A DNA stretch of 64,000 nt, taken from an uncultured virus (IMG/VR IMGVR_UViG_3300029947_000227). Lineage: Duplodnaviria; Heunggongvirae; Uroviricota; Caudoviricetes. How positions within the stretch are numbered: position 1 is the stretch's first letter; each line of letters opens with the position of its first letter. A model generated the notes under the pieces. That model did not search any database. It saw nothing but the letters and a program-made list of their open reading frames with translations, and was not told the origin of the DNA. This document shows, in pieces, positions 1-64,000 of this stretch. A program made the position numbers and the translations under genes. Location of the stretch: the IMG/VR virus record IMGVR_UViG_3300029947_000227, one strand, 5' to 3'.

Positions 1-170
1 CCCGTTTTTATGTACGTACCCCCTCAAAAAAACGGTAGCAGTGTAGCAGTTGGCCTCAGCCCTACGGCGAGTAGGGCCGCGCCGTTACACGGGCGTGTAG
101 CGGAACGGTAGCAGTGTAGCAGTTTTTCAACAGACTGACCCCCATGTGTTCGTTTAAAAGCCGTTTTAGA
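1..170. repeat. Repeat family A, copy 1 (partial, cut by window edge): GGTAGCAGTGTAGCAGT-containing palindromic element
   Basis: 1-123 nearly identical to 23774-23896; weaker similarity continues to ~170; inverted relative to the copy at ~53680-54226. Confidence 0.9.
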
Positions 171-362
171 ACACATGTTCTATTTCTTTCCGCGGGAAGG
201 CAATTCAGAGGCACTTCACAATTCGGAACGATCTGTCTCATATCATGGACGGTTGGCCGAACGGCGACCGACGACCGGAATCGCCGCCGATCAGCCCTCA
301 TACGCCCGAATATTGCAGATTTGCAATTATGCAACCGTGCCGACACGCCGCCGCCGACCGGT

Positions 363-370
363 GACGCATG
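363..370 (+). promoter_or_regulatory. GACGCATG motif, putative extended -10 promoter (first of ~35 copies)
   Basis: GCAT ends exactly 11 nt before ATG 381, no SD; same geometry at many other genes. Confidence 0.7.
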
Positions 371-380
371 ACCGGCGTCC

Positions 381-791
381 ATGAGAATCATCGAGGACAC
401 CAACACCGATCCGATCGCGCCGATCCGTTGGGCCGACTGGCGCGGGGCCATGGCCCGACTCATCGCCCGTCATCGCGGCGCCGCGGCCGGCGAGGCGCTG
501 GCGGACCGGCTCAACGGATCACAGCCCGACCCCAGTGGGCTCGCGGACTGGGCGGACGCCAACTGCCTGTACGTCGTCTCGCGACTCGACGCCATGGCGG
601 CCGGCTCGCGCCGACTGGACGGCCCGTGGCGCCTGAGCGCGCACGGCGAGCCGTACCGTCTGATCGCCGCGGGGCCCGAGTCCGACCCGGAGGGATGGGA
701 GGAGACCTTGCGCCGCGTGGGACGGCCGGCCACCCTCTTCATCACATACGGCACCCCCATCCCCACCCGCCGCATCACCGCCGAGGCATAA
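381..791 (+). CDS. hypothetical protein (136 aa), probably leaderless
   Basis: ORF with GC-rich third positions; motif 11 nt upstream; stop 2 nt before next ATG. Confidence 0.75.
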   Translation: MRIIEDTNTDPIAPIRWADWRGAMARLIARHRGAAAGEALADRLNGSQPDPSGLADWADANCLYVVSRLDAMAAGSRRLDGPWRLSAHGEPYRLIAAGPESDPEGWEETLRRVGRPATLFITYGTPIPTRRITAEA

Positions 792-793
792 CC

Positions 794-3559
794 ATGACCC
801 AAACCCTCTCCGACGCACACCGCAGATTCCTCGTCGAACACGCCATCGATCCGGACATCCTCGCCGAACGCGGCGCCTACACCGCCCAAACCCACAACGA
901 ACTACCCCCACGCATCAACTGCCCGACCCCGGCCCTGTGCTTCCCCCTGGACCGTCTGGACGGTTCGCGCGTCTGGCAGGCCCGCCCCGACCGGCCGCTG
1001 ACCAACGCCGCCGGACGGACCCTCAAATACGTCTCCCAGTGGGGCGAGTCCGGCGTGATCTTCAACGCGTCCGGCCGGAACCGCTGGAAGACGGCCGACA
1101 CGATCCTGTTGACCGAGGGCACCAAGCAGAGCTTCTGCGCCGCCGAATACGCGCCCGACGGCGTGGCCGTCGTGGGCCTGCTCGGCTGCTCGAACTGGAC
1201 GACCGGCGGCAACCCCGCGGCCGGGATCAACGACCTCATCCGCTCCAAGGCGCGCCGCATCGTCGTCGCCTTCGACGCGGACATCCGCACCAACCCGCAC
1301 GTCTGGCGCTCCGCCGCCCTGCTGGGCCGGACCATCGAATCCGCCTCGGAAACCCTGCGCCCCGGACGCCCCCTGGAAGTGCTGTTCAGCACCGTCGCCA
1401 ACGACAAGGGCACCAAGAAAGCCGACATCGACGGCATCCTCGGCACATACACGCCGGCCGAACGGCGCCGCGAAATCAAACGCATCGTCGACGAGGCCGC
1501 GCACCTGCCCGCCTGGGGCAAGGACTCGGACCTGCCGGTGATCGTCCTGCCCGACATGGGACTGACCCTGGCGAACGGCGAGAACGCGGAGCCGCCCTCC
1601 CACATCCCCACGGTCCCGCCCGACGGGGTGGTCATGAACGCCGCCCTGTCGATCGACACCGCCTACCAGTGGATCGCCGACCCGCGCCACCCGGAGCGGC
1701 GCCACCCGGACACCACGCTCGACCTCGACCTGTCGATCTGGCGGTCCGGCCTGCCACCCGAACACCACCTGCTGCGCGGCGAGACATGGACCACCGTCCA
1801 GGACCTCGGCTCCCTCACCCTCAAAGGCTCGGGGCCGGCGGGCCTGACGGTCGTACCACCCGCCAAACCGCTCCTCAAAACCGCGATCCTCGAATCCATG
1901 CGCCGCCGCGCCGACACCGCCCGACTCGTCTACCAAACCCCCCGCACCGGCTGGCAGCGGCACCCCGAAACCGGCCAATGGATGTGGGCGTGCCCCCAAG
2001 GCGCCATCGGCGCCGACGGCTGGGACCGCGACTTCCGCGCCAAAGTCAACGACGTCGTCGGCCGCGTCCACCTGTCATGGCCCGACGAGGCGTCGGACAA
2101 GGAGGCGGCCGAGGCGCTGGTCATGCTCACCGCCGGCCTGCGCCACCTGTTCGCCGAACCCGTCCGCGCCGACGCCTGCCTCGCCGGCTACGCGCTCAGC
2201 TTCCTACCCATCCCACCCAAATGCGCGATCGCCCTGTTCGGCGAATTCAGCAAAGGCAAATCAACCATCATGCAAACCTACTCGGCGCTCCTCAGCCCCG
2301 ACTGGACCCCCAGGACCGGCACCACCGAATTCAACTTCTACGCCACCGAAAACGCCGTCGGCAAATCCATGGACTACGTCGACCACATGCCCGTCTTCTA
2401 CGACGACATGAAAAAACCCACATCCAAAACGGAACGGCAGCGTTTGAACGACACGTTCGACGCGATCGTACGCCGCTGCCACGGCTCCCAGGCCAAAATG
2501 CGCGCCGGCGTCGACCCCGACCGGGGCGTCATCCTCGCCGACCGCGACGACAGCCAACCCCTCGCCTTCATCGTCGGCGAACGCATCCCCTCCGACGCGG
2601 CCGCATCAGCCCTGTCCCGCGTCTTCCAAATCCCCATGCGCTCCGAACTGTCCCTCGCAACAGGCGATACGCTCAACACGCTCCTGTGGGAGGACGACGA
2701 ACCCGGCTCCGCCGCCATCCGCCTCTTCAAAGACCGCTGGCTCCAATCCCAAGGCGGCAGCCACCCGTATGACAAAGACGGCAGCAACACCCTGGAAGGC
2801 TTGTACCGGCTCACCGGATGCGCCGCATGGCGGCGCATCACACCCGCATGGGTCGAATACCTCGCATGCTGCCGCACCCAAACCTGGCCCCTCTCCGACG
2901 AATCCAACACACGCGACTTCCAAACCTATCTCGAAGACCGGCGCGTAGCCTGGTCACGGGCCGTCACCTCGGACCCCCGCTGGCTCGAAGCCAAACGCCA
3001 GGGCGTCCGCCTGTCAACCCGCGAGGCGATCATCGTGGCCTCCATGATGACCGGACTCGAACTGTGGATGCGATTCGCCACCGCATACACGGCCGAACAC
3101 ACGCCCGGACCCCTCGCCGACGAAGTATCCCACATGGCCGGCCAACTCGACACGATCTTCGGCACACTCATCGAAACCCATTTGGCCGGAGCACGCGAAA
3201 ACGAGGGAGACGACACCGGGGAGACGAACATCCTCGACGTGCTGCGCAGCGCCGTCGCATCCGAACGCGCCCGCATCATCGGCCTCGGCTCCGTCCGCGA
3301 ACGCGACTACCGTCCCGTCATCGGCCAGGTCACGACCGTCGACGACGACACCGAAATCGTCGCCATCGACCCGAAAACCGTGATCCGCGAACTCCGACTC
3401 GACATGACCGACCGCGACCTCGTCGACGCATTGGCACCCATAGCGGTCCGCGACAAAGCCGGCCGCGCACGCCGCCCGATTCGCATCAACAAAGTATCCA
3501 CACGGGCCGTGTGCATACCGAAGAACCTGTGGGGGGAGGACGACGATGAAGGATTCTAA
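794..3559 (+). CDS. primase-helicase replication protein (Toprim/DUF3854-like N-terminus + P-loop helicase)
   Basis: Toprim motifs LTEGTKQ and VVAFDAD; Walker A GEFSKGKST; Walker B VFYDD; start MTQTL at 794 chosen over 368. Confidence 0.8.
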   Translation: MTQTLSDAHRRFLVEHAIDPDILAERGAYTAQTHNELPPRINCPTPALCFPLDRLDGSRVWQARPDRPLTNAAGRTLKYVSQWGESGVIFNASGRNRWKTADTILLTEGTKQSFCAAEYAPDGVAVVGLLGCSNWTTGGNPAAGINDLIRSKARRIVVAFDADIRTNPHVWRSAALLGRTIESASETLRPGRPLEVLFSTVANDKGTKKADIDGILGTYTPAERRREIKRIVDEAAHLPAWGKDSDLPVIVLPDMGLTLANGENAEPPSHIPTVPPDGVVMNAALSIDTAYQWIADPRHPERRHPDTTLDLDLSIWRSGLPPEHHLLRGETWTTVQDLGSLTLKGSGPAGLTVVPPAKPLLKTAILESMRRRADTARLVYQTPRTGWQRHPETGQWMWACPQGAIGADGWDRDFRAKVNDVVGRVHLSWPDEASDKEAAEALVMLTAGLRHLFAEPVRADACLAGYALSFLPIPPKCAIALFGEFSKGKSTIMQTYSALLSPDWTPRTGTTEFNFYATENAVGKSMDYVDHMPVFYDDMKKPTSKTERQRLNDTFDAIVRRCHGSQAKMRAGVDPDRGVILADRDDSQPLAFIVGERIPSDAAASALSRVFQIPMRSELSLATGDTLNTLLWEDDEPGSAAIRLFKDRWLQSQGGSHPYDKDGSNTLEGLYRLTGCAAWRRITPAWVEYLACCRTQTWPLSDESNTRDFQTYLEDRRVAWSRAVTSDPRWLEAKRQGVRLSTREAIIVASMMTGLELWMRFATAYTAEHTPGPLADEVSHMAGQLDTIFGTLIETHLAGARENEGDDTGETNILDVLRSAVASERARIIGLGSVRERDYRPVIGQVTTVDDDTEIVAIDPKTVIRELRLDMTDRDLVDALAPIAVRDKAGRARRPIRINKVSTRAVCIPKNLWGEDDDEGF

Positions 3560-5297
3560 CCCCCAACTGCCCGACACACCCGACGCGCCACTCCTGGACA
3601 AACTCGGCTGGTCGAAATTCCTCCTCATCCTGTCCGACTGGGCGAAAACCTGCCGCACCCGGGGCATCCTCCTCGGACCCGGACGCGGTTCCGCGGCCGC
3701 ATCCCCAACCCTCCGCGCCCTCGGCGTCGTCTGCCCCACGCTCCCCGAAACCCCCTGGCAGCGGTTCCTGTCCGGAGGCCGCATCCCCGACATCGACATC
3801 GACGTGGCGTCCAGCCAACGCGCCGACGCGGTCCGCGCGTTCGAAACATGCCTCCCGTCCGGCTGGCGGATGATCACCGGCCTCAACAAGGACGGACGAC
3901 CCGGCACCGGCCTGTTCGCCGTCCCCATGGACGACATGCCCGACACGCGCGACGCACACCTCATGGAACAGGCCGGCCTGTTGAAAATCGACCTGCTACC
4001 CAGTCGTGAACTCGACGCGATCGCCCTCGGCCGCGCCATCACCGCCCACCTGGACGCGTCCATCGGATTCTCCGACTGGACCGGCCAGCCCCGCCATTTG
4101 TTCGTCCCCCGCGCGGGCGTCGACTGGACGCCCCGAGCCCGACCCGAAGACTGGCGAATCGTCAACCAATGCCCCGCCGCGTTCTTCCAACTCACCTCCG
4201 GACGTCTACCCAAACCGATCCGGTCATACGAGGATGCGATGGACGCGATCGCACTCATCCGCCCCGACGCGCACGGCGACCTCATCTACCAGGAGGACGC
4301 CATGGCCCGGCTCGTCGACGCGCATGTCGCCGACTGGGACACCGCCAACCGTTTGCGCCACATGGATCGGGACGAGGCCGAGCCGATCATCAAGGCGGCC
4401 GACAAGGCCGAAGTGGGGGAGGCGGCCCGGTTCCTCAACGGCGGATACGGGTTCTGCCGCGCCCACGCCGCCGCCTACGCGGCCATCCTCGACATGGAGG
4501 CGCGCATCGCCACCGCCAACCCGTACGCGTGGGCGTCCGGCCTGTACGACATCAACCCCGAACGATTCCGCGACGGGCGACTCGACAAGCTCACCGGACC
4601 ATGGACGCCCGACCCCGACCTCGGCGCATTCTTCGGCGGGGTCGCCCACCTGAAAGGCGTCGGGGCGGTCCAGGCGCGCGCCATGCGCATGGGCGAGGCC
4701 GTCAAACTCACCCCCCGCCCCCGAGGCTTCAGGGGACTGGTCCGCGAAATCGCGATCCACGGCACCACGCGCGGCGACAAGCTCTCCGAACGCGTACGAA
4801 ACGTCACCGTCGACCAAACCCCCATCCCCATCTCACAAGCCGCCCTAGAGGCGGCCGGCGCCGCCGACCCGGCTTTAAGCCCCGACCCGAAGGAACGCTG
4901 GACGGCCGGACAACGCGCCAGGGTCGCGAAGGCTTTGGGCGGGGACCCGGGCGACGTGTCGCCGATCATCGGGCCAGGGGAGTGGGCGGCGCTCGACCGC
5001 ATCGCCGACGGCGCGCCCCGCCCCGGCGACGTCGGCATCGCCCGCGCCGCCTGGGGCGTGCCCGACAATCCGCCCGCCCCGCGCGCGCTGAACGCCGAAG
5101 GCGTGGCCCGGCTGAGAAAACTCATGCCCTCCCTTGAGGCCGTCAAACTCAAAACGCTTCTGGAGGACGAGGCGGACGGCAGACTCGACCGGCGCCAGGC
5201 CTCCCAACTGGCCGCCCTGCGGCGCATCGCGAATGGCGAAACCCCACCCAAGGCCGTGCTCGACAAGCTCGAGGCGATCTACGGCAACCCCGTCTGA
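3546..5297 (+). CDS. dnaE: DNA polymerase III alpha (family C)-like protein, short, without PHP domain
   Basis: GPGRGSAAAS, PDIDID, KIDLL, IYQED, GYGFCRAHAAAYA motifs; overlaps primase stop. Confidence 0.8.
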   Translation: MKDSNPQLPDTPDAPLLDKLGWSKFLLILSDWAKTCRTRGILLGPGRGSAAASPTLRALGVVCPTLPETPWQRFLSGGRIPDIDIDVASSQRADAVRAFETCLPSGWRMITGLNKDGRPGTGLFAVPMDDMPDTRDAHLMEQAGLLKIDLLPSRELDAIALGRAITAHLDASIGFSDWTGQPRHLFVPRAGVDWTPRARPEDWRIVNQCPAAFFQLTSGRLPKPIRSYEDAMDAIALIRPDAHGDLIYQEDAMARLVDAHVADWDTANRLRHMDRDEAEPIIKAADKAEVGEAARFLNGGYGFCRAHAAAYAAILDMEARIATANPYAWASGLYDINPERFRDGRLDKLTGPWTPDPDLGAFFGGVAHLKGVGAVQARAMRMGEAVKLTPRPRGFRGLVREIAIHGTTRGDKLSERVRNVTVDQTPIPISQAALEAAGAADPALSPDPKERWTAGQRARVAKALGGDPGDVSPIIGPGEWAALDRIADGAPRPGDVGIARAAWGVPDNPPAPRALNAEGVARLRKLMPSLEAVKLKTLLEDEADGRLDRRQASQLAALRRIANGETPPKAVLDKLEAIYGNPV

Positions 5298-5341
5298 CGG
5301 ACGCAAGATAACGGTGACGTCGCAACCGCAAAAAGCCACCC

Positions 5342-5605
5342 ATGCTTGATCTCACCCTCGCGCCGGACGACGGTCGCATCACCGTCGAACCCGCTTTGGA
5401 ACCCGACGGGCCGGGCCGGCTCAAACTCGTCGACAACATCACCGGCGACCGGCTCCTGCTCGACTGGTGTCGACCCATGCCGGTTACACAGGGGGGGCGC
5501 AAGACCGCGGAGGGGACAATGGGTCTCCTCCGCGGCGACTCCGGTGAAACGCGAACCAAGGTGGATAGGAGAAAGTCTCCAAACGCCGGAATCCCCCGCC
5601 TTTAG
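5342..5605 (+). CDS. small hypothetical protein, C-terminus probably derived from an inserted IS200/IS605 end
   Basis: ORF runs into the IS605-like right-end sequence. Confidence 0.35.
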   Translation: MLDLTLAPDDGRITVEPALEPDGPGRLKLVDNITGDRLLLDWCRPMPVTQGGRKTAEGTMGLLRGDSGETRTKVDRRKSPNAGIPRL

Positions 5606-5623
5606 GCGGGGGGAGGATGTCAA
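5478..5623 (+). mobile_element. IS200/IS605-family right-end remnant (omegaRNA/reRNA-like scaffold, no tnpA/tnpB)
   Basis: ends GGAATCCCCCGCCTTTAGGCGGGGGGAGGATGTCAA (subterminal hairpin + TCAA); upstream GCAAGACC...GTGAAACGCGAACC segments with hairpins. Confidence 0.7.
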
Positions 5624-5641
5624 CGCGCATAGTTTCAAACC

Positions 5642-5932
5642 ATGAGCAGTCTCGACATCGCATCAAACGGATGGACCGCCTTCTGGTCCACCATGTCCGA
5701 ACCCTGGGTCATGGGCATGGTCATGTTCGTCCTCGTCCTCTTCCTCCTCATCGGCTTCGTCCTCCGCTCCACCTACCGCATGGTCAGCATCGCCATGCGC
5801 GTACTGGCCGCACTCGTCGCCACCGTCCTCGTCCTGAGCTTCGCCAACAACATCGGCCTGCCGATCGTCGAATGGCTGCGCACCCTCATCAACATGGCCC
5901 TGACCGCCATGAACGCGCCCATCCTCCTCTAA
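5642..5932 (+). CDS. small membrane protein (2-3 TM)
   Basis: hydrophobic 96 aa ORF; GCGCATAG motif 11 nt upstream. Confidence 0.75.
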   Translation: MSSLDIASNGWTAFWSTMSEPWVMGMVMFVLVLFLLIGFVLRSTYRMVSIAMRVLAALVATVLVLSFANNIGLPIVEWLRTLINMALTAMNAPILL

Positions 5933-5982
5933 CGAGACGCATAACCCGCAACATCCACCCAAACCCCTCCAAAGGAAACAGC

Positions 5983-6903
5983 ATGGCATCACGCAACAGC
6001 GGCGGCCCCCTCAAAACCCTCCTCAACACCATCGCCGGCGGCGTCATGGTCTGCATCCTCCTCATCGTCCTCGTCGCCACCGGCGGATGGAACAGCATCG
6101 CCGACATCTTCGGCCTGCCCAACTCCACCGACAGCAGTGTCGTCCAAGGCGCCGGCGGCCAATGGGACTCCAACAAACCCCACCTGCTCGACTGGCTCAC
6201 CAAACGAACCGACACCAGCGCGCCATCCACCACACCCACCACCGGCACCCCATCCACCGGCACCCCATCCACCGGCACCCCATCCACCGGCACCCCATCC
6301 ACCAACACGCCCGACCCGCACGCCGACTACCAAACCGCCCTCACAAACGCACATGCCCTCAAAGTCGCCGACGCCCGACCCGCCGGCTACGACCGCGAAA
6401 AATACTTCGGCGGCTGGGCCAACAGCCCCACCCTGTGCGGCACCGCCACCACCCGCGACCAAATCCTCGCCCGCGACCTCACCAACACCACATCCGACAG
6501 CCAATGCCGCGTCACCTCCGGCACCCTCAACGACCCATACACCGGCAAAACCATCCAATTCAAACGCGGCGCCACCACCAGCCAAGCCGTCCAAATCGAC
6601 CACGTCGTCGCCCTCCTGGACGCATGGTCGTCCGGCGCGCGCGACTGGACCCAGGAACAACGCGAAACCTACGCCAACGACCCCGACGTACTCCTCGCAT
6701 CAGACGGAACCGCCAACCAAGCCAAAGGCGACGGCGCCGGCATCAAGGACGGCACCGGACGAATCTGGCTGCCCGACAACCAATCCTACCGGTGCGACTA
6801 CTGGGCCAAACGCGTCACAATCAAAACAAAATACGGTCTGACCGTCACCCCATCAGAACAAACCCAAACCATCGACGCGCTCACCGCATGCGCCGCCAAC
6901 TGA
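5983..6903 (+). CDS. membrane-anchored/secreted HNH-type nuclease (DUF1524-like)
   Basis: N-terminal TM; YDREKYFGGW, TRDQILARDL, DPYTG, IDHVVAL, YANDP, NQAKGD motifs; SD AAGGA. Confidence 0.85.
   Translation: MASRNSGGPLKTLLNTIAGGVMVCILLIVLVATGGWNSIADIFGLPNSTDSSVVQGAGGQWDSNKPHLLDWLTKRTDTSAPSTTPTTGTPSTGTPSTGTPSTGTPSTNTPDPHADYQTALTNAHALKVADARPAGYDREKYFGGWANSPTLCGTATTRDQILARDLTNTTSDSQCRVTSGTLNDPYTGKTIQFKRGATTSQAVQIDHVVALLDAWSSGARDWTQEQRETYANDPDVLLASDGTANQAKGDGAGIKDGTGRIWLPDNQSYRCDYWAKRVTIKTKYGLTVTPSEQTQTIDALTACAAN
6241..6303 (+). repeat. 15-bp coding tandem repeat ACCGGCACCCCATCC x4 (TGTPS linker)
   Basis: directly visible. Confidence 0.95.
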
Positions 6904-6918
6904 CGCATGGGAAACCAC

Positions 6919-7128
6919 ATGAAAAAAACCTACCGTCGCAACACCACCGCCCACACCACGATCAACGGGCACGCCGTCACCATCCACCTCACCCAATTCA
7001 AATACCGGATGGCAACCCTCGAATTCCGATACCGCCGCCACCTCTTCCGCTGCATACGCAAAACCGGCACCGACAACCGGATCGAACTCTACCCCCACGT
7101 CACACTCACACCCGCCGACTTCACATAA
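6919..7128 (+). CDS. small basic hypothetical protein
   Basis: TGACGCATG motif 10 nt upstream of ATG 6919. Confidence 0.6.
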   Translation: MKKTYRRNTTAHTTINGHAVTIHLTQFKYRMATLEFRYRRHLFRCIRKTGTDNRIELYPHVTLTPADFT

Positions 7129-7162
7129 GACAACACCCCCCAAACAGGCGTCCGCCGTCCGA

Positions 7163-7627
7163 TCAGCCCAACGTCCCCGCCCACTCGGACGCCAACGCCA
7201 CCGGATCATCGCATTTGACAAATCCCGAACCAAACCGCCCCGAACGCGTCCGCCACTCAAGATCCACCCCACCATCCACCAGCTCATAACGAGTCACCGT
7301 CAACGCATCCGCATACCCCGCCGCATGCGCCACATCCGCCATCAAATCACGCGACACGCCCCGCACCGCGCGCGCACGAACACCAGCCGCCACACGCCGA
7401 CGAACCTCAACGGCCAACCCAACCGCATCCACCCCCGCCGCCGACCCGTCACACGCCTCCCACGACCCATCAACCAACACAGCCGCATCCACAACACGCG
7501 AAACATGTACGACAAACAACCCACCCGACGCGAACGACGGACGAATTTGCCAACACACGCCCAAAACATCCACGGACGCGACGAAAACATCACGATAACA
7601 GGCAATCAAACTCTTGGTATCAGTCAT
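7163..7627 (-). CDS. hypothetical protein (MTDTKSLIAC...)
   Basis: GACGCATG on minus strand 11 nt before ATG 7627. Confidence 0.6.
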   Translation of the reverse strand: MTDTKSLIACYRDVFVASVDVLGVCWQIRPSFASGGLFVVHVSRVVDAAVLVDGSWEACDGSAAGVDAVGLAVEVRRRVAAGVRARAVRGVSRDLMADVAHAAGYADALTVTRYELVDGGVDLEWRTRSGRFGSGFVKCDDPVALASEWAGTLG

Positions 7628-7815
7628 ATGCGCACACCATGCGTCACCCACCGACGGACGCATAGAACCCACCGGACGCGTCAACGCCACCCCTGTTCGG
7701 CGGGGTTTCTCTTCCCCCACCGAACTCAAAAAAAGGGGAACGAAGACGGGAGAGCGGGAGGTTTTTTTCACCTTCCTCCTGCCAAGACCCCGCCTGCGCG
7801 ACCACACGGAAACCA

Positions 7816-7849
7816 CTCCTAGTGGACGCATAGACGCGTCCACTAGGAG
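7816..7849 (+). promoter_or_regulatory. 14-bp perfect hairpin overlapping a promoter motif (arm/loop) and the SD of the CHAP gene (3' arm)
   Basis: CTCCTAGTGGACGC-ATAGAC-GCGTCCACTAGGAG. Confidence 0.7.
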
Positions 7850-7861
7850 GGTCCCGCCACT

Positions 7862-8581
7862 TTGAAACACGCAACCGTCACACGCCGCCAACTACGCCGC
7901 CGCCAACACCACCAACGCCGCATCGCACTCATCCTGCTCGCACTCCTCGCCACCCCACTCACCACAGCCGGCGCATGGGCCGCCACCACCGAACCCGACG
8001 GCGCAGCCTTCGACACCACCACCGCCGTCACCTCATCCACCCTAGCCGGCGCTTCACGCTCCGCCACCCGCACCACCACCATCACCGGCACCGGCGACTG
8101 GGGAGGCATCGAAACCATCACCGGCGACACAACCCGCCAAGCCGCCGACAACCCCACCGTCGCCAAACTCATCACCAGCCGCGACCGCGACAGCATCCCC
8201 ACCGGCTTCAACCCCAACCACCCAACACAAGACACCGGCTCCACATACTCATACAGCCAATGCACCTGGTGGGCATACACACGCCGCCACCAACTCAACC
8301 TCCCCGTCGGATCCCACTACGGCAACGGCCACCAATGGGCAGACACCGCCCGACAACTCGGCTACTGGGTCGACAACACCCCCCGCGTCGGAGACATCAT
8401 GGTCTTCCAACGCGGACAGGACGGCGCATCACCCATCTACGGACACGTCGCCATCGTCGAACAAGTCAACCCCGACGGTTCCATCGACACATCCGAATGC
8501 GGAGCCAGCCGCCACGGCACCCCCTTCACCCGCCACTTCGACGCCACCAACGCCAGCCAACACCAATTCATCCACTACTAG
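7862..8581 (+). CDS. secreted CHAP-domain peptidoglycan hydrolase
   Basis: signal peptide; YSQCTWWA, GNGHQWA, YGHVAIVEQV, SE motifs. Confidence 0.9.
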   Translation: MKHATVTRRQLRRRQHHQRRIALILLALLATPLTTAGAWAATTEPDGAAFDTTTAVTSSTLAGASRSATRTTTITGTGDWGGIETITGDTTRQAADNPTVAKLITSRDRDSIPTGFNPNHPTQDTGSTYSYSQCTWWAYTRRHQLNLPVGSHYGNGHQWADTARQLGYWVDNTPRVGDIMVFQRGQDGASPIYGHVAIVEQVNPDGSIDTSECGASRHGTPFTRHFDATNASQHQFIHY

Positions 8582-8583
8582 CC

Positions 8584-8748
8584 ATGGAACTCGTTCTCAC
8601 CCTCACACCCGCCATCGTCTTCACCTTCATCGCCCTGTGGCTTAACCACGTCACCGACACCATGCAGCAACCCGACAACACCAACCGTCACCAGCCAGCC
8701 ACACCCGACAACGCGCGCCGGCCACGCGCAAACGACGGCGAGGCGTGA
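8584..8748 (+). CDS. small single-TM protein
   Basis: MELVLTLTPAIVFTFIALWL; starts 2 nt after CHAP stop. Confidence 0.45.
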   Translation: MELVLTLTPAIVFTFIALWLNHVTDTMQQPDNTNRHQPATPDNARRPRANDGEA

Positions 8749-9162
8749 GCCCCCGCGCGAAAAAAACAACAGGCGAAAAAAAGAAAAAACAGGAAAAAGA
8801 AAAAACTAAAAAAAGAGAAAGAAGGAACCGGCAAAAAAAGAAAAGAACCAAAAGAAGCAAAGAAGAAAACACACCAAACGACAATCATGCGAACCAACCA
8901 AACACAGAAACCAACCAAACACAGAAACCAACCAAACACAGAAACCAACCAAACACAGAAACCAACCAAACACAGAACCCAACCAAACACAGAAACCAAC
9001 CAAACACAGAAACCAACCAAACACAGAACCCAACACAACGTAACAGGCGACGCCAGTCAAAAAACACCAGAGGCCATCAACCGATGGCCGCATCAACCAA
9101 ACCAACCAAACAACAGAAAGGGGGCGGAAAACACGAACACCGACTTAATGGGAGAAAACCGG
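8724..9162. repeat. Repeat family B, copy 1: A-rich purine tract + ~8 tandem 17-mers (CCAACCAAACACAGAAA) + conserved tail
   Basis: near-identical flanks to 35616-36193, same orientation. Confidence 0.95.
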
Positions 9163-9248
9163 ATTCCATCCAACGTCCTGTCGTAGTCTTGAATCATGCT
9201 GGACGCATAGCCACATCACAGACAAACCCCATCCAAGGAGAAACGACA

Positions 9249-9683
9249 ATGACCACCTTCATCAGCCGAGCCGCCGAAGCACTCTGGGATCCCGGCAATG
9301 AGATTCACGTCAACGGGTTCGCCGTGAACTTCGAACTCGACAAGCCCGACTGGGCTCGTGCGACCGCCTCGCGTGACACGCTCGCATTGTTGGATGACGA
9401 CCGCGTCGGAGTCGTCTCGCCCAACTGGCCCCCGCATCAGAGTTTCGTCATGATCATCGGCGCGGGCCGTGTACCGCTCGAACATGTACGCTCGTTCCAA
9501 TACACGATCATCGCGCCCGACGACGACGCCGACCACGAGTACGGCACGTGCGCGTTCATCGAGGGACGCTGGGTCGTCATGGATGATCGGGGTGGATACG
9601 TCGAGTATCCCGGCCCGTCCGTCGCCGAGGCGATGCGATTGAAGGAGAAGCCGCTGCGTACCTACCCGGATCGTATCGGCTAG
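9249..9683 (+). CDS. hypothetical protein (MTTFISRAAE...)
   Basis: GACGCATAG at 9202, SD AAGGAG, ATG 9249. Confidence 0.7.
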   Translation: MTTFISRAAEALWDPGNEIHVNGFAVNFELDKPDWARATASRDTLALLDDDRVGVVSPNWPPHQSFVMIIGAGRVPLEHVRSFQYTIIAPDDDADHEYGTCAFIEGRWVVMDDRGGYVEYPGPSVAEAMRLKEKPLRTYPDRIG

Positions 9684-9921
9684 GCATTAGGGTCGGCGGT
9701 TCCAATGCTTCCGTCCGGCCATGCTCTGACCGCTAGGGGCAACACTGCCGCCAGAGCGTGCTGTCGTTCAAGCGCTTTCAACCCTTCGTTGAAAGAGTCT
9801 GCCTGCGGCAGACCCTCGAACCGCCGAAGCAACGCTTCGATAGGCCGGGGACAAGCCCCCTCAGGAAGATCCCGTTCGCGAGAACGGGAATCCCGGCCCT
9901 TCAAGGCCGGGAGGATGTCAA
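9684..9921 (+). mobile_element. non-autonomous IS200/IS605-derived element or right-end remnant
   Basis: multiple hairpins ending GGAATCCCGGCCCTTCAAGGCCGGGAGGATGTCAA, same end as 5588-5623; left boundary approximate. Confidence 0.65.
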
Positions 9922-10460
9922 CATGACAAGGAAGGAGGCATCGACATCATAAGCTTCGCCTATCAGCCCCCCCCGCTGACCGAGCGGCAAAAGCGCAACC
10001 GCAAGCGTTTGCTCAAGCATCTGAAGGTGGATGACTTTCGTACGCTGTACTTCGGTTCGCGCGACAGCCTCAAGGCCGACGACGCCTATCGCGGATTGCC
10101 TGACTCGATGACGTCACGCCTCAAAGAACAGTTGGCTATCGCCAATGAACACGTCCAGCCAATTCAACCCGATGCCATGCCAACACATGTCACCCCTTAC
10201 CGAGACCCACATTCGGGTCGGACTCTACAAGGACGATCCGCCCGTCATCCTGCGCAACCTCAAGCCCGTCCCCGCCGACACGGCCCGACCCGGCTGGCGG
10301 TCGCCGAACTGGATGGCCACGTCTGGCGGGCCGAAGTCGGCTGGCGGTTCGGCTCGAGCTTCGAGGACGTGCCGCGCACACGCCGCCGGACGATCGAAAT
10401 AGCGGGCCACCCATGGCCTTGGCGCCGGCAGGCCGACTTCTTATTGACATTCATGGGCCA
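9922..10460 (+). pseudogene. probable 5'-truncated/frameshifted hypothetical gene
   Basis: open frame without a convincing start runs from the IS end; coding-like segments in two frames. Confidence 0.3.
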
Positions 10461-10484
10461 TGCGTCGGCGCATAGCGCCGACGC

Positions 10485-13049
10485 ATGGCAGACAAAACCG
10501 TTCGCGTGTCCGAGGCGGGCACGTTCGTCCTCTACTCCGACACCAACGACCCGGGGTTCATTCGCACCTTGAACGGCGAGGCGTGGTTGTGGCGTGTGCT
10601 GCCCGACGCGTACCCGATGTTCGACGCGCTGTCCCCAACGGACCGGGACCGGGCGGCCGCGCCGATACTCACGCTCATGGACCGACTCGCCCGCCTCGTG
10701 CCGACCGGCGGCATGGACTATCGACGGCTCGTGCGCGGCCGCTACCGTGATCTGAAAATCCTGTCGATCTCCACGCCGGTCAAATTCCAACCCGACATGA
10801 ACCTGCCGCGTGACATGCGCATGCGGCTCGCCGCCGACCATGCGGGTCGCGCCGTTGAGGACCGGGTCGCTTTGGCGGGCGTGAAACTACGCTCCGGCGG
10901 TGGTGAACGCAAGGGCAACTGGCTGGTCAACCAGATCACCGACATGAGTTATTACGCGCGTTACGGCGTGGAACCGGATTCGTCGTTCGACATGGACCGG
11001 GACGTCATCGACGCGTGTTTTCGCGCGGCCGGCGCGGCCACGCCCACGGTCGCGCAAATGCAGCGCGGCATGGCGTGGTGGCAGACGAGCCGACGCCCCG
11101 ACGTGTGTCCCGCGATGGTGGAACCCGGCCACCTGCACATCTTTCCCAGTTGGGAGAGTTGCATGGTCGCGGAGAAATACCATCAGACGGGTGTGCCGTG
11201 TGAAACGTGGATGCAGCGTGAAGCGATGGGCGGCGCGTACACGATGAGCATCCTGTCCCTGGGGCCGTTGGACTTCGAGGGTGTTGACGGGTCGAGTGAT
11301 CCGAACGCGATTTGGGCGGCGCGTCTGCTTGCCGACCGGGGTGCGGGTGGCGGTGGCGCCTTGTGCGTCATGGTGTCGGGCGCGGTCGAACCCGGGGTCA
11401 TGACGTCCAGGCAGTTGCGGCGCGACCAGGACAAGATGATGGCGGCCGTGGAACGCCGGTTCAAGGACCAGTCCGCCCAGGACCAGTCGAAGGTTGACAT
11501 CGCCGGCAATCTGCGTCAGATGGCCGACATGTATGAGTCGGACGGCCGGCAGGCTCCCCCCACGCTGATCGATGGGACCGTCATGGTCGCGCTTGACGGG
11601 ATGATCGACCATCATATGGCGGTCGACGACCAGGTCGACTATCCGGGGTTCGTGAAGTTCAACCCGCTGCGCCAGGAGGCCGCGTTCCAGACGATGCAGG
11701 TCGGGTCGAACGTGGAGTATTCGCCGTCGCGCGTCTACTGGCCCGCCCCCGTTGTCGCCTACGCGGGATTGGCGGGCACGGCGCGCGCCGGCGAGGGCAC
11801 GGGCGCGCTGCTCGGGTTCACGGAGTCGTCCCGCCAACCCGTGTACGTGGACCCCAGGGCCGTGGAGCGTGCGGAAACGTATCCGATCATGGTGATTCTT
11901 GGTGCGTCGGGTTCCGGCAAGACCGTGCTCGCGGATCATCTGGCCGTCCAGTGGGCTCAGCTGGTGCCGGGACTCGTGGTGGACCCCAAGCAGCAATCCG
12001 ATTTCTCCGACTTTTTCAAAGCCTACGGCGCGAAGATCGTGCGCCTCGACGACCCCAACCTCGCCGACGGCATCCTCGACTCGGTGCGCTGCATGGGCGC
12101 GCGCGAGGGCGTGTACGACGACATGATCAACACGACCACCGAAATGATCCACGGCCTCTTGGTTGCGGACGGCGACGACAAGATCCGCCAGACCGACCTC
12201 ATGGCCGCTTTGAAGTGGGGCATCGCGCATGGCGCCGACTGCACGGGCGAGGCTTTGGCGATCGCGGAACGGGATCATGTTTCCGGCGCGGACGTGGAGA
12301 ACGGACGGCACATGGTGCCCGAGTCGATCAACGTGATCCGTAAGACCCTGGACTATTGGGCGGACACGCAGACCATGTTCCGTATTATTTACGGCCGGAG
12401 CCACGGAGGTCTGGCTCTCAAATCCGAGAAGGGCCTGACCCTGCTCATGGCCGGCGACTTGAACCTCGTGCCCACCGCCGGCTCGAACAGTTTTCCCGAC
12501 ACGTTGAAACGGTGGATCGTGCGCATGATGGCCATGGGCGGGGCCGCCTCCATGATGGGCCGGTCGGGGTTCGTGTTCATCGACGAGGCGTGGATCCTGC
12601 TCGGCGACGAGGCGGGCGCGCGCATCGCGGAGCGTTTCGGCCGACTCGGCCGACTTCAGCGGTATACGCCGGTGTTCGCCTCGCAGCGCGTGCGCGAGTT
12701 TCTGGACGCGCAACTCCAGTCGTATGTGTCGCGCGGCATCATCCTGTCCATGTCGGGCCGAGGCGACGACTCCGATGACACCGAGTCCGAGGCGGCCGCA
12801 GCCCTCAAACTGTTCGGCCTGCCGGTCGGCTCCACGATGCACCGGCGCATGACCGCCCCCGCAACCCTGGGTGCAGTGGCCGGCGACCAGTCGAAGGCCC
12901 GTCCGAACTGGATGAGTTTGAAGGCGTTGAAGGACCCCGGTTCAGGCAAGGTCGTGCGTGGTTCCGTCGCCTACTACATCGGTTTGGATAACACCGCCAT
13001 TCCCGTGGAGGTGACGATTCCCGCGTCGACGTTGGCGCTGCTGCCGTGA
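10485..13049 (+). CDS. VirB4/TcpF-like conjugative ATPase
   Basis: Walker A GASGSGKT, VVDPK, Walker B VFIDEAW, FASQR; 854 aa. Confidence 0.85.
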   Translation: MADKTVRVSEAGTFVLYSDTNDPGFIRTLNGEAWLWRVLPDAYPMFDALSPTDRDRAAAPILTLMDRLARLVPTGGMDYRRLVRGRYRDLKILSISTPVKFQPDMNLPRDMRMRLAADHAGRAVEDRVALAGVKLRSGGGERKGNWLVNQITDMSYYARYGVEPDSSFDMDRDVIDACFRAAGAATPTVAQMQRGMAWWQTSRRPDVCPAMVEPGHLHIFPSWESCMVAEKYHQTGVPCETWMQREAMGGAYTMSILSLGPLDFEGVDGSSDPNAIWAARLLADRGAGGGGALCVMVSGAVEPGVMTSRQLRRDQDKMMAAVERRFKDQSAQDQSKVDIAGNLRQMADMYESDGRQAPPTLIDGTVMVALDGMIDHHMAVDDQVDYPGFVKFNPLRQEAAFQTMQVGSNVEYSPSRVYWPAPVVAYAGLAGTARAGEGTGALLGFTESSRQPVYVDPRAVERAETYPIMVILGASGSGKTVLADHLAVQWAQLVPGLVVDPKQQSDFSDFFKAYGAKIVRLDDPNLADGILDSVRCMGAREGVYDDMINTTTEMIHGLLVADGDDKIRQTDLMAALKWGIAHGADCTGEALAIAERDHVSGADVENGRHMVPESINVIRKTLDYWADTQTMFRIIYGRSHGGLALKSEKGLTLLMAGDLNLVPTAGSNSFPDTLKRWIVRMMAMGGAASMMGRSGFVFIDEAWILLGDEAGARIAERFGRLGRLQRYTPVFASQRVREFLDAQLQSYVSRGIILSMSGRGDDSDDTESEAAAALKLFGLPVGSTMHRRMTAPATLGAVAGDQSKARPNWMSLKALKDPGSGKVVRGSVAYYIGLDNTAIPVEVTIPASTLALLP

Positions 13050-13085
13050 CGCATGGGGTGTGTGACGTTGTGAAGGAGGCTGATC

Positions 13086-13865
13086 ATGCCCATGCTGTCC
13101 ACGCCGGGGTTCGATCCCAAGGCTCTCACCCGTCGAACGGTGGGACCGGTCGTGTCCATGCCGTCTCTTCCCCATGGGTCCTGTCCCGTGAGATGGGGTG
13201 GTGAGGATTTCAACGGTGGTTGCCTGCCGATCATCGGATCGTATGACGTTCCCTCCGCCGGCCAACTGCAGTTAACATATGTGGATTTGTGCCGTCGTGC
13301 CCCCCGGTACGAGTCGGGCGTGTTTCGTGCCGGCCTGTTGGACGGGTTGGATGGTGACGGGCTGGTGTCTGTCGAGGGTGTGCTCGCCGACTGGCGGCAC
13401 GACGGTCGGGGGAGTGTGACGCGGATCATGCTGTCCGCGCCCGTGGTTCGCCTGTCACGCGACCGGACGCTTCCGGTGGGCAACCACGTGTGGTTGAACC
13501 GCAGTACGATGCGGCCGGGCATTCCGGATCATCCGGGCGTCATGCATTTGGGGGAGGTCATGGGAGCCACGGGCCGGGTGGTTGGCTATGATGACCGGCA
13601 TGGCCGGCATCGTCTCGGTCTCGCCGACTGGAGGGCATACTGTTGCGGGCTCCTGTATGTTCATCTTGACGCGGACGGGCACGGCCGGCTCAAACACTTG
13701 CCTCGTCACACGATCACCCTGCTCGCGGTGTTCTCGTTCGACGCGGCCGGCGTGTGCCATTGGCGTGACGGGCGTGAACTCGCCTGCGAGTTAAAGGACC
13801 TTGCCCGTAGTGTCGAACCGCTGCCGTTGGCCAGACGCGCCAACGGTTCAGACTGGTTGAAGTGA
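13086..13865 (+). CDS. hypothetical protein
   Basis: motif at 13048, SD AAGGAGG. Confidence 0.7.
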   Translation: MPMLSTPGFDPKALTRRTVGPVVSMPSLPHGSCPVRWGGEDFNGGCLPIIGSYDVPSAGQLQLTYVDLCRRAPRYESGVFRAGLLDGLDGDGLVSVEGVLADWRHDGRGSVTRIMLSAPVVRLSRDRTLPVGNHVWLNRSTMRPGIPDHPGVMHLGEVMGATGRVVGYDDRHGRHRLGLADWRAYCCGLLYVHLDADGHGRLKHLPRHTITLLAVFSFDAAGVCHWRDGRELACELKDLARSVEPLPLARRANGSDWLK

Positions 13866-13900
13866 CGTGCTGGCCGGCCGAACCGCTCCGCGACTCGCCT

Positions 13901-14665
13901 TTAGATGAACAGTGACGGTTGCCCGGCCGCGTCCCGGCAGCGTCGGCGCGCTATGTCCGCCCAGTGCGCGTCCATGTCGCACCCCCAGTAGTCGCGCCCC
14001 TGGGAGACGGCGGCCACGCCGACCGTGCCGGACCCGCAGAACGGGTCGACGACCAGGTCGCCCGGATTGGAGAACAGGCTGACGAACCAGTTCATCAACT
14101 GGACGGGCTTGTGCGCCGGATGCCGTCCCAGTTCGGTTTCCCGCCCGGACGGCAGGGGTGTGGCTATCACGTTCGTGATTTTCACGCCATGTGAGTTGAA
14201 CGTGCCGGTATGGTATTTCCCGTCCAGGGAGGGGCGCACCATGTACACCCATGTTTCCATGGCGGACACCGGTTGGATCTCCATGTTTAGGGGTGACGAG
14301 TTCCGTTTGACCCACACGCCCGCCATCTTCCAGTACAGGCCGGCTTTCTCGCCGGCCTGGGCGACGCGTCCGACAAGACGGGTGGATGCGAACGCGATGA
14401 GCGTGCCCCCGGGTTTGAGAATGCGATGCGACTCCATCATGAACCCGTCCATGAGCCGCCCGTACTGGTCGGCGTCGAGCTGATCCCACTCCTGTTGTTC
14501 AATCCGCTCGTTCCCCCTGAACCATATGCGGTTCGCCGGGTGGGCGCGCGACCGCATGAACGAGGCGACCCCGTACGGCGGGTCCGTTAGCACGAGGCTC
14601 GCGCACCCATCCTCCAATTCTGTCATGGATTCGGGGGAGCGTCCGCTGGTGATCTGAAATGTCAT
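13901..14665 (-). CDS. N6A/N4C DNA methyltransferase (beta class), orphan
   Basis: LTDPPY, HPAHKP, DPFCGSGT; C-terminal GQPSLFI. Confidence 0.9.
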   Translation of the reverse strand: MTFQITSGRSPESMTELEDGCASLVLTDPPYGVASFMRSRAHPANRIWFRGNERIEQQEWDQLDADQYGRLMDGFMMESHRILKPGGTLIAFASTRLVGRVAQAGEKAGLYWKMAGVWVKRNSSPLNMEIQPVSAMETWVYMVRPSLDGKYHTGTFNSHGVKITNVIATPLPSGRETELGRHPAHKPVQLMNWFVSLFSNPGDLVVDPFCGSGTVGVAAVSQGRDYWGCDMDAHWADIARRRCRDAAGQPSLFI

Positions 14666-14681
14666 AACCGCCCGTCATGCG

Positions 14682-14915
14682 TCACATGGGAATCAGGTCG
14701 ATGCACAGTTCCACCGAGGCGACCAGGGATGCGGCCAGTAGCAGACTCGACATGAACGTCGCCAACCGGTAGGCGACGATCAGCGCCCATTGTTCGGAAC
14801 GCGGCTTGCCAAACTGTTCGGCCCTCTCATGCGCGACCCCCCACCGGCCCGCCAGGTCGGCGAGCAGCCAGGAGGAGAATACGAGAACGATCAAGGCGAA
14901 TGAATGCGCGACCAT
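14682..14915 (-). CDS. small 2-TM membrane protein
   Basis: hydrophobic ORF; CCGCATAG motif upstream. Confidence 0.6.
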   Translation of the reverse strand: MVAHSFALIVLVFSSWLLADLAGRWGVAHERAEQFGKPRSEQWALIVAYRLATFMSSLLLAASLVASVELCIDLIPM

Positions 14916-15027
14916 AATACCGGAGCCTATGCGGACACATCACAGACCGTCCACCCCCTGACTGTTGAAAAACGGCGCATAGAAACCCCCGCAAGCCCTT
15001 ACCAAAGAAAGGAAGCGGGAGGGAAAC

Positions 15028-18000
15028 ATGAGAGTTAATCTCAAACATGCCGCAAGAGCCATGATCGCGGCGATCGTTGCGGCTGCCACACTCGGAGGAG
15101 GCGTGACAACCACGGCCGTCGCCGCAACCATGGAAGGCAACCCCGGGTACGTGTTCAAGGATCCGAGTACCGGCAAGAGCCACGCCCTGGGACTCATCGC
15201 CCAATGGAACTACCTGGGAGGCAAACGCGCCTGGTGCATCAACGGCGACGAGCAGATGGCGGCCCCCCAGGAGAATGCGGGCGTCGTCGACGTTTCAAAC
15301 GGGTACAACGGCAAGGACGCCAACACGATGCGCCAACTTGCCTACATCGGCGACAAGTACAATGCGAGCAGCGTGTCCGATTTGGATGCGGCGGCCGCGG
15401 CGTACGTGATCAAAAACAACCTCGACACGTCCGCCGTGTGGACGCGCAGTAAAAACAACCTGACCCTCACCAACGGCAATGCGAGCGATGTCATCAACCG
15501 TGCGAACCAAATGTGGAGTGAGGCCGTCGCCCAAGCCCCGACAATCACCCACGCTTACGCCGACTTCGACACCAACCAGGGGTTAAAGACCGGCACCGTG
15601 AAAATCGACGTGAAGAACGCGTCCAACGGGTTCACCGCCGGATGGCATTACCGGGCCGTCCTCGAAGGGCCCGCGGAATTCGATTCGGGTGGTCAGGAAG
15701 CCCAGGGCACGACCGGCACGCAGACCATCAACCTGAACTGGCATTCCACCGGCAACGGCACTGTCACGTACAAACTGTATGTGAACGTCCCCCAGGCGGC
15801 GGTCGGCAACACGACCGTCTCACAGCAGGACCAGTTCCTCCCGAAGATCCTGGAGGTCCAATCCCCGGACACGGTCACATTCAAGGTGATCAAGGACTTC
15901 CAGCCGACCGTGGGTACCGTCGTCGCGAAGAAGAACAATAATCGCGGTTCCCCGATCACCGACAATCTCACCTCCGGTCTCGCCCAGGGCGAGTGGCCGG
16001 CCGGCCACCAGGTCAAAGTCAAGGCGTATCTGTACGAGTCCGACACCCTGTCCACGTTCGTTGGCGGTCTGAGCGTCGAACATGACGGGCAAAGCCTTGA
16101 CGATTATGTCAACTACGTCAAACGCGTCAAGGGATTAAGCCCGGTCGCCACGGCGGAAACCACATTCGACGGGGCGAACCAGACCAAGTCGATCACCGCT
16201 CGGAAGCTTGACGGCTCGGGCGACTACACGGGCCAGAAAACATTCCACACCTGGGTCGTGGCCGTCGTCAAGAACGGTGACGAGCAGATTACCGGCGACT
16301 GGATCAGCACGCTCGGCCTGCCGGACGAAAGCGCCGCGAGCCTCAACCCCACGTCCCATGACTCCACGGTCCTTGAACAATACTCCGGCATGAACCGAGA
16401 CATTCTCGACACCATCACGATCGGCAACCTGCCGAGCGACTACGGCCAATGGTCCGGCAACAGCGACTACGGGTTCAAAGCCGACGCCAAAGCCAAGATC
16501 CGCGTCTGGTGGGCCGGATCCGGCACCGGCGTCAAATCCGAGGATGAGAAATACAAGCCGACCGGCTCCGCCGAACCAACCGCCGACGCGAACCACAAGC
16601 TGATCGGCGAATGGGAGGTCCCCGCAGCCAACGGCGTCTACAAGGTCGGTTCCGGTGTCATCAAGTTCAAGGGCTCCGGCGACTCCGACTACAAGACCGT
16701 CGCGTCCGACGACAAGCTCAACATCAAAGCCACCCAGCCGTCCGAAACCGGCTACTACGTGTTCATTTACGAACTTCCCGAATCATCGCGAGCCCAGGCG
16801 TTCACGTCCAGCTACGACGACGCGTGGGAACGCACCTTCGTGGAGCAAACCGAAACCACCCGGCCTGAACTCACCACCAACGTGTCGGCCGGCGAGGTGG
16901 ACCGTGGTGAACAGTTCCACGACACGGCCCGCATCTCCGGCATTGTCTCACGCGGCAGCTACGTCGTCTTCGACGCGTGGAGCCCCGTCTCCGGCACGCC
17001 GGACACGTCCGTGTCCAAACTCGTCGACTCGCAGCGTGTCAACATCACCGACGCGCAGGCCGACGCCAGCGCCAAAACCGGCTCGTTCACCGTCGACTCC
17101 ATGACGGTCAAAACCGACAAGCCCGGCAAAGTGTATTGGAAGGCCAGCCTCTACGACCAGGACGGCAACCTGATCGACAGTCATGAACTCGGCATCGAAA
17201 ACGAAACCGTGACCGTGCGCGGCGCGTCCATCACCACGAAGGTCAGCGCCGAACAGGTAACCGTGGGCGAAACGTTCCACGACGTCGCCACCGTCGACGG
17301 CAACGTGCCGCGCGGCAGCTACGTCACTTTCGACGCGTACAACCCCGTGTCCGGCAAACCCGATGCGAACGCCGGCAAACTCGTCGACTCCCAGCGTGTC
17401 GACATCACCGACGCGCAGGCCGACTCCGGAGCCTCGTTCGACGTGCAAAGCCCCGAAACGTCAACCATGACCGCCGGCAAGGTCTACTGGAAGGCCACGC
17501 TGCACAAGGCCGACGGCACGGTCCTCGCCACCCACGACCTGGGTGTCGCGGGCGAAACCGTGACCGTCTCACCGCCGACCATCACCACGAACGTGTCCCA
17601 AACCAACGCGGGACTTGGCGAAACGTTCCACGACACCGCCACCCTGACCGGCGGCACGCTCAAAGCCGGATGGAAGGTCCGTTTCGAAGCGTACAATCCG
17701 GTTTCCGGCAGCCCCGACACGAACGCCGGCAAACTTGTCGACGCGAACGACGTGACCATCACCGACGCCCAGGCGGCCGACTCCGCCAAAGGCCGGGACG
17801 TGACCGTCACATCTGTTGACGCGACCGTCTGGAACGCCGGCAAGGTGTATTGGAAGGCCAGCCTGCTCGACCAGGACGGCAAGGTGATCGCCACCCACGA
17901 ACTCGGCCTGCCCAGCGAAACCGTCACCGTCACCGGACCGAAGATCACCACCAACGTGTCCAACACGCAGGTCGGACGCGACGAACAGTTCCATGATTCG

Positions 18001-21000
18001 GCGGTCGTCGAGGGATTCGTTCCCACGGGCGCCAAGCTCACGTTCACCGCATACGGTCCCGTCGCCAGCGGCAACGTCAACGACGTCGACCAGTCCAGGA
18101 AACTCGGCGAAACCGTCCACACGATCACCCAAACGGAATCCACCCAGTCGAAGACCGGGGCGATCCAGATCACCAGTGACAACATCGCCAGCACCTACCC
18201 GGGCACCGTGTACTGGAAGGCAACCCTGACTGCCGAAAACGGCACGCTGCTCGCCACCCACGATCTCGGCATCCCCAGTGAAACCGTCACCGTCACCGGA
18301 CCGAAGATCACCACGCACGTCGACAAGACGTCCGTCGCCCTGAGTGAAACATTCACCGACACCGCTGAAATCAACGGCTCGTTCGAAACCGGCTCCACGG
18401 TCACGTTCACCGCGTACAATCCCGTCGACGGCAAACCCGACACGAACGCGGGCAAACTGTACGAGGGTGTCGTGACGTTGACGAAGGAACAGTCCGACAA
18501 GTCGAAGAGTGGTGAAACCGTCACCGTGAACGCGCCAGACTCCACGAAGGCCGACAAGGCCGGACACGTGTACTGGCAGGCGATCCTCCGCGACCCCAAG
18601 GGCGTGGAACTCGCCCGGCATGAACTCGGCCTGTCCGACGAAACCACGCACGTCGCCCAGCCGACCATCACCACCGCCGTTTCCAAGGGCGAGGTGAGTG
18701 TCGGCGAGGAGTTCTTCGACGTGGCCACCATCCACGGCCAGGTCGGCCGCGGTTGGAGCGTCCACTTCACCGCCTACGAGCCCGTGGCCGGCGACCCGAA
18801 CGAGAACGCAGGCAAACTCGTCGACGACAAGACGGTTCCGATCAGCGACACGCAGGCCGACAAGTCCAGTTCAACCGACCATTTCGACGTGACCGGCCCC
18901 ACCACCAGCACCGACAAGACCGGCGCAGTGTATTGGAAAGCCACCCTCGTTGACGCGAACGGCGTGGAAATCGCCACCCACCGGCTCGGCGAGGAAAGCG
19001 AAACCGTGCGCGTCTACGGCGGCGGCATCCTCTCCTCACACGCCCAAACCATGGGCGCGACCGGCGAACAGTTGTACGACACGATCACCGTGTACGACGA
19101 ATCCCGTACGGGCACCACCAGTCACGAAGGCAACGGGCAGGGCAATCCGACCGGCCAGATCGGCCACGTGCCCGCCGGCAGCTGGGTCATCGTCGAACTG
19201 TACCGCCAGGACGGCAACAACACCGCCTCGTCCAACAATCTGATCGGCTCCGTCACCCACTACGTGGACGACACCGCGTGGAAGACCGTCGACGGGGTGC
19301 GCCAGCAGACCTTCAAGGTCACCGACCCGAAGTTCACCACGCAGGAAGCTGGCATGTACTATTGGGTCGCCACCTTGTACGGGTCCGACGGCAGTGTCCT
19401 CGACAAGGGTGAGTTCGGCGAATCCGGCGACCAGCATGGCACCGGATACGAGTCCGAGGAACGAACCCCCGTCCAGGAGTACACCACCACCAGTTCGAAG
19501 AAGTGGCTGTCCGTCAACCGCGACCAGTATTCGTCGAAGACGGTCAGCACGTACGACATGCTCCAGCAGATCGGCTACGAGCGGCGTGACGGCGACGTTT
19601 CCGCGCTGATCGGCCAAACCGCGTCCAACACCGAATTCCGTATGGAAATCTGGCGTCAGGACACCGGTTCGGACGCGTCGAAGGACGTGCGCGTGTGGAG
19701 CGGCGAAGACCATGACATGCCTCAGCTTGGCGCCGACGGCACCAAGATGGACGACATGCAGAAGCTTAAGAGCGAAACCGTCACCATCGACAAGTCGTGG
19801 CCGGCCGGCACCTACTACTATCGTCTCCTCGTCACCAACCCGGGTGTCGACTGGACCAAGGAGGACCACACCAACGTCGTTAAATACACCGACCGTCGCG
19901 TCGAAGCCGAATCGTTCGACCTGATCGATGCGACCACGCAAAGCGTCGAACCCCTGTGGCTCGACTCCATGCACGTGGCCGACGACGTGACCCTGACCGG
20001 CGTGATTCCCGAGGGCACCCAGTATGAGGTGCAAATCTGGAAGACCGACAAGCATGACGGCACCGCCGTCGAGAACACCGGCATTACAACCGGCCGTATC
20101 GACGTGCCCTCCAACGCGGTCGGCGACCACCGTACCACCCCGGTCACGTTCCGCACCAAGGCTCTCGACAATCCCGGCGTGGGTAGCTGGCAGTTCCGCG
20201 TGATCCTGTGGACCCCGGACAACCAGGGCGGCGACAGTTCCCTCAACAAGGATTCCGTCCCGCTGTCGGACGAGTGGAAGCAGGCACCCGACCAGTCGGC
20301 CGGCTACACGGAACGTGAACTGCTTGAGGATGGCGTGACCGTCGACTCCGAACGGTTCGAAGTGGTCAAACTGTCCACGGACGTGACCGGCACGGCGAAC
20401 ATGCATACCGCCGACGGCGAGCATTACGTGGACGCCACCCACCCCGTCCAGGTCAACGACAAGCTGACCGTCGACGGGTACATGCTCGACGGGTACACGG
20501 TCGGCTTCGACTTGTACCGGCGTGACGCGGGCGACGACCCGTCAAGGGATCAGAAGGTCGACTCCATCAGCCCGGTGGCTTTGAAGGAGGCGCAGAAAAC
20601 CCTCGACAGTGCCAAGCTGACCGTCAGCCAGCCCGGCGAATACTACTGGCGTTGGGTGTTCCGCAAGCCGGACGGCACGGCGTTCCAACCCGACGGAACC
20701 AACCCCGCCGAATCCGACAGTCGCATTCCAGCCGAATCGTTTCACGCGGTGAAGGTCACCACCTCCACGTACAAGTGGAGTTCGAAGGGCGGCAAGACGT
20801 CCGACGTGGCCCGCATCGAAGGCACTCTGCCCGCCGACGCGACCATCGTGTTCGAAATGCACTCGTGGAAGGACGGCTCCCTGCTCGCCAAAACCGATGC
20901 GAAAACCCTCGGGGAACTCGGGTTCGACACGGCCCGCTCCGACCAGGAGATCACCGGGCCGGAACTCGCCGTGCCCGACGCGGTCGACTGGTATTGGGTT

Positions 21001-23076
21001 GAGAAGGTCACCATCCCGCATGACGACCAGTCGAACGAATTCCATGTCGGCGACAGCAAGCAGCCTCAGGAGTCCAGTCGCGCCATCGACGCGACCACCG
21101 ACACGGCGGTCGAACGTCGTCTCGGCGACGCCGTGTCCGACCATGCGGATCTGACGAACGTCCACTGGGAGCAGTCGGGCGACATCAGGGACGATCTGAA
21201 AACCGGTCTCGACGTACGGTGGAAGCTGTACCAGCAGTCCCCGGACGGTGACGCGAACTCCGACGACCTGCGTTGGACCGGCGAGTGGAAGCCGTTGACC
21301 AGTGGCGTCACCGAGGTTGACGGCGACAAGGTCACGCCGGATTCGCTCGGCACCTACTATTGGGTGATCGAGATCGGCGACCCGTCCAACGACCATCGGA
21401 TCGTTAAGTCCGGTGCTCCGCGCGACCCGGCCGAAACGTTCCGCATGATCAGCTCTGAGTCCACGGCCGACACTTTGGCCGCCGCCGGGCATGAGCTGAC
21501 CGACACGGTCACCATTCACGGTCCGGTCGCCGAAGGCACGATCGTGTCCTGGGACGTGTATTTCGAAGCCAATGAGGCGCGCGACAGTGGCGAGGCGGAC
21601 GATCCGGACGATCTGCCGGCCGGTTGGAGTCTCGCCGGCAGGTTCGACACCCCGTCCCGCGGCGCTCATGTGATCACCGCCGAGGAGGCCGCCACCGCAG
21701 CCAAGACCGGTAGCGTGACCGTCACCAGCCCCATGTTCGAACGTGTTGAGGTTGGCACCTACCATTGGGTGCACAAGCTGACCAGTCCGACCAGGGAGCA
21801 GGATGGCGCGCCGTCCAAAGCCAAGGTTGAGGATCAGCCGTTCATGGTTGACCGGTACACCACGGTTTCCGAATCCACGCCGGTGGTTGATGTGACCACC
21901 GAAACCGGGCATGAGGGGCATGTGGGTGAGCCGATCCACGACACCGCGATCATCCAGGGCGTGGTTCCGAAGGGCACGTCCATCGGGTTCGCCCTGTACC
22001 GTCAGGCGGATGGCGATGACTCGTCGAAGGATGAGAAGATCGCCGAAACCGAACGGGTTGTCCTTACGGGCGGTGAGACCAGGGTTGATTCCCCGACTGT
22101 GACAGTCGACCAGCCGGGTACCTATTATTGGGTTGAAACCGTGTATGCGCCGAAGGATCACACCGGTTTGGATACGGGTGACGTGATTGTCTCTCAGGGT
22201 AATCCTCGGGTGCCGGAGGAAAGCGTGGACGTTGTCCGCGTGACCACCGTCGCCAACCGTGTCGAGGCTTTGGGCACGGAGCTTCGGGACAGGGCGCTCA
22301 TCGAGGGCAAGGTCCATGACGGCCAGTTCATCATCTTCGTGTTGCACCGCCAGTCGGATGGCGATGACCCGTCGAAGGATGAGATCGTGAAGATCACCGA
22401 CCCGGTGCAATTGTCGGAGGGTCAGACCGAGGCCGTCAGTCCGACGGTGACCCCGGAGAGGACCGGCACGTATTATTGGACCGAGTCGATCTACCCGCCT
22501 GAGGGTGACGACCATTACCCGCCGTGTACTCCGCCGACCGAGGATAATCACACGCCGAACACTCCGCCGTGTGTTCCGCCGGTTCATACGGAGAATCCGC
22601 GTACGCCGGGTGAGACGACCGATGTGGTGAAGGTCACCACCCGTGCCGTTCCGACCGCGCAGGCTGGCGACAGGGTGCGTGACACCGCTTTGATCGAGGG
22701 CGTCATTCCGAATGGTGATTATGAGATCACGTTCGAGTATTGGCGTCGTGGCGATGGTGGTGTTGACACTGACCGGCTGGTGGCGACTACCGATGCCGTG
22801 GGTGTGCCTGTTGGCGCGTCCAGTGTGGACAGTCCTGATGTTGGCCCGTCTGATGCGGGTGAGTTCTATTGGCGTGAGCGGCTTGTGGAGCGTTCCACTG
22901 GTCGGACGGTCCATTATGGTGACGCCCGTTTGGAGGGTGAGACGACGCGGGTTGCCGAACTGGCCCAGACCGGTTTGTCCGGCCGGCTGGTGTTGGCTGC
23001 CGCTGCCTCTGCGGGTGTGGCTGCCGTGTTGGGTGTTGCGGCGTCCGTGAGGCGTCGTCGCGGCCGCAGGGTGTAG
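15028..23076 (+). CDS. giant sortase-anchored surface adhesin (2682 aa) with tandem Ig-like ~110-120 aa repeats
   Basis: signal peptide; AWCING near N-terminus; repeats ITT.V...FHDTA...YWKA.L...H.LG..ETV; C-terminal LAQTG + TM + basic tail. Confidence 0.9.
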   Translation: MRVNLKHAARAMIAAIVAAATLGGGVTTTAVAATMEGNPGYVFKDPSTGKSHALGLIAQWNYLGGKRAWCINGDEQMAAPQENAGVVDVSNGYNGKDANTMRQLAYIGDKYNASSVSDLDAAAAAYVIKNNLDTSAVWTRSKNNLTLTNGNASDVINRANQMWSEAVAQAPTITHAYADFDTNQGLKTGTVKIDVKNASNGFTAGWHYRAVLEGPAEFDSGGQEAQGTTGTQTINLNWHSTGNGTVTYKLYVNVPQAAVGNTTVSQQDQFLPKILEVQSPDTVTFKVIKDFQPTVGTVVAKKNNNRGSPITDNLTSGLAQGEWPAGHQVKVKAYLYESDTLSTFVGGLSVEHDGQSLDDYVNYVKRVKGLSPVATAETTFDGANQTKSITARKLDGSGDYTGQKTFHTWVVAVVKNGDEQITGDWISTLGLPDESAASLNPTSHDSTVLEQYSGMNRDILDTITIGNLPSDYGQWSGNSDYGFKADAKAKIRVWWAGSGTGVKSEDEKYKPTGSAEPTADANHKLIGEWEVPAANGVYKVGSGVIKFKGSGDSDYKTVASDDKLNIKATQPSETGYYVFIYELPESSRAQAFTSSYDDAWERTFVEQTETTRPELTTNVSAGEVDRGEQFHDTARISGIVSRGSYVVFDAWSPVSGTPDTSVSKLVDSQRVNITDAQADASAKTGSFTVDSMTVKTDKPGKVYWKASLYDQDGNLIDSHELGIENETVTVRGASITTKVSAEQVTVGETFHDVATVDGNVPRGSYVTFDAYNPVSGKPDANAGKLVDSQRVDITDAQADSGASFDVQSPETSTMTAGKVYWKATLHKADGTVLATHDLGVAGETVTVSPPTITTNVSQTNAGLGETFHDTATLTGGTLKAGWKVRFEAYNPVSGSPDTNAGKLVDANDVTITDAQAADSAKGRDVTVTSVDATVWNAGKVYWKASLLDQDGKVIATHELGLPSETVTVTGPKITTNVSNTQVGRDEQFHDSAVVEGFVPTGAKLTFTAYGPVASGNVNDVDQSRKLGETVHTITQTESTQSKTGAIQITSDNIASTYPGTVYWKATLTAENGTLLATHDLGIPSETVTVTGPKITTHVDKTSVALSETFTDTAEINGSFETGSTVTFTAYNPVDGKPDTNAGKLYEGVVTLTKEQSDKSKSGETVTVNAPDSTKADKAGHVYWQAILRDPKGVELARHELGLSDETTHVAQPTITTAVSKGEVSVGEEFFDVATIHGQVGRGWSVHFTAYEPVAGDPNENAGKLVDDKTVPISDTQADKSSSTDHFDVTGPTTSTDKTGAVYWKATLVDANGVEIATHRLGEESETVRVYGGGILSSHAQTMGATGEQLYDTITVYDESRTGTTSHEGNGQGNPTGQIGHVPAGSWVIVELYRQDGNNTASSNNLIGSVTHYVDDTAWKTVDGVRQQTFKVTDPKFTTQEAGMYYWVATLYGSDGSVLDKGEFGESGDQHGTGYESEERTPVQEYTTTSSKKWLSVNRDQYSSKTVSTYDMLQQIGYERRDGDVSALIGQTASNTEFRMEIWRQDTGSDASKDVRVWSGEDHDMPQLGADGTKMDDMQKLKSETVTIDKSWPAGTYYYRLLVTNPGVDWTKEDHTNVVKYTDRRVEAESFDLIDATTQSVEPLWLDSMHVADDVTLTGVIPEGTQYEVQIWKTDKHDGTAVENTGITTGRIDVPSNAVGDHRTTPVTFRTKALDNPGVGSWQFRVILWTPDNQGGDSSLNKDSVPLSDEWKQAPDQSAGYTERELLEDGVTVDSERFEVVKLSTDVTGTANMHTADGEHYVDATHPVQVNDKLTVDGYMLDGYTVGFDLYRRDAGDDPSRDQKVDSISPVALKEAQKTLDSAKLTVSQPGEYYWRWVFRKPDGTAFQPDGTNPAESDSRIPAESFHAVKVTTSTYKWSSKGGKTSDVARIEGTLPADATIVFEMHSWKDGSLLAKTDAKTLGELGFDTARSDQEITGPELAVPDAVDWYWVEKVTIPHDDQSNEFHVGDSKQPQESSRAIDATTDTAVERRLGDAVSDHADLTNVHWEQSGDIRDDLKTGLDVRWKLYQQSPDGDANSDDLRWTGEWKPLTSGVTEVDGDKVTPDSLGTYYWVIEIGDPSNDHRIVKSGAPRDPAETFRMISSESTADTLAAAGHELTDTVTIHGPVAEGTIVSWDVYFEANEARDSGEADDPDDLPAGWSLAGRFDTPSRGAHVITAEEAATAAKTGSVTVTSPMFERVEVGTYHWVHKLTSPTREQDGAPSKAKVEDQPFMVDRYTTVSESTPVVDVTTETGHEGHVGEPIHDTAIIQGVVPKGTSIGFALYRQADGDDSSKDEKIAETERVVLTGGETRVDSPTVTVDQPGTYYWVETVYAPKDHTGLDTGDVIVSQGNPRVPEESVDVVRVTTVANRVEALGTELRDRALIEGKVHDGQFIIFVLHRQSDGDDPSKDEIVKITDPVQLSEGQTEAVSPTVTPERTGTYYWTESIYPPEGDDHYPPCTPPTEDNHTPNTPPCVPPVHTENPRTPGETTDVVKVTTRAVPTAQAGDRVRDTALIEGVIPNGDYEITFEYWRRGDGGVDTDRLVATTDAVGVPVGASSVDSPDVGPSDAGEFYWRERLVERSTGRTVHYGDARLEGETTRVAELAQTGLSGRLVLAAAASAGVAAVLGVAASVRRRRGRRV

Positions 23077-23092
23077 TCGACGATTCTGGAAT

Positions 23093-23137
23093 GGGTCGGC
23101 CTGTCATCTTTTGGGGTGGCGGGCCGGCCCGTTTTTT
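23093..23137 (+). terminator. intrinsic terminator
   Basis: GGGTCGGCCTGTCA...TGGCGGGCCGGCCC followed by T-run. Confidence 0.6.
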
Positions 23138-23394
23138 AACCATTTTTGCCGAGAATTCTCCCGCTTCTAAGCGTTAGCGTAGGCGGGGGTGTCACTTGTT
23201 GTTAATTGTTTTGTTAAATAATCGTTGTTTTTTTGGGATGGTTTTCCGGCCGTTTTGAGGTTTTTGCTAGTTGTTTTTTTGTATTTCCCGGGGCTGGTTT
23301 TGGGGTTAATTCTTGGGTTGGTTTTGGGCTGGTTTTGGTGGTGTTTTTCGTTTATTTTTTTGTTAATTCCGTTCGTTCGCTGGTTCGGACCCCC

Positions 23395-23940
23395 AAAAGC
23401 GAGGTTTGCGCGTGGGCTTACGAGGGTCCGTGGGCCACTTTCCGCGTTTTGGGTTTTCCCGCGTCTGAGGGGCCAAAGAATGGCTCTCAGGGGCATGTGG
23501 GGGTCCGAGCGTGGGTCCGCGATCGCGGTTTTCGCCCCGGGCTGTCTGGCGACCCGGAAAGTCGGCCGGAAGGGGTCCCGGAACGGCCGTCGGAGGCGGT
23601 TTTGGAGGTGCTACCGACGGTAGCGCTACTGCCAGTAGGGCCGAGGGCCTGCTGCTACCGAACTGCTACAGCGGGGTGTAGCAGTTTAGCCCTACTGCCG
23701 TAAGGGATTGGTGGCTACTGCTACACTGCTACCGAAATTTAGAGGGTATACGCATGAAAAAATCGCGTTTCCACCCGTTTTTATGTACGTACCCCCTCAA
23801 AAAAACGGTAGCAGTGTAGCAGTTGGCCTCAGCCCTACGGCGAGTAGGGCTGCGCCGTTACACGGGCGTGTAGCGGAACGGTAGCAGTGTAGCAGTAATC
23901 AACACATCGGCCCCCAAGTGTTGATTTAAGAGCCGATTTT
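23395..23940. repeat. Repeat family A, copy 2 (complete, ~550 bp) with inverted TAGCAG/CTGCTA arrays around an axis at ~23770
   Basis: reverse-complement homolog of 53680-54226; right half matches 1-123. Confidence 0.9.
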
Positions 23941-24099
23941 TCGACTTTGCCTTCACATTTCCGTCACAATCGTCTCTTCACACTTCCATCACAATTCAGC
24001 GAGGCGTCTCACAATGTGGACATGCTGCCGGGACAACCGACGGTCGAACCAGCCCCTCGGACGGTCGAGGGAGCCCAAAATCGCCGATTTCCGACAACT

Positions 24100-24310
24100 G
24101 ACGATTTGAGACGAAAATTAACGATTTATATATCGTTTTTCGTCACCATGAATTAACGGATCAATTAACGTTTTCATTTAGCGCAACACTAAAAAACAGT
24201 GAGAATTAATTAACGTTTACACCGTTGTTTTCATCAAATTAATTAACGTTTAATGACGGCATCCATGAGAATTAATTACGCCTTTTCAGTTGCTTTAATT
24301 TCGGCTTGAT
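24100..24310. other. AT-rich island with repeated AATTAAC/TTAATTAA words
   Basis: strongly AT-rich against a GC-rich background; similar words at 54240-54410. Confidence 0.6.
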
Positions 24311-24697
24311 AAAACATCGGCGCGAAAACCAATATGCAGAACTTATGGTTTTCGCGCCGATGCGATTCAGTCCGTCGCGGTGCCGCCGCCGAACAGCGGC
24401 CAGAGGACCCGGTAAGGACCTTGCGGGCCAGTCGGGGGCAGATCCGGTCGGTTCATTGTCGTTCCTCTCTCATCGCCTTGATGATTTCGCTGATCGGCAC
24501 GACGTCGTAGACGCCTTCGGGTCCGATGCCCCCCGTCGTCGCCATATTCGCCGGCGTCGGATCGCCACGGCCGGGTGATCGCAGGTCAGCGCGTCGAACG
24601 CGCCGGCGAGTTTCTTTTCGTCGAGCAGTCGCGGGTCCATGAGATGCCGCCTTGTTGGTTCCCGCCCTTCCCTTGCGTCCGACGCATGGTGGGTGTC

Positions 24698-26020
24698 ATG
24701 ACCGATGAACCGCTGATCGAACTCACCCCGGACGGCGTGCGCGCCATGCTGAAACCACGCGAACACACCTCCTACTCGCAGTTGGAGAAGTTCTCCTCCT
24801 GTCCGGCGCGCACGGCCGCCGAGACGCTGATCGAATCCCCCCTGCGCCCGGCGGACCCGCGCATGGTCGGCAAGCTGGTCCACGCGATGCTGGAACGCAC
24901 CGCCGGGGCGGACGGCCGCCTGCCGCGCGACCGGGCCGGCTGGCGCAAGGTCGGCGAACGGGCGGTGGCCGAGACGGCCGACGGCCCGGCGCGGAATCGG
25001 CTCGTCCCCGAAGACGACGAGCCGGACGAATGGCTTGATCTGGCGGTCGGGCGACTCGAACGGTTCCACCTCGACCTGCCACTCGACCCGGCACAGCCCG
25101 AACGCGAAATACTCTCAAACGCCTGGGGCGTGCCGCTACGCGCGTTCGTCGACTACACGGACAAGACGGGCATGATCCTCGACTGGAAGACCGGCAAGCC
25201 CTACCCCAGCCACGGCGACCAGTTGCGCGTCTACACGCAACTGCTGCGCGAAATGGGCGAGACGGTGCCGTGGGCGGCCGACGTGTACGTCGACACCAAC
25301 AAGATCACGGCCGCCGACCTGACCGCCAAGGCGCTGACGCAAACAGGCGACTGGGCGAAGAAAAACTGGGACGGCCTGCAATCCTCGATCGCCTCCGGCC
25401 GGTTCGCCTACGGCCCCTCCTACCTGTGCCCGTGGTGCCCGCTCGCCCGCGCCTGCCCGATGGCCGAACCGCCCCGGGGCGGCAAGGCCCGCGAGGCGGC
25501 CGCACTGGCCCTCGACCCGACCGACCCCAGGCTCACGGTGGCCGCACCGCCCCGGGGCGCGTTCAAACCCATCGTCGACAAACCAAAGGAGCACGCCATG
25601 ACCATCACCGAAGGCAGGCCGTACGAACCGACCCTCACGAACGACACTTTGAACCTCGCCGGCTACGCGATGGCCGCCCTCTACGACACGACCATGCTGG
25701 CCGACCGCCTGACCGACGGCAAGGACCTGGACCGGGTCGCCAAGGCGCTGGTCCTCGCCCAGTTGAAACTCGCCCACGCCGTATGGCCCGAACGCATCGG
25801 CGAACCCGACTGGTCGAACCGGGCCGGCATCCTCGCTGCCCTCGACTCGTCGGTCGCCCGCGACGCCCGCCGCATCCTCTTCGACCTGCTGGAACACGAC
25901 CCCGCCCTCCGTGAAGGCGATGGGGGACGCACCGTCGAGTCGGTGCTGGCGGCCACGCTCAAGGCGTTGGACAAGGGGCGCGCGATCATGGAGACAGCGC
26001 GACGCATAAGCGACCGGTAA
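24698..26020 (+). CDS. PD-(D/E)XK nuclease (RecB/AddB/Cas4-like) with C-terminal extension
   Basis: SYSQLEKFSSCP, GKLVHAMLE, VDY...ILDWKTGK, QL.VY, CPWCP...C. Confidence 0.85.
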   Translation: MTDEPLIELTPDGVRAMLKPREHTSYSQLEKFSSCPARTAAETLIESPLRPADPRMVGKLVHAMLERTAGADGRLPRDRAGWRKVGERAVAETADGPARNRLVPEDDEPDEWLDLAVGRLERFHLDLPLDPAQPEREILSNAWGVPLRAFVDYTDKTGMILDWKTGKPYPSHGDQLRVYTQLLREMGETVPWAADVYVDTNKITAADLTAKALTQTGDWAKKNWDGLQSSIASGRFAYGPSYLCPWCPLARACPMAEPPRGGKAREAAALALDPTDPRLTVAAPPRGAFKPIVDKPKEHAMTITEGRPYEPTLTNDTLNLAGYAMAALYDTTMLADRLTDGKDLDRVAKALVLAQLKLAHAVWPERIGEPDWSNRAGILAALDSSVARDARRILFDLLEHDPALREGDGGRTVESVLAATLKALDKGRAIMETARRISDR

Positions 26021-26048
26021 GAACATCATCCAAGGAAAGGACATTATC

Positions 26049-26369
26049 ATGAGACTCAACGACAACGGGGGCGTCGAATACGCCGTCCGCGACAGGGGGG
26101 GACGCTACCTGCGCACCGCCGACGACCCGGGCGACCACACCCCCCGGTGGACCCGGTACAAGGATGAGGCGGAAACCTGGGAGACCAGGCAGGACGCCCT
26201 CGAAGCCATGCTGACCGTGGGCCTGGCGACCCTCGAAACCACCGGCGCCGCCATGGACGAACTGGCCGGCGTGGACGAGCCGATCACCCCCGCCGACGGG
26301 TACGAGATCGTCGAAGAGTACTGGGTCGACGAGGAGGATCTGAAACCCGAACCAGGCGACCTCGACTAA
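26049..26369 (+). CDS. acidic hypothetical protein
   Basis: motif at 26001, SD AAGGA. Confidence 0.75.
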   Translation: MRLNDNGGVEYAVRDRGGRYLRTADDPGDHTPRWTRYKDEAETWETRQDALEAMLTVGLATLETTGAAMDELAGVDEPITPADGYEIVEEYWVDEEDLKPEPGDLD

Positions 26370-26373
26370 CAGG

Positions 26374-26415
26374 AAAAAAACGGGCCCCCGCAGTCCAACG
26401 ACTGCGGGGGCCCGT
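26374..26415. terminator. intrinsic terminator between convergent genes
   Basis: A-run + ACGGGCCCCCGCAGT/ACTGCGGGGGCCCGT stem. Confidence 0.75.
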
Positions 26416-26460
26416 CATATCCCGACGGAACCCCCGGGAAGAAGGGTTCCCGTCGTCCGC

Positions 26461-26781
26461 CTATGCGGCCACGCCCCACGCCTCGTCGAGATACCGCCAC
26501 AAAGGGGCGACGTTCACGCCGGCCATATTGGACACGCCGCGCCTCGGCAACGGCAGGTCGTGGCCGGTGAAGCGGCGCACCTCACGCTCCGACAATGGTT
26601 CACCCAACAAGCGCAGCCACTTGGCCCGCATTCTCGCACGCCGCAAATCGACGACGTTGACGGACCGGTCGGAGTCCACGCCCGGGACGATCCCACGCGC
26701 AGCGAGCAACATGTAAAACGATTCGGCCACGTTGAGACTCCTCGCCGCGACCTGCAGGGGAATGCGACCGGGCTGGGTCAT
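26461..26781 (-). CDS. hypothetical protein, possible HTH (MTQPGRIPLQVAARSLNV...)
   Basis: ATGA overlap with upstream gene. Confidence 0.6.
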   Translation of the reverse strand: MTQPGRIPLQVAARSLNVAESFYMLLAARGIVPGVDSDRSVNVVDLRRARMRAKWLRLLGEPLSEREVRRFTGHDLPLPRRGVSNMAGVNVAPLWRYLDEAWGVAA

Positions 26782-27335
26782 GACAGCGTCTCCAGGGCGG
26801 ACAAGTCCATGGAGCCGAGGGCCTTCGCGGCCCACCCGGCGACGGCAATGTCGTTGTCGCCGGACGGCGGGTCGGGGATCGTCGCGTCAAGGGCTGGCAG
26901 GAGGGTCTTGAGGGCCTTGAGTCGACTCCGGTCCCTGGCGGCGGCGGTCAGGAGCACGGCCATGCGGTCCGCCTCACCGCCCGCGCGCTTCGCCTCCAAC
27001 GGGAGGCTGGCGGCGCGCGCCGCGTCCCCCGTGTACAGGGCGTACGCGTTGGCCACACGGTCATCCTTGCCGGTGACGGCCCTGAGGGCGGTCATGGTGG
27101 ACTCCTCGTCGGCGCGCGCCAGGGCGGCGGCAGCCTGGGCGAACTGGCCGGCGGTGAGCCTGGCCTTGTGGCTGGCCGTCCTGCGTTTCCTCCTGCCGTC
27201 GGCCTTCCCCTCCCCCGGTTCCGGCTGCGCGGCCGGCTCCGACTCCGGTTCCACGGCCGGCTCCGGCTGCGGCTCTCCGACCGACCCGGAAGTCGGCTGC
27301 GGGTTCCACGCATCGCCATTGTCGAACAATCCCAT
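26778..27335 (-). CDS. hypothetical protein (MGLFDNGD...)
   Basis: SD AAAGGAG; minus-strand motif at ~27367. Confidence 0.7.
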   Translation of the reverse strand: MGLFDNGDAWNPQPTSGSVGEPQPEPAVEPESEPAAQPEPGEGKADGRRKRRTASHKARLTAGQFAQAAAALARADEESTMTALRAVTGKDDRVANAYALYTGDAARAASLPLEAKRAGGEADRMAVLLTAAARDRSRLKALKTLLPALDATIPDPPSGDNDIAVAGWAAKALGSMDLSALETLS

Positions 27336-27417
27336 ACTGCTCCTTTCAACGGGGTTACCACCACATCTATGCGCGCATAATACAATCCCCGAATGTTCTC
27401 CCCCGAGAGGAGCCCTC

Positions 27418-28674
27418 ATGGCCTCCAAACGAACCCGGCTGGCCGTCGCCGGCCTGATCGCCGCAACCCTCCTGATACTGCCGACGACGATCTTCTCAAC
27501 CTCAAACCGGACGACCGTGGCCGCCGCATACACCGCATCCCAAAAACAAACGGACGGGAACGTGTCCAACGCGGACTGCACGACCACCGGCGACACCGAC
27601 GGCTCATGGACCAGCGGCCTGGGAGCCGGACTCACCGTCCCCGACAACGCGATCCCATGGGTCAACAAGGCATCCGAATCCTCCGGCGGAATACCCAAAA
27701 GCTACCTCGCGGCCATGATGCAACAGGAATCAGGATTCCAACCCGACGTGTACGCCGGAGACGTCAACGGCGGCACCTGGGGCCTGTTCCAAATCAACCG
27801 CAGCGAATGGGTCAAATACAAGCCCGACGCGACCGGCACCCCCCCGACCGGCATCACCAACCCCATGACCCACGCGGAAATCGGCGGCAAATATCTACGC
27901 GACCGGCTCGAAACCGTCATGACCATGCAACGCACCCACCCATACGCCGCATACTCGCAACTCACCCCCCTGGAAGCCCTGACCATCGCCCACAACGCCG
28001 GCGAAGGCAACCTGCAACGCTACCCGAACATCCCATCCATCACGAAAACCTACCTCGAACACATGCGCGCCTGGACCGGCTCGGACATCAACTGGCAGCC
28101 GTCCGGCGAACCGACCGCCGGCGCGTCCACGTCAACATGCACGTCGACGACCGTGACCGGCACAGTCGAAGCGGGCGGCGCACCCACCGTCACGCAATCC
28201 GACTTCTCATGGATGTGCGACAGCATGCACATCTGCAAGGCCGGCGACTACGGCATCCACTCCGGCGTCTACGGCTATCAATGCGTTTGGTACGCGGATG
28301 TGCGCCTCCACATGATCCACTCCGGCGACTGGCCATGGCCCGGCGGCGACGGCGGCGACGTGTGGAAACGCGCCCAAACCATGAGCGGATTCACCGTCGA
28401 CCAAACCCCCCACCCCGGCGACGGAGTGTCCGCCACCGCGGCCGAAGCACCCAAATTCGCCGGCACCACGCACGTCGCCGTCGTCGAGGAGGTCCAATCC
28501 GACCCGTCCGGCTGGCGCATCCGCATATCCGAAGGAAACATGCACCAGGGCGCCACAGCCCAACCCTGCTACTACCAGGGAACCAAGGGATGCTGGAACA
28601 GCTACAGGGGCGACCGGTGGCTCACCAAAGCGGACATCCCCGGCGTGCACTTCTTCCGATACGACACCTGGTAG
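27418..28674 (+). CDS. bifunctional lytic transglycosylase + CHAP hydrolase (conjugative VirB1/TcpG-like)
   Basis: signal/TM; QQESGF, WGLFQI, AHNAG (SLT); YQCVWYA, HVAVVEEV, ISEGN (CHAP). Confidence 0.85.
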   Translation: MASKRTRLAVAGLIAATLLILPTTIFSTSNRTTVAAAYTASQKQTDGNVSNADCTTTGDTDGSWTSGLGAGLTVPDNAIPWVNKASESSGGIPKSYLAAMMQQESGFQPDVYAGDVNGGTWGLFQINRSEWVKYKPDATGTPPTGITNPMTHAEIGGKYLRDRLETVMTMQRTHPYAAYSQLTPLEALTIAHNAGEGNLQRYPNIPSITKTYLEHMRAWTGSDINWQPSGEPTAGASTSTCTSTTVTGTVEAGGAPTVTQSDFSWMCDSMHICKAGDYGIHSGVYGYQCVWYADVRLHMIHSGDWPWPGGDGGDVWKRAQTMSGFTVDQTPHPGDGVSATAAEAPKFAGTTHVAVVEEVQSDPSGWRIRISEGNMHQGATAQPCYYQGTKGCWNSYRGDRWLTKADIPGVHFFRYDTW

Positions 28675-28690
28675 CGCATAACCAACCCCC

Positions 28691-29206
28691 GTGACCAACC
28701 TAATCATCGCCGGCGGCGACCGCCGCACACGCAGCATCGAACTCACCCACCGCCTCACCATCACACCCGGCCCACGCCGACTCATCACCATCCCATGCGA
28801 ACCACCCGCCACCCCACCCGATGACACCACAGTCATCGGCGTGGACGACCTAGACGGCGCGCTCACCCTCCTCGACCACACCCACGGGTCCGGCGCGCTC
28901 GCCATTGAATCCGTGGACTACTGGTGTCTCGGCCCGTCCGCGCCCATGCCGAACCCGGGCAACAATCCACGCATCGCCGCATGGAACCGGCGCATGGTGG
29001 ACGCGGCCCGCAAACGCGCCCGCTTCCGCCACGAAATGCAACAATTCACGGAACGCGAACCGGGCATAAGCATCCTCCTGGCCGCCACAAGCATGGACAA
29101 TGCGGTCCGCCTGCTGGGCGAATACCCGATGGGAGTGTCCGCGATCGGCTGCGAACGCGTCGACCTCGATACGGGACGCACCCTCCAACCCGGGTTTGCC
29201 TCCTAA
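28691..29206 (+). CDS. hypothetical protein
   Basis: GCGCATA 11 nt before GTG. Confidence 0.65.
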   Translation: MTNLIIAGGDRRTRSIELTHRLTITPGPRRLITIPCEPPATPPDDTTVIGVDDLDGALTLLDHTHGSGALAIESVDYWCLGPSAPMPNPGNNPRIAAWNRRMVDAARKRARFRHEMQQFTEREPGISILLAATSMDNAVRLLGEYPMGVSAIGCERVDLDTGRTLQPGFAS

Positions 29207-29237
29207 AAAAACCACCCCCCCCCCAGGGGGTGGTTTA
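29206..29237. terminator. terminator between convergent genes
   Basis: AAAAAACCACCCCC...GGGGGTGGTTT. Confidence 0.6.
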
Positions 29238-29253
29238 GGGATGCCGCCAGCTC

Positions 29254-30201
29254 TTACAGCGCGCACCCCTGACAACTCGTGTCCGGCAAAGACTCGCTGA
29301 TATTCTTCCACAAGTCGCCGCTCATCGTCGGATCGTTCACGATCCTCCCCGCAGTCGAATCCTGGTTGAGTTTCAACACCGGCGGCTCACCCTTCACGGG
29401 AATGGACAATTGTTCACGTTCCATCCACCGGTCATTGTCCTTCAACGGGTTCACGCCACGCCAGTTGGCCAGCAGCGGGTCTGCCAGCCAGTCGGTCACG
29501 GTGTTTGACACGACATCAGTGATTTTCCCCTCATCGTCCACGGTGAGCGTGTCCTGCCAGGACACGGTGCCAAGCCTGGGGGTGAACCCCCAGTAATGAT
29601 TCCCGTCGGTCGCGTCGATGGACACGACTCCCGTCGCATCACTCCATGCGATCACGCGACTCGACCCACTGACGACCCACCGGCCGTCGCCATTCGCCTC
29701 CACGGTCGGCTCGCCCGTCATGCGCGCGCCCAACGTCCACGCCTGATCATGCCAGTACGCGCCCATCGTCGGCCAGGTCGCGCACTGGGCGGTGGAGCGC
29801 ACCCCCTCCGCCTGCTCCTCGCCGGTCGCGCAATACAGGCCCGGAACGTCCGGACCATACTTCGAATCCACGTCGACCGCGAGATACGATTTCAGTTTGT
29901 CCGCCGACGGCACATCCCAACGCAGGGAAACCGGGTCGACGCCAGCCTTCGCGGCGGCCGGGTCGACACCCCAATCGCGTCGCGCATGCTCGAACCCGAC
30001 CAGCACCCCCCTGACCCGATCAATCGAAGACAAAGAGGACGAGGACGGGGACGGTGATGCGGAAACCACCCCGGTCGAAGACGACGCGGACGATGCGTCC
30101 ACCCCATCACCCGACCCGTCCGGATTGAACACCATCCACCCCACCAGGGCCGTCACGGCAACCCCCGACACAATGGCGGCGACCACACGACTGCGATCCA
30201 T
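29254..30201 (-). CDS. membrane-anchored extracellular protein
   Basis: N-terminal TM then Ser-rich linker; SD AAGGA. Confidence 0.7.
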   Translation of the reverse strand: MDRSRVVAAIVSGVAVTALVGWMVFNPDGSGDGVDASSASSSTGVVSASPSPSSSSLSSIDRVRGVLVGFEHARRDWGVDPAAAKAGVDPVSLRWDVPSADKLKSYLAVDVDSKYGPDVPGLYCATGEEQAEGVRSTAQCATWPTMGAYWHDQAWTLGARMTGEPTVEANGDGRWVVSGSSRVIAWSDATGVVSIDATDGNHYWGFTPRLGTVSWQDTLTVDDEGKITDVVSNTVTDWLADPLLANWRGVNPLKDNDRWMEREQLSIPVKGEPPVLKLNQDSTAGRIVNDPTMSGDLWKNISESLPDTSCQGCAL

Positions 30202-30211
30202 GAAACCATCC

Positions 30212-31312
30212 TTAGAAAGCCTTCGGCACGACCGCCACCAGCATACCCTCACGCTCCGGATCACGAAACACGACGGACTTCGCGCCACGCCTGCGCGCCA
30301 ACCGTACGGACGCGCCCGACGCGACCGTCACCGCATGCTGCACATACCGGGGGTCAAGCAGCACCGTGAACGGCTCTCCGTCCAACTCTCCGTAAACCAC
30401 ATCCGACGAACTCATCTCGGACACCATATTGTCCAACGATATGTCCACACCATCATCGCCCGCATGAATCTTCAACGACGCGGACGACGAGCCCGCAACC
30501 ATCAGCGCACGCGTCAAGGCGCCCCTGAATTCGTCGACCGGCAAATCCACCGTGGAATTATACGAGTCGGGCATCAGGCCGTCAACCGAAGGAAACACGC
30601 CATCCACCAGAATGGACGTGTCCAACGTGGAATCCGTCTCCACAGTCACAGTCCGATCTGAAAACCCCAAAGCCACCCGGCCCGCACCGCCCGCAACCTC
30701 AAGACGCTCCGCCGGGCAGATCAAATCCATAGCCGGTATCGACCCATCACCCCCCACGGGAGAGACGGCCGCGCGGGCAATGCGATACATGTCGCACGCC
30801 TCCACGCACAGCACGCCACCAGCCATGGCCAGGTGCGCGCCCACAAGCACCGGATTCGACCGGACGACCGCGGCGCGCGTAACCGGCTTGACCAGACGCA
30901 AAGCAGCACGCCACTCATCCACATCAAACTCGGCAACGGGATCATCCGGCTTCGCATGCGGCTCCAAAGCCGTCACATCCGACATCAAACGCAACGTCAT
31001 GCGACTGCCCCCCGCGGACACGCGCATCACAGTCCCATCCGTACGGACCGTCACATCCACGCGGGGCAACGCCCTGACCGCGGCGACCATCCACTCGCAG
31101 CGGACGAACGCCACCCCGTCCTCACCATCCACATCATCCGCCCACGCGCGCGACAAACCACCATCCGAACCAGTCGCCTCCACCGTCAGCCGATCCCCCT
31201 CCACCGACAGGCGCAGCGCGCCCAGAGAAGGAACATCGAAACGAGCCGGAACCACAGCCCCCACATGCTCAACCATGGAAGCCAAAACCTCCTGAGAAAC
31301 AGTAAAACGCAT
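30212..31312 (-). CDS. dnaN: DNA polymerase III beta sliding clamp (divergent)
   Basis: MRFTVSQEVL, P.L.G.HL, ACDMYRIA, ILVDGVFPSVDGLMP, C-terminal AVVPKAF; ~366 aa. Confidence 0.85.
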   Translation of the reverse strand: MRFTVSQEVLASMVEHVGAVVPARFDVPSLGALRLSVEGDRLTVEATGSDGGLSRAWADDVDGEDGVAFVRCEWMVAAVRALPRVDVTVRTDGTVMRVSAGGSRMTLRLMSDVTALEPHAKPDDPVAEFDVDEWRAALRLVKPVTRAAVVRSNPVLVGAHLAMAGGVLCVEACDMYRIARAAVSPVGGDGSIPAMDLICPAERLEVAGGAGRVALGFSDRTVTVETDSTLDTSILVDGVFPSVDGLMPDSYNSTVDLPVDEFRGALTRALMVAGSSSASLKIHAGDDGVDISLDNMVSEMSSSDVVYGELDGEPFTVLLDPRYVQHAVTVASGASVRLARRRGAKSVVFRDPEREGMLVAVVPKAF

Positions 31313-31379
31313 ACAACACAACCTTTCAACAAACAAAAAACATTCCCCCACCGTTATGCGTCACGCATAGCCACACCCC

Positions 31380-33779
31380 ATGCAATGGTTCCATCTGACA
31401 TCCGACGGCACCGCCCCCGTCGACCCTGACATCTTCCGCCGGCGCTCCGAAACACTGGCCGCCTCACTGGGACTGACGGACCGCCCCGGAGCGCGCGAAG
31501 CCATGGCCAGCGACGACGGGGCGATCCTCCTGTTCTCCCCCGGCAACACATGGATCGGACTCCCCCACGACGACAAACCACGCGCCCAACGCGCCATGAC
31601 ACGTCTCGCAACCGCCGCACGCGCCACCCCCACCCCCTGCGACACCCCGGACGTGCTGGACGCGCCGGTCAAAATGGCACACGCCCTGGTCCCCTGGGGA
31701 GCCACACTCCAACGCACCGGCCGCGACGTCGACGGCACCGACGGGCGCATCCTGCCGCCCGAAAACGGCTGGGTGGCGATCACCATCCGACGTGAAGGCT
31801 GGCTGGAGAACAAACGCATCGAAAACTGGGTGGCCGACGAATTCAACACCCAGGCCGACGGTTCGAAACTACGAGCGGCCGGCGTGGGCGTCGCCCGCGT
31901 CACCTGCGGAGCCCCCACCATCAACGACGCCCGTGATGGAGCCAGGGGCGCCGCCCTCGCCCTCGGCATGGGACTCCAATCATATGCGAGCCACGACACC
32001 GGCGGCCGGGGACGCACCCTCATGGCAACAATCGCGATCGCCGCCTCGCCACTGATCGGCACGTTCCTGCCCTGGCCGAACCCGATCATCCCCCTCGCCG
32101 CGACCACACTGCCCGCCCTCACGGCAGCAACCCTGATCGCCGGCTGGGCGCATCCCGCAGGCGCAGCATGGGCGGCAGGGGCGGCCGCCTGGCTGGCGGT
32201 CCTGTTCGGCTCCTCATGGCTGGCAGACGCGGGACTCGCATGGCTGCCGATCGCGGTTGGAACACTCATCGCCATCACCGGCATCACCTGGGCGATCCGT
32301 CCACGCGACGCAGTATGGGAAGCCATCTCACGTCGCCCCCGCCACTGGTGGGCCCCATGGCCACGCCGACGTCGCGCAACCAACGCCGACCAGAAGACCC
32401 GCATGGGAGGCAACGACGACAACCCCACGGCCGTCATCCACGGCTACGCACTCCAACGCACCAGCATGCTCATCACCCCAACCGCCCTCGCCGGATTAGC
32501 GACACCCGGCGCGGACACGGCCGCCAGGACCGGGGCGACCCGCGCGCCCGACGAGCTGGCGGGCGAGGGCCCGGGCGTCATCCTCGGCGTCGACTCGGCG
32601 GGCCGCGACGTCCGCGTCGCCCCCGACCGGTTGAAGGGCGGCATCGCGATCGTCGGCAAGCCGGGCTCGGGCAAGTCGAACCTCCTGCACGCCCAGCTGC
32701 GCGACGCTGGCCGACTCATGAAACCCGGCGACGTGCTCGTCGACTTCGAGATGAAGGACGACGCCTGGCCGACCGTCTCCAAACTCGTCGACGGCATCAA
32801 CCCGGTCGCCATGAACTCCACCGACACCCCGGTCATCGACCTGACCGGGCCCGGGAACCCCGGCGAGCGGGCCGACCGGTTCGCCGACCTCATGCGCCTC
32901 GCTCTGGGCGACGAGGCGTTCGGCCGCCGGTCGGTCGCCCAGACGCGCGCCGCCGTGCAAATCGCCCTGACCGTGCCCTCCGACCGGCTTGAGGGGCTCG
33001 GACTGACGGGCGTCCACTGGCTTGAGGTAGCCGCGGCACTCATGGGCCGTCACGGCGTCGACATACAACGCGCCCTGGCACGAATCGCCACCCCGATCTG
33101 CCCCGAGCAGGTGGAGACCCTGGGCCTGGGCGTCAACGCGAACGGCAAGCCCGTCATCCCGGACACGAGACTCGCGGACACGCTGAGCGCCCCGGCCAAC
33201 AAACTCGACCAGCTGCTCGCCTGCCCGACGATCTGGGACACGTCACGCAAGTCGCTCACCTGGGACGATGTGATCGACAACGGCTGGCGTGTCTCCGTCA
33301 ACCCCACCTGTCCGTCCGACGCCGCCACCCAACTGCTCGGCTCCATGCTGCTCAACGGCCTGCGGGATGCGGTCAGGCGCCGCTGCGGCGGCTGGCAGGA
33401 CGCGGGCCGCATGGTGGTCGTCGCCTGCGACGAGCTCTCGCTGCTGGCGGGCGCGGAGCCGGAGGCGGTCGAATGGTTCCGCGAACAGGGCCGATCGTTC
33501 GGCGTCAAGGCGATCTTCGCCACCCAGAACGCCCAGCAGCTCGCCCAGTCCGTCCAACGCTCGTTCCTCGGCTTCGACACGCTCGTCTCGTTCGCCGTCA
33601 CCAACCCGGACGTCGCCGCCCAGGTCGCCGCGAACCTCGACATGGGGCGCGGCGAATGGACGCCCGCCCGCGTCTCCGGCCTGCCCCAGTGGCACGCGGC
33701 CGTGCGCACGGTCGGCACGGACGGACTGCTGCCACCCATGGTGCTCGCCGTCCCCCTGACGCATGAGGGCCGGGCATGA
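31380..33779 (+). CDS. VirD4/TraD-like type IV coupling ATPase with central TM segments
   Basis: TM cluster; GKPGSGKS; VVACDELS; FATQ. Confidence 0.75.
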   Translation: MQWFHLTSDGTAPVDPDIFRRRSETLAASLGLTDRPGAREAMASDDGAILLFSPGNTWIGLPHDDKPRAQRAMTRLATAARATPTPCDTPDVLDAPVKMAHALVPWGATLQRTGRDVDGTDGRILPPENGWVAITIRREGWLENKRIENWVADEFNTQADGSKLRAAGVGVARVTCGAPTINDARDGARGAALALGMGLQSYASHDTGGRGRTLMATIAIAASPLIGTFLPWPNPIIPLAATTLPALTAATLIAGWAHPAGAAWAAGAAAWLAVLFGSSWLADAGLAWLPIAVGTLIAITGITWAIRPRDAVWEAISRRPRHWWAPWPRRRRATNADQKTRMGGNDDNPTAVIHGYALQRTSMLITPTALAGLATPGADTAARTGATRAPDELAGEGPGVILGVDSAGRDVRVAPDRLKGGIAIVGKPGSGKSNLLHAQLRDAGRLMKPGDVLVDFEMKDDAWPTVSKLVDGINPVAMNSTDTPVIDLTGPGNPGERADRFADLMRLALGDEAFGRRSVAQTRAAVQIALTVPSDRLEGLGLTGVHWLEVAAALMGRHGVDIQRALARIATPICPEQVETLGLGVNANGKPVIPDTRLADTLSAPANKLDQLLACPTIWDTSRKSLTWDDVIDNGWRVSVNPTCPSDAATQLLGSMLLNGLRDAVRRRCGGWQDAGRMVVVACDELSLLAGAEPEAVEWFREQGRSFGVKAIFATQNAQQLAQSVQRSFLGFDTLVSFAVTNPDVAAQVAANLDMGRGEWTPARVSGLPQWHAAVRTVGTDGLLPPMVLAVPLTHEGRA

Positions 33780-34066
33780 CGACCAGACGTGAAAGCAGCG
33801 TGGAGGCGGCCCTGGTGGCCGCCGCCCGCAAGCGCGGCTGGATGGCCCCCAAGTGGACGAGTCCCGGCACACTCGGCGTACCCGACCGGATCATCCTCGC
33901 CGACCGGGGGCGCGTGTTTTTCGTCGAGGTCAAGCGCCCCGGCGGCAAACCCCGCCCCAGCCAAACCGCCTGGCACAACAAAGCCAAACAACTCGGCCAC
34001 ACCATCTGGATCTACGACGGAACCACACCCCCCGACGCATTCCTCAACCAACTCGAAAGCCAGTGA
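33776..34066 (+). CDS. VRR-NUC domain protein
   Basis: RESSVE, GVPDRI, FFVEVKRPGGKPRPSQ. Confidence 0.9.
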   Translation: MTTRRESSVEAALVAAARKRGWMAPKWTSPGTLGVPDRIILADRGRVFFVEVKRPGGKPRPSQTAWHNKAKQLGHTIWIYDGTTPPDAFLNQLESQ

Positions 34067-34081
34067 CGCATACGCGCCGCC

Positions 34082-35227
34082 ATGAACTCAAACGACTACT
34101 ACGGCCACGTCCCAGCAGGCAGCGACACCGCCAACACAATCGACACCACGATCCGCAACATCAACTGGAAACAAGGCGTCGTCACCCTCCACGCCGTATG
34201 GTCCGACGGCACCAAAGAACACAACACCCCCCACACCCCCAACCATGACGGAGGCATCCTCCTCCTCGACGCGCCCGACCACCACCAACCCATCACCGGT
34301 CCCGCCGGCACACCACTCACAATCCCCGCCACACCACCCACCAACCCCAACGGACCAACCTTCAACCACTGGGAAACCGACACCGGACACACCTACCACC
34401 CCAACGACACAATCACCCCCACCATGCCTACCGACTGGGGCAGCCCCCAACGCATGTACGCCGCACAACTCCTCTCCAACACCCTCATCGTCGAAGACAT
34501 TTGCGACAGATTCGCCCCCACCGACCGCCACGACCACATCCTCACCGACCACGTCAAAACCCGCCTCATCGAAAAAATCACAGGACAAAGCATCGAATCC
34601 AACCAAAACACCTGGAACTGGAACAACCTATGGAACCCCCTCCTCAAAAAATCATTCTGCGGCTGGGCACGCAACACAGCACTCGTCATCGCCCGCGCCG
34701 ACGCAAAACGCATCCTCAAAGGACACGGCGAAAAACAATTCAGCGACTTCGAACGAGACGACGGAACAAACATCATCAACGACACCATCGGCGACACCAC
34801 CCCCACCATCCCCCCACTACCCAACAACATCGAAATCCCCCACCCAATCGGCGAACAACTCCTCTCACTGAGAAAATGGGCCAAACAACCAGGCATGACC
34901 GACGAACGCATGATCCACCGCATGAAAACCGCCGGATACTGGTCACCCACCCTCAACCACATCGACCCAAGCCTCGCCCTCCTCGCCCTCCTTACCCCAC
35001 TGCCACGCAACGACGCCGCCACCACCGCAATCCGCAACATGCTCGGCCCCGACGACACCAACCAGGAACTGTGCGAACTGTACAGAATCAGCCAAACCCG
35101 CAAACTCACCGCCCCCGAACACACGCGACTCGCCCAACTCGTCGAACAAAAAGCCCTAGAACACCACACAACCATCTACCACGAATGGGGACGCATCGGC
35201 GCAACCGCCGCACGACTCCTCGCCTAA
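34082..35227 (+). CDS. hypothetical protein with possible sigma region-2-like segment
   Basis: KSFCGWARNTALVIAR; motif 10 nt upstream. Confidence 0.65.
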   Translation: MNSNDYYGHVPAGSDTANTIDTTIRNINWKQGVVTLHAVWSDGTKEHNTPHTPNHDGGILLLDAPDHHQPITGPAGTPLTIPATPPTNPNGPTFNHWETDTGHTYHPNDTITPTMPTDWGSPQRMYAAQLLSNTLIVEDICDRFAPTDRHDHILTDHVKTRLIEKITGQSIESNQNTWNWNNLWNPLLKKSFCGWARNTALVIARADAKRILKGHGEKQFSDFERDDGTNIINDTIGDTTPTIPPLPNNIEIPHPIGEQLLSLRKWAKQPGMTDERMIHRMKTAGYWSPTLNHIDPSLALLALLTPLPRNDAATTAIRNMLGPDDTNQELCELYRISQTRKLTAPEHTRLAQLVEQKALEHHTTIYHEWGRIGATAARLLA

Positions 35228-35246
35228 CCGGACGCATAACACAGAC

Positions 35247-35540
35247 ATGAACGAACTACTCAACTGCTACCAACTCGCCGTCCGCATCGCCAACGACACC
35301 AGCATCCTCGTCGACCCCCACGAGAAAACCCTCGCCCGCCACGCCATCCCACACCTCAAAGACGCGCTCACCGAAGCCTATCTCATCCCCCCAACCGTCA
35401 CAGGCAAACCCGGCGACGACATCACCGGACTCACCAATAGGCTCCTTGCCCTATTCCCCACACTTGCCGCAGACGACCTGACACGCACAACCGCCCAACA
35501 TGTCAACCAGGCGATCCTCACCCTCACCCAAGTCAACTAA
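35247..35540 (+). CDS. hypothetical protein
   Basis: GACGCATAA 9 nt upstream. Confidence 0.65.
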   Translation: MNELLNCYQLAVRIANDTSILVDPHEKTLARHAIPHLKDALTEAYLIPPTVTGKPGDDITGLTNRLLALFPTLAADDLTRTTAQHVNQAILTLTQVN

Positions 35541-35550
35541 CCCACAACCT

Positions 35551-35584
35551 AACAGGGGCGGCTCGCAAACCCGCCCCTGTTTTG
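35551..35584 (+). terminator. intrinsic terminator
   Basis: AACAGGGGCGG...CCGCCCCTGTTTTT. Confidence 0.7.
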
Positions 35585-35615
35585 CATTCACCCCCCCGGC
35601 GAACCACGTGCGACG

Positions 35616-36193
35616 ACGCGCAAACGACGGCGAGGCGTGAGCCCCCGCGCGAAAAAAACAACAGGCGAAAAAAAGAAAAAACAGGAAAAAGAAAAAACTA
35701 AAAAAAGAGAAAGAAGGAACCGGCAAAAAAGAAAAGAACCAAAAGAAGCAAAGAAGAAAACACACCAAACGACAATCACGCGAACCAACCAAACACAGAA
35801 ACCCAACCAAACACAGAAACCCAACCAAACACAGAAACCAACCAAACACAGAAACCAACACAACACAGAACCCAACCAAACACAGAAACCAACCAAACAC
35901 AGAAACCAACACAACACAGAAACCCAACCAAACACAGAAACCAACCAAACACAGAAACCAACCAAACACAGAAACCAACACAACACAGAACCCAACACAA
36001 CACAGAAACCAACACAACACAGAAACCAACACAACACAGAAACCAACACAACACAGAAACCAACACAACGTAACAGGCGACGCCAGTCAAAAAAACACCA
36101 GAGGCCATCAACCGATGGCCGTATCAACCAAACCAACCAAACAACAGAAGGGGGGCGGAAAACACGAACACCGACTTAATGGGAGAAAACCGG
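35616..36193. repeat. Repeat family B, copy 2: A-rich tract + ~16 tandem 17/18-mers + conserved tail
   Basis: homologous to 8724-9162 with about twice as many units. Confidence 0.95.
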
Positions 36194-36210
36194 GTGCATA
36201 GGCCACGGTT

Positions 36211-37023
36211 GTGAGCAAAGCCAAAGTCATTTTCATCACCGGCGGATCCGGCGGCATCGGCAAATCCACGTCCGCGCGGGATTGGGCCGACGACCTCGCC
36301 GGACTGACCGGTTCACGCGTCGTCCTTGTGGACGCGAACCTGGGCCAGCAGTCCCAGCGTGAATTCCATGGTCTTGACATGTCACGCGGTTTGGAAGAGG
36401 CCGATGTGTTCGACAATCCACTGTCGGCGTTGATCACGCCCCGTGATTTGGGTCATGAGGCGAACTACGCGCTCCTGCCCGGCCCCCTCGACCCGCGTCC
36501 TGACAACATGCCCCGCCTGCTTGACTTGCTGGGGCGGACGATCGGCGCCCTGTCATCCCATTGCGACTGGATCATCGTCGACTTGGATAAAACCGATCCG
36601 GTGATCCTCGCCGACCCGTCGAGTGTACAGCATGCGGTCATGACCCCCTGGGTGGACATGGGCGGTGCGCGCGTGGTATGGAAACTGGAGTCGCAGGTTG
36701 CGAAGCTTGGTGATGGTTTGAAAGCGTTGGAAGCGTGGGCGCGCCCCCGGTCGACGGGCATTGTGGGTGTTGTGCCGACGGGTGCGCCGGACCCGTCGGA
36801 CGCGCAGTGGGAGCGGGTCGTAACCCCGTATGGGAGGTTTCTTGGAGCGGAGCAGTGGTCGGTTGACTCGGGGAGGCATGTCGCTTCGGGTGTGGTTGGT
36901 CATGCGGATAATGAGTTGACCCCCACGGTACGTTCCGTGTTGTCGTACATGGGTTGTCCGCAGGATCGTCTGCCCGAACCGGTTAAACGTGGGGGGCGTT
37001 CATGGTTCCGTCGGCGCAAATGA
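36211..37023 (+). CDS. ParA/MinD-family ATPase
   Basis: FITGGSGGIGKST, VVLVDAN, WIIVD; C-terminal RSWFRRRK. Confidence 0.8.
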   Translation: MSKAKVIFITGGSGGIGKSTSARDWADDLAGLTGSRVVLVDANLGQQSQREFHGLDMSRGLEEADVFDNPLSALITPRDLGHEANYALLPGPLDPRPDNMPRLLDLLGRTIGALSSHCDWIIVDLDKTDPVILADPSSVQHAVMTPWVDMGGARVVWKLESQVAKLGDGLKALEAWARPRSTGIVGVVPTGAPDPSDAQWERVVTPYGRFLGAEQWSVDSGRHVASGVVGHADNELTPTVRSVLSYMGCPQDRLPEPVKRGGRSWFRRRK

Positions 37024-37391
37024 GACGTGATGGCGCCAGGGCTCGCGCCTTGGCGTTGATGGAGGCGGCGCGTCTGGCGGATGAGGGCCGACCGGATTTG
37101 GTGTTGCCGATGTTGTTGGAGCGTCGCGCCGGTGATCCGTCGGTTGGCCGGTTGAGGTTGTGGCGTGTTGATCAGGCGGTTTTCAATGTGGGTCATGATG
37201 CGGCGTGCGGTGCGGCGGCGCGTGCGGCGGCATGGTGCGGGGTTGATCGGCCGGGTGGGTATTTGACGTTGGATTGGGTGTTGGATCGGCGTACGCGTGG
37301 TGCGAGGCTGACGGCGTGGCTGTTTGCCATGACGTTGCGTCAAACTGGTGGCAGGGGGTTGTCGGGCCCTGACCCGTACCGGTTCGCATAG
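37020..37391 (+). CDS. hypothetical protein, possible actinobacterial IHF (H2TH)-like
   Basis: DPSVGRLRLWRVDQAVFNVG resembles the mIHF D..GK.KV..LL..LPGVG pattern; ATGA overlap. Confidence 0.5.
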   Translation: MRRDGARARALALMEAARLADEGRPDLVLPMLLERRAGDPSVGRLRLWRVDQAVFNVGHDAACGAAARAAAWCGVDRPGGYLTLDWVLDRRTRGARLTAWLFAMTLRQTGGRGLSGPDPYRFA

Positions 37392-37507
37392 GGGCTGGGG
37401 ATTTTGATCTTTCGTGAGTTTAGCGGAGCAAACCCGGCCCTTCAGGGCCGAGTAAGCCGCGTTCCTCTGTTTCACCCATGCGTCGCATGATGTGAGAAAG
37501 GGTTTTT

Positions 37508-37603
37508 ATGTTGTGGTTTGTTGGTGGCGTGTTTGTCGGTGGTTTTTTGGGTATGGTCGTCATGGCGTTGGCGGCGCAGGCCAAACGCAATGACGGCGAG
37601 TAG
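37508..37603 (+). CDS. 31-aa membrane peptide (DUF3789-like; absent from ORF track)
   Basis: MLWFVGGVFVGGFLGMVVMALAAQAKRNDGE; SD GAAAGG; GTCGCATG motif upstream. Confidence 0.6.
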   Translation: MLWFVGGVFVGGFLGMVVMALAAQAKRNDGE

Positions 37604-37679
37604 ACGCCCCCTGCATGCAGTGGAACGCCCCCCGTGCGAGTGTGGTTCGCGCGGGGGCGTTTGTTGTTCGGGGTGTCTG

Positions 37680-40600
37680 TCAGTGACGGCGGTTGGCGAT
37701 GGTCACGCCGGCCATGCCGATCGCGGCCATCGTGGAGGCGATGATCACGGCGGCTGTCAGGTCGACGCCGGTGTGGGCGAGCGCGCCCCGCGTGACGGTC
37801 GCATGGCCGGCGGTCGCATGGCCGTCTGTGGTGTCGGTGGTTCCCCCGTTGAGCACGGTTCGGCCGGCCGTCTGCGCGTCGGCGAGCGCGATGTTGGCGT
37901 TGTTCGCCTGAGCTTCCGCCTGGGTGGCCTGTTGCTCGGCTTTACTGACCGTGGTTTGCGCGTTGGCGACGTTCTGGTCGGCTTGTTCCTTGTTCTTGAG
38001 GGCTTGTTCGATGGCGGCCTGTTGGGCGAGCTTGTCGACTTCGGTTTGCGTGGCGGCGACTGTTTGCGTGGCGGTTTCGACCTGCTGGCCGGTGGTTTCC
38101 TTTGTTTGGTCGGCTTGGGTTTTTGCGGCGAGCGCGTTGGCGAGCGTGCTGTTCGCCTGGGTGACGGTTTCGCGCGCCTTGTCGAGTGCGCTGGTCGCCT
38201 TGTCGAGCGTGGTTTGCGCTTCGGCTGCTTCGCGGGTTGCTTTTTCGAGGAGGGTTTGCGCTTCCGTCTGGGCTTGTTTCGCTTGGGCCAGTTCGTTTTC
38301 GGCTGCGGTTTTGTCTCCGGTTGCCTGGTCGAGTTTCGTCTGGGCTTGGGCGACTGCCTTGGTGGCTTCGTTGAATTTGGTGTTGGCTTCGTTCAACGCG
38401 TTGGCTTTGCTGGTCGCGTCCGCGTTTGCCTTGTCGAGTGCGGCGTTTGCCTGGTCGAGTGCGCTGGTCGCCTCGTTGAGTGTGGTGTGCGCTTGGGCGG
38501 CGGCTTGTTTCGCGTTGGCTGCGGCGGCGAGGTCCGCGTTTGCCTGTGCGAGTGCCTTGTCGGCTTGGGCGAGTGTGCTGCTTGTCCGGGCTTTCTCGCT
38601 GGCGGCTTCGACCCATTTGGTTTGCGCCTGGGCGGCGGCTTGTTTCGCCTCGTTGAGTTTGGCTAACGCTTCCTGCCAGGCGGGGTTGTCCTTGGTGCCG
38701 GCTTCGTCGTACGCTTTCTGTGCGGCTGTGAGCGTGGCTTGGGCGCGACTGTTCGCCGTCCGGGCTTCGGTGAGGCGGGTTTGTGCCTGACTGTTCGCCT
38801 GGGAGGCTTGTTGGGCGTTGGCTTGTGCGGTTTGCGTGGCTTTGGTGGCGGCTTCCAGTGTGGCGTGCGCGGCTTGGGCGTTGGCGACGTCCTTGGTTGC
38901 CTGGTCGAGTTGTGCGTGCGCCTGGCTGGAGGCTTGGGCTGCCGTCTGTGCTGCTGTCTGCGCCTGGTCGGCTTCCTTTTGGGCGGTTTGCCAAATGGTT
39001 TTCAACCGGTCGGCTTCCGCTGCGAGCTTGGCTAGCCGGTTGGCTTCCGCCTGGGTGGTTTGGGCTGTCTGTGCGGCTGTCTGGGCTGTCTGCTGCGCCT
39101 GCTGGTAGGTGGTTTGCGCGTCCTTCGCTTTTGCCTGCGCGTCCTGGGCTGCCTGTTGTGCGCTCGTGGCCTGCCGGTCGGCTTCCCCCGCTTTGGCGGT
39201 GAGGTTGTCGGCGTTGGTTTGCGTGTTCCGCCACGTGGTTTCCAACTGGTTGAGCTGTTCGCCGCCCACCGTGTTGGTGATCGCATTGTCGTAGGCGCGT
39301 TGCGCGTCCGACTGTCTGGTTTTCGCGTTCGTGAGCGTGGTTTTCGCATCCGACAGGGCTTGGGTTGCGTTGGCGAGTGTTGCGGCGGCCTTGTCGGCTT
39401 TGGCTTGCGCGTCCTCGACGGCTTTGAGGGCTTTGTCGTAGTTGTCGGCCGCCTGGGCGAGTTTCTGCTGGTACGCTTTGATCTGCTGACGGTATTCGTC
39501 CGTGGTGTACGACTGTTGCCCGGTGTGGCTGGCGGACATGTCCTGTGCGATGGTCACGCCGCCGAGACCCTTGGTGGAGTATCCCACGCCGGTCACCTGG
39601 GTGGGTTCCATGAAGTTCATGTAGTGGCCGACCTTCATGTACAGGTCGCGGTGCTTCACGTACATTTCGTAGGCGGTCAGGTTTTTGAGACTGGGGTCTT
39701 CGGCCACGGCCTGGTCGTAGGTTTTCTTCTCGACCTCATACCAGGGGACGTACGGGTTGTCGACTGCCCATGCGAGGTTCTGCGACCCGTCGTAGCTGCC
39801 GGGCATGTGGGAGCCGTGCGTGGTTCCCCAACCGCTGCCCAACTGGGCGAGCATGGTTTCCGTGTCGTCGACTTTCCATTCGGGCAGGCCGAGTGATTTT
39901 CGTAATTGGTTGCCGGTGTCGATCACGTCGAGTGCTTTGAGCATGTTGTCGAGGCTCGTGGCGGCGTCCTGGTCGTTGAGGTCGATGCCCGCGGTGGTGA
40001 GATTGTTTTTGAGTCGTTCGGCGAGTTCGGTTTGTCCCTTGTCTTTGAAGAAACCGTATGAACTGTTCGCTTCGCCGCTGTTGGCCTGGTCGGCGAGGAG
40101 TCTCAGTGCGGCGGCGTTGGCTTGCGCGGCTTTCAACGCCGCGTCCGCGTCGGCTTTCGCGGTGGCGGCCTTGGCGGCTGTCTGTTCGGCTGCCGCCCGG
40201 TTGGCTTGCGCGGTTTTCAGGTCGGCGTTCGCCTTGTCGAGCGTGGTTTTCGCTTCGGCTGTGTTCTGGTTGGCGGCCACGGCCTGGTCGTATGCGGTTT
40301 TCGCCTGGTTGGCTTTGGCTTGCGCGTCCTTGGCGGCGGTTTGCGCTTCCGTTGCGGCCTGGTTGGCCTGGTTGGCGGCGGCGGTTTTGTCGGCGGCGGT
40401 TTGCGCGGTTTCGTCGGCGAGTTTTCCGGCGGCCTCGGCTGCGGTTTTGGACGCGTTGGCTTTGGCTTGCGCGTTCTCGGCGGCGGTTTGCGCGGCGGCG
40501 AGCCTGTCGGGGTCGGATGCCTGGGCCGCCTGGTCCGCGTTGCTCTTCGCGGCCTGTTCGGCCTGTTTCGCCTGGTTGGCTTTCTCCTGCGCATCCTTGG

Positions 40601-41693
40601 CCGTCTGGTCCGCGTTGGCTGCGGTTTCGGCGAGTTTGTTCAGATCGTGTTTGCCGGCCACCTGGTCGGCTTGGTCGGCTTTCTTCTGCGCCTCGGCCTG
40701 TTTGGCGTCGGCTTTCCGCTGCGCCTCGGCTTTCTTGTGCGCGTCCGCGGCCGTCTGGTCGGCGTTGGCTTGCGCATCTTTGACGGCGGCTTCGGTTTTG
40801 GCCGCGTCGGCCTTGGCTTTGTCGAGATTGTTTTTGACGGTCGGGTCGGTGATCGTGGGACTGGTGGAGTCGACCGTGGCTTGCGCCTTGTTCACGTTCT
40901 TGTCGGCCTGGTTTTTGTTGGCGGTCGCCGTCGCCAGGTTGTCGGCCGCCGTCTGGTCCGCCTGGGCGGCGTTGTTCCGGTCGTCGGCCAGTTGGCTCAT
41001 GTTGTGAGACTGGGCTTTGGCCTGCGCGTCCGCCACGGTCTGGTCAGCCTGGTCGGCGTTCCGCTGCGCCTCGTCCGTGTTTCGCTGCGCTTTGTCCGTG
41101 TTTTTCTGCGCGTCGGCCTGCGCCTGGCTGGCCTGGTCGGCGGCTTGTGCGGCCTGCTGCCGGTTTTTCCCTGCCTGCGCCTGCATGGCCTGCTGGTCTT
41201 TCAGGCTGGTTTGCGCGTCCGCCACAGTCTGGTTGGCCTGGTCGGCTTTCCTCTGCGCGTCCGCCGCAACCTGGTCGGCCCGGGTTTTGTTGGCCGTGGC
41301 CTGGGTTTTGTTCTTGTCGGCCCGGGTTTTCGACTGGTTGGCCTTGTCGACGGCCGTTTGGGCGGCGGTTTCGGTTTGCTTGGCTTGGGTTTGCTGTTTG
41401 GCTGCCTCGTCGACGGCCTTGGCTGCCGCGTCGGCTTGTTGCTTGGCTTTCTCGTCGGCGGCCTTGGCCTGCTCCAACGCTTTCTTCTGATCGGCGAGCT
41501 GGTTTCTCTTCTGTTCGAGCGCGGTTTTCGCATCCTGGCTGACGGCCCCGTCCGACGCGGACTGCACTGCCTTGGACGCGTTGTCGGCCGACTGGTCGGC
41601 GGCGATCTGGTCGGATGCCATGGCCGGTGCGGTTGGCGCCAGCGAGGCGGCCGCGACGATGATCGCCATGGATGTTTTCGTGGATTTTCTCAT
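37680..41693 (-). CDS. sortase-anchored coiled-coil surface protein with central CAP/SCP domain
   Basis: signal peptide; Ala/Gln/Lys heptads; GNQLRKSLGLP, QNLAW, WYEVEK, GHYMN; LAHTG + TM. Confidence 0.9.
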   Translation of the reverse strand: MRKSTKTSMAIIVAAASLAPTAPAMASDQIAADQSADNASKAVQSASDGAVSQDAKTALEQKRNQLADQKKALEQAKAADEKAKQQADAAAKAVDEAAKQQTQAKQTETAAQTAVDKANQSKTRADKNKTQATANKTRADQVAADAQRKADQANQTVADAQTSLKDQQAMQAQAGKNRQQAAQAADQASQAQADAQKNTDKAQRNTDEAQRNADQADQTVADAQAKAQSHNMSQLADDRNNAAQADQTAADNLATATANKNQADKNVNKAQATVDSTSPTITDPTVKNNLDKAKADAAKTEAAVKDAQANADQTAADAHKKAEAQRKADAKQAEAQKKADQADQVAGKHDLNKLAETAANADQTAKDAQEKANQAKQAEQAAKSNADQAAQASDPDRLAAAQTAAENAQAKANASKTAAEAAGKLADETAQTAADKTAAANQANQAATEAQTAAKDAQAKANQAKTAYDQAVAANQNTAEAKTTLDKANADLKTAQANRAAAEQTAAKAATAKADADAALKAAQANAAALRLLADQANSGEANSSYGFFKDKGQTELAERLKNNLTTAGIDLNDQDAATSLDNMLKALDVIDTGNQLRKSLGLPEWKVDDTETMLAQLGSGWGTTHGSHMPGSYDGSQNLAWAVDNPYVPWYEVEKKTYDQAVAEDPSLKNLTAYEMYVKHRDLYMKVGHYMNFMEPTQVTGVGYSTKGLGGVTIAQDMSASHTGQQSYTTDEYRQQIKAYQQKLAQAADNYDKALKAVEDAQAKADKAAATLANATQALSDAKTTLTNAKTRQSDAQRAYDNAITNTVGGEQLNQLETTWRNTQTNADNLTAKAGEADRQATSAQQAAQDAQAKAKDAQTTYQQAQQTAQTAAQTAQTTQAEANRLAKLAAEADRLKTIWQTAQKEADQAQTAAQTAAQASSQAHAQLDQATKDVANAQAAHATLEAATKATQTAQANAQQASQANSQAQTRLTEARTANSRAQATLTAAQKAYDEAGTKDNPAWQEALAKLNEAKQAAAQAQTKWVEAASEKARTSSTLAQADKALAQANADLAAAANAKQAAAQAHTTLNEATSALDQANAALDKANADATSKANALNEANTKFNEATKAVAQAQTKLDQATGDKTAAENELAQAKQAQTEAQTLLEKATREAAEAQTTLDKATSALDKARETVTQANSTLANALAAKTQADQTKETTGQQVETATQTVAATQTEVDKLAQQAAIEQALKNKEQADQNVANAQTTVSKAEQQATQAEAQANNANIALADAQTAGRTVLNGGTTDTTDGHATAGHATVTRGALAHTGVDLTAAVIIASTMAAIGMAGVTIANRRH

Positions 41694-41790
41694 GTGTCTC
41701 CTTCTTCTCGGGGTTGGTGTCGGGATGACGGTCGTGTTATGCGTCGGCTCCCAACGAACTCCGGGGCGGAGACATTCCCTCGGTGAACGT

Positions 41791-41828
41791 GTCGCCCCCC
41801 CGCCGTTTGCAAACGGCGGGGGGGCGAC
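41791..41828. terminator. perfect 38-bp palindrome, probable terminator of the DivIVA-like gene
   Basis: GTCGCCCCCCCGCCGTTTG/CAAACGGCGGGGGGGCGAC. Confidence 0.65.
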
Positions 41829-41850
41829 GAGGAAGGATGTGACGTGCAGG

Positions 41851-42642
41851 TCAGCTGATGTCGCCCATGAGCGCGGTCAGCGTGGCCTTCGCCTTCGCTT
41901 TGACTTCGCTGGCCTGGCGGCGAGCCTGCTCCAACAGGTCGTCGGCCTCGCGTTTCGCCTGCTCCAGGGTGGCTGCGGCTTCGCGATGCTTCGCTTCGGC
42001 TTCGTCGGCGCGCTGCCTGGCCGTGGCTTCGCGTTGGGAGGCACGGTCGTTGGCTTTGGCGATGATGTCGCGGGCCTGCGTGTCAGCCGCCTCGATTTGC
42101 GCTTTGACCTCCTTGCGGGCCGTTTCGACTTCCTTACGTGCGGCGTCAAGCTGCGCCGCGGCCTTGTCGGCGGCCTTGTCGGTGATGGTTTTCGCTTTCA
42201 TGGTGGCTTCGTCGACGATTTTCCGCGCGTTCTCCCGGGCCGTCTGTTCGACTTTGCCGGCGGCCTGGCGGGCACGGTCGAACAGGTCGCCCGCCTCGTC
42301 GGCCTGCCGGCCGATCGCCTTCCACGGGTTCTGCGCTTCGGCCCTAAGCGCCTTGACCTCCTCCTCGGCTGTGGCGGCCCGCTGCTCGGCGGCCCCCCGC
42401 GCGGCGGTCACCTGGTCGAGGGTCTGGCGCAATGATTCAACCTGTGTTTCGACGTCCCCGACGCGTTTGTCCGCATCGGCGCCAGCGGCGTTCAACCGGG
42501 TGGTCAACTGTCCGATCTGGTTGCGGTAGTCGTTGATGATGCCGTCGACGATGTCGCTCTGATAGCCGCCGAAACGGACGGTGGGGATTTGCGGGGCTGG
42601 GGGTAGGGGGATGATCTCCCCGCTGGATACGGTACGGGTCAT
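41851..42642 (-). CDS. DivIVA-domain coiled-coil protein
   Basis: PTVRFGGYQSDIVD followed by long coiled coil; SD AAAGGAG. Confidence 0.7.
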   Translation of the reverse strand: MTRTVSSGEIIPLPPAPQIPTVRFGGYQSDIVDGIINDYRNQIGQLTTRLNAAGADADKRVGDVETQVESLRQTLDQVTAARGAAEQRAATAEEEVKALRAEAQNPWKAIGRQADEAGDLFDRARQAAGKVEQTARENARKIVDEATMKAKTITDKAADKAAAQLDAARKEVETARKEVKAQIEAADTQARDIIAKANDRASQREATARQRADEAEAKHREAAATLEQAKREADDLLEQARRQASEVKAKAKATLTALMGDIS

Positions 42643-42694
42643 GTTGGATGGCTCCTTTCTCTGTGGGGTTGACGATGGGTATGCGTCCCCCAGG

Positions 42695-43306
42695 TCAGGC
42701 CGTGACGTCGAACCGCCCGGTCTCCCCTCCCCGCACGGTGATGCCCGCTTTGAGCAGGCCGATGATGAGGGCGGCCATCTGGGATGTCCCCGTGTCGAGC
42801 ACGTTCGCGGCGGCCGCATGCCGTCCGGCCGTTTCAACGTCCCCGGCCAGCCAGGCGAGGAACGCGCGGAACGCCCACAGGTTCGCGTCGGCCATGCGCC
42901 CCTCGGGGTCCACGCCCGTGAGGGCGGCGAGATCACCGTCGAGGGCTGTCAGGAGCGTCGGGTCGGCGGGATGGTTGACTCCCCTCCACACCATGCGTGA
43001 CGTCAATGATTCGGTGAGGATGTAATGGTCGTCCCTGTTGAGGCCGAGGGTCCGGCTGTCCGGATCCCCGTTGTACACGGTCGTCAACTGCTCGTGTGTG
43101 GCGTCGGGGTTCAGGACGGCCAGCATGGCCGCGTCGACGAACTGTTCGTCCGTGCGGAACGCTTTGAGGAGGAGCCGCACGGTTTCACGGTTCATGTATC
43201 GTTTGTCGCCGCGCGACCCGTCGTGGATGCGCTGCTCCCATTCGATGAGCGCCTGCTCGCCTTCCTTGGGAACAGCGCGGAACGTGGTGGTGTCGAAACT
43301 TTCCAT
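42695..43306 (-). CDS. hypothetical protein, DUF4192-like C-terminus
   Basis: AFLAWLAGD...A...A....S.MA.LI..LL.AG pattern; SD AAGGAG. Confidence 0.6.
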   Translation of the reverse strand: MESFDTTTFRAVPKEGEQALIEWEQRIHDGSRGDKRYMNRETVRLLLKAFRTDEQFVDAAMLAVLNPDATHEQLTTVYNGDPDSRTLGLNRDDHYILTESLTSRMVWRGVNHPADPTLLTALDGDLAALTGVDPEGRMADANLWAFRAFLAWLAGDVETAGRHAAAANVLDTGTSQMAALIIGLLKAGITVRGGETGRFDVTA

Positions 43307-43369
43307 GATTGTTTTCTCCTTTGCTGTCGCCCGCATGTCATGCGTCACGCGCGGGCATAGTCGCGAACC

Positions 43370-43834
43370 ATGATCGAAACCATCGCCTCCTGGCCTCTGC
43401 TGCCTCTCGTCCCGTCCCTTGCCGCCGCCGTGGCGGCCGGTCTTGCCGCCGTGCACGTCCTGTCCGCCGTCCGCGCTTTGAAGGCGGACAGCGTGCCACG
43501 CACCGCCCTGTCCACGAGCGCCGCCACCCTCGCCGTGTTCGCCATAGCGTTCGCGATCGTCTCCCTGTCGGACCTGTCCGGCGGGCACGCCTGGTCGGCG
43601 GCCGTGTGGGCTTTGGCCGCGTGGATTCTGCTCGCCGTTTCCCTGACGGCGCTCCCGTTGCGTGAACGTCGCCCGCGTCGTGCGCGACGGGCCGCGCCGC
43701 GCACGACGGAACGGCGACCGTCGCCCCCCGCGACCGTCGCCGACTCCACGGCGACGGTCGCATCCCACGTGCCGGCCGCGACCTCACCGACATTCCCCGT
43801 GTCGGATGGCGTGACGCCCACGAGAATCGTCTGA
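43370..43834 (+). CDS. membrane protein (3 TM)
   Basis: hydrophobic; GGCATAG 11 nt upstream. Confidence 0.65.
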   Translation: MIETIASWPLLPLVPSLAAAVAAGLAAVHVLSAVRALKADSVPRTALSTSAATLAVFAIAFAIVSLSDLSGGHAWSAAVWALAAWILLAVSLTALPLRERRPRRARRAAPRTTERRPSPPATVADSTATVASHVPAATSPTFPVSDGVTPTRIV

Positions 43835-43837
43835 CCC

Positions 43838-44899
43838 ATGCCCCGTCACGCCGCGACACTACCCGACACGCGGGCCGCGTTGCATATCCTCGACCTGCTT
43901 GGATCCCTGGCCGCCCTGCTCGCCCTCCTGCTGGGCGTGCAGATCACCTGGCAGTACTGGGGTTCCGGCCTGGACGTCACCTACCGTAACGAGACCGTCA
44001 GCCGGACCCTCGGGTTTTCCGAACCGGCCTCCAACGCGGACGGGAGCGAGATGATCGCCCCCGCGGAAACGTCCGACCCGCCCGTCGTGTCGGCCGGCGC
44101 ATACCGGGAGGGCGACGTGATGGGGTGGATGTACATTCCCGCGCTTGACAAAAACTGGAAGCGCGCCATCCAGGAGGGCGTCGGCGACGACGTGCTCAAC
44201 AATCTCGGGGTTGGCCACTATCCGAACACCGCCATGCCGGGGGCGCGCGGCAACACGGCGTACGCGGGGCATCGCACGCCCAGCGACCTCGGCTACGCGG
44301 ACCGGCTCCGCGCGGGCGACGCGATCATCATCCGCACGGAGAACGCTTGGATCGTCTACAAGGTGTCCCGCCTGTGGGTCGTGCCCGGCACCGACGGGTC
44401 TGTCCTCGCGCAAACCTCGGATCGTGAGCTCACATTGACGACATGCGATCCGATGCTCACGGTCGGGCATGCGCGAAACCGTCTGATCATCCGCGCCGAA
44501 TACGATCATTGGGCCGACCCGGCGAAGGGCGTGCCCGCGGAACTGGCCGACGACACCGGTTCAACCGGGACGGCGGGCACAATAGTGCGACGCGTGGAGC
44601 GGGACGTCAACCGGGTCGCCCGATCCACGCCCGTCACGCCGGTGCTTGCCATGACGTCGACGCTGATGTGGGTGATTATGGCCGGTTTGGCGGCGTTGTT
44701 GTGCCGCGGGAAACCGTTCAAAGGGTCATGGAATCTGCTGACGTTGGTGTGGAGGTGTCAGCGTGGCCCGCTCGTGGTGCGCGTGGTGGAGCTTGCCCTG
44801 TTTGCCATGGCCGTGGTGTTCGCCATGTGGGCTTGGGTGTGTCCGTGGCTGGCGGACACGGTGCCGTGGCTGGCGACCCCGCATCCGACCGTCGCGTAA
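43838..44899 (+). CDS. class E sortase with C-terminal TM segments
   Basis: GHYP.TAMPG, AYAGHR, LTLTTCDP, RLII. Confidence 0.9.
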   Translation: MPRHAATLPDTRAALHILDLLGSLAALLALLLGVQITWQYWGSGLDVTYRNETVSRTLGFSEPASNADGSEMIAPAETSDPPVVSAGAYREGDVMGWMYIPALDKNWKRAIQEGVGDDVLNNLGVGHYPNTAMPGARGNTAYAGHRTPSDLGYADRLRAGDAIIIRTENAWIVYKVSRLWVVPGTDGSVLAQTSDRELTLTTCDPMLTVGHARNRLIIRAEYDHWADPAKGVPAELADDTGSTGTAGTIVRRVERDVNRVARSTPVTPVLAMTSTLMWVIMAGLAALLCRGKPFKGSWNLLTLVWRCQRGPLVVRVVELALFAMAVVFAMWAWVCPWLADTVPWLATPHPTVA

Positions 44900-44911
44900 A
44901 AAAAGGCTCTG

Positions 44912-45100
44912 TTAAACCAAATTTGACATGACCGAATAAATACCCGTCGAACAGGGAGTGCAGGGTGTTGACGCGGTTGATGGCATGGTCATCGGCCTTG
45001 GTGCGAGTGAATACGACGCCCAGTGCCTCCATCGCGCCGGGATAGGCTGCCGCCTGATCGGCGCTGGCGAAGGCGCCACGCGCGATCCTGCCGTCCAATG
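44912..45100 (-). pseudogene. IS1595 transposase C-terminal fragment
   Basis: SADQAAAY...HAINRVNTLHSLF. Confidence 0.7.
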
Positions 45101-45209
45101 CGGCCGGACGCGCGGATGGCTGCCGGAGACAATCGACCGGTGGAACGCGGCGAGACCGGGGCGTGGCGTCGGCGGAGGACGGCCGCGCAAGCGCAGTAAC
45201 GACGATTAA
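45100..45209 (+). pseudogene. C-terminal fragment of an actinobacterial AlpA-like regulator
   Basis: GRTRGWLPETIDRWNAARPGRGVGGGRPRK. Confidence 0.55.
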
Positions 45210-45271
45210 CGCAGAAAAGGCCTCTTCGCCCAGAATATTCTCCGGACGAAGAGGCCATATTGCAAAACAGG

Positions 45272-45850
45272 TCAAATCAGATCCGTGAGCATTTGGACGA
45301 CATCATGATTAATCTCGTAGATCTCCGAATCATTCCGCATGTCATCCAACGTCATCCAACGACAACGCTTCGACCCGACAACGAACTCGCCGTCCCTGCG
45401 CCATGATTCAGGCGCAACGGAAACCGTAGCCATATACAGCCTGTAATCGTAAGTGCGCTCCTCATTATGAGCCGTGGACCATTTCGTACTCGTGGTGGTA
45501 CCCACAAAGCAAAGCGAAAAATCAGACTCCGGGATCTTAAACTCTGTCGCGAGGTATTCAGACACCTTGGCCTTGTCCTCGGAATACGAGTCAAATGACC
45601 TGTGGTTCGGCAGGAACCAGCATTCCCACTGTTCGTTATAGTAGGTGAGGTACCTGTTGGACAGTTTTTCACCATCCCTGACCGCGATAAGAGAGCTAGG
45701 CCGTCTGTTCATCGTTTCGATTTCCTTATAGAGTTTCGACGCGCTAAACCTCTTGGCAGCCAGCGCGGCTATACCAATACCAATGATGATAGCGCCGAGA
45801 ACGGTGAGACGGTCCCTCGCCTTGACGCCGTTCAGATCCTCGTCCCATTC
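45272..45850 (-). pseudogene. lower-GC passenger gene, TM + possible NUDIX-like domain, probably 5'-truncated (intact ORF 45272-45712)
   Basis: in-frame upstream TM (LTVLGAIIIGIGIAALAA) with no start before a stop; YYNEQWECWFLPN...RWMTLDDM. Confidence 0.55.
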
Positions 45851-45944
45851 GCTCGATCAATGACTTTCTGGTATGGCAGTCCGTTGGGTGCCAAGTCGGG
45901 GCAGTCGGCGTGCGTCGTGCCGGGAATCTCCCGGTGCAGCCATA

Positions 45945-46143
45945 TGTTGCCGTCGCGGTCGCGGCCTTTGCGCACCGCTGTGGCGGAACCGCAACGCGGG
46001 CAAGCGGCCCCATCCGCCGAAGCGGGGCGGGATCGAAGGTAGGCGTCCTCGTAGATGACCTCGCGCAACGATTCGATGGCCCGCCGTCGCTCCAATGTGT
46101 CCATGCCATCCAATCGGCGGCGGATTTCGTCGATGAAACCCAT
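45945..46143 (-). pseudogene. IS1595 transposase N-terminal fragment
   Basis: CPRCGS..VRKG zinc ribbon, truncated; SD GGAGG. Confidence 0.75.
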
Positions 46144-46220
46144 GTCCACCACCTCCCATCTGTAGTCTCAGTGCAACTACAGTAGTGGACATGTCATATC
46201 AACTCTGGTTTAACAGAGCC

Positions 46221-46257
46221 AAAAAAAAGGGGGGCGTCCCGTTTGGGACGCCCCCCT
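46221..46257 (-). terminator. intrinsic terminator
   Basis: A8 + GGGGGGCGTCCC/GGGACGCCCCCC. Confidence 0.75.
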
Positions 46258-46273
46258 GTCATGTTTGAAGGGG

Positions 46274-49078
46274 TTAGCGGTTGCGGCGGCGGGCCACTTC
46301 GACGCCTCCCAGTCCGAGGGTCAGGGCGGCGAGGGTGATGAGCGCCGGGCGGGTGATGTCGGCGCCGGTGTGGGCCAACGCCCCGGTGGAGTCGCCGTTG
46401 GACGCGGTGCCGGAGGCTGCGGTGTCGTTGGTTGAGCCAGTGCCGGCGTCAGAGGTCTTGTCGTACGCCTGTTGGATCGCATCCTGTTCACGCTGCGACT
46501 GGTCGTATTCGCTCTGCGCCTGATCGTAAGCCTGCTGCGCCTTGTCGAGTGCGGTGCGAGTCTGCTCAGCACGCGCCTTGGCCTCCTCGAGTTTGGCTTT
46601 GGCGGCGTCCACACCCGGCTGCGCTTCCTTGACGGCCTGATCGTAAGCCTGCTGGGCGGCGGCAAGCTCCTGCCGTGCGGTTTCGTCGGCCTTCTTCGCG
46701 TTTTCCAACGCGGCGGCGGCGGTCTGCGCGTCCGTTTCAGCGGACTGGCGGGTCTTCACGGCGGCCTGGTAGGAGGTTTGGGCGGCGGTCAGCGCGTTGA
46801 TCGCACTGGTGAGCTCGTCCTTCGCCTTGTTGGCGGCGTCCACGTCGGCCTGCGCGTCCGACAGGGCCTGAGACGCCTTGTCGTGGGCCGTGGTCGCGTC
46901 GGACAGGGTCTTGTTGGCCTCGTCGAGCATGGTCTTCGCCTCACTGGCCTTGGCCTGCGCGTCCGACAGGGTTTTCTGCGCGTCGGCGAGAGCCTGCGCC
47001 GCGTTCTTCAGATCGTCAACGTGCTGGCGTGCCTCGCTGGCGGCATCCTGGGCCTGTTTGTATGCTACCTGCGCGGTTTCAAGGGTCTTGGCGGCCTCGT
47101 CGGCGGCGGCGGACGCCTGCGTGTACCGGTCGGACGCCTGCTTGGCGGCGGTTTCGGCTTCGGTCTGAGTGTTGGCAGTCTCGTCGGCCTTCTGCTTCAG
47201 ATCCTTGAGCGTGCCGTTCGCCTCGCTGGCGGCCTGTTCGGCGGCCTTCAACGCGGCCTGCGCGTTCGACTGGGCGGTGAGCTTCTGCTTCAAGGTCGCC
47301 TGCGTGGAGGTCACGCGCCCGGCAGCCTCGGTTTGCGCGGTCTTCGCCTGGTCGGCCTTCTGCTGGGCGGCGTCGAGAGCCTTCAACGCGGCCTGATAGT
47401 TCGCGGACGCGTTCTCGATCTTCGCACGATACGCTTTGATGCGGGCGCGATACTGGTCGGTCGTGTACCCGCCGGTCCCGGACTGGTAGTTCTGGGTCCA
47501 GGCGCCACCGAGAGCACCGCTCATGCCGGTCAGCGTGGCGGACGGGTCGACGAAGTTGATGTAGTGGCCGGCGTTGGCGTAATCGCCCTCATCATAGTTC
47601 ACCTTCTCCTGCGTGTACCAGAGGTCATAGGGGTTTTTCGCCAAGGCGAAGTTCTGGGACGAGCCGTTGAGCAGATACCAGTGGGTGTTCCCGTCGATGT
47701 CCGTGTAGAGGTCCTTGTCGGTGGTCAACTGGGCGGCGGCGGTCAACGCGTCGTCAACCTTCAATTCCGGCAGGCCGAGCGACCGGCGGATCTCGTTGCC
47801 CTTGTCGATCATGTCGAGCGCGGCGAGCATGTTGTCCAAGCTTGTGGCGGACCCCGAGTCGCCGACCTTGTTGCCGGCGTCACCGATATGCTTCTTCAAA
47901 AAATCGTAAACGGTCTGACCCTGATAGTCGTAGCTGATGACACTGTTCGCATCCTTGAAGAATCCGAGCGAACTGTTCGCCTCCGCACTGTCCGACTCGT
48001 CGGCCAAAGCCTTCGCATCCTCAACCGTTTTCTTCGCGGCCTGAAGCGCCTGATTCGCTTCCTCGGCGGCCTTGTCCGCGGCGGCCTTGTCGGCGTTCGC
48101 CTGGTCGGCGGCCTCCTGCGCGGCCTTCGCGTCCGCGTCGGCGGCGTCCTTGGCCTTGCGGGCCGCCTCCACGTCGGAGGAGGATGCGGCCAGAGCCTTG
48201 TCGTAGGCGGCGCGCGCCTCGTCGGCCTTCGCCTTCGCGTCCTTCGCGGCCTGGTTCTTCGCCTCGGCGTCCTTCCTCGCGTCGGCGGCGGCCTGGTCCT
48301 TCGCCTCGGCGTCCGACTTGGCCGCGTCGACCGTATTCTTCGCGGTCTCGGTCTTCTTGTCCGCCTCGTCGGCCTTCGCCTCGGCGTTGGCGATGCCGTC
48401 GCCCTTTGCCTCCTCGGCGAGCGATTCAGCCTGCTTCACCCGGTCGGCAGCGTCGGACGCGTTCCGGTCGGCGTCGGACTTCGTCTTGCTGGCGGACTCC
48501 TGCGCCTCCTGGGCCTGATTCTGCTTGGCGGCGGCGGTCTGCTCGTCCTTCTTCAACTGGTTCATGTCATGCTTGGAGGCCGTCTGGCTGGCCGAGTCGC
48601 TGTTCTTCTGCGCCTCGTCCTTCGCGCTCTGCGCCTTGGACACGTTGTCCTTGGCGGCGGCCTCCGCCTTCTTCGACTCGTCGACCTTCGCCTTCGCGTC
48701 CGAATCGGCCTTCGCGGCTTCGGTCAGCTTCGCCTCGGCGGCGGTCAGAGCAGCCTGCTTCTCGTCGACGGTTTTCTTGGTGCTGGTGACCTTCTCGGTG
48801 TTCTGCGCCTTGGACACGTTGTCCTCAGCGGTCTTCACGTCGGACTGGGCCTTGTCGTCGGCGTCCTTGGCGACCTGGAGCGCCTTCTTCGCCTCGTCGA
48901 CCTTCTCCTGTCCGGCGGCGGTCGACGACTGGGTGGAGGCGACAGCCTTGGCGGCCTGGTCGACGGCCTCGTCGAGCTGACGGCCGGTGTCGTCGGCGGC
49001 GAATGCGGGCACGCCTCCCAAAGTAGCGCCCGCAGTCAGCGCGGTGGCGATCGCCGCGGCTTTGAAGTTCTTACGCAT
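46274..49078 (-). CDS. second sortase-anchored coiled-coil surface protein with CAP/SCP domain (paralog of 37680-41693)
   Basis: ATSLDNML.ALD.ID.GN..R.SLGLPE shared; WYTQEK, GHYIN; LAHTG. Confidence 0.9.
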   Translation of the reverse strand: MRKNFKAAAIATALTAGATLGGVPAFAADDTGRQLDEAVDQAAKAVASTQSSTAAGQEKVDEAKKALQVAKDADDKAQSDVKTAEDNVSKAQNTEKVTSTKKTVDEKQAALTAAEAKLTEAAKADSDAKAKVDESKKAEAAAKDNVSKAQSAKDEAQKNSDSASQTASKHDMNQLKKDEQTAAAKQNQAQEAQESASKTKSDADRNASDAADRVKQAESLAEEAKGDGIANAEAKADEADKKTETAKNTVDAAKSDAEAKDQAAADARKDAEAKNQAAKDAKAKADEARAAYDKALAASSSDVEAARKAKDAADADAKAAQEAADQANADKAAADKAAEEANQALQAAKKTVEDAKALADESDSAEANSSLGFFKDANSVISYDYQGQTVYDFLKKHIGDAGNKVGDSGSATSLDNMLAALDMIDKGNEIRRSLGLPELKVDDALTAAAQLTTDKDLYTDIDGNTHWYLLNGSSQNFALAKNPYDLWYTQEKVNYDEGDYANAGHYINFVDPSATLTGMSGALGGAWTQNYQSGTGGYTTDQYRARIKAYRAKIENASANYQAALKALDAAQQKADQAKTAQTEAAGRVTSTQATLKQKLTAQSNAQAALKAAEQAASEANGTLKDLKQKADETANTQTEAETAAKQASDRYTQASAAADEAAKTLETAQVAYKQAQDAASEARQHVDDLKNAAQALADAQKTLSDAQAKASEAKTMLDEANKTLSDATTAHDKASQALSDAQADVDAANKAKDELTSAINALTAAQTSYQAAVKTRQSAETDAQTAAAALENAKKADETARQELAAAQQAYDQAVKEAQPGVDAAKAKLEEAKARAEQTRTALDKAQQAYDQAQSEYDQSQREQDAIQQAYDKTSDAGTGSTNDTAASGTASNGDSTGALAHTGADITRPALITLAALTLGLGGVEVARRRNR

Positions 49079-49238
49079 GAGAAACGAACCTTTCTTCCGG
49101 ATTTGTCGTGACGCCATCGCTTATGCGTCCATGTCCATTCATCCCCTATACCAGTCACATCCCCGGTCGGGCAATCCACGGACCGGAACGTGGACGCATA
49201 AGCGAGACGCCATCCAGCCGCGTCAAGGAGCATGCCCC

Positions 49239-49394
49239 GTGAAAACCGTGATCACCGTACTCGTCGCCATCCTCACCGAAATCCTTCTCACCGTCACGGC
49301 GGACCTGCTGTTCGGCCCGTACGCAGGTGTCGCCGTGTGCGTGGTCGGCGCTCTCGCCCTGTCCGTGACGGCAGGTAGCGTGCTGGAATCATGA
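49239..49394 (+). CDS. small 2-TM protein
   Basis: motif at 49193, SD AAGGAG, GTG; ATGA overlap with next gene. Confidence 0.6.
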   Translation: MKTVITVLVAILTEILLTVTADLLFGPYAGVAVCVVGALALSVTAGSVLES

Positions 49395-50293
49395 CAAGAC
49401 GGGACGGTGGAATCGATGTTCTCAAAGGTGTGGCCATCATCAGCGTGGTCGCCTACCATTTGGGCATGGCATGGACGCCGCTGGCCGTATGCTGCCCGAT
49501 ATTCTTCCTCGTCAACGGACAGTTGACCCTCTCCCGCCCGTTCGCATGGAAGCGGCACGTGCGGCGTTTGGCGGGCATCGCGCTCCTCACCATCCTGTGG
49601 AGCCTGATAGCCCAAACCGTTTGGATGGTTTCGGGCCGCTGGGCGGGACCCATCCGCCCCATCGGGAACACAATCCGGCTCGTCCAACCGGTCAACAACT
49701 GGCTGTGGTTCATGCTCGCCCTTCTGGCCGTCCACCTTGCCGCACCCGTCCTCAAACACCTGCTCGACCACGCGTTCCCCATGTTCGTCATGCTGACGAT
49801 CCTCGTGACCGGATGCGCGTGGGCGGCGGGCCTCGCGCCCATTTTCCCCGCGCTTGCCCGGATGGCGACGGTCCCGCCGTTCAACACCGAAATCGGCTGG
49901 GCTTTGGCCATGTTCTGCATCGGAGGCTGCCTGGCCCGCGTCAAACCATTCACGCCCGCACCGTGGATGCGCATCCCCCTCGCCGGCATCGCCGTCATCA
50001 TCGCCTGGCTTCCTTCCGCAATGCTTGCCGCGCGCGGGTTGAACCCCGTGTGGGACGCGTACGGGCTGCCCGGCACCACGCTCGCCGTCATCCTCCTATG
50101 GCTGGCCGTGCGCGGCACACACCCCACACCATTGTCCACGTTCATGGGATCGACCACGTTGTGCGCCTACCTCACCCACTGGCTGTGGGTCATGACCCTG
50201 CCCGCCGGCTCCTGGTGGGCGACGCCCCTCATCTGGCTCATGGCCTCCAACCTCGACCAAATCCCCCTCATACGCCGGCTCACCAGCATATAG
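49391..50293 (+). CDS. acyltransferase family 3 (OafA-like) membrane protein
   Basis: IDVLKGVAIISVVAYH, PIFFLVNG, LWFM, YLTH; polytopic. Confidence 0.85.
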   Translation: MTRRDGGIDVLKGVAIISVVAYHLGMAWTPLAVCCPIFFLVNGQLTLSRPFAWKRHVRRLAGIALLTILWSLIAQTVWMVSGRWAGPIRPIGNTIRLVQPVNNWLWFMLALLAVHLAAPVLKHLLDHAFPMFVMLTILVTGCAWAAGLAPIFPALARMATVPPFNTEIGWALAMFCIGGCLARVKPFTPAPWMRIPLAGIAVIIAWLPSAMLAARGLNPVWDAYGLPGTTLAVILLWLAVRGTHPTPLSTFMGSTTLCAYLTHWLWVMTLPAGSWWATPLIWLMASNLDQIPLIRRLTSI

Positions 50294-50302
50294 ACACGTC
50301 AC

Positions 50303-51322
50303 ATGGCAGACGTTTTCAACCCAATGGACCCGAAATGGTGGCCGGCTGGCGCAAGACTCGACTTCTGGGACATCACCGCACTGCATGAGGCAGGCCGACA
50401 CCCCGCATGGCTGGCCGACCCCCGGACGGCCACGCGGCGGCTCGACCACGCGCGCACGCTCAAAGCACTCGGACTCATCCACTCGCACCGCACCGTCACC
50501 ACCGGGCAACTGCACCGCCTCGACCCCACTCTCCCCGCCAGTCCAGCGGCCGGCCTGTGGAACGATCTCATGGCCTGCCGTCTGATCGAACTGGGCTTCC
50601 CCATCGCCTTGAACGGGCGGACGGGCCGTTCGCCGAGGACTGGCATGTTCATGGCGTGCCGCCTGCCCATCCACCTTGATGTCACCCAACGGCTCGCGGA
50701 ACTCGGGTTCAACCCGTTCGAAATCGCCTCCCTGGGGCCGGGCCCGCTGCGGGGCGCCCGCCAGTACGACCGGCATAATCTGATCTGCGCGGAACTGTCC
50801 GCCAGGTTCCGGGTGGCCGGATGGCGGACCATGGGCGAGGCGTGGGGGCGGTTCGACTTGCTGTTCGACGATCCGACGGCGGGGCGCGGCGGCCCCGACC
50901 TTGAACTCGTCCGCAATGACGGGCTGGTCGTCGCCGTGGAGGCGACGGCCACGGTCACCGGCATCGACGAGAAGATCCGCCGTTGGAACCGGCTGCTCGC
51001 CGTCCACCCGGACGCGGGGGTCGCCTGCGTGTGGCTCGACTGCTCCACCCAGGACAACGAGAGCGCCGTGAAGGCGGCTTTGGCGCGCATACCGGGCGCG
51101 GCGGGGCGGATGCGCGTCGCCTCCGCCCGCACGTGGCTGGACGGGCGGTTGGGCGTGCTGGCTGACGGGTCGACGCTCGACATGCTGTCCGGGCCGGGCA
51201 GGCCGCGTGTCGACCCGTCCGGGTGGATGGGTCGTGAGACCGCGCAGCTGGCCGCCCGGTTTGGCCTTGACGCGACCCGCTGGCGTCGCCCGGCGCCTCT
51301 GGCGGGCGGCTGCTGGGCTTAG
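50303..51322 (+). CDS. replication-relaxation-like (wHTH + PD-(D/E)XK) protein, candidate relaxase
   Basis: RTVTTGQL, RHNL, PDLELVRNDGLVVAVE, KIRRW. Confidence 0.6.
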   Translation: MADVFNPMDPKWWPAGARLDFWDITALHEAGRHPAWLADPRTATRRLDHARTLKALGLIHSHRTVTTGQLHRLDPTLPASPAAGLWNDLMACRLIELGFPIALNGRTGRSPRTGMFMACRLPIHLDVTQRLAELGFNPFEIASLGPGPLRGARQYDRHNLICAELSARFRVAGWRTMGEAWGRFDLLFDDPTAGRGGPDLELVRNDGLVVAVEATATVTGIDEKIRRWNRLLAVHPDAGVACVWLDCSTQDNESAVKAALARIPGAAGRMRVASARTWLDGRLGVLADGSTLDMLSGPGRPRVDPSGWMGRETAQLAARFGLDATRWRRPAPLAGGCWA

Positions 51323-51345
51323 GCGACGCATAGCGGGAGCACACT

Positions 51346-51624
51346 ATGAGCAGTGACATGTTGGACACGCAGATCAGACGGACGGCGCGCAGGATGGCGG
51401 ACCATGGCGACCTTGAGTCGATGGCCCGGCTGTTGGATCGCGCCAGGGCCGAGCTGACGGTGCTGGAACGCGCGCGGAGGATCGTGGACCGTCTGCCGGA
51501 CGATGAGCGCGAGACTGTGTTGGAGGCGGTGAGATACGCTTCGGATTATGGGTTGAGTCTGGATGGTCAGATCGAGTTGAGGCGGCTGGTGGAGCCGGTG
51601 GTGCGACTGGCCGCGGCCTCATGA
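51346..51624 (+). CDS. hypothetical protein
   Basis: motif at 51325, SD GGAG. Confidence 0.65.
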   Translation: MSSDMLDTQIRRTARRMADHGDLESMARLLDRARAELTVLERARRIVDRLPDDERETVLEAVRYASDYGLSLDGQIELRRLVEPVVRLAAAS

Positions 51625-51630
51625 CCGTCG

Positions 51631-51668
51631 AAAAAAGACCTCCTGGTGAAACCGGGGGGTCTTTTTTG
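51631..51668. terminator. bidirectional intrinsic terminator
   Basis: AAAAAAGACCTCCTGG-TGAAA-CCGGGGGGTCTTTTTT. Confidence 0.8.
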
Positions 51669-51843
51669 ATGTTTGGACGATGTCGTCGTCATGCATCACG
51701 GGGGGGATGGGGGCGGCGCGAACGATGAGGGGGTGGCCGCCCCCCCTGTTGGGGTGGAACCGGAAGGTAAGGTTGGATACCGGTTCCACCCGCCATCATG
51801 CGTCCGGCGACGGTTCGGATGACGTCGAGCCGTCGCCGGACGC

Positions 51844-52680
51844 TCATGAGACGGGGTTGGCGGTGGCTTCCCGTTGGTCGGCGAGGATGCGGGCGGCTTG
51901 TTCGACGGTCCGCGGGTCGAGTCCCATGTCCAGCAGGTCGGTGGGTTTGAGGGCTCGGAGACGGTCGAGCGCGGCCCGGCGGTCGCCGGGCGTGGAGTTG
52001 ATGAGGCGGGCGAGATCGCCCTCCTGGGTTTCGATGTGCGCTTCGGCGTCGGCGGCGAGGTCGCGTCGTTCGGTGGCGTCCTGGGAGCCGAGTCCCTCCT
52101 CGGCGCGCAGGGATGCGAAGAATTCGTTGACGCAGTGCTCGTACCATGCGCGCCCGTTGGCCCAGGGGCCTTTCGCGATGGGGCGGATGTCGGCGTGGGG
52201 GTTGCTGGTGCCGCCGTCGGCGAGCCTGGGGTAGCGTCCGGCGTTGGGGTGCGTGTCGGCCCATTCGCTGATCGCCTTGTCCCAGATTCTGTCGCGTTCG
52301 GCGGGTGTGGGGCTGCCGTTGACGGCGGCCCGGTATTTGGCCAGTGCTGGCTCGTAGATTTTGCCGGCGCGGATGTAGGTGGCGGGGAATCCGTGCGACT
52401 GCATCCACCGTTCGAGGTGGATGCGGCGGATGGTGGCCGCGTACCAGGCCATGGCGGGGATGATGTTCTTTTTCTTGGCGAGGCGGGTGGCGTCGCGGAC
52501 GGCTTTGTCGATGAGGTCGAGTGCGATTTCCTCGGCGCGTTGGGGGTTGTGGACGTAGCGGTTGATTTTGCCGGCGAGGCTTGACGGGTTGCGCGGGTTG
52601 GAGGCCCATTTGATGAGCCGGTCCCATTTTTGCTGGTCGGCGGTGGATAGTGGATGGTATTGCGTGTTTGTTTTGTTCAC
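51844..52680 (-). CDS. putative sigma-70-like factor A (regions 2-3, no obvious region 4), 278 aa
   Basis: GTG 11 nt after GACGCATA; WYAATIRRIHLERWM...GFP...R.G...A...Y...VNGSPTPAE; paralog of 52750-53511. Confidence 0.55.
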   Translation of the reverse strand: MNKTNTQYHPLSTADQQKWDRLIKWASNPRNPSSLAGKINRYVHNPQRAEEIALDLIDKAVRDATRLAKKKNIIPAMAWYAATIRRIHLERWMQSHGFPATYIRAGKIYEPALAKYRAAVNGSPTPAERDRIWDKAISEWADTHPNAGRYPRLADGGTSNPHADIRPIAKGPWANGRAWYEHCVNEFFASLRAEEGLGSQDATERRDLAADAEAHIETQEGDLARLINSTPGDRRAALDRLRALKPTDLLDMGLDPRTVEQAARILADQREATANPVS

Positions 52681-52749
52681 GGTTATGCCGTATGCGTCGC
52701 GGCGTGTCGGGGCGCATAGCGGGTGTTGTTCGACCGGTTGGGAGGTGTC

Positions 52750-53511
52750 ATGGGCGTGTATGACGAGGCGAGGCATCCGCGTGAGCAGCGGACGGGACGG
52801 TATCGGGACAGCGACCGGTTTCGCGCGGTCATGGATCGTGATTTGGAGGCGGCGGGTTTGGACCGGTCGGCGGTCTGGGATGTGTCGCGTCTGGCCGCGT
52901 CCGAGGGCGAATGGGTGGGTGAGGAGGTGCTTGACTGTTCGTCCCGGGAGGGTTTGGCTGAATATGATCGGATTCTTGATGCGGCGGTGCAGAGCCTGAC
53001 CCATAAGGTCGCGCGGTTCGTTCCGGCGGGCGCGGCGGGTGATGCGGCTCGGGCTGCCGTGGAGCATGTGGCGTTCGAGGCGCGGATTACGTGCGCGACG
53101 AGGTCGGATCGTTGTTTTTCGGCCCGGTATTTGGCTGCGGCGGTGCGGCGGACTTCGGTCGAGCGTGAGATGAAGTATCAGAATGATGAGATCAATGTGG
53201 CGTGGGTGCGTCAGGGGGATGCGTATATTCGCGCGCGTGACGGGTGGGTGGCGTCTCATCATGGGGCGTTTCCGCCGGCGGATGTGCGTGATCGGCTTTG
53301 GGATGAGGCGGTTACGGAGAAGTGGGAGCGGACGGTTGCGTCGACTAGGTCGGTTCCTCGTCTGGTGGTGCCGTTGTCGGATGGTCGCAGTGTGAATCCG
53401 AGGGGTCGCGTGTTTGGGTTCAATGGTCGGGAGCGGTTTGAACGGTTGATGGCGGATATGGCTTCCCGGGCGGGGTTTGAGCGGGATGTCAGTGAGGTGC
53501 GTTCGCTGTAG
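52750..53511 (+). CDS. putative sigma-70-like factor B (paralog of A), 253 aa
   Basis: GGCGCATAG at 52711, SD GGAGG; FSARYLAAAVRRTSVEREM...HHGAFPPADVRDRLWDEA. Confidence 0.55.
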   Translation: MGVYDEARHPREQRTGRYRDSDRFRAVMDRDLEAAGLDRSAVWDVSRLAASEGEWVGEEVLDCSSREGLAEYDRILDAAVQSLTHKVARFVPAGAAGDAARAAVEHVAFEARITCATRSDRCFSARYLAAAVRRTSVEREMKYQNDEINVAWVRQGDAYIRARDGWVASHHGAFPPADVRDRLWDEAVTEKWERTVASTRSVPRLVVPLSDGRSVNPRGRVFGFNGRERFERLMADMASRAGFERDVSEVRSL

Positions 53512-53679
53512 GTTGGCGTGTTACATGTAACATGTTTTTTGCTTGTTTTGTGTTTTTTTGGCGTGGTGTCTGCCGGTTGGGCGGGGTGTTGGGGGCTTGG
53601 CCGATGTTTGTGATGGAATCGTGAAGATGTGAAGGAATTGTGAAAACGTTGATTCCGTTAACGATTCGAACGGATGTGC

Positions 53680-54226
53680 TAAAACCGTCGTTGAATCGAC
53701 ACTTCGACCCCATGGTGTTCATAAACTGCTACACCGCTACCGAGGTGAAACACGCGAATGTAGCAGTTTAGCCCTACTCCCCGTAGGGCTGAGGCCGACT
53801 GCTACACTGCTACCGAAATTTTGGGGGGGTACGTATGGAAAAAGGGGCGCATACCCCGATTTTTTTACGCGTACCACCCAAAAAAACGGTAGCAGTGTAG
53901 CAGTAGCCACCAATCCCTTACGGCAGTAGGGCTAAACTGCTACACCCCGCTGTAGCGGTCCTGTAGCAGCAGGCCCTCAGCCCTACTGACAGTAGCGCTA
54001 CACGCTGTAGCACCCCGGAAACCGGCCGGACGGCCGCACCCGGGGCCGTTTCCGGCCGACTTTCCGGGTCGCCAGACAGCCCCGGGCGAAAACCTCGGTC
54101 CCGGCCCCACGCAAAACCCCCACATGCCCCTGAGAGCCATTCTTTGGCCCCTCTAACGCGGGAAAACCCAAAACACGGAAAAGTGCCCACGGCCCCCCAT
54201 CAAGCCACGCGGAAACCTCGCTTTTT
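53680..54226. repeat. Repeat family A, copy 3 (inverted relative to copies 1 and 2)
   Basis: reverse complement matches 23395-23940, e.g. GAGGGGCCAAAGAATGGCTCTCAGGGGCATGTGGGGG and GGCTGTCTGGCGACCCGGAAAGTCGGCCGGAA. Confidence 0.9.
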
Positions 54227-54561
54227 TCGGCTTTTTCGGGGAATTAACGATTTTTTATCACTTTTCAAGCGGAAAAAACAACAAAATAATTAACGTTTTC
54301 CAGGCCAAAACCTTGCGATAATTACCGCATGAATTACATGACAATACGCAAACGATATCCACTCGAACGAATGGAACATATTCACCGCAATTAACGGTTA
54401 ATTAATACGCGAACATTTCTGAATACGCAAAGTCATTATGAAAAAATAAGCGTGGGAATTTCACAAAAATCTAATCAATTGAAATATCGGGAAAATCATC
54501 CATGGCTTCCCGCCGATCCGCCCGGCTCGCGCCGGACGCCTGACGCATAGCACCCGGCGTC

Positions 54562-54798
54562 ATGACAACTTCACCGCTCGCTCAGGACGTCCTTATGTAT
54601 CGTCATCCCACCGACGTTTTCGCCCGGCTCGTCGCATCCGGCGCGCAGGCCGGCGCGAGGATCGAGACGCGCCGCCGCCGTCGCGCCCGCCTTCGCGCCG
54701 CGCTCGATGCGCTTCAGGTCATCCTCGTCCTACTGCTGGCCTACGGCCTTGTCGCCGGCGGTTTCCTCGTCGCCTCGACGATTATCCTCTTCACCTGA
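54562..54798 (+). CDS. small membrane protein
   Basis: TGACGCATAG upstream; C-terminal TM. Confidence 0.6.
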   Translation: MTTSPLAQDVLMYRHPTDVFARLVASGAQAGARIETRRRRRARLRAALDALQVILVLLLAYGLVAGGFLVASTIILFT

Positions 54799-54814
54799 CG
54801 CATACCCGCACGGC

Positions 54815-56791
54815 ATGAAATCCATCTCACTGTTCTCCGGTTACCTCGGCCTCGACCTCGGGGCGAGGATGGCCCTCGGCGACCTCGACACGATCCTCTG
54901 GGCGGACATCGAACCCGGACCCCAGGCGCTCTGCCGCTTCCATGCGCCCGACGCCCGCGAGGAGCACGACGTGGCCAACATCGACTGGTCCAAGCTACCG
55001 CATGTGGACGTGCTGACCGGCGGCTCGCCATGCCAAAGCGTGTCCCTAGCGGGCCTCAGGGCCGGCATGAAACAAGGCACCAGATCGGGGTTGTGGAGCT
55101 GCCAGGCCGACGCGATCGCGGCATTGCGCCCGAACATCATGATTCACGAAAACGTGTCGGGCGTTCTTTCGGCCGCCGCCTCCGGCAAATACGACGTGAC
55201 GCTCGCCGACCGGCGCGCCGCCAAACTCAGGGCGGCCGGCCTGTGCGGGTGCGACGAACCGGACCTCGACCTGCCCGACGGCGTGAATCCCGGCAGGGGG
55301 GAGGCGGCCCGCCGCGCCGACGACGCGCTCCTCGAGTGGGCCCAGACGCACGGCGGGAACGTGGCGAACGTCTGCTGCAACCGCTGCGGCCTGCCCGTGT
55401 TCGAACGCGCGGACGGCAAACTGCTGAGCGGCGGGGCGCGCCTCAGGGGCGCGGACGCCTGGCCGTCCATCAGGGCGCTGGGGCGCGTGCTCGGGGATCT
55501 GGCGAACCTCGGCTACGACGCCGCGTGGCGGGCCGTCGAGGCCGCCGACGTGGGCGCCCCGCACCACCGCCCGCGCGTGTTCACCGTCGCCTGGCCGCAC
55601 CGGGACGGCGACGGGCCGGGCGGGGCGTGGGCCCGTTGGGACGGGGAACTGGACGCGTGGGTCACGGGCCAGCCGTCCCTGTTCGACGAGCCGAACGTGT
55701 TCCGCGGCTCATGGCCCAGGAGCGGCGTCATGGTCGCGGGCGCGGTGTCCGCCCCGCCCGCCTCGGTGCCCGCGCCGTCCGTGCTCTACGACTCCGAGAA
55801 GGCGGGCGGTCCCGACTGGTCGCGCGGCCGCGCCGAACAGGGCCGCCAGCTGGGACTCGCGGACGCGGTGAACCTGCTGCCCACGCCGATCGCCCACGAC
55901 GCCCAGGGCGGCAAGACGCCCGAACAGGTGGCCGCCGCCAGGGCTCAACGGTATGGGGTGTCCAATTTGAACGAGACGGTCGTCAACGAGCTGCTGCCCA
56001 CCCCGGTCGCCCGCGACGTCAAAGGCGGTAACATCCGAGGCACCCAGGACTGCCTGCCGGGCGCCGTGGGGATGGGCATGGCCCTGCTGCCGACCCCTGT
56101 GGCCGGCGACGGCGACAAGGGCGGGCCGAACGCCCGCCACGGCAGTGGCGACAAGCCCCTGTCCTCGGTTCTGCTGCCCACCCCGGCCGCCACGGACGGC
56201 GACGGACGCGGACCCGTCCCCGTGGCCGTCCGCAAAGCCGGGGGCCATTCGGTCCATCTGGCGGACACGATCTGCGACCGGACGGTCGACTGGGGGCGCT
56301 TCGCCCCGGCGATCCGCCGTTGGGAACGGGTGCTGGGACGTCCCGCCCCCGACCCCAGCCAAATATCAGGGTCGATGATCCACTGGGCTCGGGGCGCCCA
56401 GGACAACCTGTTCGACCCGGCCTGGCTGGCCGAACGCTGCCCCGGGTGCGAGAACGCCGGTCGCATGGCCGACTGGCCCCTGTGGAAGCGCATCCACGCC
56501 GGCGAAATCGCCCCGGACGAGGTGATCGGCGCGACCCGCCTGCCCCATCCGGCGATCCTCAACGCCTGGGCCAAACGCCAGACCCGTCGCATCTCGCCCA
56601 CCTGCCTGAGCCCCCGCTTCGTCGAATGGATGATGGGCCTGCCGGCCGGCTGGGTCACCGACCCCGCCATCTGGAGGGGCGTGCCCGGCAACCACCGCAA
56701 CCTCCAATTGCGCGCCCTGGGCAACGGGGTGTGCCCCCGGCAGGCCGCCGCCGCGATCAGGTGGGCGGTGAAGGTCAGGGAGACGATCTAG
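54815..56791 (+). CDS. C5-cytosine DNA methyltransferase with LPTP repeats and insertions, orphan
   Basis: SLFSG, GGSPCQ, HENV, HHRPRVF, EWMMGLP.GW, LGNGV; ATG 11 nt after motif. Confidence 0.9.
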   Translation: MKSISLFSGYLGLDLGARMALGDLDTILWADIEPGPQALCRFHAPDAREEHDVANIDWSKLPHVDVLTGGSPCQSVSLAGLRAGMKQGTRSGLWSCQADAIAALRPNIMIHENVSGVLSAAASGKYDVTLADRRAAKLRAAGLCGCDEPDLDLPDGVNPGRGEAARRADDALLEWAQTHGGNVANVCCNRCGLPVFERADGKLLSGGARLRGADAWPSIRALGRVLGDLANLGYDAAWRAVEAADVGAPHHRPRVFTVAWPHRDGDGPGGAWARWDGELDAWVTGQPSLFDEPNVFRGSWPRSGVMVAGAVSAPPASVPAPSVLYDSEKAGGPDWSRGRAEQGRQLGLADAVNLLPTPIAHDAQGGKTPEQVAAARAQRYGVSNLNETVVNELLPTPVARDVKGGNIRGTQDCLPGAVGMGMALLPTPVAGDGDKGGPNARHGSGDKPLSSVLLPTPAATDGDGRGPVPVAVRKAGGHSVHLADTICDRTVDWGRFAPAIRRWERVLGRPAPDPSQISGSMIHWARGAQDNLFDPAWLAERCPGCENAGRMADWPLWKRIHAGEIAPDEVIGATRLPHPAILNAWAKRQTRRISPTCLSPRFVEWMMGLPAGWVTDPAIWRGVPGNHRNLQLRALGNGVCPRQAAAAIRWAVKVRETI

Positions 56792-57042
56792 AGGGAATGC
56801 GAGAGCGGCCCTCCGTCCGATCGGCTGGACGACGGACGGCGAACTTGGCGACCGGTCTCCGCTGGTGAACACGAGATCGCCCGACACGTCGGCCTCATCC
56901 AGCAGGTCGAGGTCATTGGAGGCGTTGCGCTGGTCGCGCATCTGCCGCAGTGCGACCGGCGACTCGGGCAGAAGATTGCGCGGAAACGACGCCGGCAGAT
57001 CGCATCCGGCGTCCCACAGAAACCATTGGCCGTCGAAGACCG

Positions 57043-58569
57043 CTACATGTCGGCCGGCGCGCCGGACGTTGAGCCTGCCCGGCGCGGCGTCGCACCGGTC
57101 CGCGATGGCATCCACTGCGAACCCATGCCAGTCGCGGGGATGTTCGGCAATGCCGGAAGCAGGTGAGGTGAGGCGGTCGTGCTGTCGGAAGTCCACGACG
57201 GCATCGTGCGTCCTATGTTCGACGAGGCCCGGCGGGACGCCCTGCCGGCCTCCTTCTGCGGCTTCGTCTCCTCGGGCCGCTCCAGCAGTCCGATCAGCCC
57301 GATCAGGGGCAGCGTGTACCGCGCCTGCCAGCCGCCCACCAGCGTCGAGGACGCGTCCAACGCGTCCGGCCTGGTCCAGGTCAGCATGAGCGAGGCGAAC
57401 GTGACGGCCAGCGCGCCGAACGCCGCCAGCAGCCACACGACGGTCAGCCGACGGTCCGGCGCGCCGCGGCGCAGATACCATGCGGCGAGCGCGGCGCACA
57501 CCGTCAACGTCACCGCATCCAGACCGAACCCGCGCCCAACCCACGCCACGACGTTCTCCACGATGATGCGCACATCGTCCAGAGGATGCGCCTTGATCCA
57601 CGCGCCCGTCAACGCCTGGTCGACCCCGGCCGCACCCATGCCGTTCGCGCGGGTCGACTGGAACCACAGGAAGACGATCGCCGTCGGCAGTGTCGAGGCC
57701 GCCAGGGCGACCCTCTTGCGCCAGCCGGCCTCCGGCGCGAACACCGCGACCAGAGCCAACGGCGTGTAGGCGGTTTTCGCCAGGACCAGCAGCGCCGCCA
57801 CCGGCATCAGGCAGCCGAACCACGGCCAGTTCGGCCGCGCCCACGCCCGCCCCGTCAGAGCCACCGCCAGCGTCGCCAGGGCGATCACCGTGGCGTCGCC
57901 CGACAATGAGGACGCCAGAAACACGGCCACCGGGTTCGCCAGGGCGAACAGCAGGGCCGCGCGCCCCCGATCGGCCGCCGCCAACGCCACCAGTCCCAAC
58001 GCCAGAAACACGGTCAGATTCACGAGCCTGCCCCATTGCAGGCATGTCCACACGTCCTTGTCCCGGCCCATCGCCAAAGCGACGCCAAACGCCTGCGGGG
58101 CGAACTGGGGGATCGCCGGATACTGGTTGTTGCGCCCGTTGCCCGTCACCAGGTCGTCATGCCAGGTTCCGCCCGACAATGCCGTCCGCTGGCTGTCGCG
58201 TTCCCCGTCCGAATAGGCGCTTGGCAGCGAGTCGGGGGAGGCGATCGCCAGCAGGATCGTGTCGGTGGTTTTCTGCACGCCGTGGCTGTTCGCCTCGTCC
58301 GCGAGGGCGCGGGGCAGTTGGATGTCCCTGATCTTGCGGTCCGAGCCGAGCTGATATTCGCTGCGGATCGGGTTGTTCAGCTGTCGGCTCGCCAACGCCC
58401 ACGTCTGGTCGGCGTACATCCACGGGTCGGGTGCGGTGAGTGGGCCGAACACATGGGCGAACGACCATCCCTGGGTCAGTACGAGGGCGATCAGAAGCAC
58501 AAGATACGGGATGGCGGGGGACAGTCCGGCCGGTAGACGCCGGACGGGCTTGTGATGGTTGACGGTCAT
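57043..58569 (-). CDS. polytopic membrane protein, DUF2142/GT-C glycosyltransferase-like
   Basis: PLTAPD, GRLVN, SSLSGD, K..Y, G.QARY.LP; last ~60 aa look like an extension. Confidence 0.7.
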   Translation of the reverse strand: MTVNHHKPVRRLPAGLSPAIPYLVLLIALVLTQGWSFAHVFGPLTAPDPWMYADQTWALASRQLNNPIRSEYQLGSDRKIRDIQLPRALADEANSHGVQKTTDTILLAIASPDSLPSAYSDGERDSQRTALSGGTWHDDLVTGNGRNNQYPAIPQFAPQAFGVALAMGRDKDVWTCLQWGRLVNLTVFLALGLVALAAADRGRAALLFALANPVAVFLASSLSGDATVIALATLAVALTGRAWARPNWPWFGCLMPVAALLVLAKTAYTPLALVAVFAPEAGWRKRVALAASTLPTAIVFLWFQSTRANGMGAAGVDQALTGAWIKAHPLDDVRIIVENVVAWVGRGFGLDAVTLTVCAALAAWYLRRGAPDRRLTVVWLLAAFGALAVTFASLMLTWTRPDALDASSTLVGGWQARYTLPLIGLIGLLERPEETKPQKEAGRASRRASSNIGRTMPSWTSDSTTASPHLLPALPNIPATGMGSQWMPSRTGATPRRAGSTSGAPADM

Positions 58570-58601
58570 GACCTTGGGTCATGCGTCACCGCTGGAGGTG
58601 G

Positions 58602-58730
58602 CTACCTGCCGGTGAACAGGCTCGCCGCCAAGCCCACGATGAACGCGGCGGCGCGCACAACGGCCACGAGGACAAGCCTCAACAGGCCGAACGCGGCCAA
58701 GCCCAATAGAAATGCGATGAGAGTGAACAT
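58602..58730 (-). CDS. 42-aa hydrophobic peptide
   Basis: MFTLIAFLLGLAAF...; SD AAGGAG; motif at 58758-58766. Confidence 0.6.
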   Translation of the reverse strand: MFTLIAFLLGLAAFGLLRLVLVAVVRAAAFIVGLAASLFTGR

Positions 58731-58915
58731 GGCTTGCAGTCTCCTTCCGTGCGTCTTCATGCGTCCGACGGCAGAAGAGTGGGAGGGGGTGTTCCAGAGC
58801 ACCCCCTCCTGTCTGCTTGACTGGGGAGAAAATGCCCGGCCGGGACGGGTCGGAACGGAAAACAAACACGAAAAAACATTCCGCCCCGTCCCGGCCGGAC
58901 GTTCGCTCCTATGCG

Positions 58916-59569
58916 TCAAGCGCGCCGGCCGGTCAGGTCGAGCCCCGTCTCCAACTCGTCCGGCGGGAAATACGAGCGTCGCGCCCGTCTCAACGCCCAC
59001 GTTTCGAACCGGGAGGGGATGCGGTCGCTTTTGCGGTTGTTGCACCGGGAGCACAAACCGACCTCATTGCCCCGCACCGTCGCCCCGCCTTTCGCATGCG
59101 GATACCAGTGGTCGCGCTGCAAATCATGGGCGATGGACCGCGTGCAACGTAGCAGGCCGAAGCAGTACCGGTGTTCGCACCGGTTGTTCGCACACCGGCG
59201 GATCCATGCGAAATCCGCGTCCCCGAACAGGCGTTTCGGATCCCGCCCGTCCGGCCAGTCGTTGCCCGGGTCGGGCATGGGCCACGTGTACAAAACCCTC
59301 AGGACGGCGAGCATGGCGACCGCTCCCATGATCCACCACACCAGGGTCCACGGTACTTGATCCCACGCCGGGGTTTGCGTGGAACCCGTTTCGAACGTGT
59401 CGTTGGACGCGAGTTCGGGACTGTCGCGCATCAGGTTGACGTGCTCGCGTCCCAAGATCATGCCCGCGATTCCACCCACGCCGGCGACCAGTCCGACGGT
59501 CGCCCTGATGGCCCACAGGGAGTACTGCCATTGCCGCCACGCATGCCACGCCTTCCAGAACAGTTTCAT
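58916..59569 (-). CDS. membrane-anchored HNH endonuclease
   Basis: 2 TM; RCEH...C, DHWYPHAKGGAT, LCSRCNNRKSD. Confidence 0.85.
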   Translation of the reverse strand: MKLFWKAWHAWRQWQYSLWAIRATVGLVAGVGGIAGMILGREHVNLMRDSPELASNDTFETGSTQTPAWDQVPWTLVWWIMGAVAMLAVLRVLYTWPMPDPGNDWPDGRDPKRLFGDADFAWIRRCANNRCEHRYCFGLLRCTRSIAHDLQRDHWYPHAKGGATVRGNEVGLCSRCNNRKSDRIPSRFETWALRRARRSYFPPDELETGLDLTGRRA

Positions 59570-59688
59570 GCGAACGCTCTGACGATCATGATGATCAGGC
59601 CGACGACCAGGAGGATCATGCCCGCGAGGGCGACCATGCGCCCCCAACCGTCGGAATCGTTCAGGAAATCCTTTTTCGGGTCGTTCAC
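59566..59688 (-). CDS. small single-TM protein
   Basis: GTGA and ATGA overlaps at both ends. Confidence 0.5.
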   Translation of the reverse strand: MNDPKKDFLNDSDGWGRMVALAGMILLVVGLIIMIVRAFA

Positions 59689-60458
59689 TTCCACGCCTCC
59701 CATGCTTTGAGTGTTTCGGCCTGTTCGAGCCCGTTGGCGACGAGCCGTTGGATCATGACGGTGGCGCGGTCCCGGTTCCTCTCCACCCACATGTCAACCC
59801 CGTCGGGGGTGAGACTGTCCGGGGTGAACATGTCGCCCCACGCGTCAGGGAGGGTTTGGAGGAGGGGGAGCGCGTCATCCCCCCCGCCGTCACGCGACAG
59901 GTCGATGACGGTGGCGGCGGCGAGGACGGGTGTGCCCAGCATGATCGACGTTTCCATGCCGCGCGCCCAGTCGAGCCAGAACTTGCGGTCGTATGCGCCG
60001 TCGAATGCGTGTTCCGCACGCTGTCGCACGTCGACGGCGATCCGGTCGCACATGTCGTCCGGCTCGCCGAGGTCATGCCAGTCGGACAGGGCGTCGACGC
60101 GGCCCATGTCGACGTTCATGCGGACGCCGTGCCACTCATTGTCCTCGCCGACGTCCATCAAATCCATGACGAGCATCGCGTAGCCGACACGCAGCGCGTA
60201 CGCCCCGGGGGTTTCGCCCCGCCCGTGGCGGCGGATTTCGTCGGGCAGCCAGGTTTCCGGACGGTCGAACAGCCACATTTTGCGATCATGGTCCGCCCAT
60301 CCGGCTGTTTCCGTGAGGATCGGCACGCCCAGCCATGGGGTGCGGGCGACGATGTTTGATGGCGGGTTGTCGCCTCCTATGAGGGTTGCCAGACGGTCGG
60401 CCCGTTCTTTTGCGGTGCGCGGGTCGAGGGTGACGAACGGTCCGGTCAGGTTGATCAT
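59685..60458 (-). CDS. hypothetical protein
   Basis: starts 6 nt after upstream stop. Confidence 0.7.
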   Translation of the reverse strand: MINLTGPFVTLDPRTAKERADRLATLIGGDNPPSNIVARTPWLGVPILTETAGWADHDRKMWLFDRPETWLPDEIRRHGRGETPGAYALRVGYAMLVMDLMDVGEDNEWHGVRMNVDMGRVDALSDWHDLGEPDDMCDRIAVDVRQRAEHAFDGAYDRKFWLDWARGMETSIMLGTPVLAAATVIDLSRDGGGDDALPLLQTLPDAWGDMFTPDSLTPDGVDMWVERNRDRATVMIQRLVANGLEQAETLKAWEAWK

Positions 60459-60464
60459 GTTGTC

Positions 60465-63400
60465 TCACTTCCGTTGCTTGCGGACGGTGTCTATGGTGGT
60501 TCGGGCGGCGTCCAACTGGGTTTGCCGGTTTTGCGCCTGGCGGATGGTGCGGGCCTTGCGCACCATCCGGGTTTCGCGGCGTTTCACGTCGCCTTTGGCG
60601 ATTTTGCCGGCTACGGCGACTCCCAGCGCGCCCGCCACGACGGGCGCCGCGGCCGCGCCGGCCAGTGCGACCGCTCCGACGCCTGCGACTGTGGCGAGAC
60701 GCCGGGTCGTCCGGCCGGCGAGCAGTCGTTCGCCCGTGTCGGACAGGCGGGTCGTGGCTTGTGTGATGTGCGCGGTTTTCTCGCGGGCCGTCATGTTGTC
60801 GAACTTGTTCATGGCGTTCACGGCGTGGTCCGTGATGGTGTTCGCGCGGGTTTTCGCGCGGTTGATCGCGTCCGCCACCCGTGTGCCGGTGGTGGGTATG
60901 GCGTCACCCTGCGCGTCGAACCTGACCTTGCGGGTTTGCGGTATGCCGTCCCTGACGACCTGGTTGCCCCGGGCGTCGAGTTTCGGCACGTCGCGCACCA
61001 TGGCGACGGGTTTGCCGTCCGCGCCCATCTCCATCGCGCGGCCGAACGTGTCGACGCGGATGTTGCCTTTCCCGTCGCGTGCGAACGACTCGTCCAGCTT
61101 CCGGTCTGCGTTCGCCTGGTTGACGCGGTCGAGGCGGCCGGTTTGGGTGGCGAGGGTTTGCTCCGCGTCCCGGAGGTTGTCCAAGGCGGTCGAGGCGTTC
61201 TCGCGGGCGGTGGCGTTGCGGTCGGGCGAGTTCATGGAAACCTCACCGGACTGCAGGTCGTTGAATTTGACCGGGTTGCCGTCGCTTCCGAACCATGGGG
61301 TGCCGTTCATGGCCATGGCGTTGCCATCCTGGTCGACGACGGGTTTGCCGTCCGCCCCGTACATGGGTTCGTCGGCGGTGGCCGCGTTGACCGCGCCGTG
61401 CCGTCTCGCCTCCTCCGGGTCGTCCGCGGTGGCGGGGTCGACCCATGTGGAGCCGTTGGCCGCGTAGTAGCCGCCCCGGCTGTTTTGGATGGGGTTGCCG
61501 TCCTGGTCGACGGCGCGTCCCATGTCGTCGGTGGCGACCACGCCGTTGTCGTCGTGGGCGGCCCGGTCGGCGAGCATGGCGGCGGCGTCCTTGTCCCAGG
61601 TTTCGCCGTCGGCGGTGAAATAACCGCCGTGGCCGTCGGAGACGAGCTTGCCGTCCGTGTCGATGGCGCGTCCCAGCTTGTCGGTGGCGATGCCGCCGTC
61701 CGCGCGGTGCGCGGAGAGATTGTCGAACGCGTCCTCCCACTCCTGTTTCGCCTCGTCAACCTTGCCCGCGGCCGCGTCGACCGCGTTGCGGCCCTTTCGG
61801 GCGGCTTCGTCGAGATCGCCGAACTCCCGTTCGACGGTTTCGACGTTTTGGGCGCGGGCGGCGGCGGACCCGGGTTTGGGCGTGTTTTCCGTGTCGGAAA
61901 CGGCTTGGGCGGGCCCGTTGGCACGGTCCTCGCCGTATCCGGGGGTGTGCATGCCTTCCGGCGGTTCTCCCACTGGCGGCTCCCCGGGCTTGTGCGCGCC
62001 GACGGCGGCTTGGGAGGCGCCGCCGGCGGGCCTGCCGGCACGGTCGGCCCAGAAGTCCTCCTCCTTCTTCCGGTGGGATTGGATCGCGCCGGAACGGTAG
62101 CCGCCCTGCGCGGCCCTGACCACGCCGCCCGCACCGGCCCTGCCCATGGTCGCGCCGGACGCGGCGCCCGACAGGGCGGCCATGAGACCACCGCCGGCCA
62201 TGCCTCCCGCGAACCCGGCGGCCATGCCGGCCATGGCGCCCATGGCGGACCGGCCGACAATCCGACCGCCCATGAGCTTGGACAGTCCCTGCCGGCTGAA
62301 CGGGTCGCCCACCTGGAGGACCTTGACGCACAGCCATTTCAGCATCCAAATGCTCAACAGGGGGGATATGAGGGAGATGAGTCCCACCCAGGCGGGTGAC
62401 GAACCGTCGAACAGGTCGATGAACGCGCAGGTGAGCGTCAGGATCAACGCGCCGACGAACGTGATGACAGTGTTCGCCAACGCCATGCCGCCAACGGTTT
62501 TCGCGCTTTGCGTGAGGGCCCGCCGACCCTTGTCGGGGGCGGCCGCCCAGTACAGGAGCGCGAAATACAGGCCGAACGCGGCCATGGCGCACATGAATTT
62601 CGCGATGATCCGCAGGATTGACAAACCACCCCAGATGGCGAGGTTCACGATGGACGAGGCGATGAACACGATGCTGCCGCCCACGTCGGCCATGGACGCG
62701 TTGCCGTGCAGATAGTCGACGGTTTTCGCCGCGTTCTGCGCGTTCGTGTCGCCGGTGTCGTTGAACACGCTGGACTGGGTGCCGCCCACGTCGAATTTGG
62801 CGATCGCGTAGTTGAACCCGTATTTGAGGAGCGACTTGCCGTCGTCGGCGGTTTGCAGGCCGCCGGACGGGACCGTGAGCGTCGCCTTGGCGGCCGCGTC
62901 GTCGCCCTTGCCGATGATGGAGCTGAGGATGCCGCCGGAGCCGAGCGACTTGCGCGCCGCGTCGATCTCACTGTTGCTGGCGGTGGGGGTGACGGCCACG
63001 GCGCATGACTCGTTCACGGACGTGTCGCTTCCCAACACGCCGCGATTGTCGCCCTGGATGCGGTCGATGCGATCCCACCCGGGGTTGCGGTCGGAGATCA
63101 GGAACCGGCCGTCCCCGCCGCCCTTGGACAGGGGGAGGCGGCAGGTTTCCCACAGCATGGAGATCCGGTCCTCGATGATCGACGAGGAGACGCCCGCATC
63201 GTTGCCGCCGTCGAGTTTCGCCTCGTCGTCATACTGGGCGGAGTACATGACGCCCGGGTTGAAGGCGATCGCGCCAACGTCCAGGGGGGCGGAGGTCTGG
63301 CCCTTCGTGGCGGCCGCGGTGATGTCGCGCTGCTCGCCCGGCGTGGCGCCGGCCCGGTATTCCAACACCCGGCAGAACGCGGTGTACGTGTTGTCGTTAC

Positions 63401-64000
63401 CGGTGACGCCGTACTGGGATTGGATCCACATGGTCAGGCCGGAACGCTCCCACATGCGGGAGACGACGTTCCGGTACGGGTCGTTCGCCTGGTCGGCGGC
63501 CGTGGCGGACGCCTCGGCGTGCAGTTCGGCGACGTACCGCTGGCAGGACAGCACGTTGTCCGCGTTGGCGTCCTCCACGCTCGCCGTGAACGGGTTGGCG
63601 CTGCTCGCGGTCGCGTCGACGACGCCGTTGAGCCATCCGCCGGACGCGGTGTCCATGAGACTGGTGGCCCGGTCGGCCAGCCACCAGGGGGACAGGGTCT
63701 TCGGGCTGGCGGCGTCCGCGTCCTGGGCGGCGGCGAGGGAGCCGGCGATGAACAGGCTGATGCCGAGCGTGCCGGCCACGAGCCGTTTGGTCAGTTCACG
63801 GGCGCCCGCGTTGCGGTACACGGCCCACAGGCCGGACACGAACGCGACACACATGATCAGCGCGGGCACCATCATCCCGTTGAGGAACGCGTCACCCAGG
63901 CGGCCGAGAATACGGTCGAGGTTTTTCGCGAAATTGGTGAACGCGTCGCTGTGTTCCAGGGACACCGCCGCGCCGGTCAGCTGGCTGGCGAGACTCCAGA
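60465..64000 (-). CDS. large polytopic conjugation membrane protein (VirB6/TrbL/TcpH-like), probably 5' partial
   Basis: TM clusters, Gly/Ala-rich segment, long hydrophilic tail; frame appears open toward the window edge. Confidence 0.6.
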   Translation of the reverse strand, partial: WSLASQLTGAAVSLEHSDAFTNFAKNLDRILGRLGDAFLNGMMVPALIMCVAFVSGLWAVYRNAGARELTKRLVAGTLGISLFIAGSLAAAQDADAASPKTLSPWWLADRATSLMDTASGGWLNGVVDATASSANPFTASVEDANADNVLSCQRYVAELHAEASATAADQANDPYRNVVSRMWERSGLTMWIQSQYGVTGNDNTYTAFCRVLEYRAGATPGEQRDITAAATKGQTSAPLDVGAIAFNPGVMYSAQYDDEAKLDGGNDAGVSSSIIEDRISMLWETCRLPLSKGGGDGRFLISDRNPGWDRIDRIQGDNRGVLGSDTSVNESCAVAVTPTASNSEIDAARKSLGSGGILSSIIGKGDDAAAKATLTVPSGGLQTADDGKSLLKYGFNYAIAKFDVGGTQSSVFNDTGDTNAQNAAKTVDYLHGNASMADVGGSIVFIASSIVNLAIWGGLSILRIIAKFMCAMAAFGLYFALLYWAAAPDKGRRALTQSAKTVGGMALANTVITFVGALILTLTCAFIDLFDGSSPAWVGLISLISPLLSIWMLKWLCVKVLQVGDPFSRQGLSKLMGGRIVGRSAMGAMAGMAAGFAGGMAGGGLMAALSGAASGATMGRAGAGGVVRAAQGGYRSGAIQSHRKKEEDFWADRAGRPAGGASQAAVGAHKPGEPPVGEPPEGMHTPGYGEDRANGPAQAVSDTENTPKPGSAAARAQNVETVEREFGDLDEAARKGRNAVDAAAGKVDEAKQEWEDAFDNLSAHRADGGIATDKLGRAIDTDGKLVSDGHGGYFTADGETWDKDAAAMLADRAAHDDNGVVATDDMGRAVDQDGNPIQNSRGGYYAANGSTWVDPATADDPEEARRHGAVNAATADEPMYGADGKPVVDQDGNAMAMNGTPWFGSDGNPVKFNDLQSGEVSMNSPDRNATARENASTALDNLRDAEQTLATQTGRLDRVNQANADRKLDESFARDGKGNIRVDTFGRAMEMGADGKPVAMVRDVPKLDARGNQVVRDGIPQTRKVRFDAQGDAIPTTGTRVADAINRAKTRANTITDHAVNAMNKFDNMTAREKTAHITQATTRLSDTGERLLAGRTTRRLATVAGVGAVALAGAAAAPVVAGALGVAVAGKIAKGDVKRRETRMVRKARTIRQAQNRQTQLDAARTTIDTVRKQRK

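Follow-up and report, generated by a model that had tools for sequence, protein, structure and literature searches.

The stretch of DNA analysed here (64,000 nucleotides, hereafter the window) raises the question of why, from 0 to 54 kb, one DNA strand is depleted of G and T and its partner of C and A, in silent sites, in non-coding DNA and in amino-acid choice, and why the sign of this bias changes at repeated elements. An earlier note, made by eye, had described two repeat families in the order A(0)-B(9)-A(23.7)-B(36)-A(54) (in kb), which sequence matches confirm, and had read them as the borders of several short replichores. The strand bias and its repeat-linked switching are confirmed, the coincidence with a switch being strong at B and local at A; from them we infer replication as the cause, start and stop roles for the repeats, and the presence of all units on one molecule.

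The window is one part of a conjugative megaplasmid-like element, distant kin of the Bifidobacterium plasmid pMP7017, and the host replicon is a bacterial plasmid with 65% G+C. Genes were called from composition and Pfam rather than taken from an annotation. Unit 1 carries primase-like and DnaE-like genes and VirB4, and unit 2 an exonuclease, dnaN (minus strand, 30212-31351, with Pfam support), ParA and an SLT-CHAP hydrolase (Pfam, PHROGs). Protein comparison within the window found no paralogous backbone in common to the two units; since, in addition, their replication and transfer genes are complementary, they look like parts of one element, which also encodes its own methylases (Pfam). With respect to pMP7017 the gene order is scrambled: VirB4, which there adjoins the hydrolase and its neighbour gene, lies in a different unit from them in the window.

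Strand bias along the window

The raw 1-kb skews reach GC -0.37 to -0.39 and AT +0.40 to +0.58 at 6-9 kb, GC -0.45 and -0.41 with AT +0.46 and +0.68 at 34-36 kb, and GC +0.25 and +0.23 at 37-39 kb and +0.29 and +0.25 at 52-54 kb. At 10,901 four-fold degenerate sites, read on the + strand and separated by gene strand, + and minus-strand genes agree inside each interval: the keto skew is -0.52 (n=1543) and -0.72 (n=100), respectively, from A0 to B9, -0.43 (n=1727) and -0.41 (n=443) from A23.7 to B36, +0.17 (n=1074) and +0.28 (n=1851) from B36 to A54, and -0.10 and +0.08 from B9 to A23.7. The description of the A-to-B intervals as C/A-rich on the + strand even across minus-strand genes (7163-7627, dnaN) therefore holds. 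Silent sites are almost without G and T in the CHAP gene (7862-8581, +; A30 C111 G1 T2) and similarly composed at 34082-35227 (A46 C138 G7 T3), while dnaN, read on the + strand, has A55 C125 G56 T4; GC skew falls to -0.45 over all sites and to -0.98 at four-fold sites. The claim that B-to-A intervals are G/T-rich stands for B36-A54 and for the patches 21800..23394 and 51346..53690, but not for B9-A23.7 as a whole, where only the TA skew flips (+0.47 in + genes, +0.64 in minus-strand genes) and the GC skew does not.

The first C/A-rich domain of the + strand (368..9248) steepens toward B9, with four-fold keto skews of -0.22 to -0.65 and then, from 6.2 kb, of -0.75 to -0.87, the extreme lying at about 5983 to 8748; the minus-strand ORF 7163-7627 has the same + strand bias as its neighbours. 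Skew is weak at 9684..21800 (keto +0.18 to -0.47), a stretch that holds a VirB4-like ATPase, a methylase and most of a 2682-aa surface protein and in which TA but not GC skew is flipped; the part at 15-20 kb, set apart as an exception by eye, is a real one (keto -0.17 to -0.47). The G/T-rich patch left of A23.7 (21800..23394) comprises the final 1.3 kb of the gene for the surface protein plus 318 non-coding nt, and within the single ORF 15028-23076 the keto skew climbs from -0.47 at 19 kb to +0.33 at 22-23 kb, the non-coding segment 23077-23394 standing at +0.46. A second C/A-rich domain of the + strand (23940..36210), which includes the minus-strand genes 29254-30288 and dnaN, is most extreme at 34082-35540. 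Beyond B36 the + strand is G/T-rich (36211..43350) and the bias fades with distance, from +0.30 to +0.58 up to 40.4 kb to +0.18 to +0.27 and then close to 0 beyond 43.4 kb; the genes for coiled-coil proteins, 37680-41693 and 46274-49117, have a very biased composition. The patch left of A54 (51346..53690; keto +0.43, +0.68, +0.75) contains two divergent paralogs, 51844-52680 (minus) and 52723-53511 (+), with 26% identity over 199 aa (E 1e-8) and an identical + strand bias despite their opposite orientation, followed by non-coding DNA at 53512-53690 (keto +0.40). At 54226..64000 strand-specific skew is low and its sign mostly tracks the coding strand; a turn near 59.7 kb has no B element there.

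Skew extremes coincide with repeats and are kept after correction for coding strand. Regression at the level of single sites gives a coding-strand effect of -0.055 and interval effects of -0.48, -0.04, -0.39, +0.23 and +0.03, and intervals explain three times more variance than gene strand (R2 0.085 vs 0.028); among 1000 circular shifts of the boundaries only 9 match the real ones. The absolute keto skew exceeds 0.5 in 20 of the 90 bins of 120 sites (maximum 0.92), the largest value in 2000 shuffles being 0.48. Change-point analysis places the strongest point at 36306 and the second at 9359, both about 230 nt or less from the ends of the two arrays described below; A54 (54730) enters only from the seventh change point on, A23.7 is never chosen, and other change points mark step-like edges at gene borders (5934, 33958, 51516). 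The expectation that the cumulative curve turns at the repeats was borne out at B36, the only outstanding turn over all sites (minimum 36309, prominence 3040), but the turns near A (24700 and 53678, prominences 360 and 381) do not exceed what block shuffles give (mean 276, maximum 544). Switches do occur at A, but they are local and carry less statistical weight.

The bias is mutational and tied to the DNA strand, since it is seen also in non-coding DNA, in protein composition and in the divergent paralog pair. Compared with their pMP7017 homologues, the CHAP protein has gained 42 and lost 18 residues of Pro, Thr, His, Gln, Asn and Lys, and a GmrSD-like protein has gained 43 and lost 26, whereas the minus-strand gene 29254-30288 and the + genes right of B36 show the opposite amino-acid shift; right of B36 the spectrum is the same and the strand the opposite one. 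The keto skew shifts gradually inside the single ORFs 15028-23076 and 37680-41693. The bias consists of strand-specific transitions, from C to T and from A to G, on the strand becoming G/T-rich. Such a bias marks a strand frequently exposed as single-stranded DNA, or one whose copying follows another error spectrum. Its source is the element and not the host, because a Mobiluncus genome contig carries a related element (1-62 kb) with four-fold keto skews mostly of +0.2 to +0.6 (one gene +0.86), strong and essentially of one sign, next to a chromosome at about 0.

The repeated elements B and A

B9 (8719..9248, +) consists of a conserved segment of 134 nt, an A-rich tract (8749-8891, 37% G+C), an array of 8.4 copies of a 17-mer (8892-9034; A82 C53 G8 T0) and a conserved right flank with a hairpin. 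B36 (35611..36210, +) is built alike, with 16.4 copies at 35783-36064 (A162 C104 G16 T0), and lies directly upstream of parA; 8719-8852 and 35611-35744 match at 94% as direct repeats. On the + strand the array units hold A and C except for a single G per unit, and no T, and the adjoining tracts measure 129-143 nt with 33-37% G+C. Both elements have the sign jump at their right edge, where the window's two strongest change points lie. Behind B36 follow the parA-like gene (270 aa) and its 129-aa partner (36211..37391, +), assigned by a weak CbiA/ParA Pfam match, a ParA-like PHROG and homologues in the pMP7017 par operon, with G/T-rich silent sites (A12 C52 G68 T32 and A3 C11 G41 T22); a 144-aa gene (9249..9683, +; ATG with AAGGAGA upstream), without a family match in NCBIfam or PHROGs, sits behind B9 as parA does behind B36. 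The four homologues of the ParA-X-Y-ATPase operon of pMP7017 are all on the + strand and flank B36 on both sides, and, as they are nevertheless oppositely skewed, a simple inversion does not account for the flip at B36.

The tandem 17-mers, the low-G+C tract and a sign that is origin-like by the usual rule, as the earlier note had remarked, give B the build of an iteron origin. Alternatively, B36 may simply be the centromere and operator of the par locus, and its position, where a type Ib centromere/operator would lie, counts against an origin. An A-rich, T-poor tract also lies upstream of the parA-like gene of pMP7017, about 65 kb from the single mapped origin of that plasmid (PMC8313286). 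Within the window, a Rep-type initiator was found neither among 44 proteins (Pfam) nor among 31 proteins (NCBIfam, PHROGs), no rolling-circle Rep or relaxase was found in the 64 kb (Pfam, NCBIfam, PHROGs), and there is no DnaA-box cluster (13 matches vs 16.4 expected).

A, 535 bp long, contains an imperfect palindrome of 236 bp surrounded by three copies of a 15-mer (one inverted, two direct), and also repeated 11-mer sites; an AT-rich region with repeated sites adjoins both A23.7 and A54. Only the b-arm is visible in A0 (1..167, +), which matches 23774-23939 at 92%, its first 123 nt being 99% identical to 23774-23896, and in which GTAGCAGTGTAGCAG occurs exactly at 35 and at 108; the record opens 4 nt to the right of the point that corresponds to the A23.7 palindrome centre. 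A23.7 (23395..23939, +) is composed of a distal a-arm (23395-23651), the imperfect palindrome (23652-23887, centre ~23769.5) and a b-extension, with arms self-complementary at 68%, a single-strand DNA fold of -77.7 kcal/mol (z -10) and 15-mer sites at 23718 (minus), 23808 (plus) and 23881 (plus). A54 (53691..54225, minus) is a full element inverted relative to A23.7, 23395-23929 being the inverted copy of 53691-54225 (82% over 538 nt). The argument that architecture favours A as origin does not survive: B, too, is built like an origin, of the iteron type, and the make-up of A is that of a fork trap, recombination site or single-strand hairpin site.

Replication as the proposed source of the bias, and alternatives

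As a usual rule, the lagging-strand template or displaced strand turns G/T-rich. Applied here, it would have synthesis leave B both ways and meet at A, in several short replichores or a cointegrate, a reading that we hold tentatively, at somewhat below even chances. B would be the start point, an iteron-type origin beside a partition locus, probably with an extended D-loop or strand-displacement phase that is most pronounced leftward, and A a convergence or stop point; the stretch would then contain two or more start-like switches and two or three stop-like ones. The unusual strength of the bias could stem from the primase-like, DnaE-like and beta-clamp genes that the element itself carries. 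The replichore interpretation of the earlier note is thereby upheld in part, through gene-independent extremes at the repeats, and not in its architectural argument for A. Several observations speak against B as origin and A as terminus: most backbone genes in the A-to-B intervals would face the forks head-on, B9 to A23.7 has no net G/T excess, the related Mobiluncus element carries one sign only, and the bias is high next to A, where a simple displacement model predicts the least. A strong patch lies, moreover, left of both A23.7 and A54 although their cores are mutually inverted, so that a simple polar barrier does not explain A.

A template on which G·T mispair errors are made would lose its G and T. 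Were the bias due to asymmetric polymerase error instead of single-strand deamination, the roles could be reversed, with origins at A, termini or barriers at B and a skew sign opposite to the usual rule. Forks from A would be co-directional with most backbone genes (the + strand carries 8 of the 9 and 8 of the 10 genes called in the two A-to-B intervals), and the very strong folding of the palindrome, the repeated 15-mer and 11-mer sites and the adjoining AT-rich region agree with such a role; we nonetheless find the reversal distinctly unlikely, as a G/T-rich leading strand is a near-universal rule (so the excerpt of PMC8941118), the largest and sharpest jumps are at B, and an effect of origin proximity would be expected to be strong just right of A, precisely where the bias is weakest. 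Unlikely, though less so, is an origin of the bias in single-stranded conjugative transfer or rolling-circle copying, with modules that gained it in another orientation or element before being recombined at or near A and B. One-sign strand bias is the pattern reported for rolling-circle replicons in the excerpt of PMC2804667, and the Mobiluncus relative shows it beside an unbiased chromosome; the patchiness with step-like edges at gene borders, the scrambled gene order and the inverted A23.7/A54 pair, which would allow the intervening 30 kb to invert, also fit such a history. That inversion, by contrast, cannot produce the flip at B36, where the ParA, Y, X and ATPase homologues remain co-oriented while the skew flips, and B9 and B36, as direct repeats, cannot mediate one; the gradual change within single ORFs argues for a position-dependent process still acting, and the same type of switch at both B copies would be a coincidence.

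The contig could instead chain separate smaller replicons that share A, each with one B and one A (unit 1, for example, as a 23.8-kb circle closing a-arm to b-arm) and each with an ordinary one-origin, one-terminus pattern of extreme strength. The near-identical segments 1-123 and 23774-23896 are of a repeat type that can misroute short-read assembly, the record starts at the b-arm, and one predicted window protein is letter-identical in a sequence collection, which would fit metagenome assembly; the complementary functions of the units, the splitting between them of genes adjacent in pMP7017, and the inverted A copies that bound unit 2, which cannot close as a circle likewise, render this improbable. 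Selection rather than mutation is very improbable: a strand of A and C can neither hold palindromes nor fold, so that it would remove palindromic restriction sites and single-strand structure near DNA entry or opening sites, and the extreme patches abut cis-acting sites, with arrays devoid of T, but the bias is alike in four-fold sites, non-coding DNA and amino acids, it fades gradually over kilobases, and the element's methylases are its own. That the bias is an artefact, produced by coding strand, by codon usage or by unusual amino-acid composition in large repetitive proteins, is practically out of the question, even though four-fold skew in pMP7017 does follow the coding strand (about -0.13) and the coiled-coil genes are strongly biased, since the + strand bias is common to genes of both strands in three intervals, the coding-strand effect is small, and non-coding DNA is biased as well; it is refuted for the A-to-B intervals, 36.2-43 kb and 51.3-53.7 kb.

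Comparison with known replicons

As in theta replicons such as pMP7017 (PMC8313286, excerpt), sign changes in the window fall at cis elements, one kind of which has repeats beside an AT-rich tract and, in B, the sign expected of an origin; theta replicons have two shift points each, whereas the window has at least four or five in 54 kb, and it has the strand-specific component that was not found in pMP7017. Its bias is also far stronger than the typical skew of about 2.5% in SkewDB, according to the excerpt of PMC8941118. The strong, element-made bias independent of the host chromosome recalls rolling-circle plasmids (PMC2804667, excerpt), which the Mobiluncus relative fits, but the window has shift points, and no rolling-circle Rep or relaxase was found in its 64 kb.

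The heavy/light strand asymmetry of vertebrate mitochondrial DNA is classically ascribed to single-stranded time in strand-displacement replication. As there, one strand is nearly G-free at silent sites (in the window T-free too) through transitions, independently of gene direction and graded with position; unlike mitochondrial DNA, with one sign round the circle, the window alternates in sign on a G+C-rich bacterial plasmid, for which a displacement mode would be hypothetical. Human N-domains and multi-origin archaea have saw-tooth skews of small amplitude, and the upward jumps at fixed start sites with a sloping return between them are similar, but the abrupt fall at A is more like a square wave weakened at cargo genes. 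With iteron origins and type Ib centromeres B shares its tandem 17-mers, the A-rich tract beside them and its place immediately upstream of a small parA; it differs in its two dispersed copies, one without parA, in the array restricted to A and C with a single G per unit, and in that no rep gene was seen in the window. The DNA polymerase I mutation footprint next to the ColE1 origin, obtained experimentally with an error-prone enzyme, would, as a strand-specific gradient reaching a few kilobases to one side of an origin, resemble the extreme patches of 1.5-3 kb left of B, although the window shows an evolved composition.

We know of no established case of a naturally multi-origin bacterial replicon. 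The bias suggests several replication start and stop points in this element, which, if true, would mean that one molecule is divided into replichores of 9-18 kb or that replicons have been joined in a cointegrate.

Strand bias at silent sites

The strand bias of the window is real and is not an artefact of coding. It was counted at 10,901 four-fold degenerate sites as the keto skew of the + strand (the balance of G and T against C and A, negative where the strand is C/A-rich), by gene strand and within intervals bounded by two families of repeats, A (A0, 1-167; A23.7, 23395-23939; A54, 53691-54225) and B (B9, 8719-9248; B36, 35611-36210). From A0 to B9 the skew is -0.52 in + genes and -0.72 in - genes, from A23.7 to B36 -0.43 and -0.41, and from B36 to A54 +0.17 and +0.28; from B9 to A23.7 it is -0.10 and +0.08, and there the flip is found in the TA skew alone (+0.47 and +0.64). 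The earlier note had claimed that strand composition is independent of gene direction and that the A-to-B intervals are C/A-rich on the + strand even across minus-strand genes. Both statements are borne out, as genes of either strand concur within intervals and the minus-strand genes of the A-to-B intervals are fully as C/A-rich as these values indicate, with dnaN (30212-31351, minus strand) counting A55 C125 G56 T4 when its four-fold sites are read on the + strand. The bias also persists under the check named beforehand, a correction for coding strand, the regression giving a coding-strand effect of -0.055 and interval effects up to -0.48. When the interval boundaries were shifted circularly, just 9 of 1000 shifts explained as much variance, and |keto| exceeds 0.5 in 20 of 90 bins of 120 sites, with none above 0.48 in 2000 shuffles.

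The GC skew reaches -0.45 at all sites and -0.98 at four-fold sites. The four-fold sites of 7862-8581 and 34082-35227 count A30 C111 G1 T2 and A46 C138 G7 T3, respectively, and those of 37002-37391, a + gene to the right of B36, A3 C11 G41 T22. Non-coding DNA has a keto skew of +0.46 to the left of A23.7 and +0.40 to the left of A54, and of -0.10 to -0.13 on their right sides; the arrays within B stand at -0.89 and contain no T at all. The skew shifts gradually within single ORFs. The spectrum is one of transitions that remove G and T from one strand, mirrored onto the other strand across B36, and the four-fold sites have no deaminase-like dinucleotide context, the loss of G and T being similar across all contexts. 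This spectrum is compatible with deamination of a strand often exposed as single-stranded DNA, and also with asymmetric errors of the polymerases copying the two strands.

The bias extends to the proteins. Compared with their homologues in pMP7017, a distantly related megaplasmid of Bifidobacterium breve, the window proteins shift toward Pro/Thr/His/Gln/Asn/Lys or toward Gly/Val/Trp/Cys/Phe/Leu, in accordance with the DNA strand rather than with gene direction. Of the four + genes of the C/A-rich zones, two show this clearly, as do the one minus gene and both + genes to the right of B36. Two divergent paralogs with no assigned family, 51844-52680 (-) and 52723-53511 (+), are 26% identical over 199 aa (E 1e-8); both carry the + strand bias of the zone they lie in, and as one is encoded on each strand, their preferences for codons and amino acids are opposed. 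Long false ORFs are frequent in the biased zones and mislead composition-based gene calling; gene calls there were curated by hand. The ORF start before the GmrSD_C domain is an example: 5617-5982 comprises 120 codons that are His-, Arg- and Pro-rich and unlike protein, and the true start of the gene is more likely near 5983.

Turning points and the two repeat families

In an optimal segmentation of the four-fold sites, the strongest change point is at 36306 and the second at 9359, the first silent sites past the two B elements; further ones are at 27522, 5934, 40872, 33958, 51516, 54730 (just past A54) and 59694, with no repeat at the turn near 59.7 kb. The all-site cumulative curve has a minimum at 36309 as its sole outstanding turn (prominence 3040), and its maxima near A, at 24700 (prominence 360) and 53678 (381), are within block-shuffle controls. 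A23.7 was not chosen in the four-fold segmentation; the evidence there is a rise in keto from -0.47 to +0.33 inside the surface-protein gene, a G/T-rich stretch of 318 nt before A and a fall to -0.13 after it. The proposal that skew extremes coincide with the repeats stands for B9 and B36, and for A54 by its change point; at A23.7 the switch is local, and the cumulative maxima near A are statistically weaker.

Two C/A-rich domains start at an A, steepen toward a B and stop abruptly at its right edge. The counterpart claim, that B-to-A intervals are G/T-rich, is correct for a domain to the right of B36, which fades over about 7 kb, and for patches of 1.5-2.4 kb immediately to the left of A23.7 and A54. 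It does not extend to B9-A23.7 as a whole or to the middle parts of these intervals, which carry surface proteins, a sortase and an acyltransferase, show little bias and would fit younger or exchanged cargo. The exception that had been noted at 15-20 kb is confirmed, keto falling to -0.47 within the surface-protein gene. The stretch that departs from the B-to-A sign coincides with about six young-looking tandem units of 351-363 nt each (16871-19057) in the gene of the 2682-aa surface protein.

The B elements comprise a stretch of 134 nt conserved at 94% in the two copies, an A-rich tract (8749-8891 and 35654-35782, with 37% and 33% G+C in an element of 65% G+C), a tandem array of period 17 (8.4 copies with 97% matches and 16.4 copies with 93% matches) and a flank that is likewise conserved and contains a small hairpin. 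Iteron-type plasmid origins are marked by tandem direct repeats of about 17-22 bp and by an adjoining AT-rich unwinding region, and B has both; the DnaA-box consensus shows no excess (13 matches vs 16.4 expected). The neighbours of B are proteins with no assigned family, and parA. B9 precedes a 144-aa gene (no family assigned in NCBIfam or PHROGs), and B36 precedes a small parA-like gene (36211-37023, 270 aa), which begins 146 nt past the array, with Pfam scores under the curated cut-offs and a PHROG ParA-like match at E 5e-7. This is the arrangement of a type Ib partition locus, in which a small Walker-type ParA lies directly downstream of a repeat array. The ORF behind parA (37002-37391, 129 aa) has no family match in Pfam, NCBIfam or PHROGs and has a homologue in the par operon of pMP7017.

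The A element is 535 nt long, with 23395-23929 an inverted copy of 53691-54225 (82%), and 1-167, the b-arm half, matches 23774-23939 at 92%. It contains an imperfect palindrome of 236 nt (23652-23887; arm complementarity 68%), which as single-stranded DNA folds at -77.7 kcal/mol (z -10), far better than shuffles. With up to 3 mismatches allowed, there are 12 sites for the 15-mer GTAGCAGTGTAGCAG (0.47 expected), 11 of them inside A copies; around the centre of each full A, exact copies are laid out as one inverted and two direct sites, candidate sites in a comparison with fork traps. CTTCACAHTTC motifs follow every b-arm. Sites resembling AATTAATTAACG (6 vs 0.6 expected) cluster in AT-rich DNA at 24147-24248 and 54284-54407; as they lie on the right of both A23.7 and A54 despite the inversion of the cores, the A core looks like a cassette able to sit either way in a similar setting. 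A hairpin telomere, i.e., a protelomerase target, was considered for A and rejected, with arms only 68% complementary, a non-palindromic centre of 15 nt and no resolvase family match in Pfam. The b-arm is the near-identical part of the repeat, which accounts better for the start of the record beside the palindrome centre. Distant-mode blastn of A (23395-23940) and of the right flank of B against plasmids gave no match, and exact 17-mers of A and B were met at 4 and 15 loci in viral contigs, none of them window-like beyond the 17-mer.

The element, its genes and its relatives

The window has a G+C content of about 65% and no near-identical phage or plasmid record (megablast of 1-20000). Scans with Pfam, NCBIfam and PHROGs assigned a VirB4-like AAA_10 ATPase (10485-13049), nucleases of the GmrSD_C and VRR-NUC types, CHAP and SLT-CHAP hydrolases, two DNA methylases, a PD-(D/E)XK exonuclease, a sortase, a repetitive surface protein of 2682 aa and two coiled-coil proteins paralogous to each other, of which one has a CAP domain. 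A primase- or polymerase-like protein of 1063 aa (368-3559; PHROG matches at residues 142-375) overlaps by 14 nt a DnaE-like fragment of 583 aa (3546-5297) that begins with the palm part of DnaE (PF07733); together they look, from their domain content, like a split or rebuilt plasmid polymerase. PDB sequence searches gave no match for these two proteins or for the 31380-33779 product, and the product of 34082-35227 found weak leads only in a protein atlas (score 0.78, TM <0.4). Rfam and tRNA scans across the window gave no match, including for 9684-9935, a non-coding stretch between the 144-aa gene and the VirB4-like gene whose RNA would fold into several tight hairpins (-110.8 kcal/mol, z -3.7).

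The VirB4-like protein is 29-32% identical to megaplasmid proteins of Bifidobacterium, Curtobacterium and Arthrobacter-group bacteria (14 records) and about 40% to loci in Bifidobacterium genomes; a protein search with it gave 19 matches, the best at 93% (on an 8-kb contig), the next at 51-53% and lower. Fifteen of the 44 window proteins have homologues in pMP7017 at 24-48% identity (VirB4 30%), and the backbone common to the window and the pMP7017-type conjugative megaplasmids of bifidobacteria comprises the VirB4-like ATPase, ParA-X-Y-ATPase, hydrolases, sortase and surface proteins. On this protein evidence, the window belongs, as a rare and distant member, to the conjugative megaplasmids of actinobacteria. 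The stretches A0-A23.7 and A23.7-A54 have no backbone paralogs in common and complementary functions, which would favour one element rather than a chain of similar plasmids. The genes ParA-like, X, Y and AAA ATPase, a single operon at 52.6 to 47.3 kb in pMP7017, are spread over 20 kb in the window (31380-33779, 36211-37023, 37002-37391 and 50303-51322, all on the + strand), with B36 and 13 kb of surface-protein genes between them.

The relatives differ in their skew. In pMP7017 the four-fold skew tracks only the coding strand (about -0.13) with no strand-specific part, so that calibration of the skew sign on its mapped origin failed. Genomes supplied 10 related loci and metagenomes 52, all at most 44% identical. 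Of these 62, four have |keto| >0.35 in any 1-kb window, and only a Mobiluncus locus (L029) equals the element studied here in the number of such windows; at the corresponding position, L029 has no tandem array. Its contig (G001:C3, 1-62000; L087-L090, including L029) holds a related conjugative element with a four-fold keto skew mostly of +0.2 to +0.6, and beyond 62 kb, in the chromosome, the skew is near 0; a gene on the strand opposite to its neighbours (33597-34751) stands at +0.86 (A6 C7 G103 T76). Strong element-made asymmetry thus exists elsewhere in this kind, with a single sign.

Proposed replication from B toward A and its alternatives

By the deamination rule, the exposed strand would be the minus strand to the left of B and the plus strand to its right. 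Synthesis leaving B both ways would displace just these strands or use them as lagging-strand templates; at A the pattern would be convergent. By build and by skew sign, B would then be an iteron-type start site. Given this pattern of exposed strands around B and its iteron-origin build, the best explanation is that synthesis diverges from B and converges on A, a proposal we put forward tentatively; the origin/terminus reading is plausible, with B the better start-site candidate. Against B as an origin stands the fact that no Rep-type initiator is seen by family match among 44 (Pfam) and 31 (NCBIfam, PHROGs) proteins, nor a RepA_C (RepB-type) initiator as in pMP7017 by Pfam, in a window that is itself part of an element. 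Furthermore, backbone genes would run head-on to forks from B, and B36 sits where a par centromere and operator would be. The origin of pMP7017, an iteron origin near repB, is single and has been defined by experiment; its 20-mer iteron consensus, as published, is unlike the B 17-mer, and the two skew switches of the plasmid are read by the authors as origin and terminus (PMC8313286). Far from that origin, upstream of the homologous parA-like gene, pMP7017 has a tract about 400 nt long (in 52654-53260; L021 2654-3260) that is rich in A and poor in T, in which words such as CACAGAAACC recall the B unit and a tandem array is absent; alignment with B gives low-complexity matches only (60-76% identity), so that the likeness is one of composition and homology is not claimed.

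The geometry at A weighs against divergence from B with convergence on A as well, for the bias is high just to the left of A and low just to the right in both orientations, a strong patch lying left of both copies though they are mutually inverted. A simple inversion was rejected as an explanation of the B36 flip, as the homologues of pMP7017 ParA, X, Y and AAA ATPase keep one orientation across it. A single-origin theta replicon would likewise have a silent-site bias independent of gene direction, but with two shift points and a skew of a few percent, whereas the window switches at B9, B36 and A54, and locally at A23.7, all within 54 kb, at GC skews down to -0.45 and -0.98. Rolling-circle replication or strand transfer would leave a uniform, continuous bias without shift points, from which the window differs and with which the Mobiluncus relative agrees, its single sign being the pattern described for rolling-circle replicons (PMC2804667). 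In its fullest form, synthesis from B toward A would mean that a bacterial conjugative plasmid starts copying simultaneously at several identical iteron origins (B), each of them paired with palindromic sites of convergence at fixed positions (A), and that its own, largely strand-displacing replisome of primase-like, DnaE-like and clamp proteins leaves one strand single-stranded so long that the silent-site bias exceeds that of mitochondria. Such a natural multi-origin bacterial replicon, with an evolved record of fork direction at kilobase resolution, is in our estimation unlikely.

Strand skew is a standard computational guide to bacterial origins, normally amounting to a few percent with two turning points. 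In the window, the bias empties silent sites of two bases, reshapes proteins and turns at dispersed copies of two cis elements inside 54 kb, an observation that is unusual as well as real and strong. Skew switches at cis elements are a known phenomenon; as far as the literature searched shows, what is new is how strong the bias is here, how short its period is and that it is tied, in a bacterial plasmid, to two families of dispersed repeats. The literature searched gave no account of this pattern for conjugative plasmids. If replication begins and ends at these turns, a bacterial replicon with several origins and fixed termini would exist in nature, with an unusual mode of replication by plasmid-encoded enzymes, perhaps strand displacement, and a sequence that keeps a record of fork direction. 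If the cause is instead transfer or the history of modules, the window still shows that very strong mutational asymmetry is a property of some actinobacterial conjugative elements themselves. Such element-made asymmetry can mislead gene callers and origin predictors, and it could be used to read the DNA metabolism of these elements.
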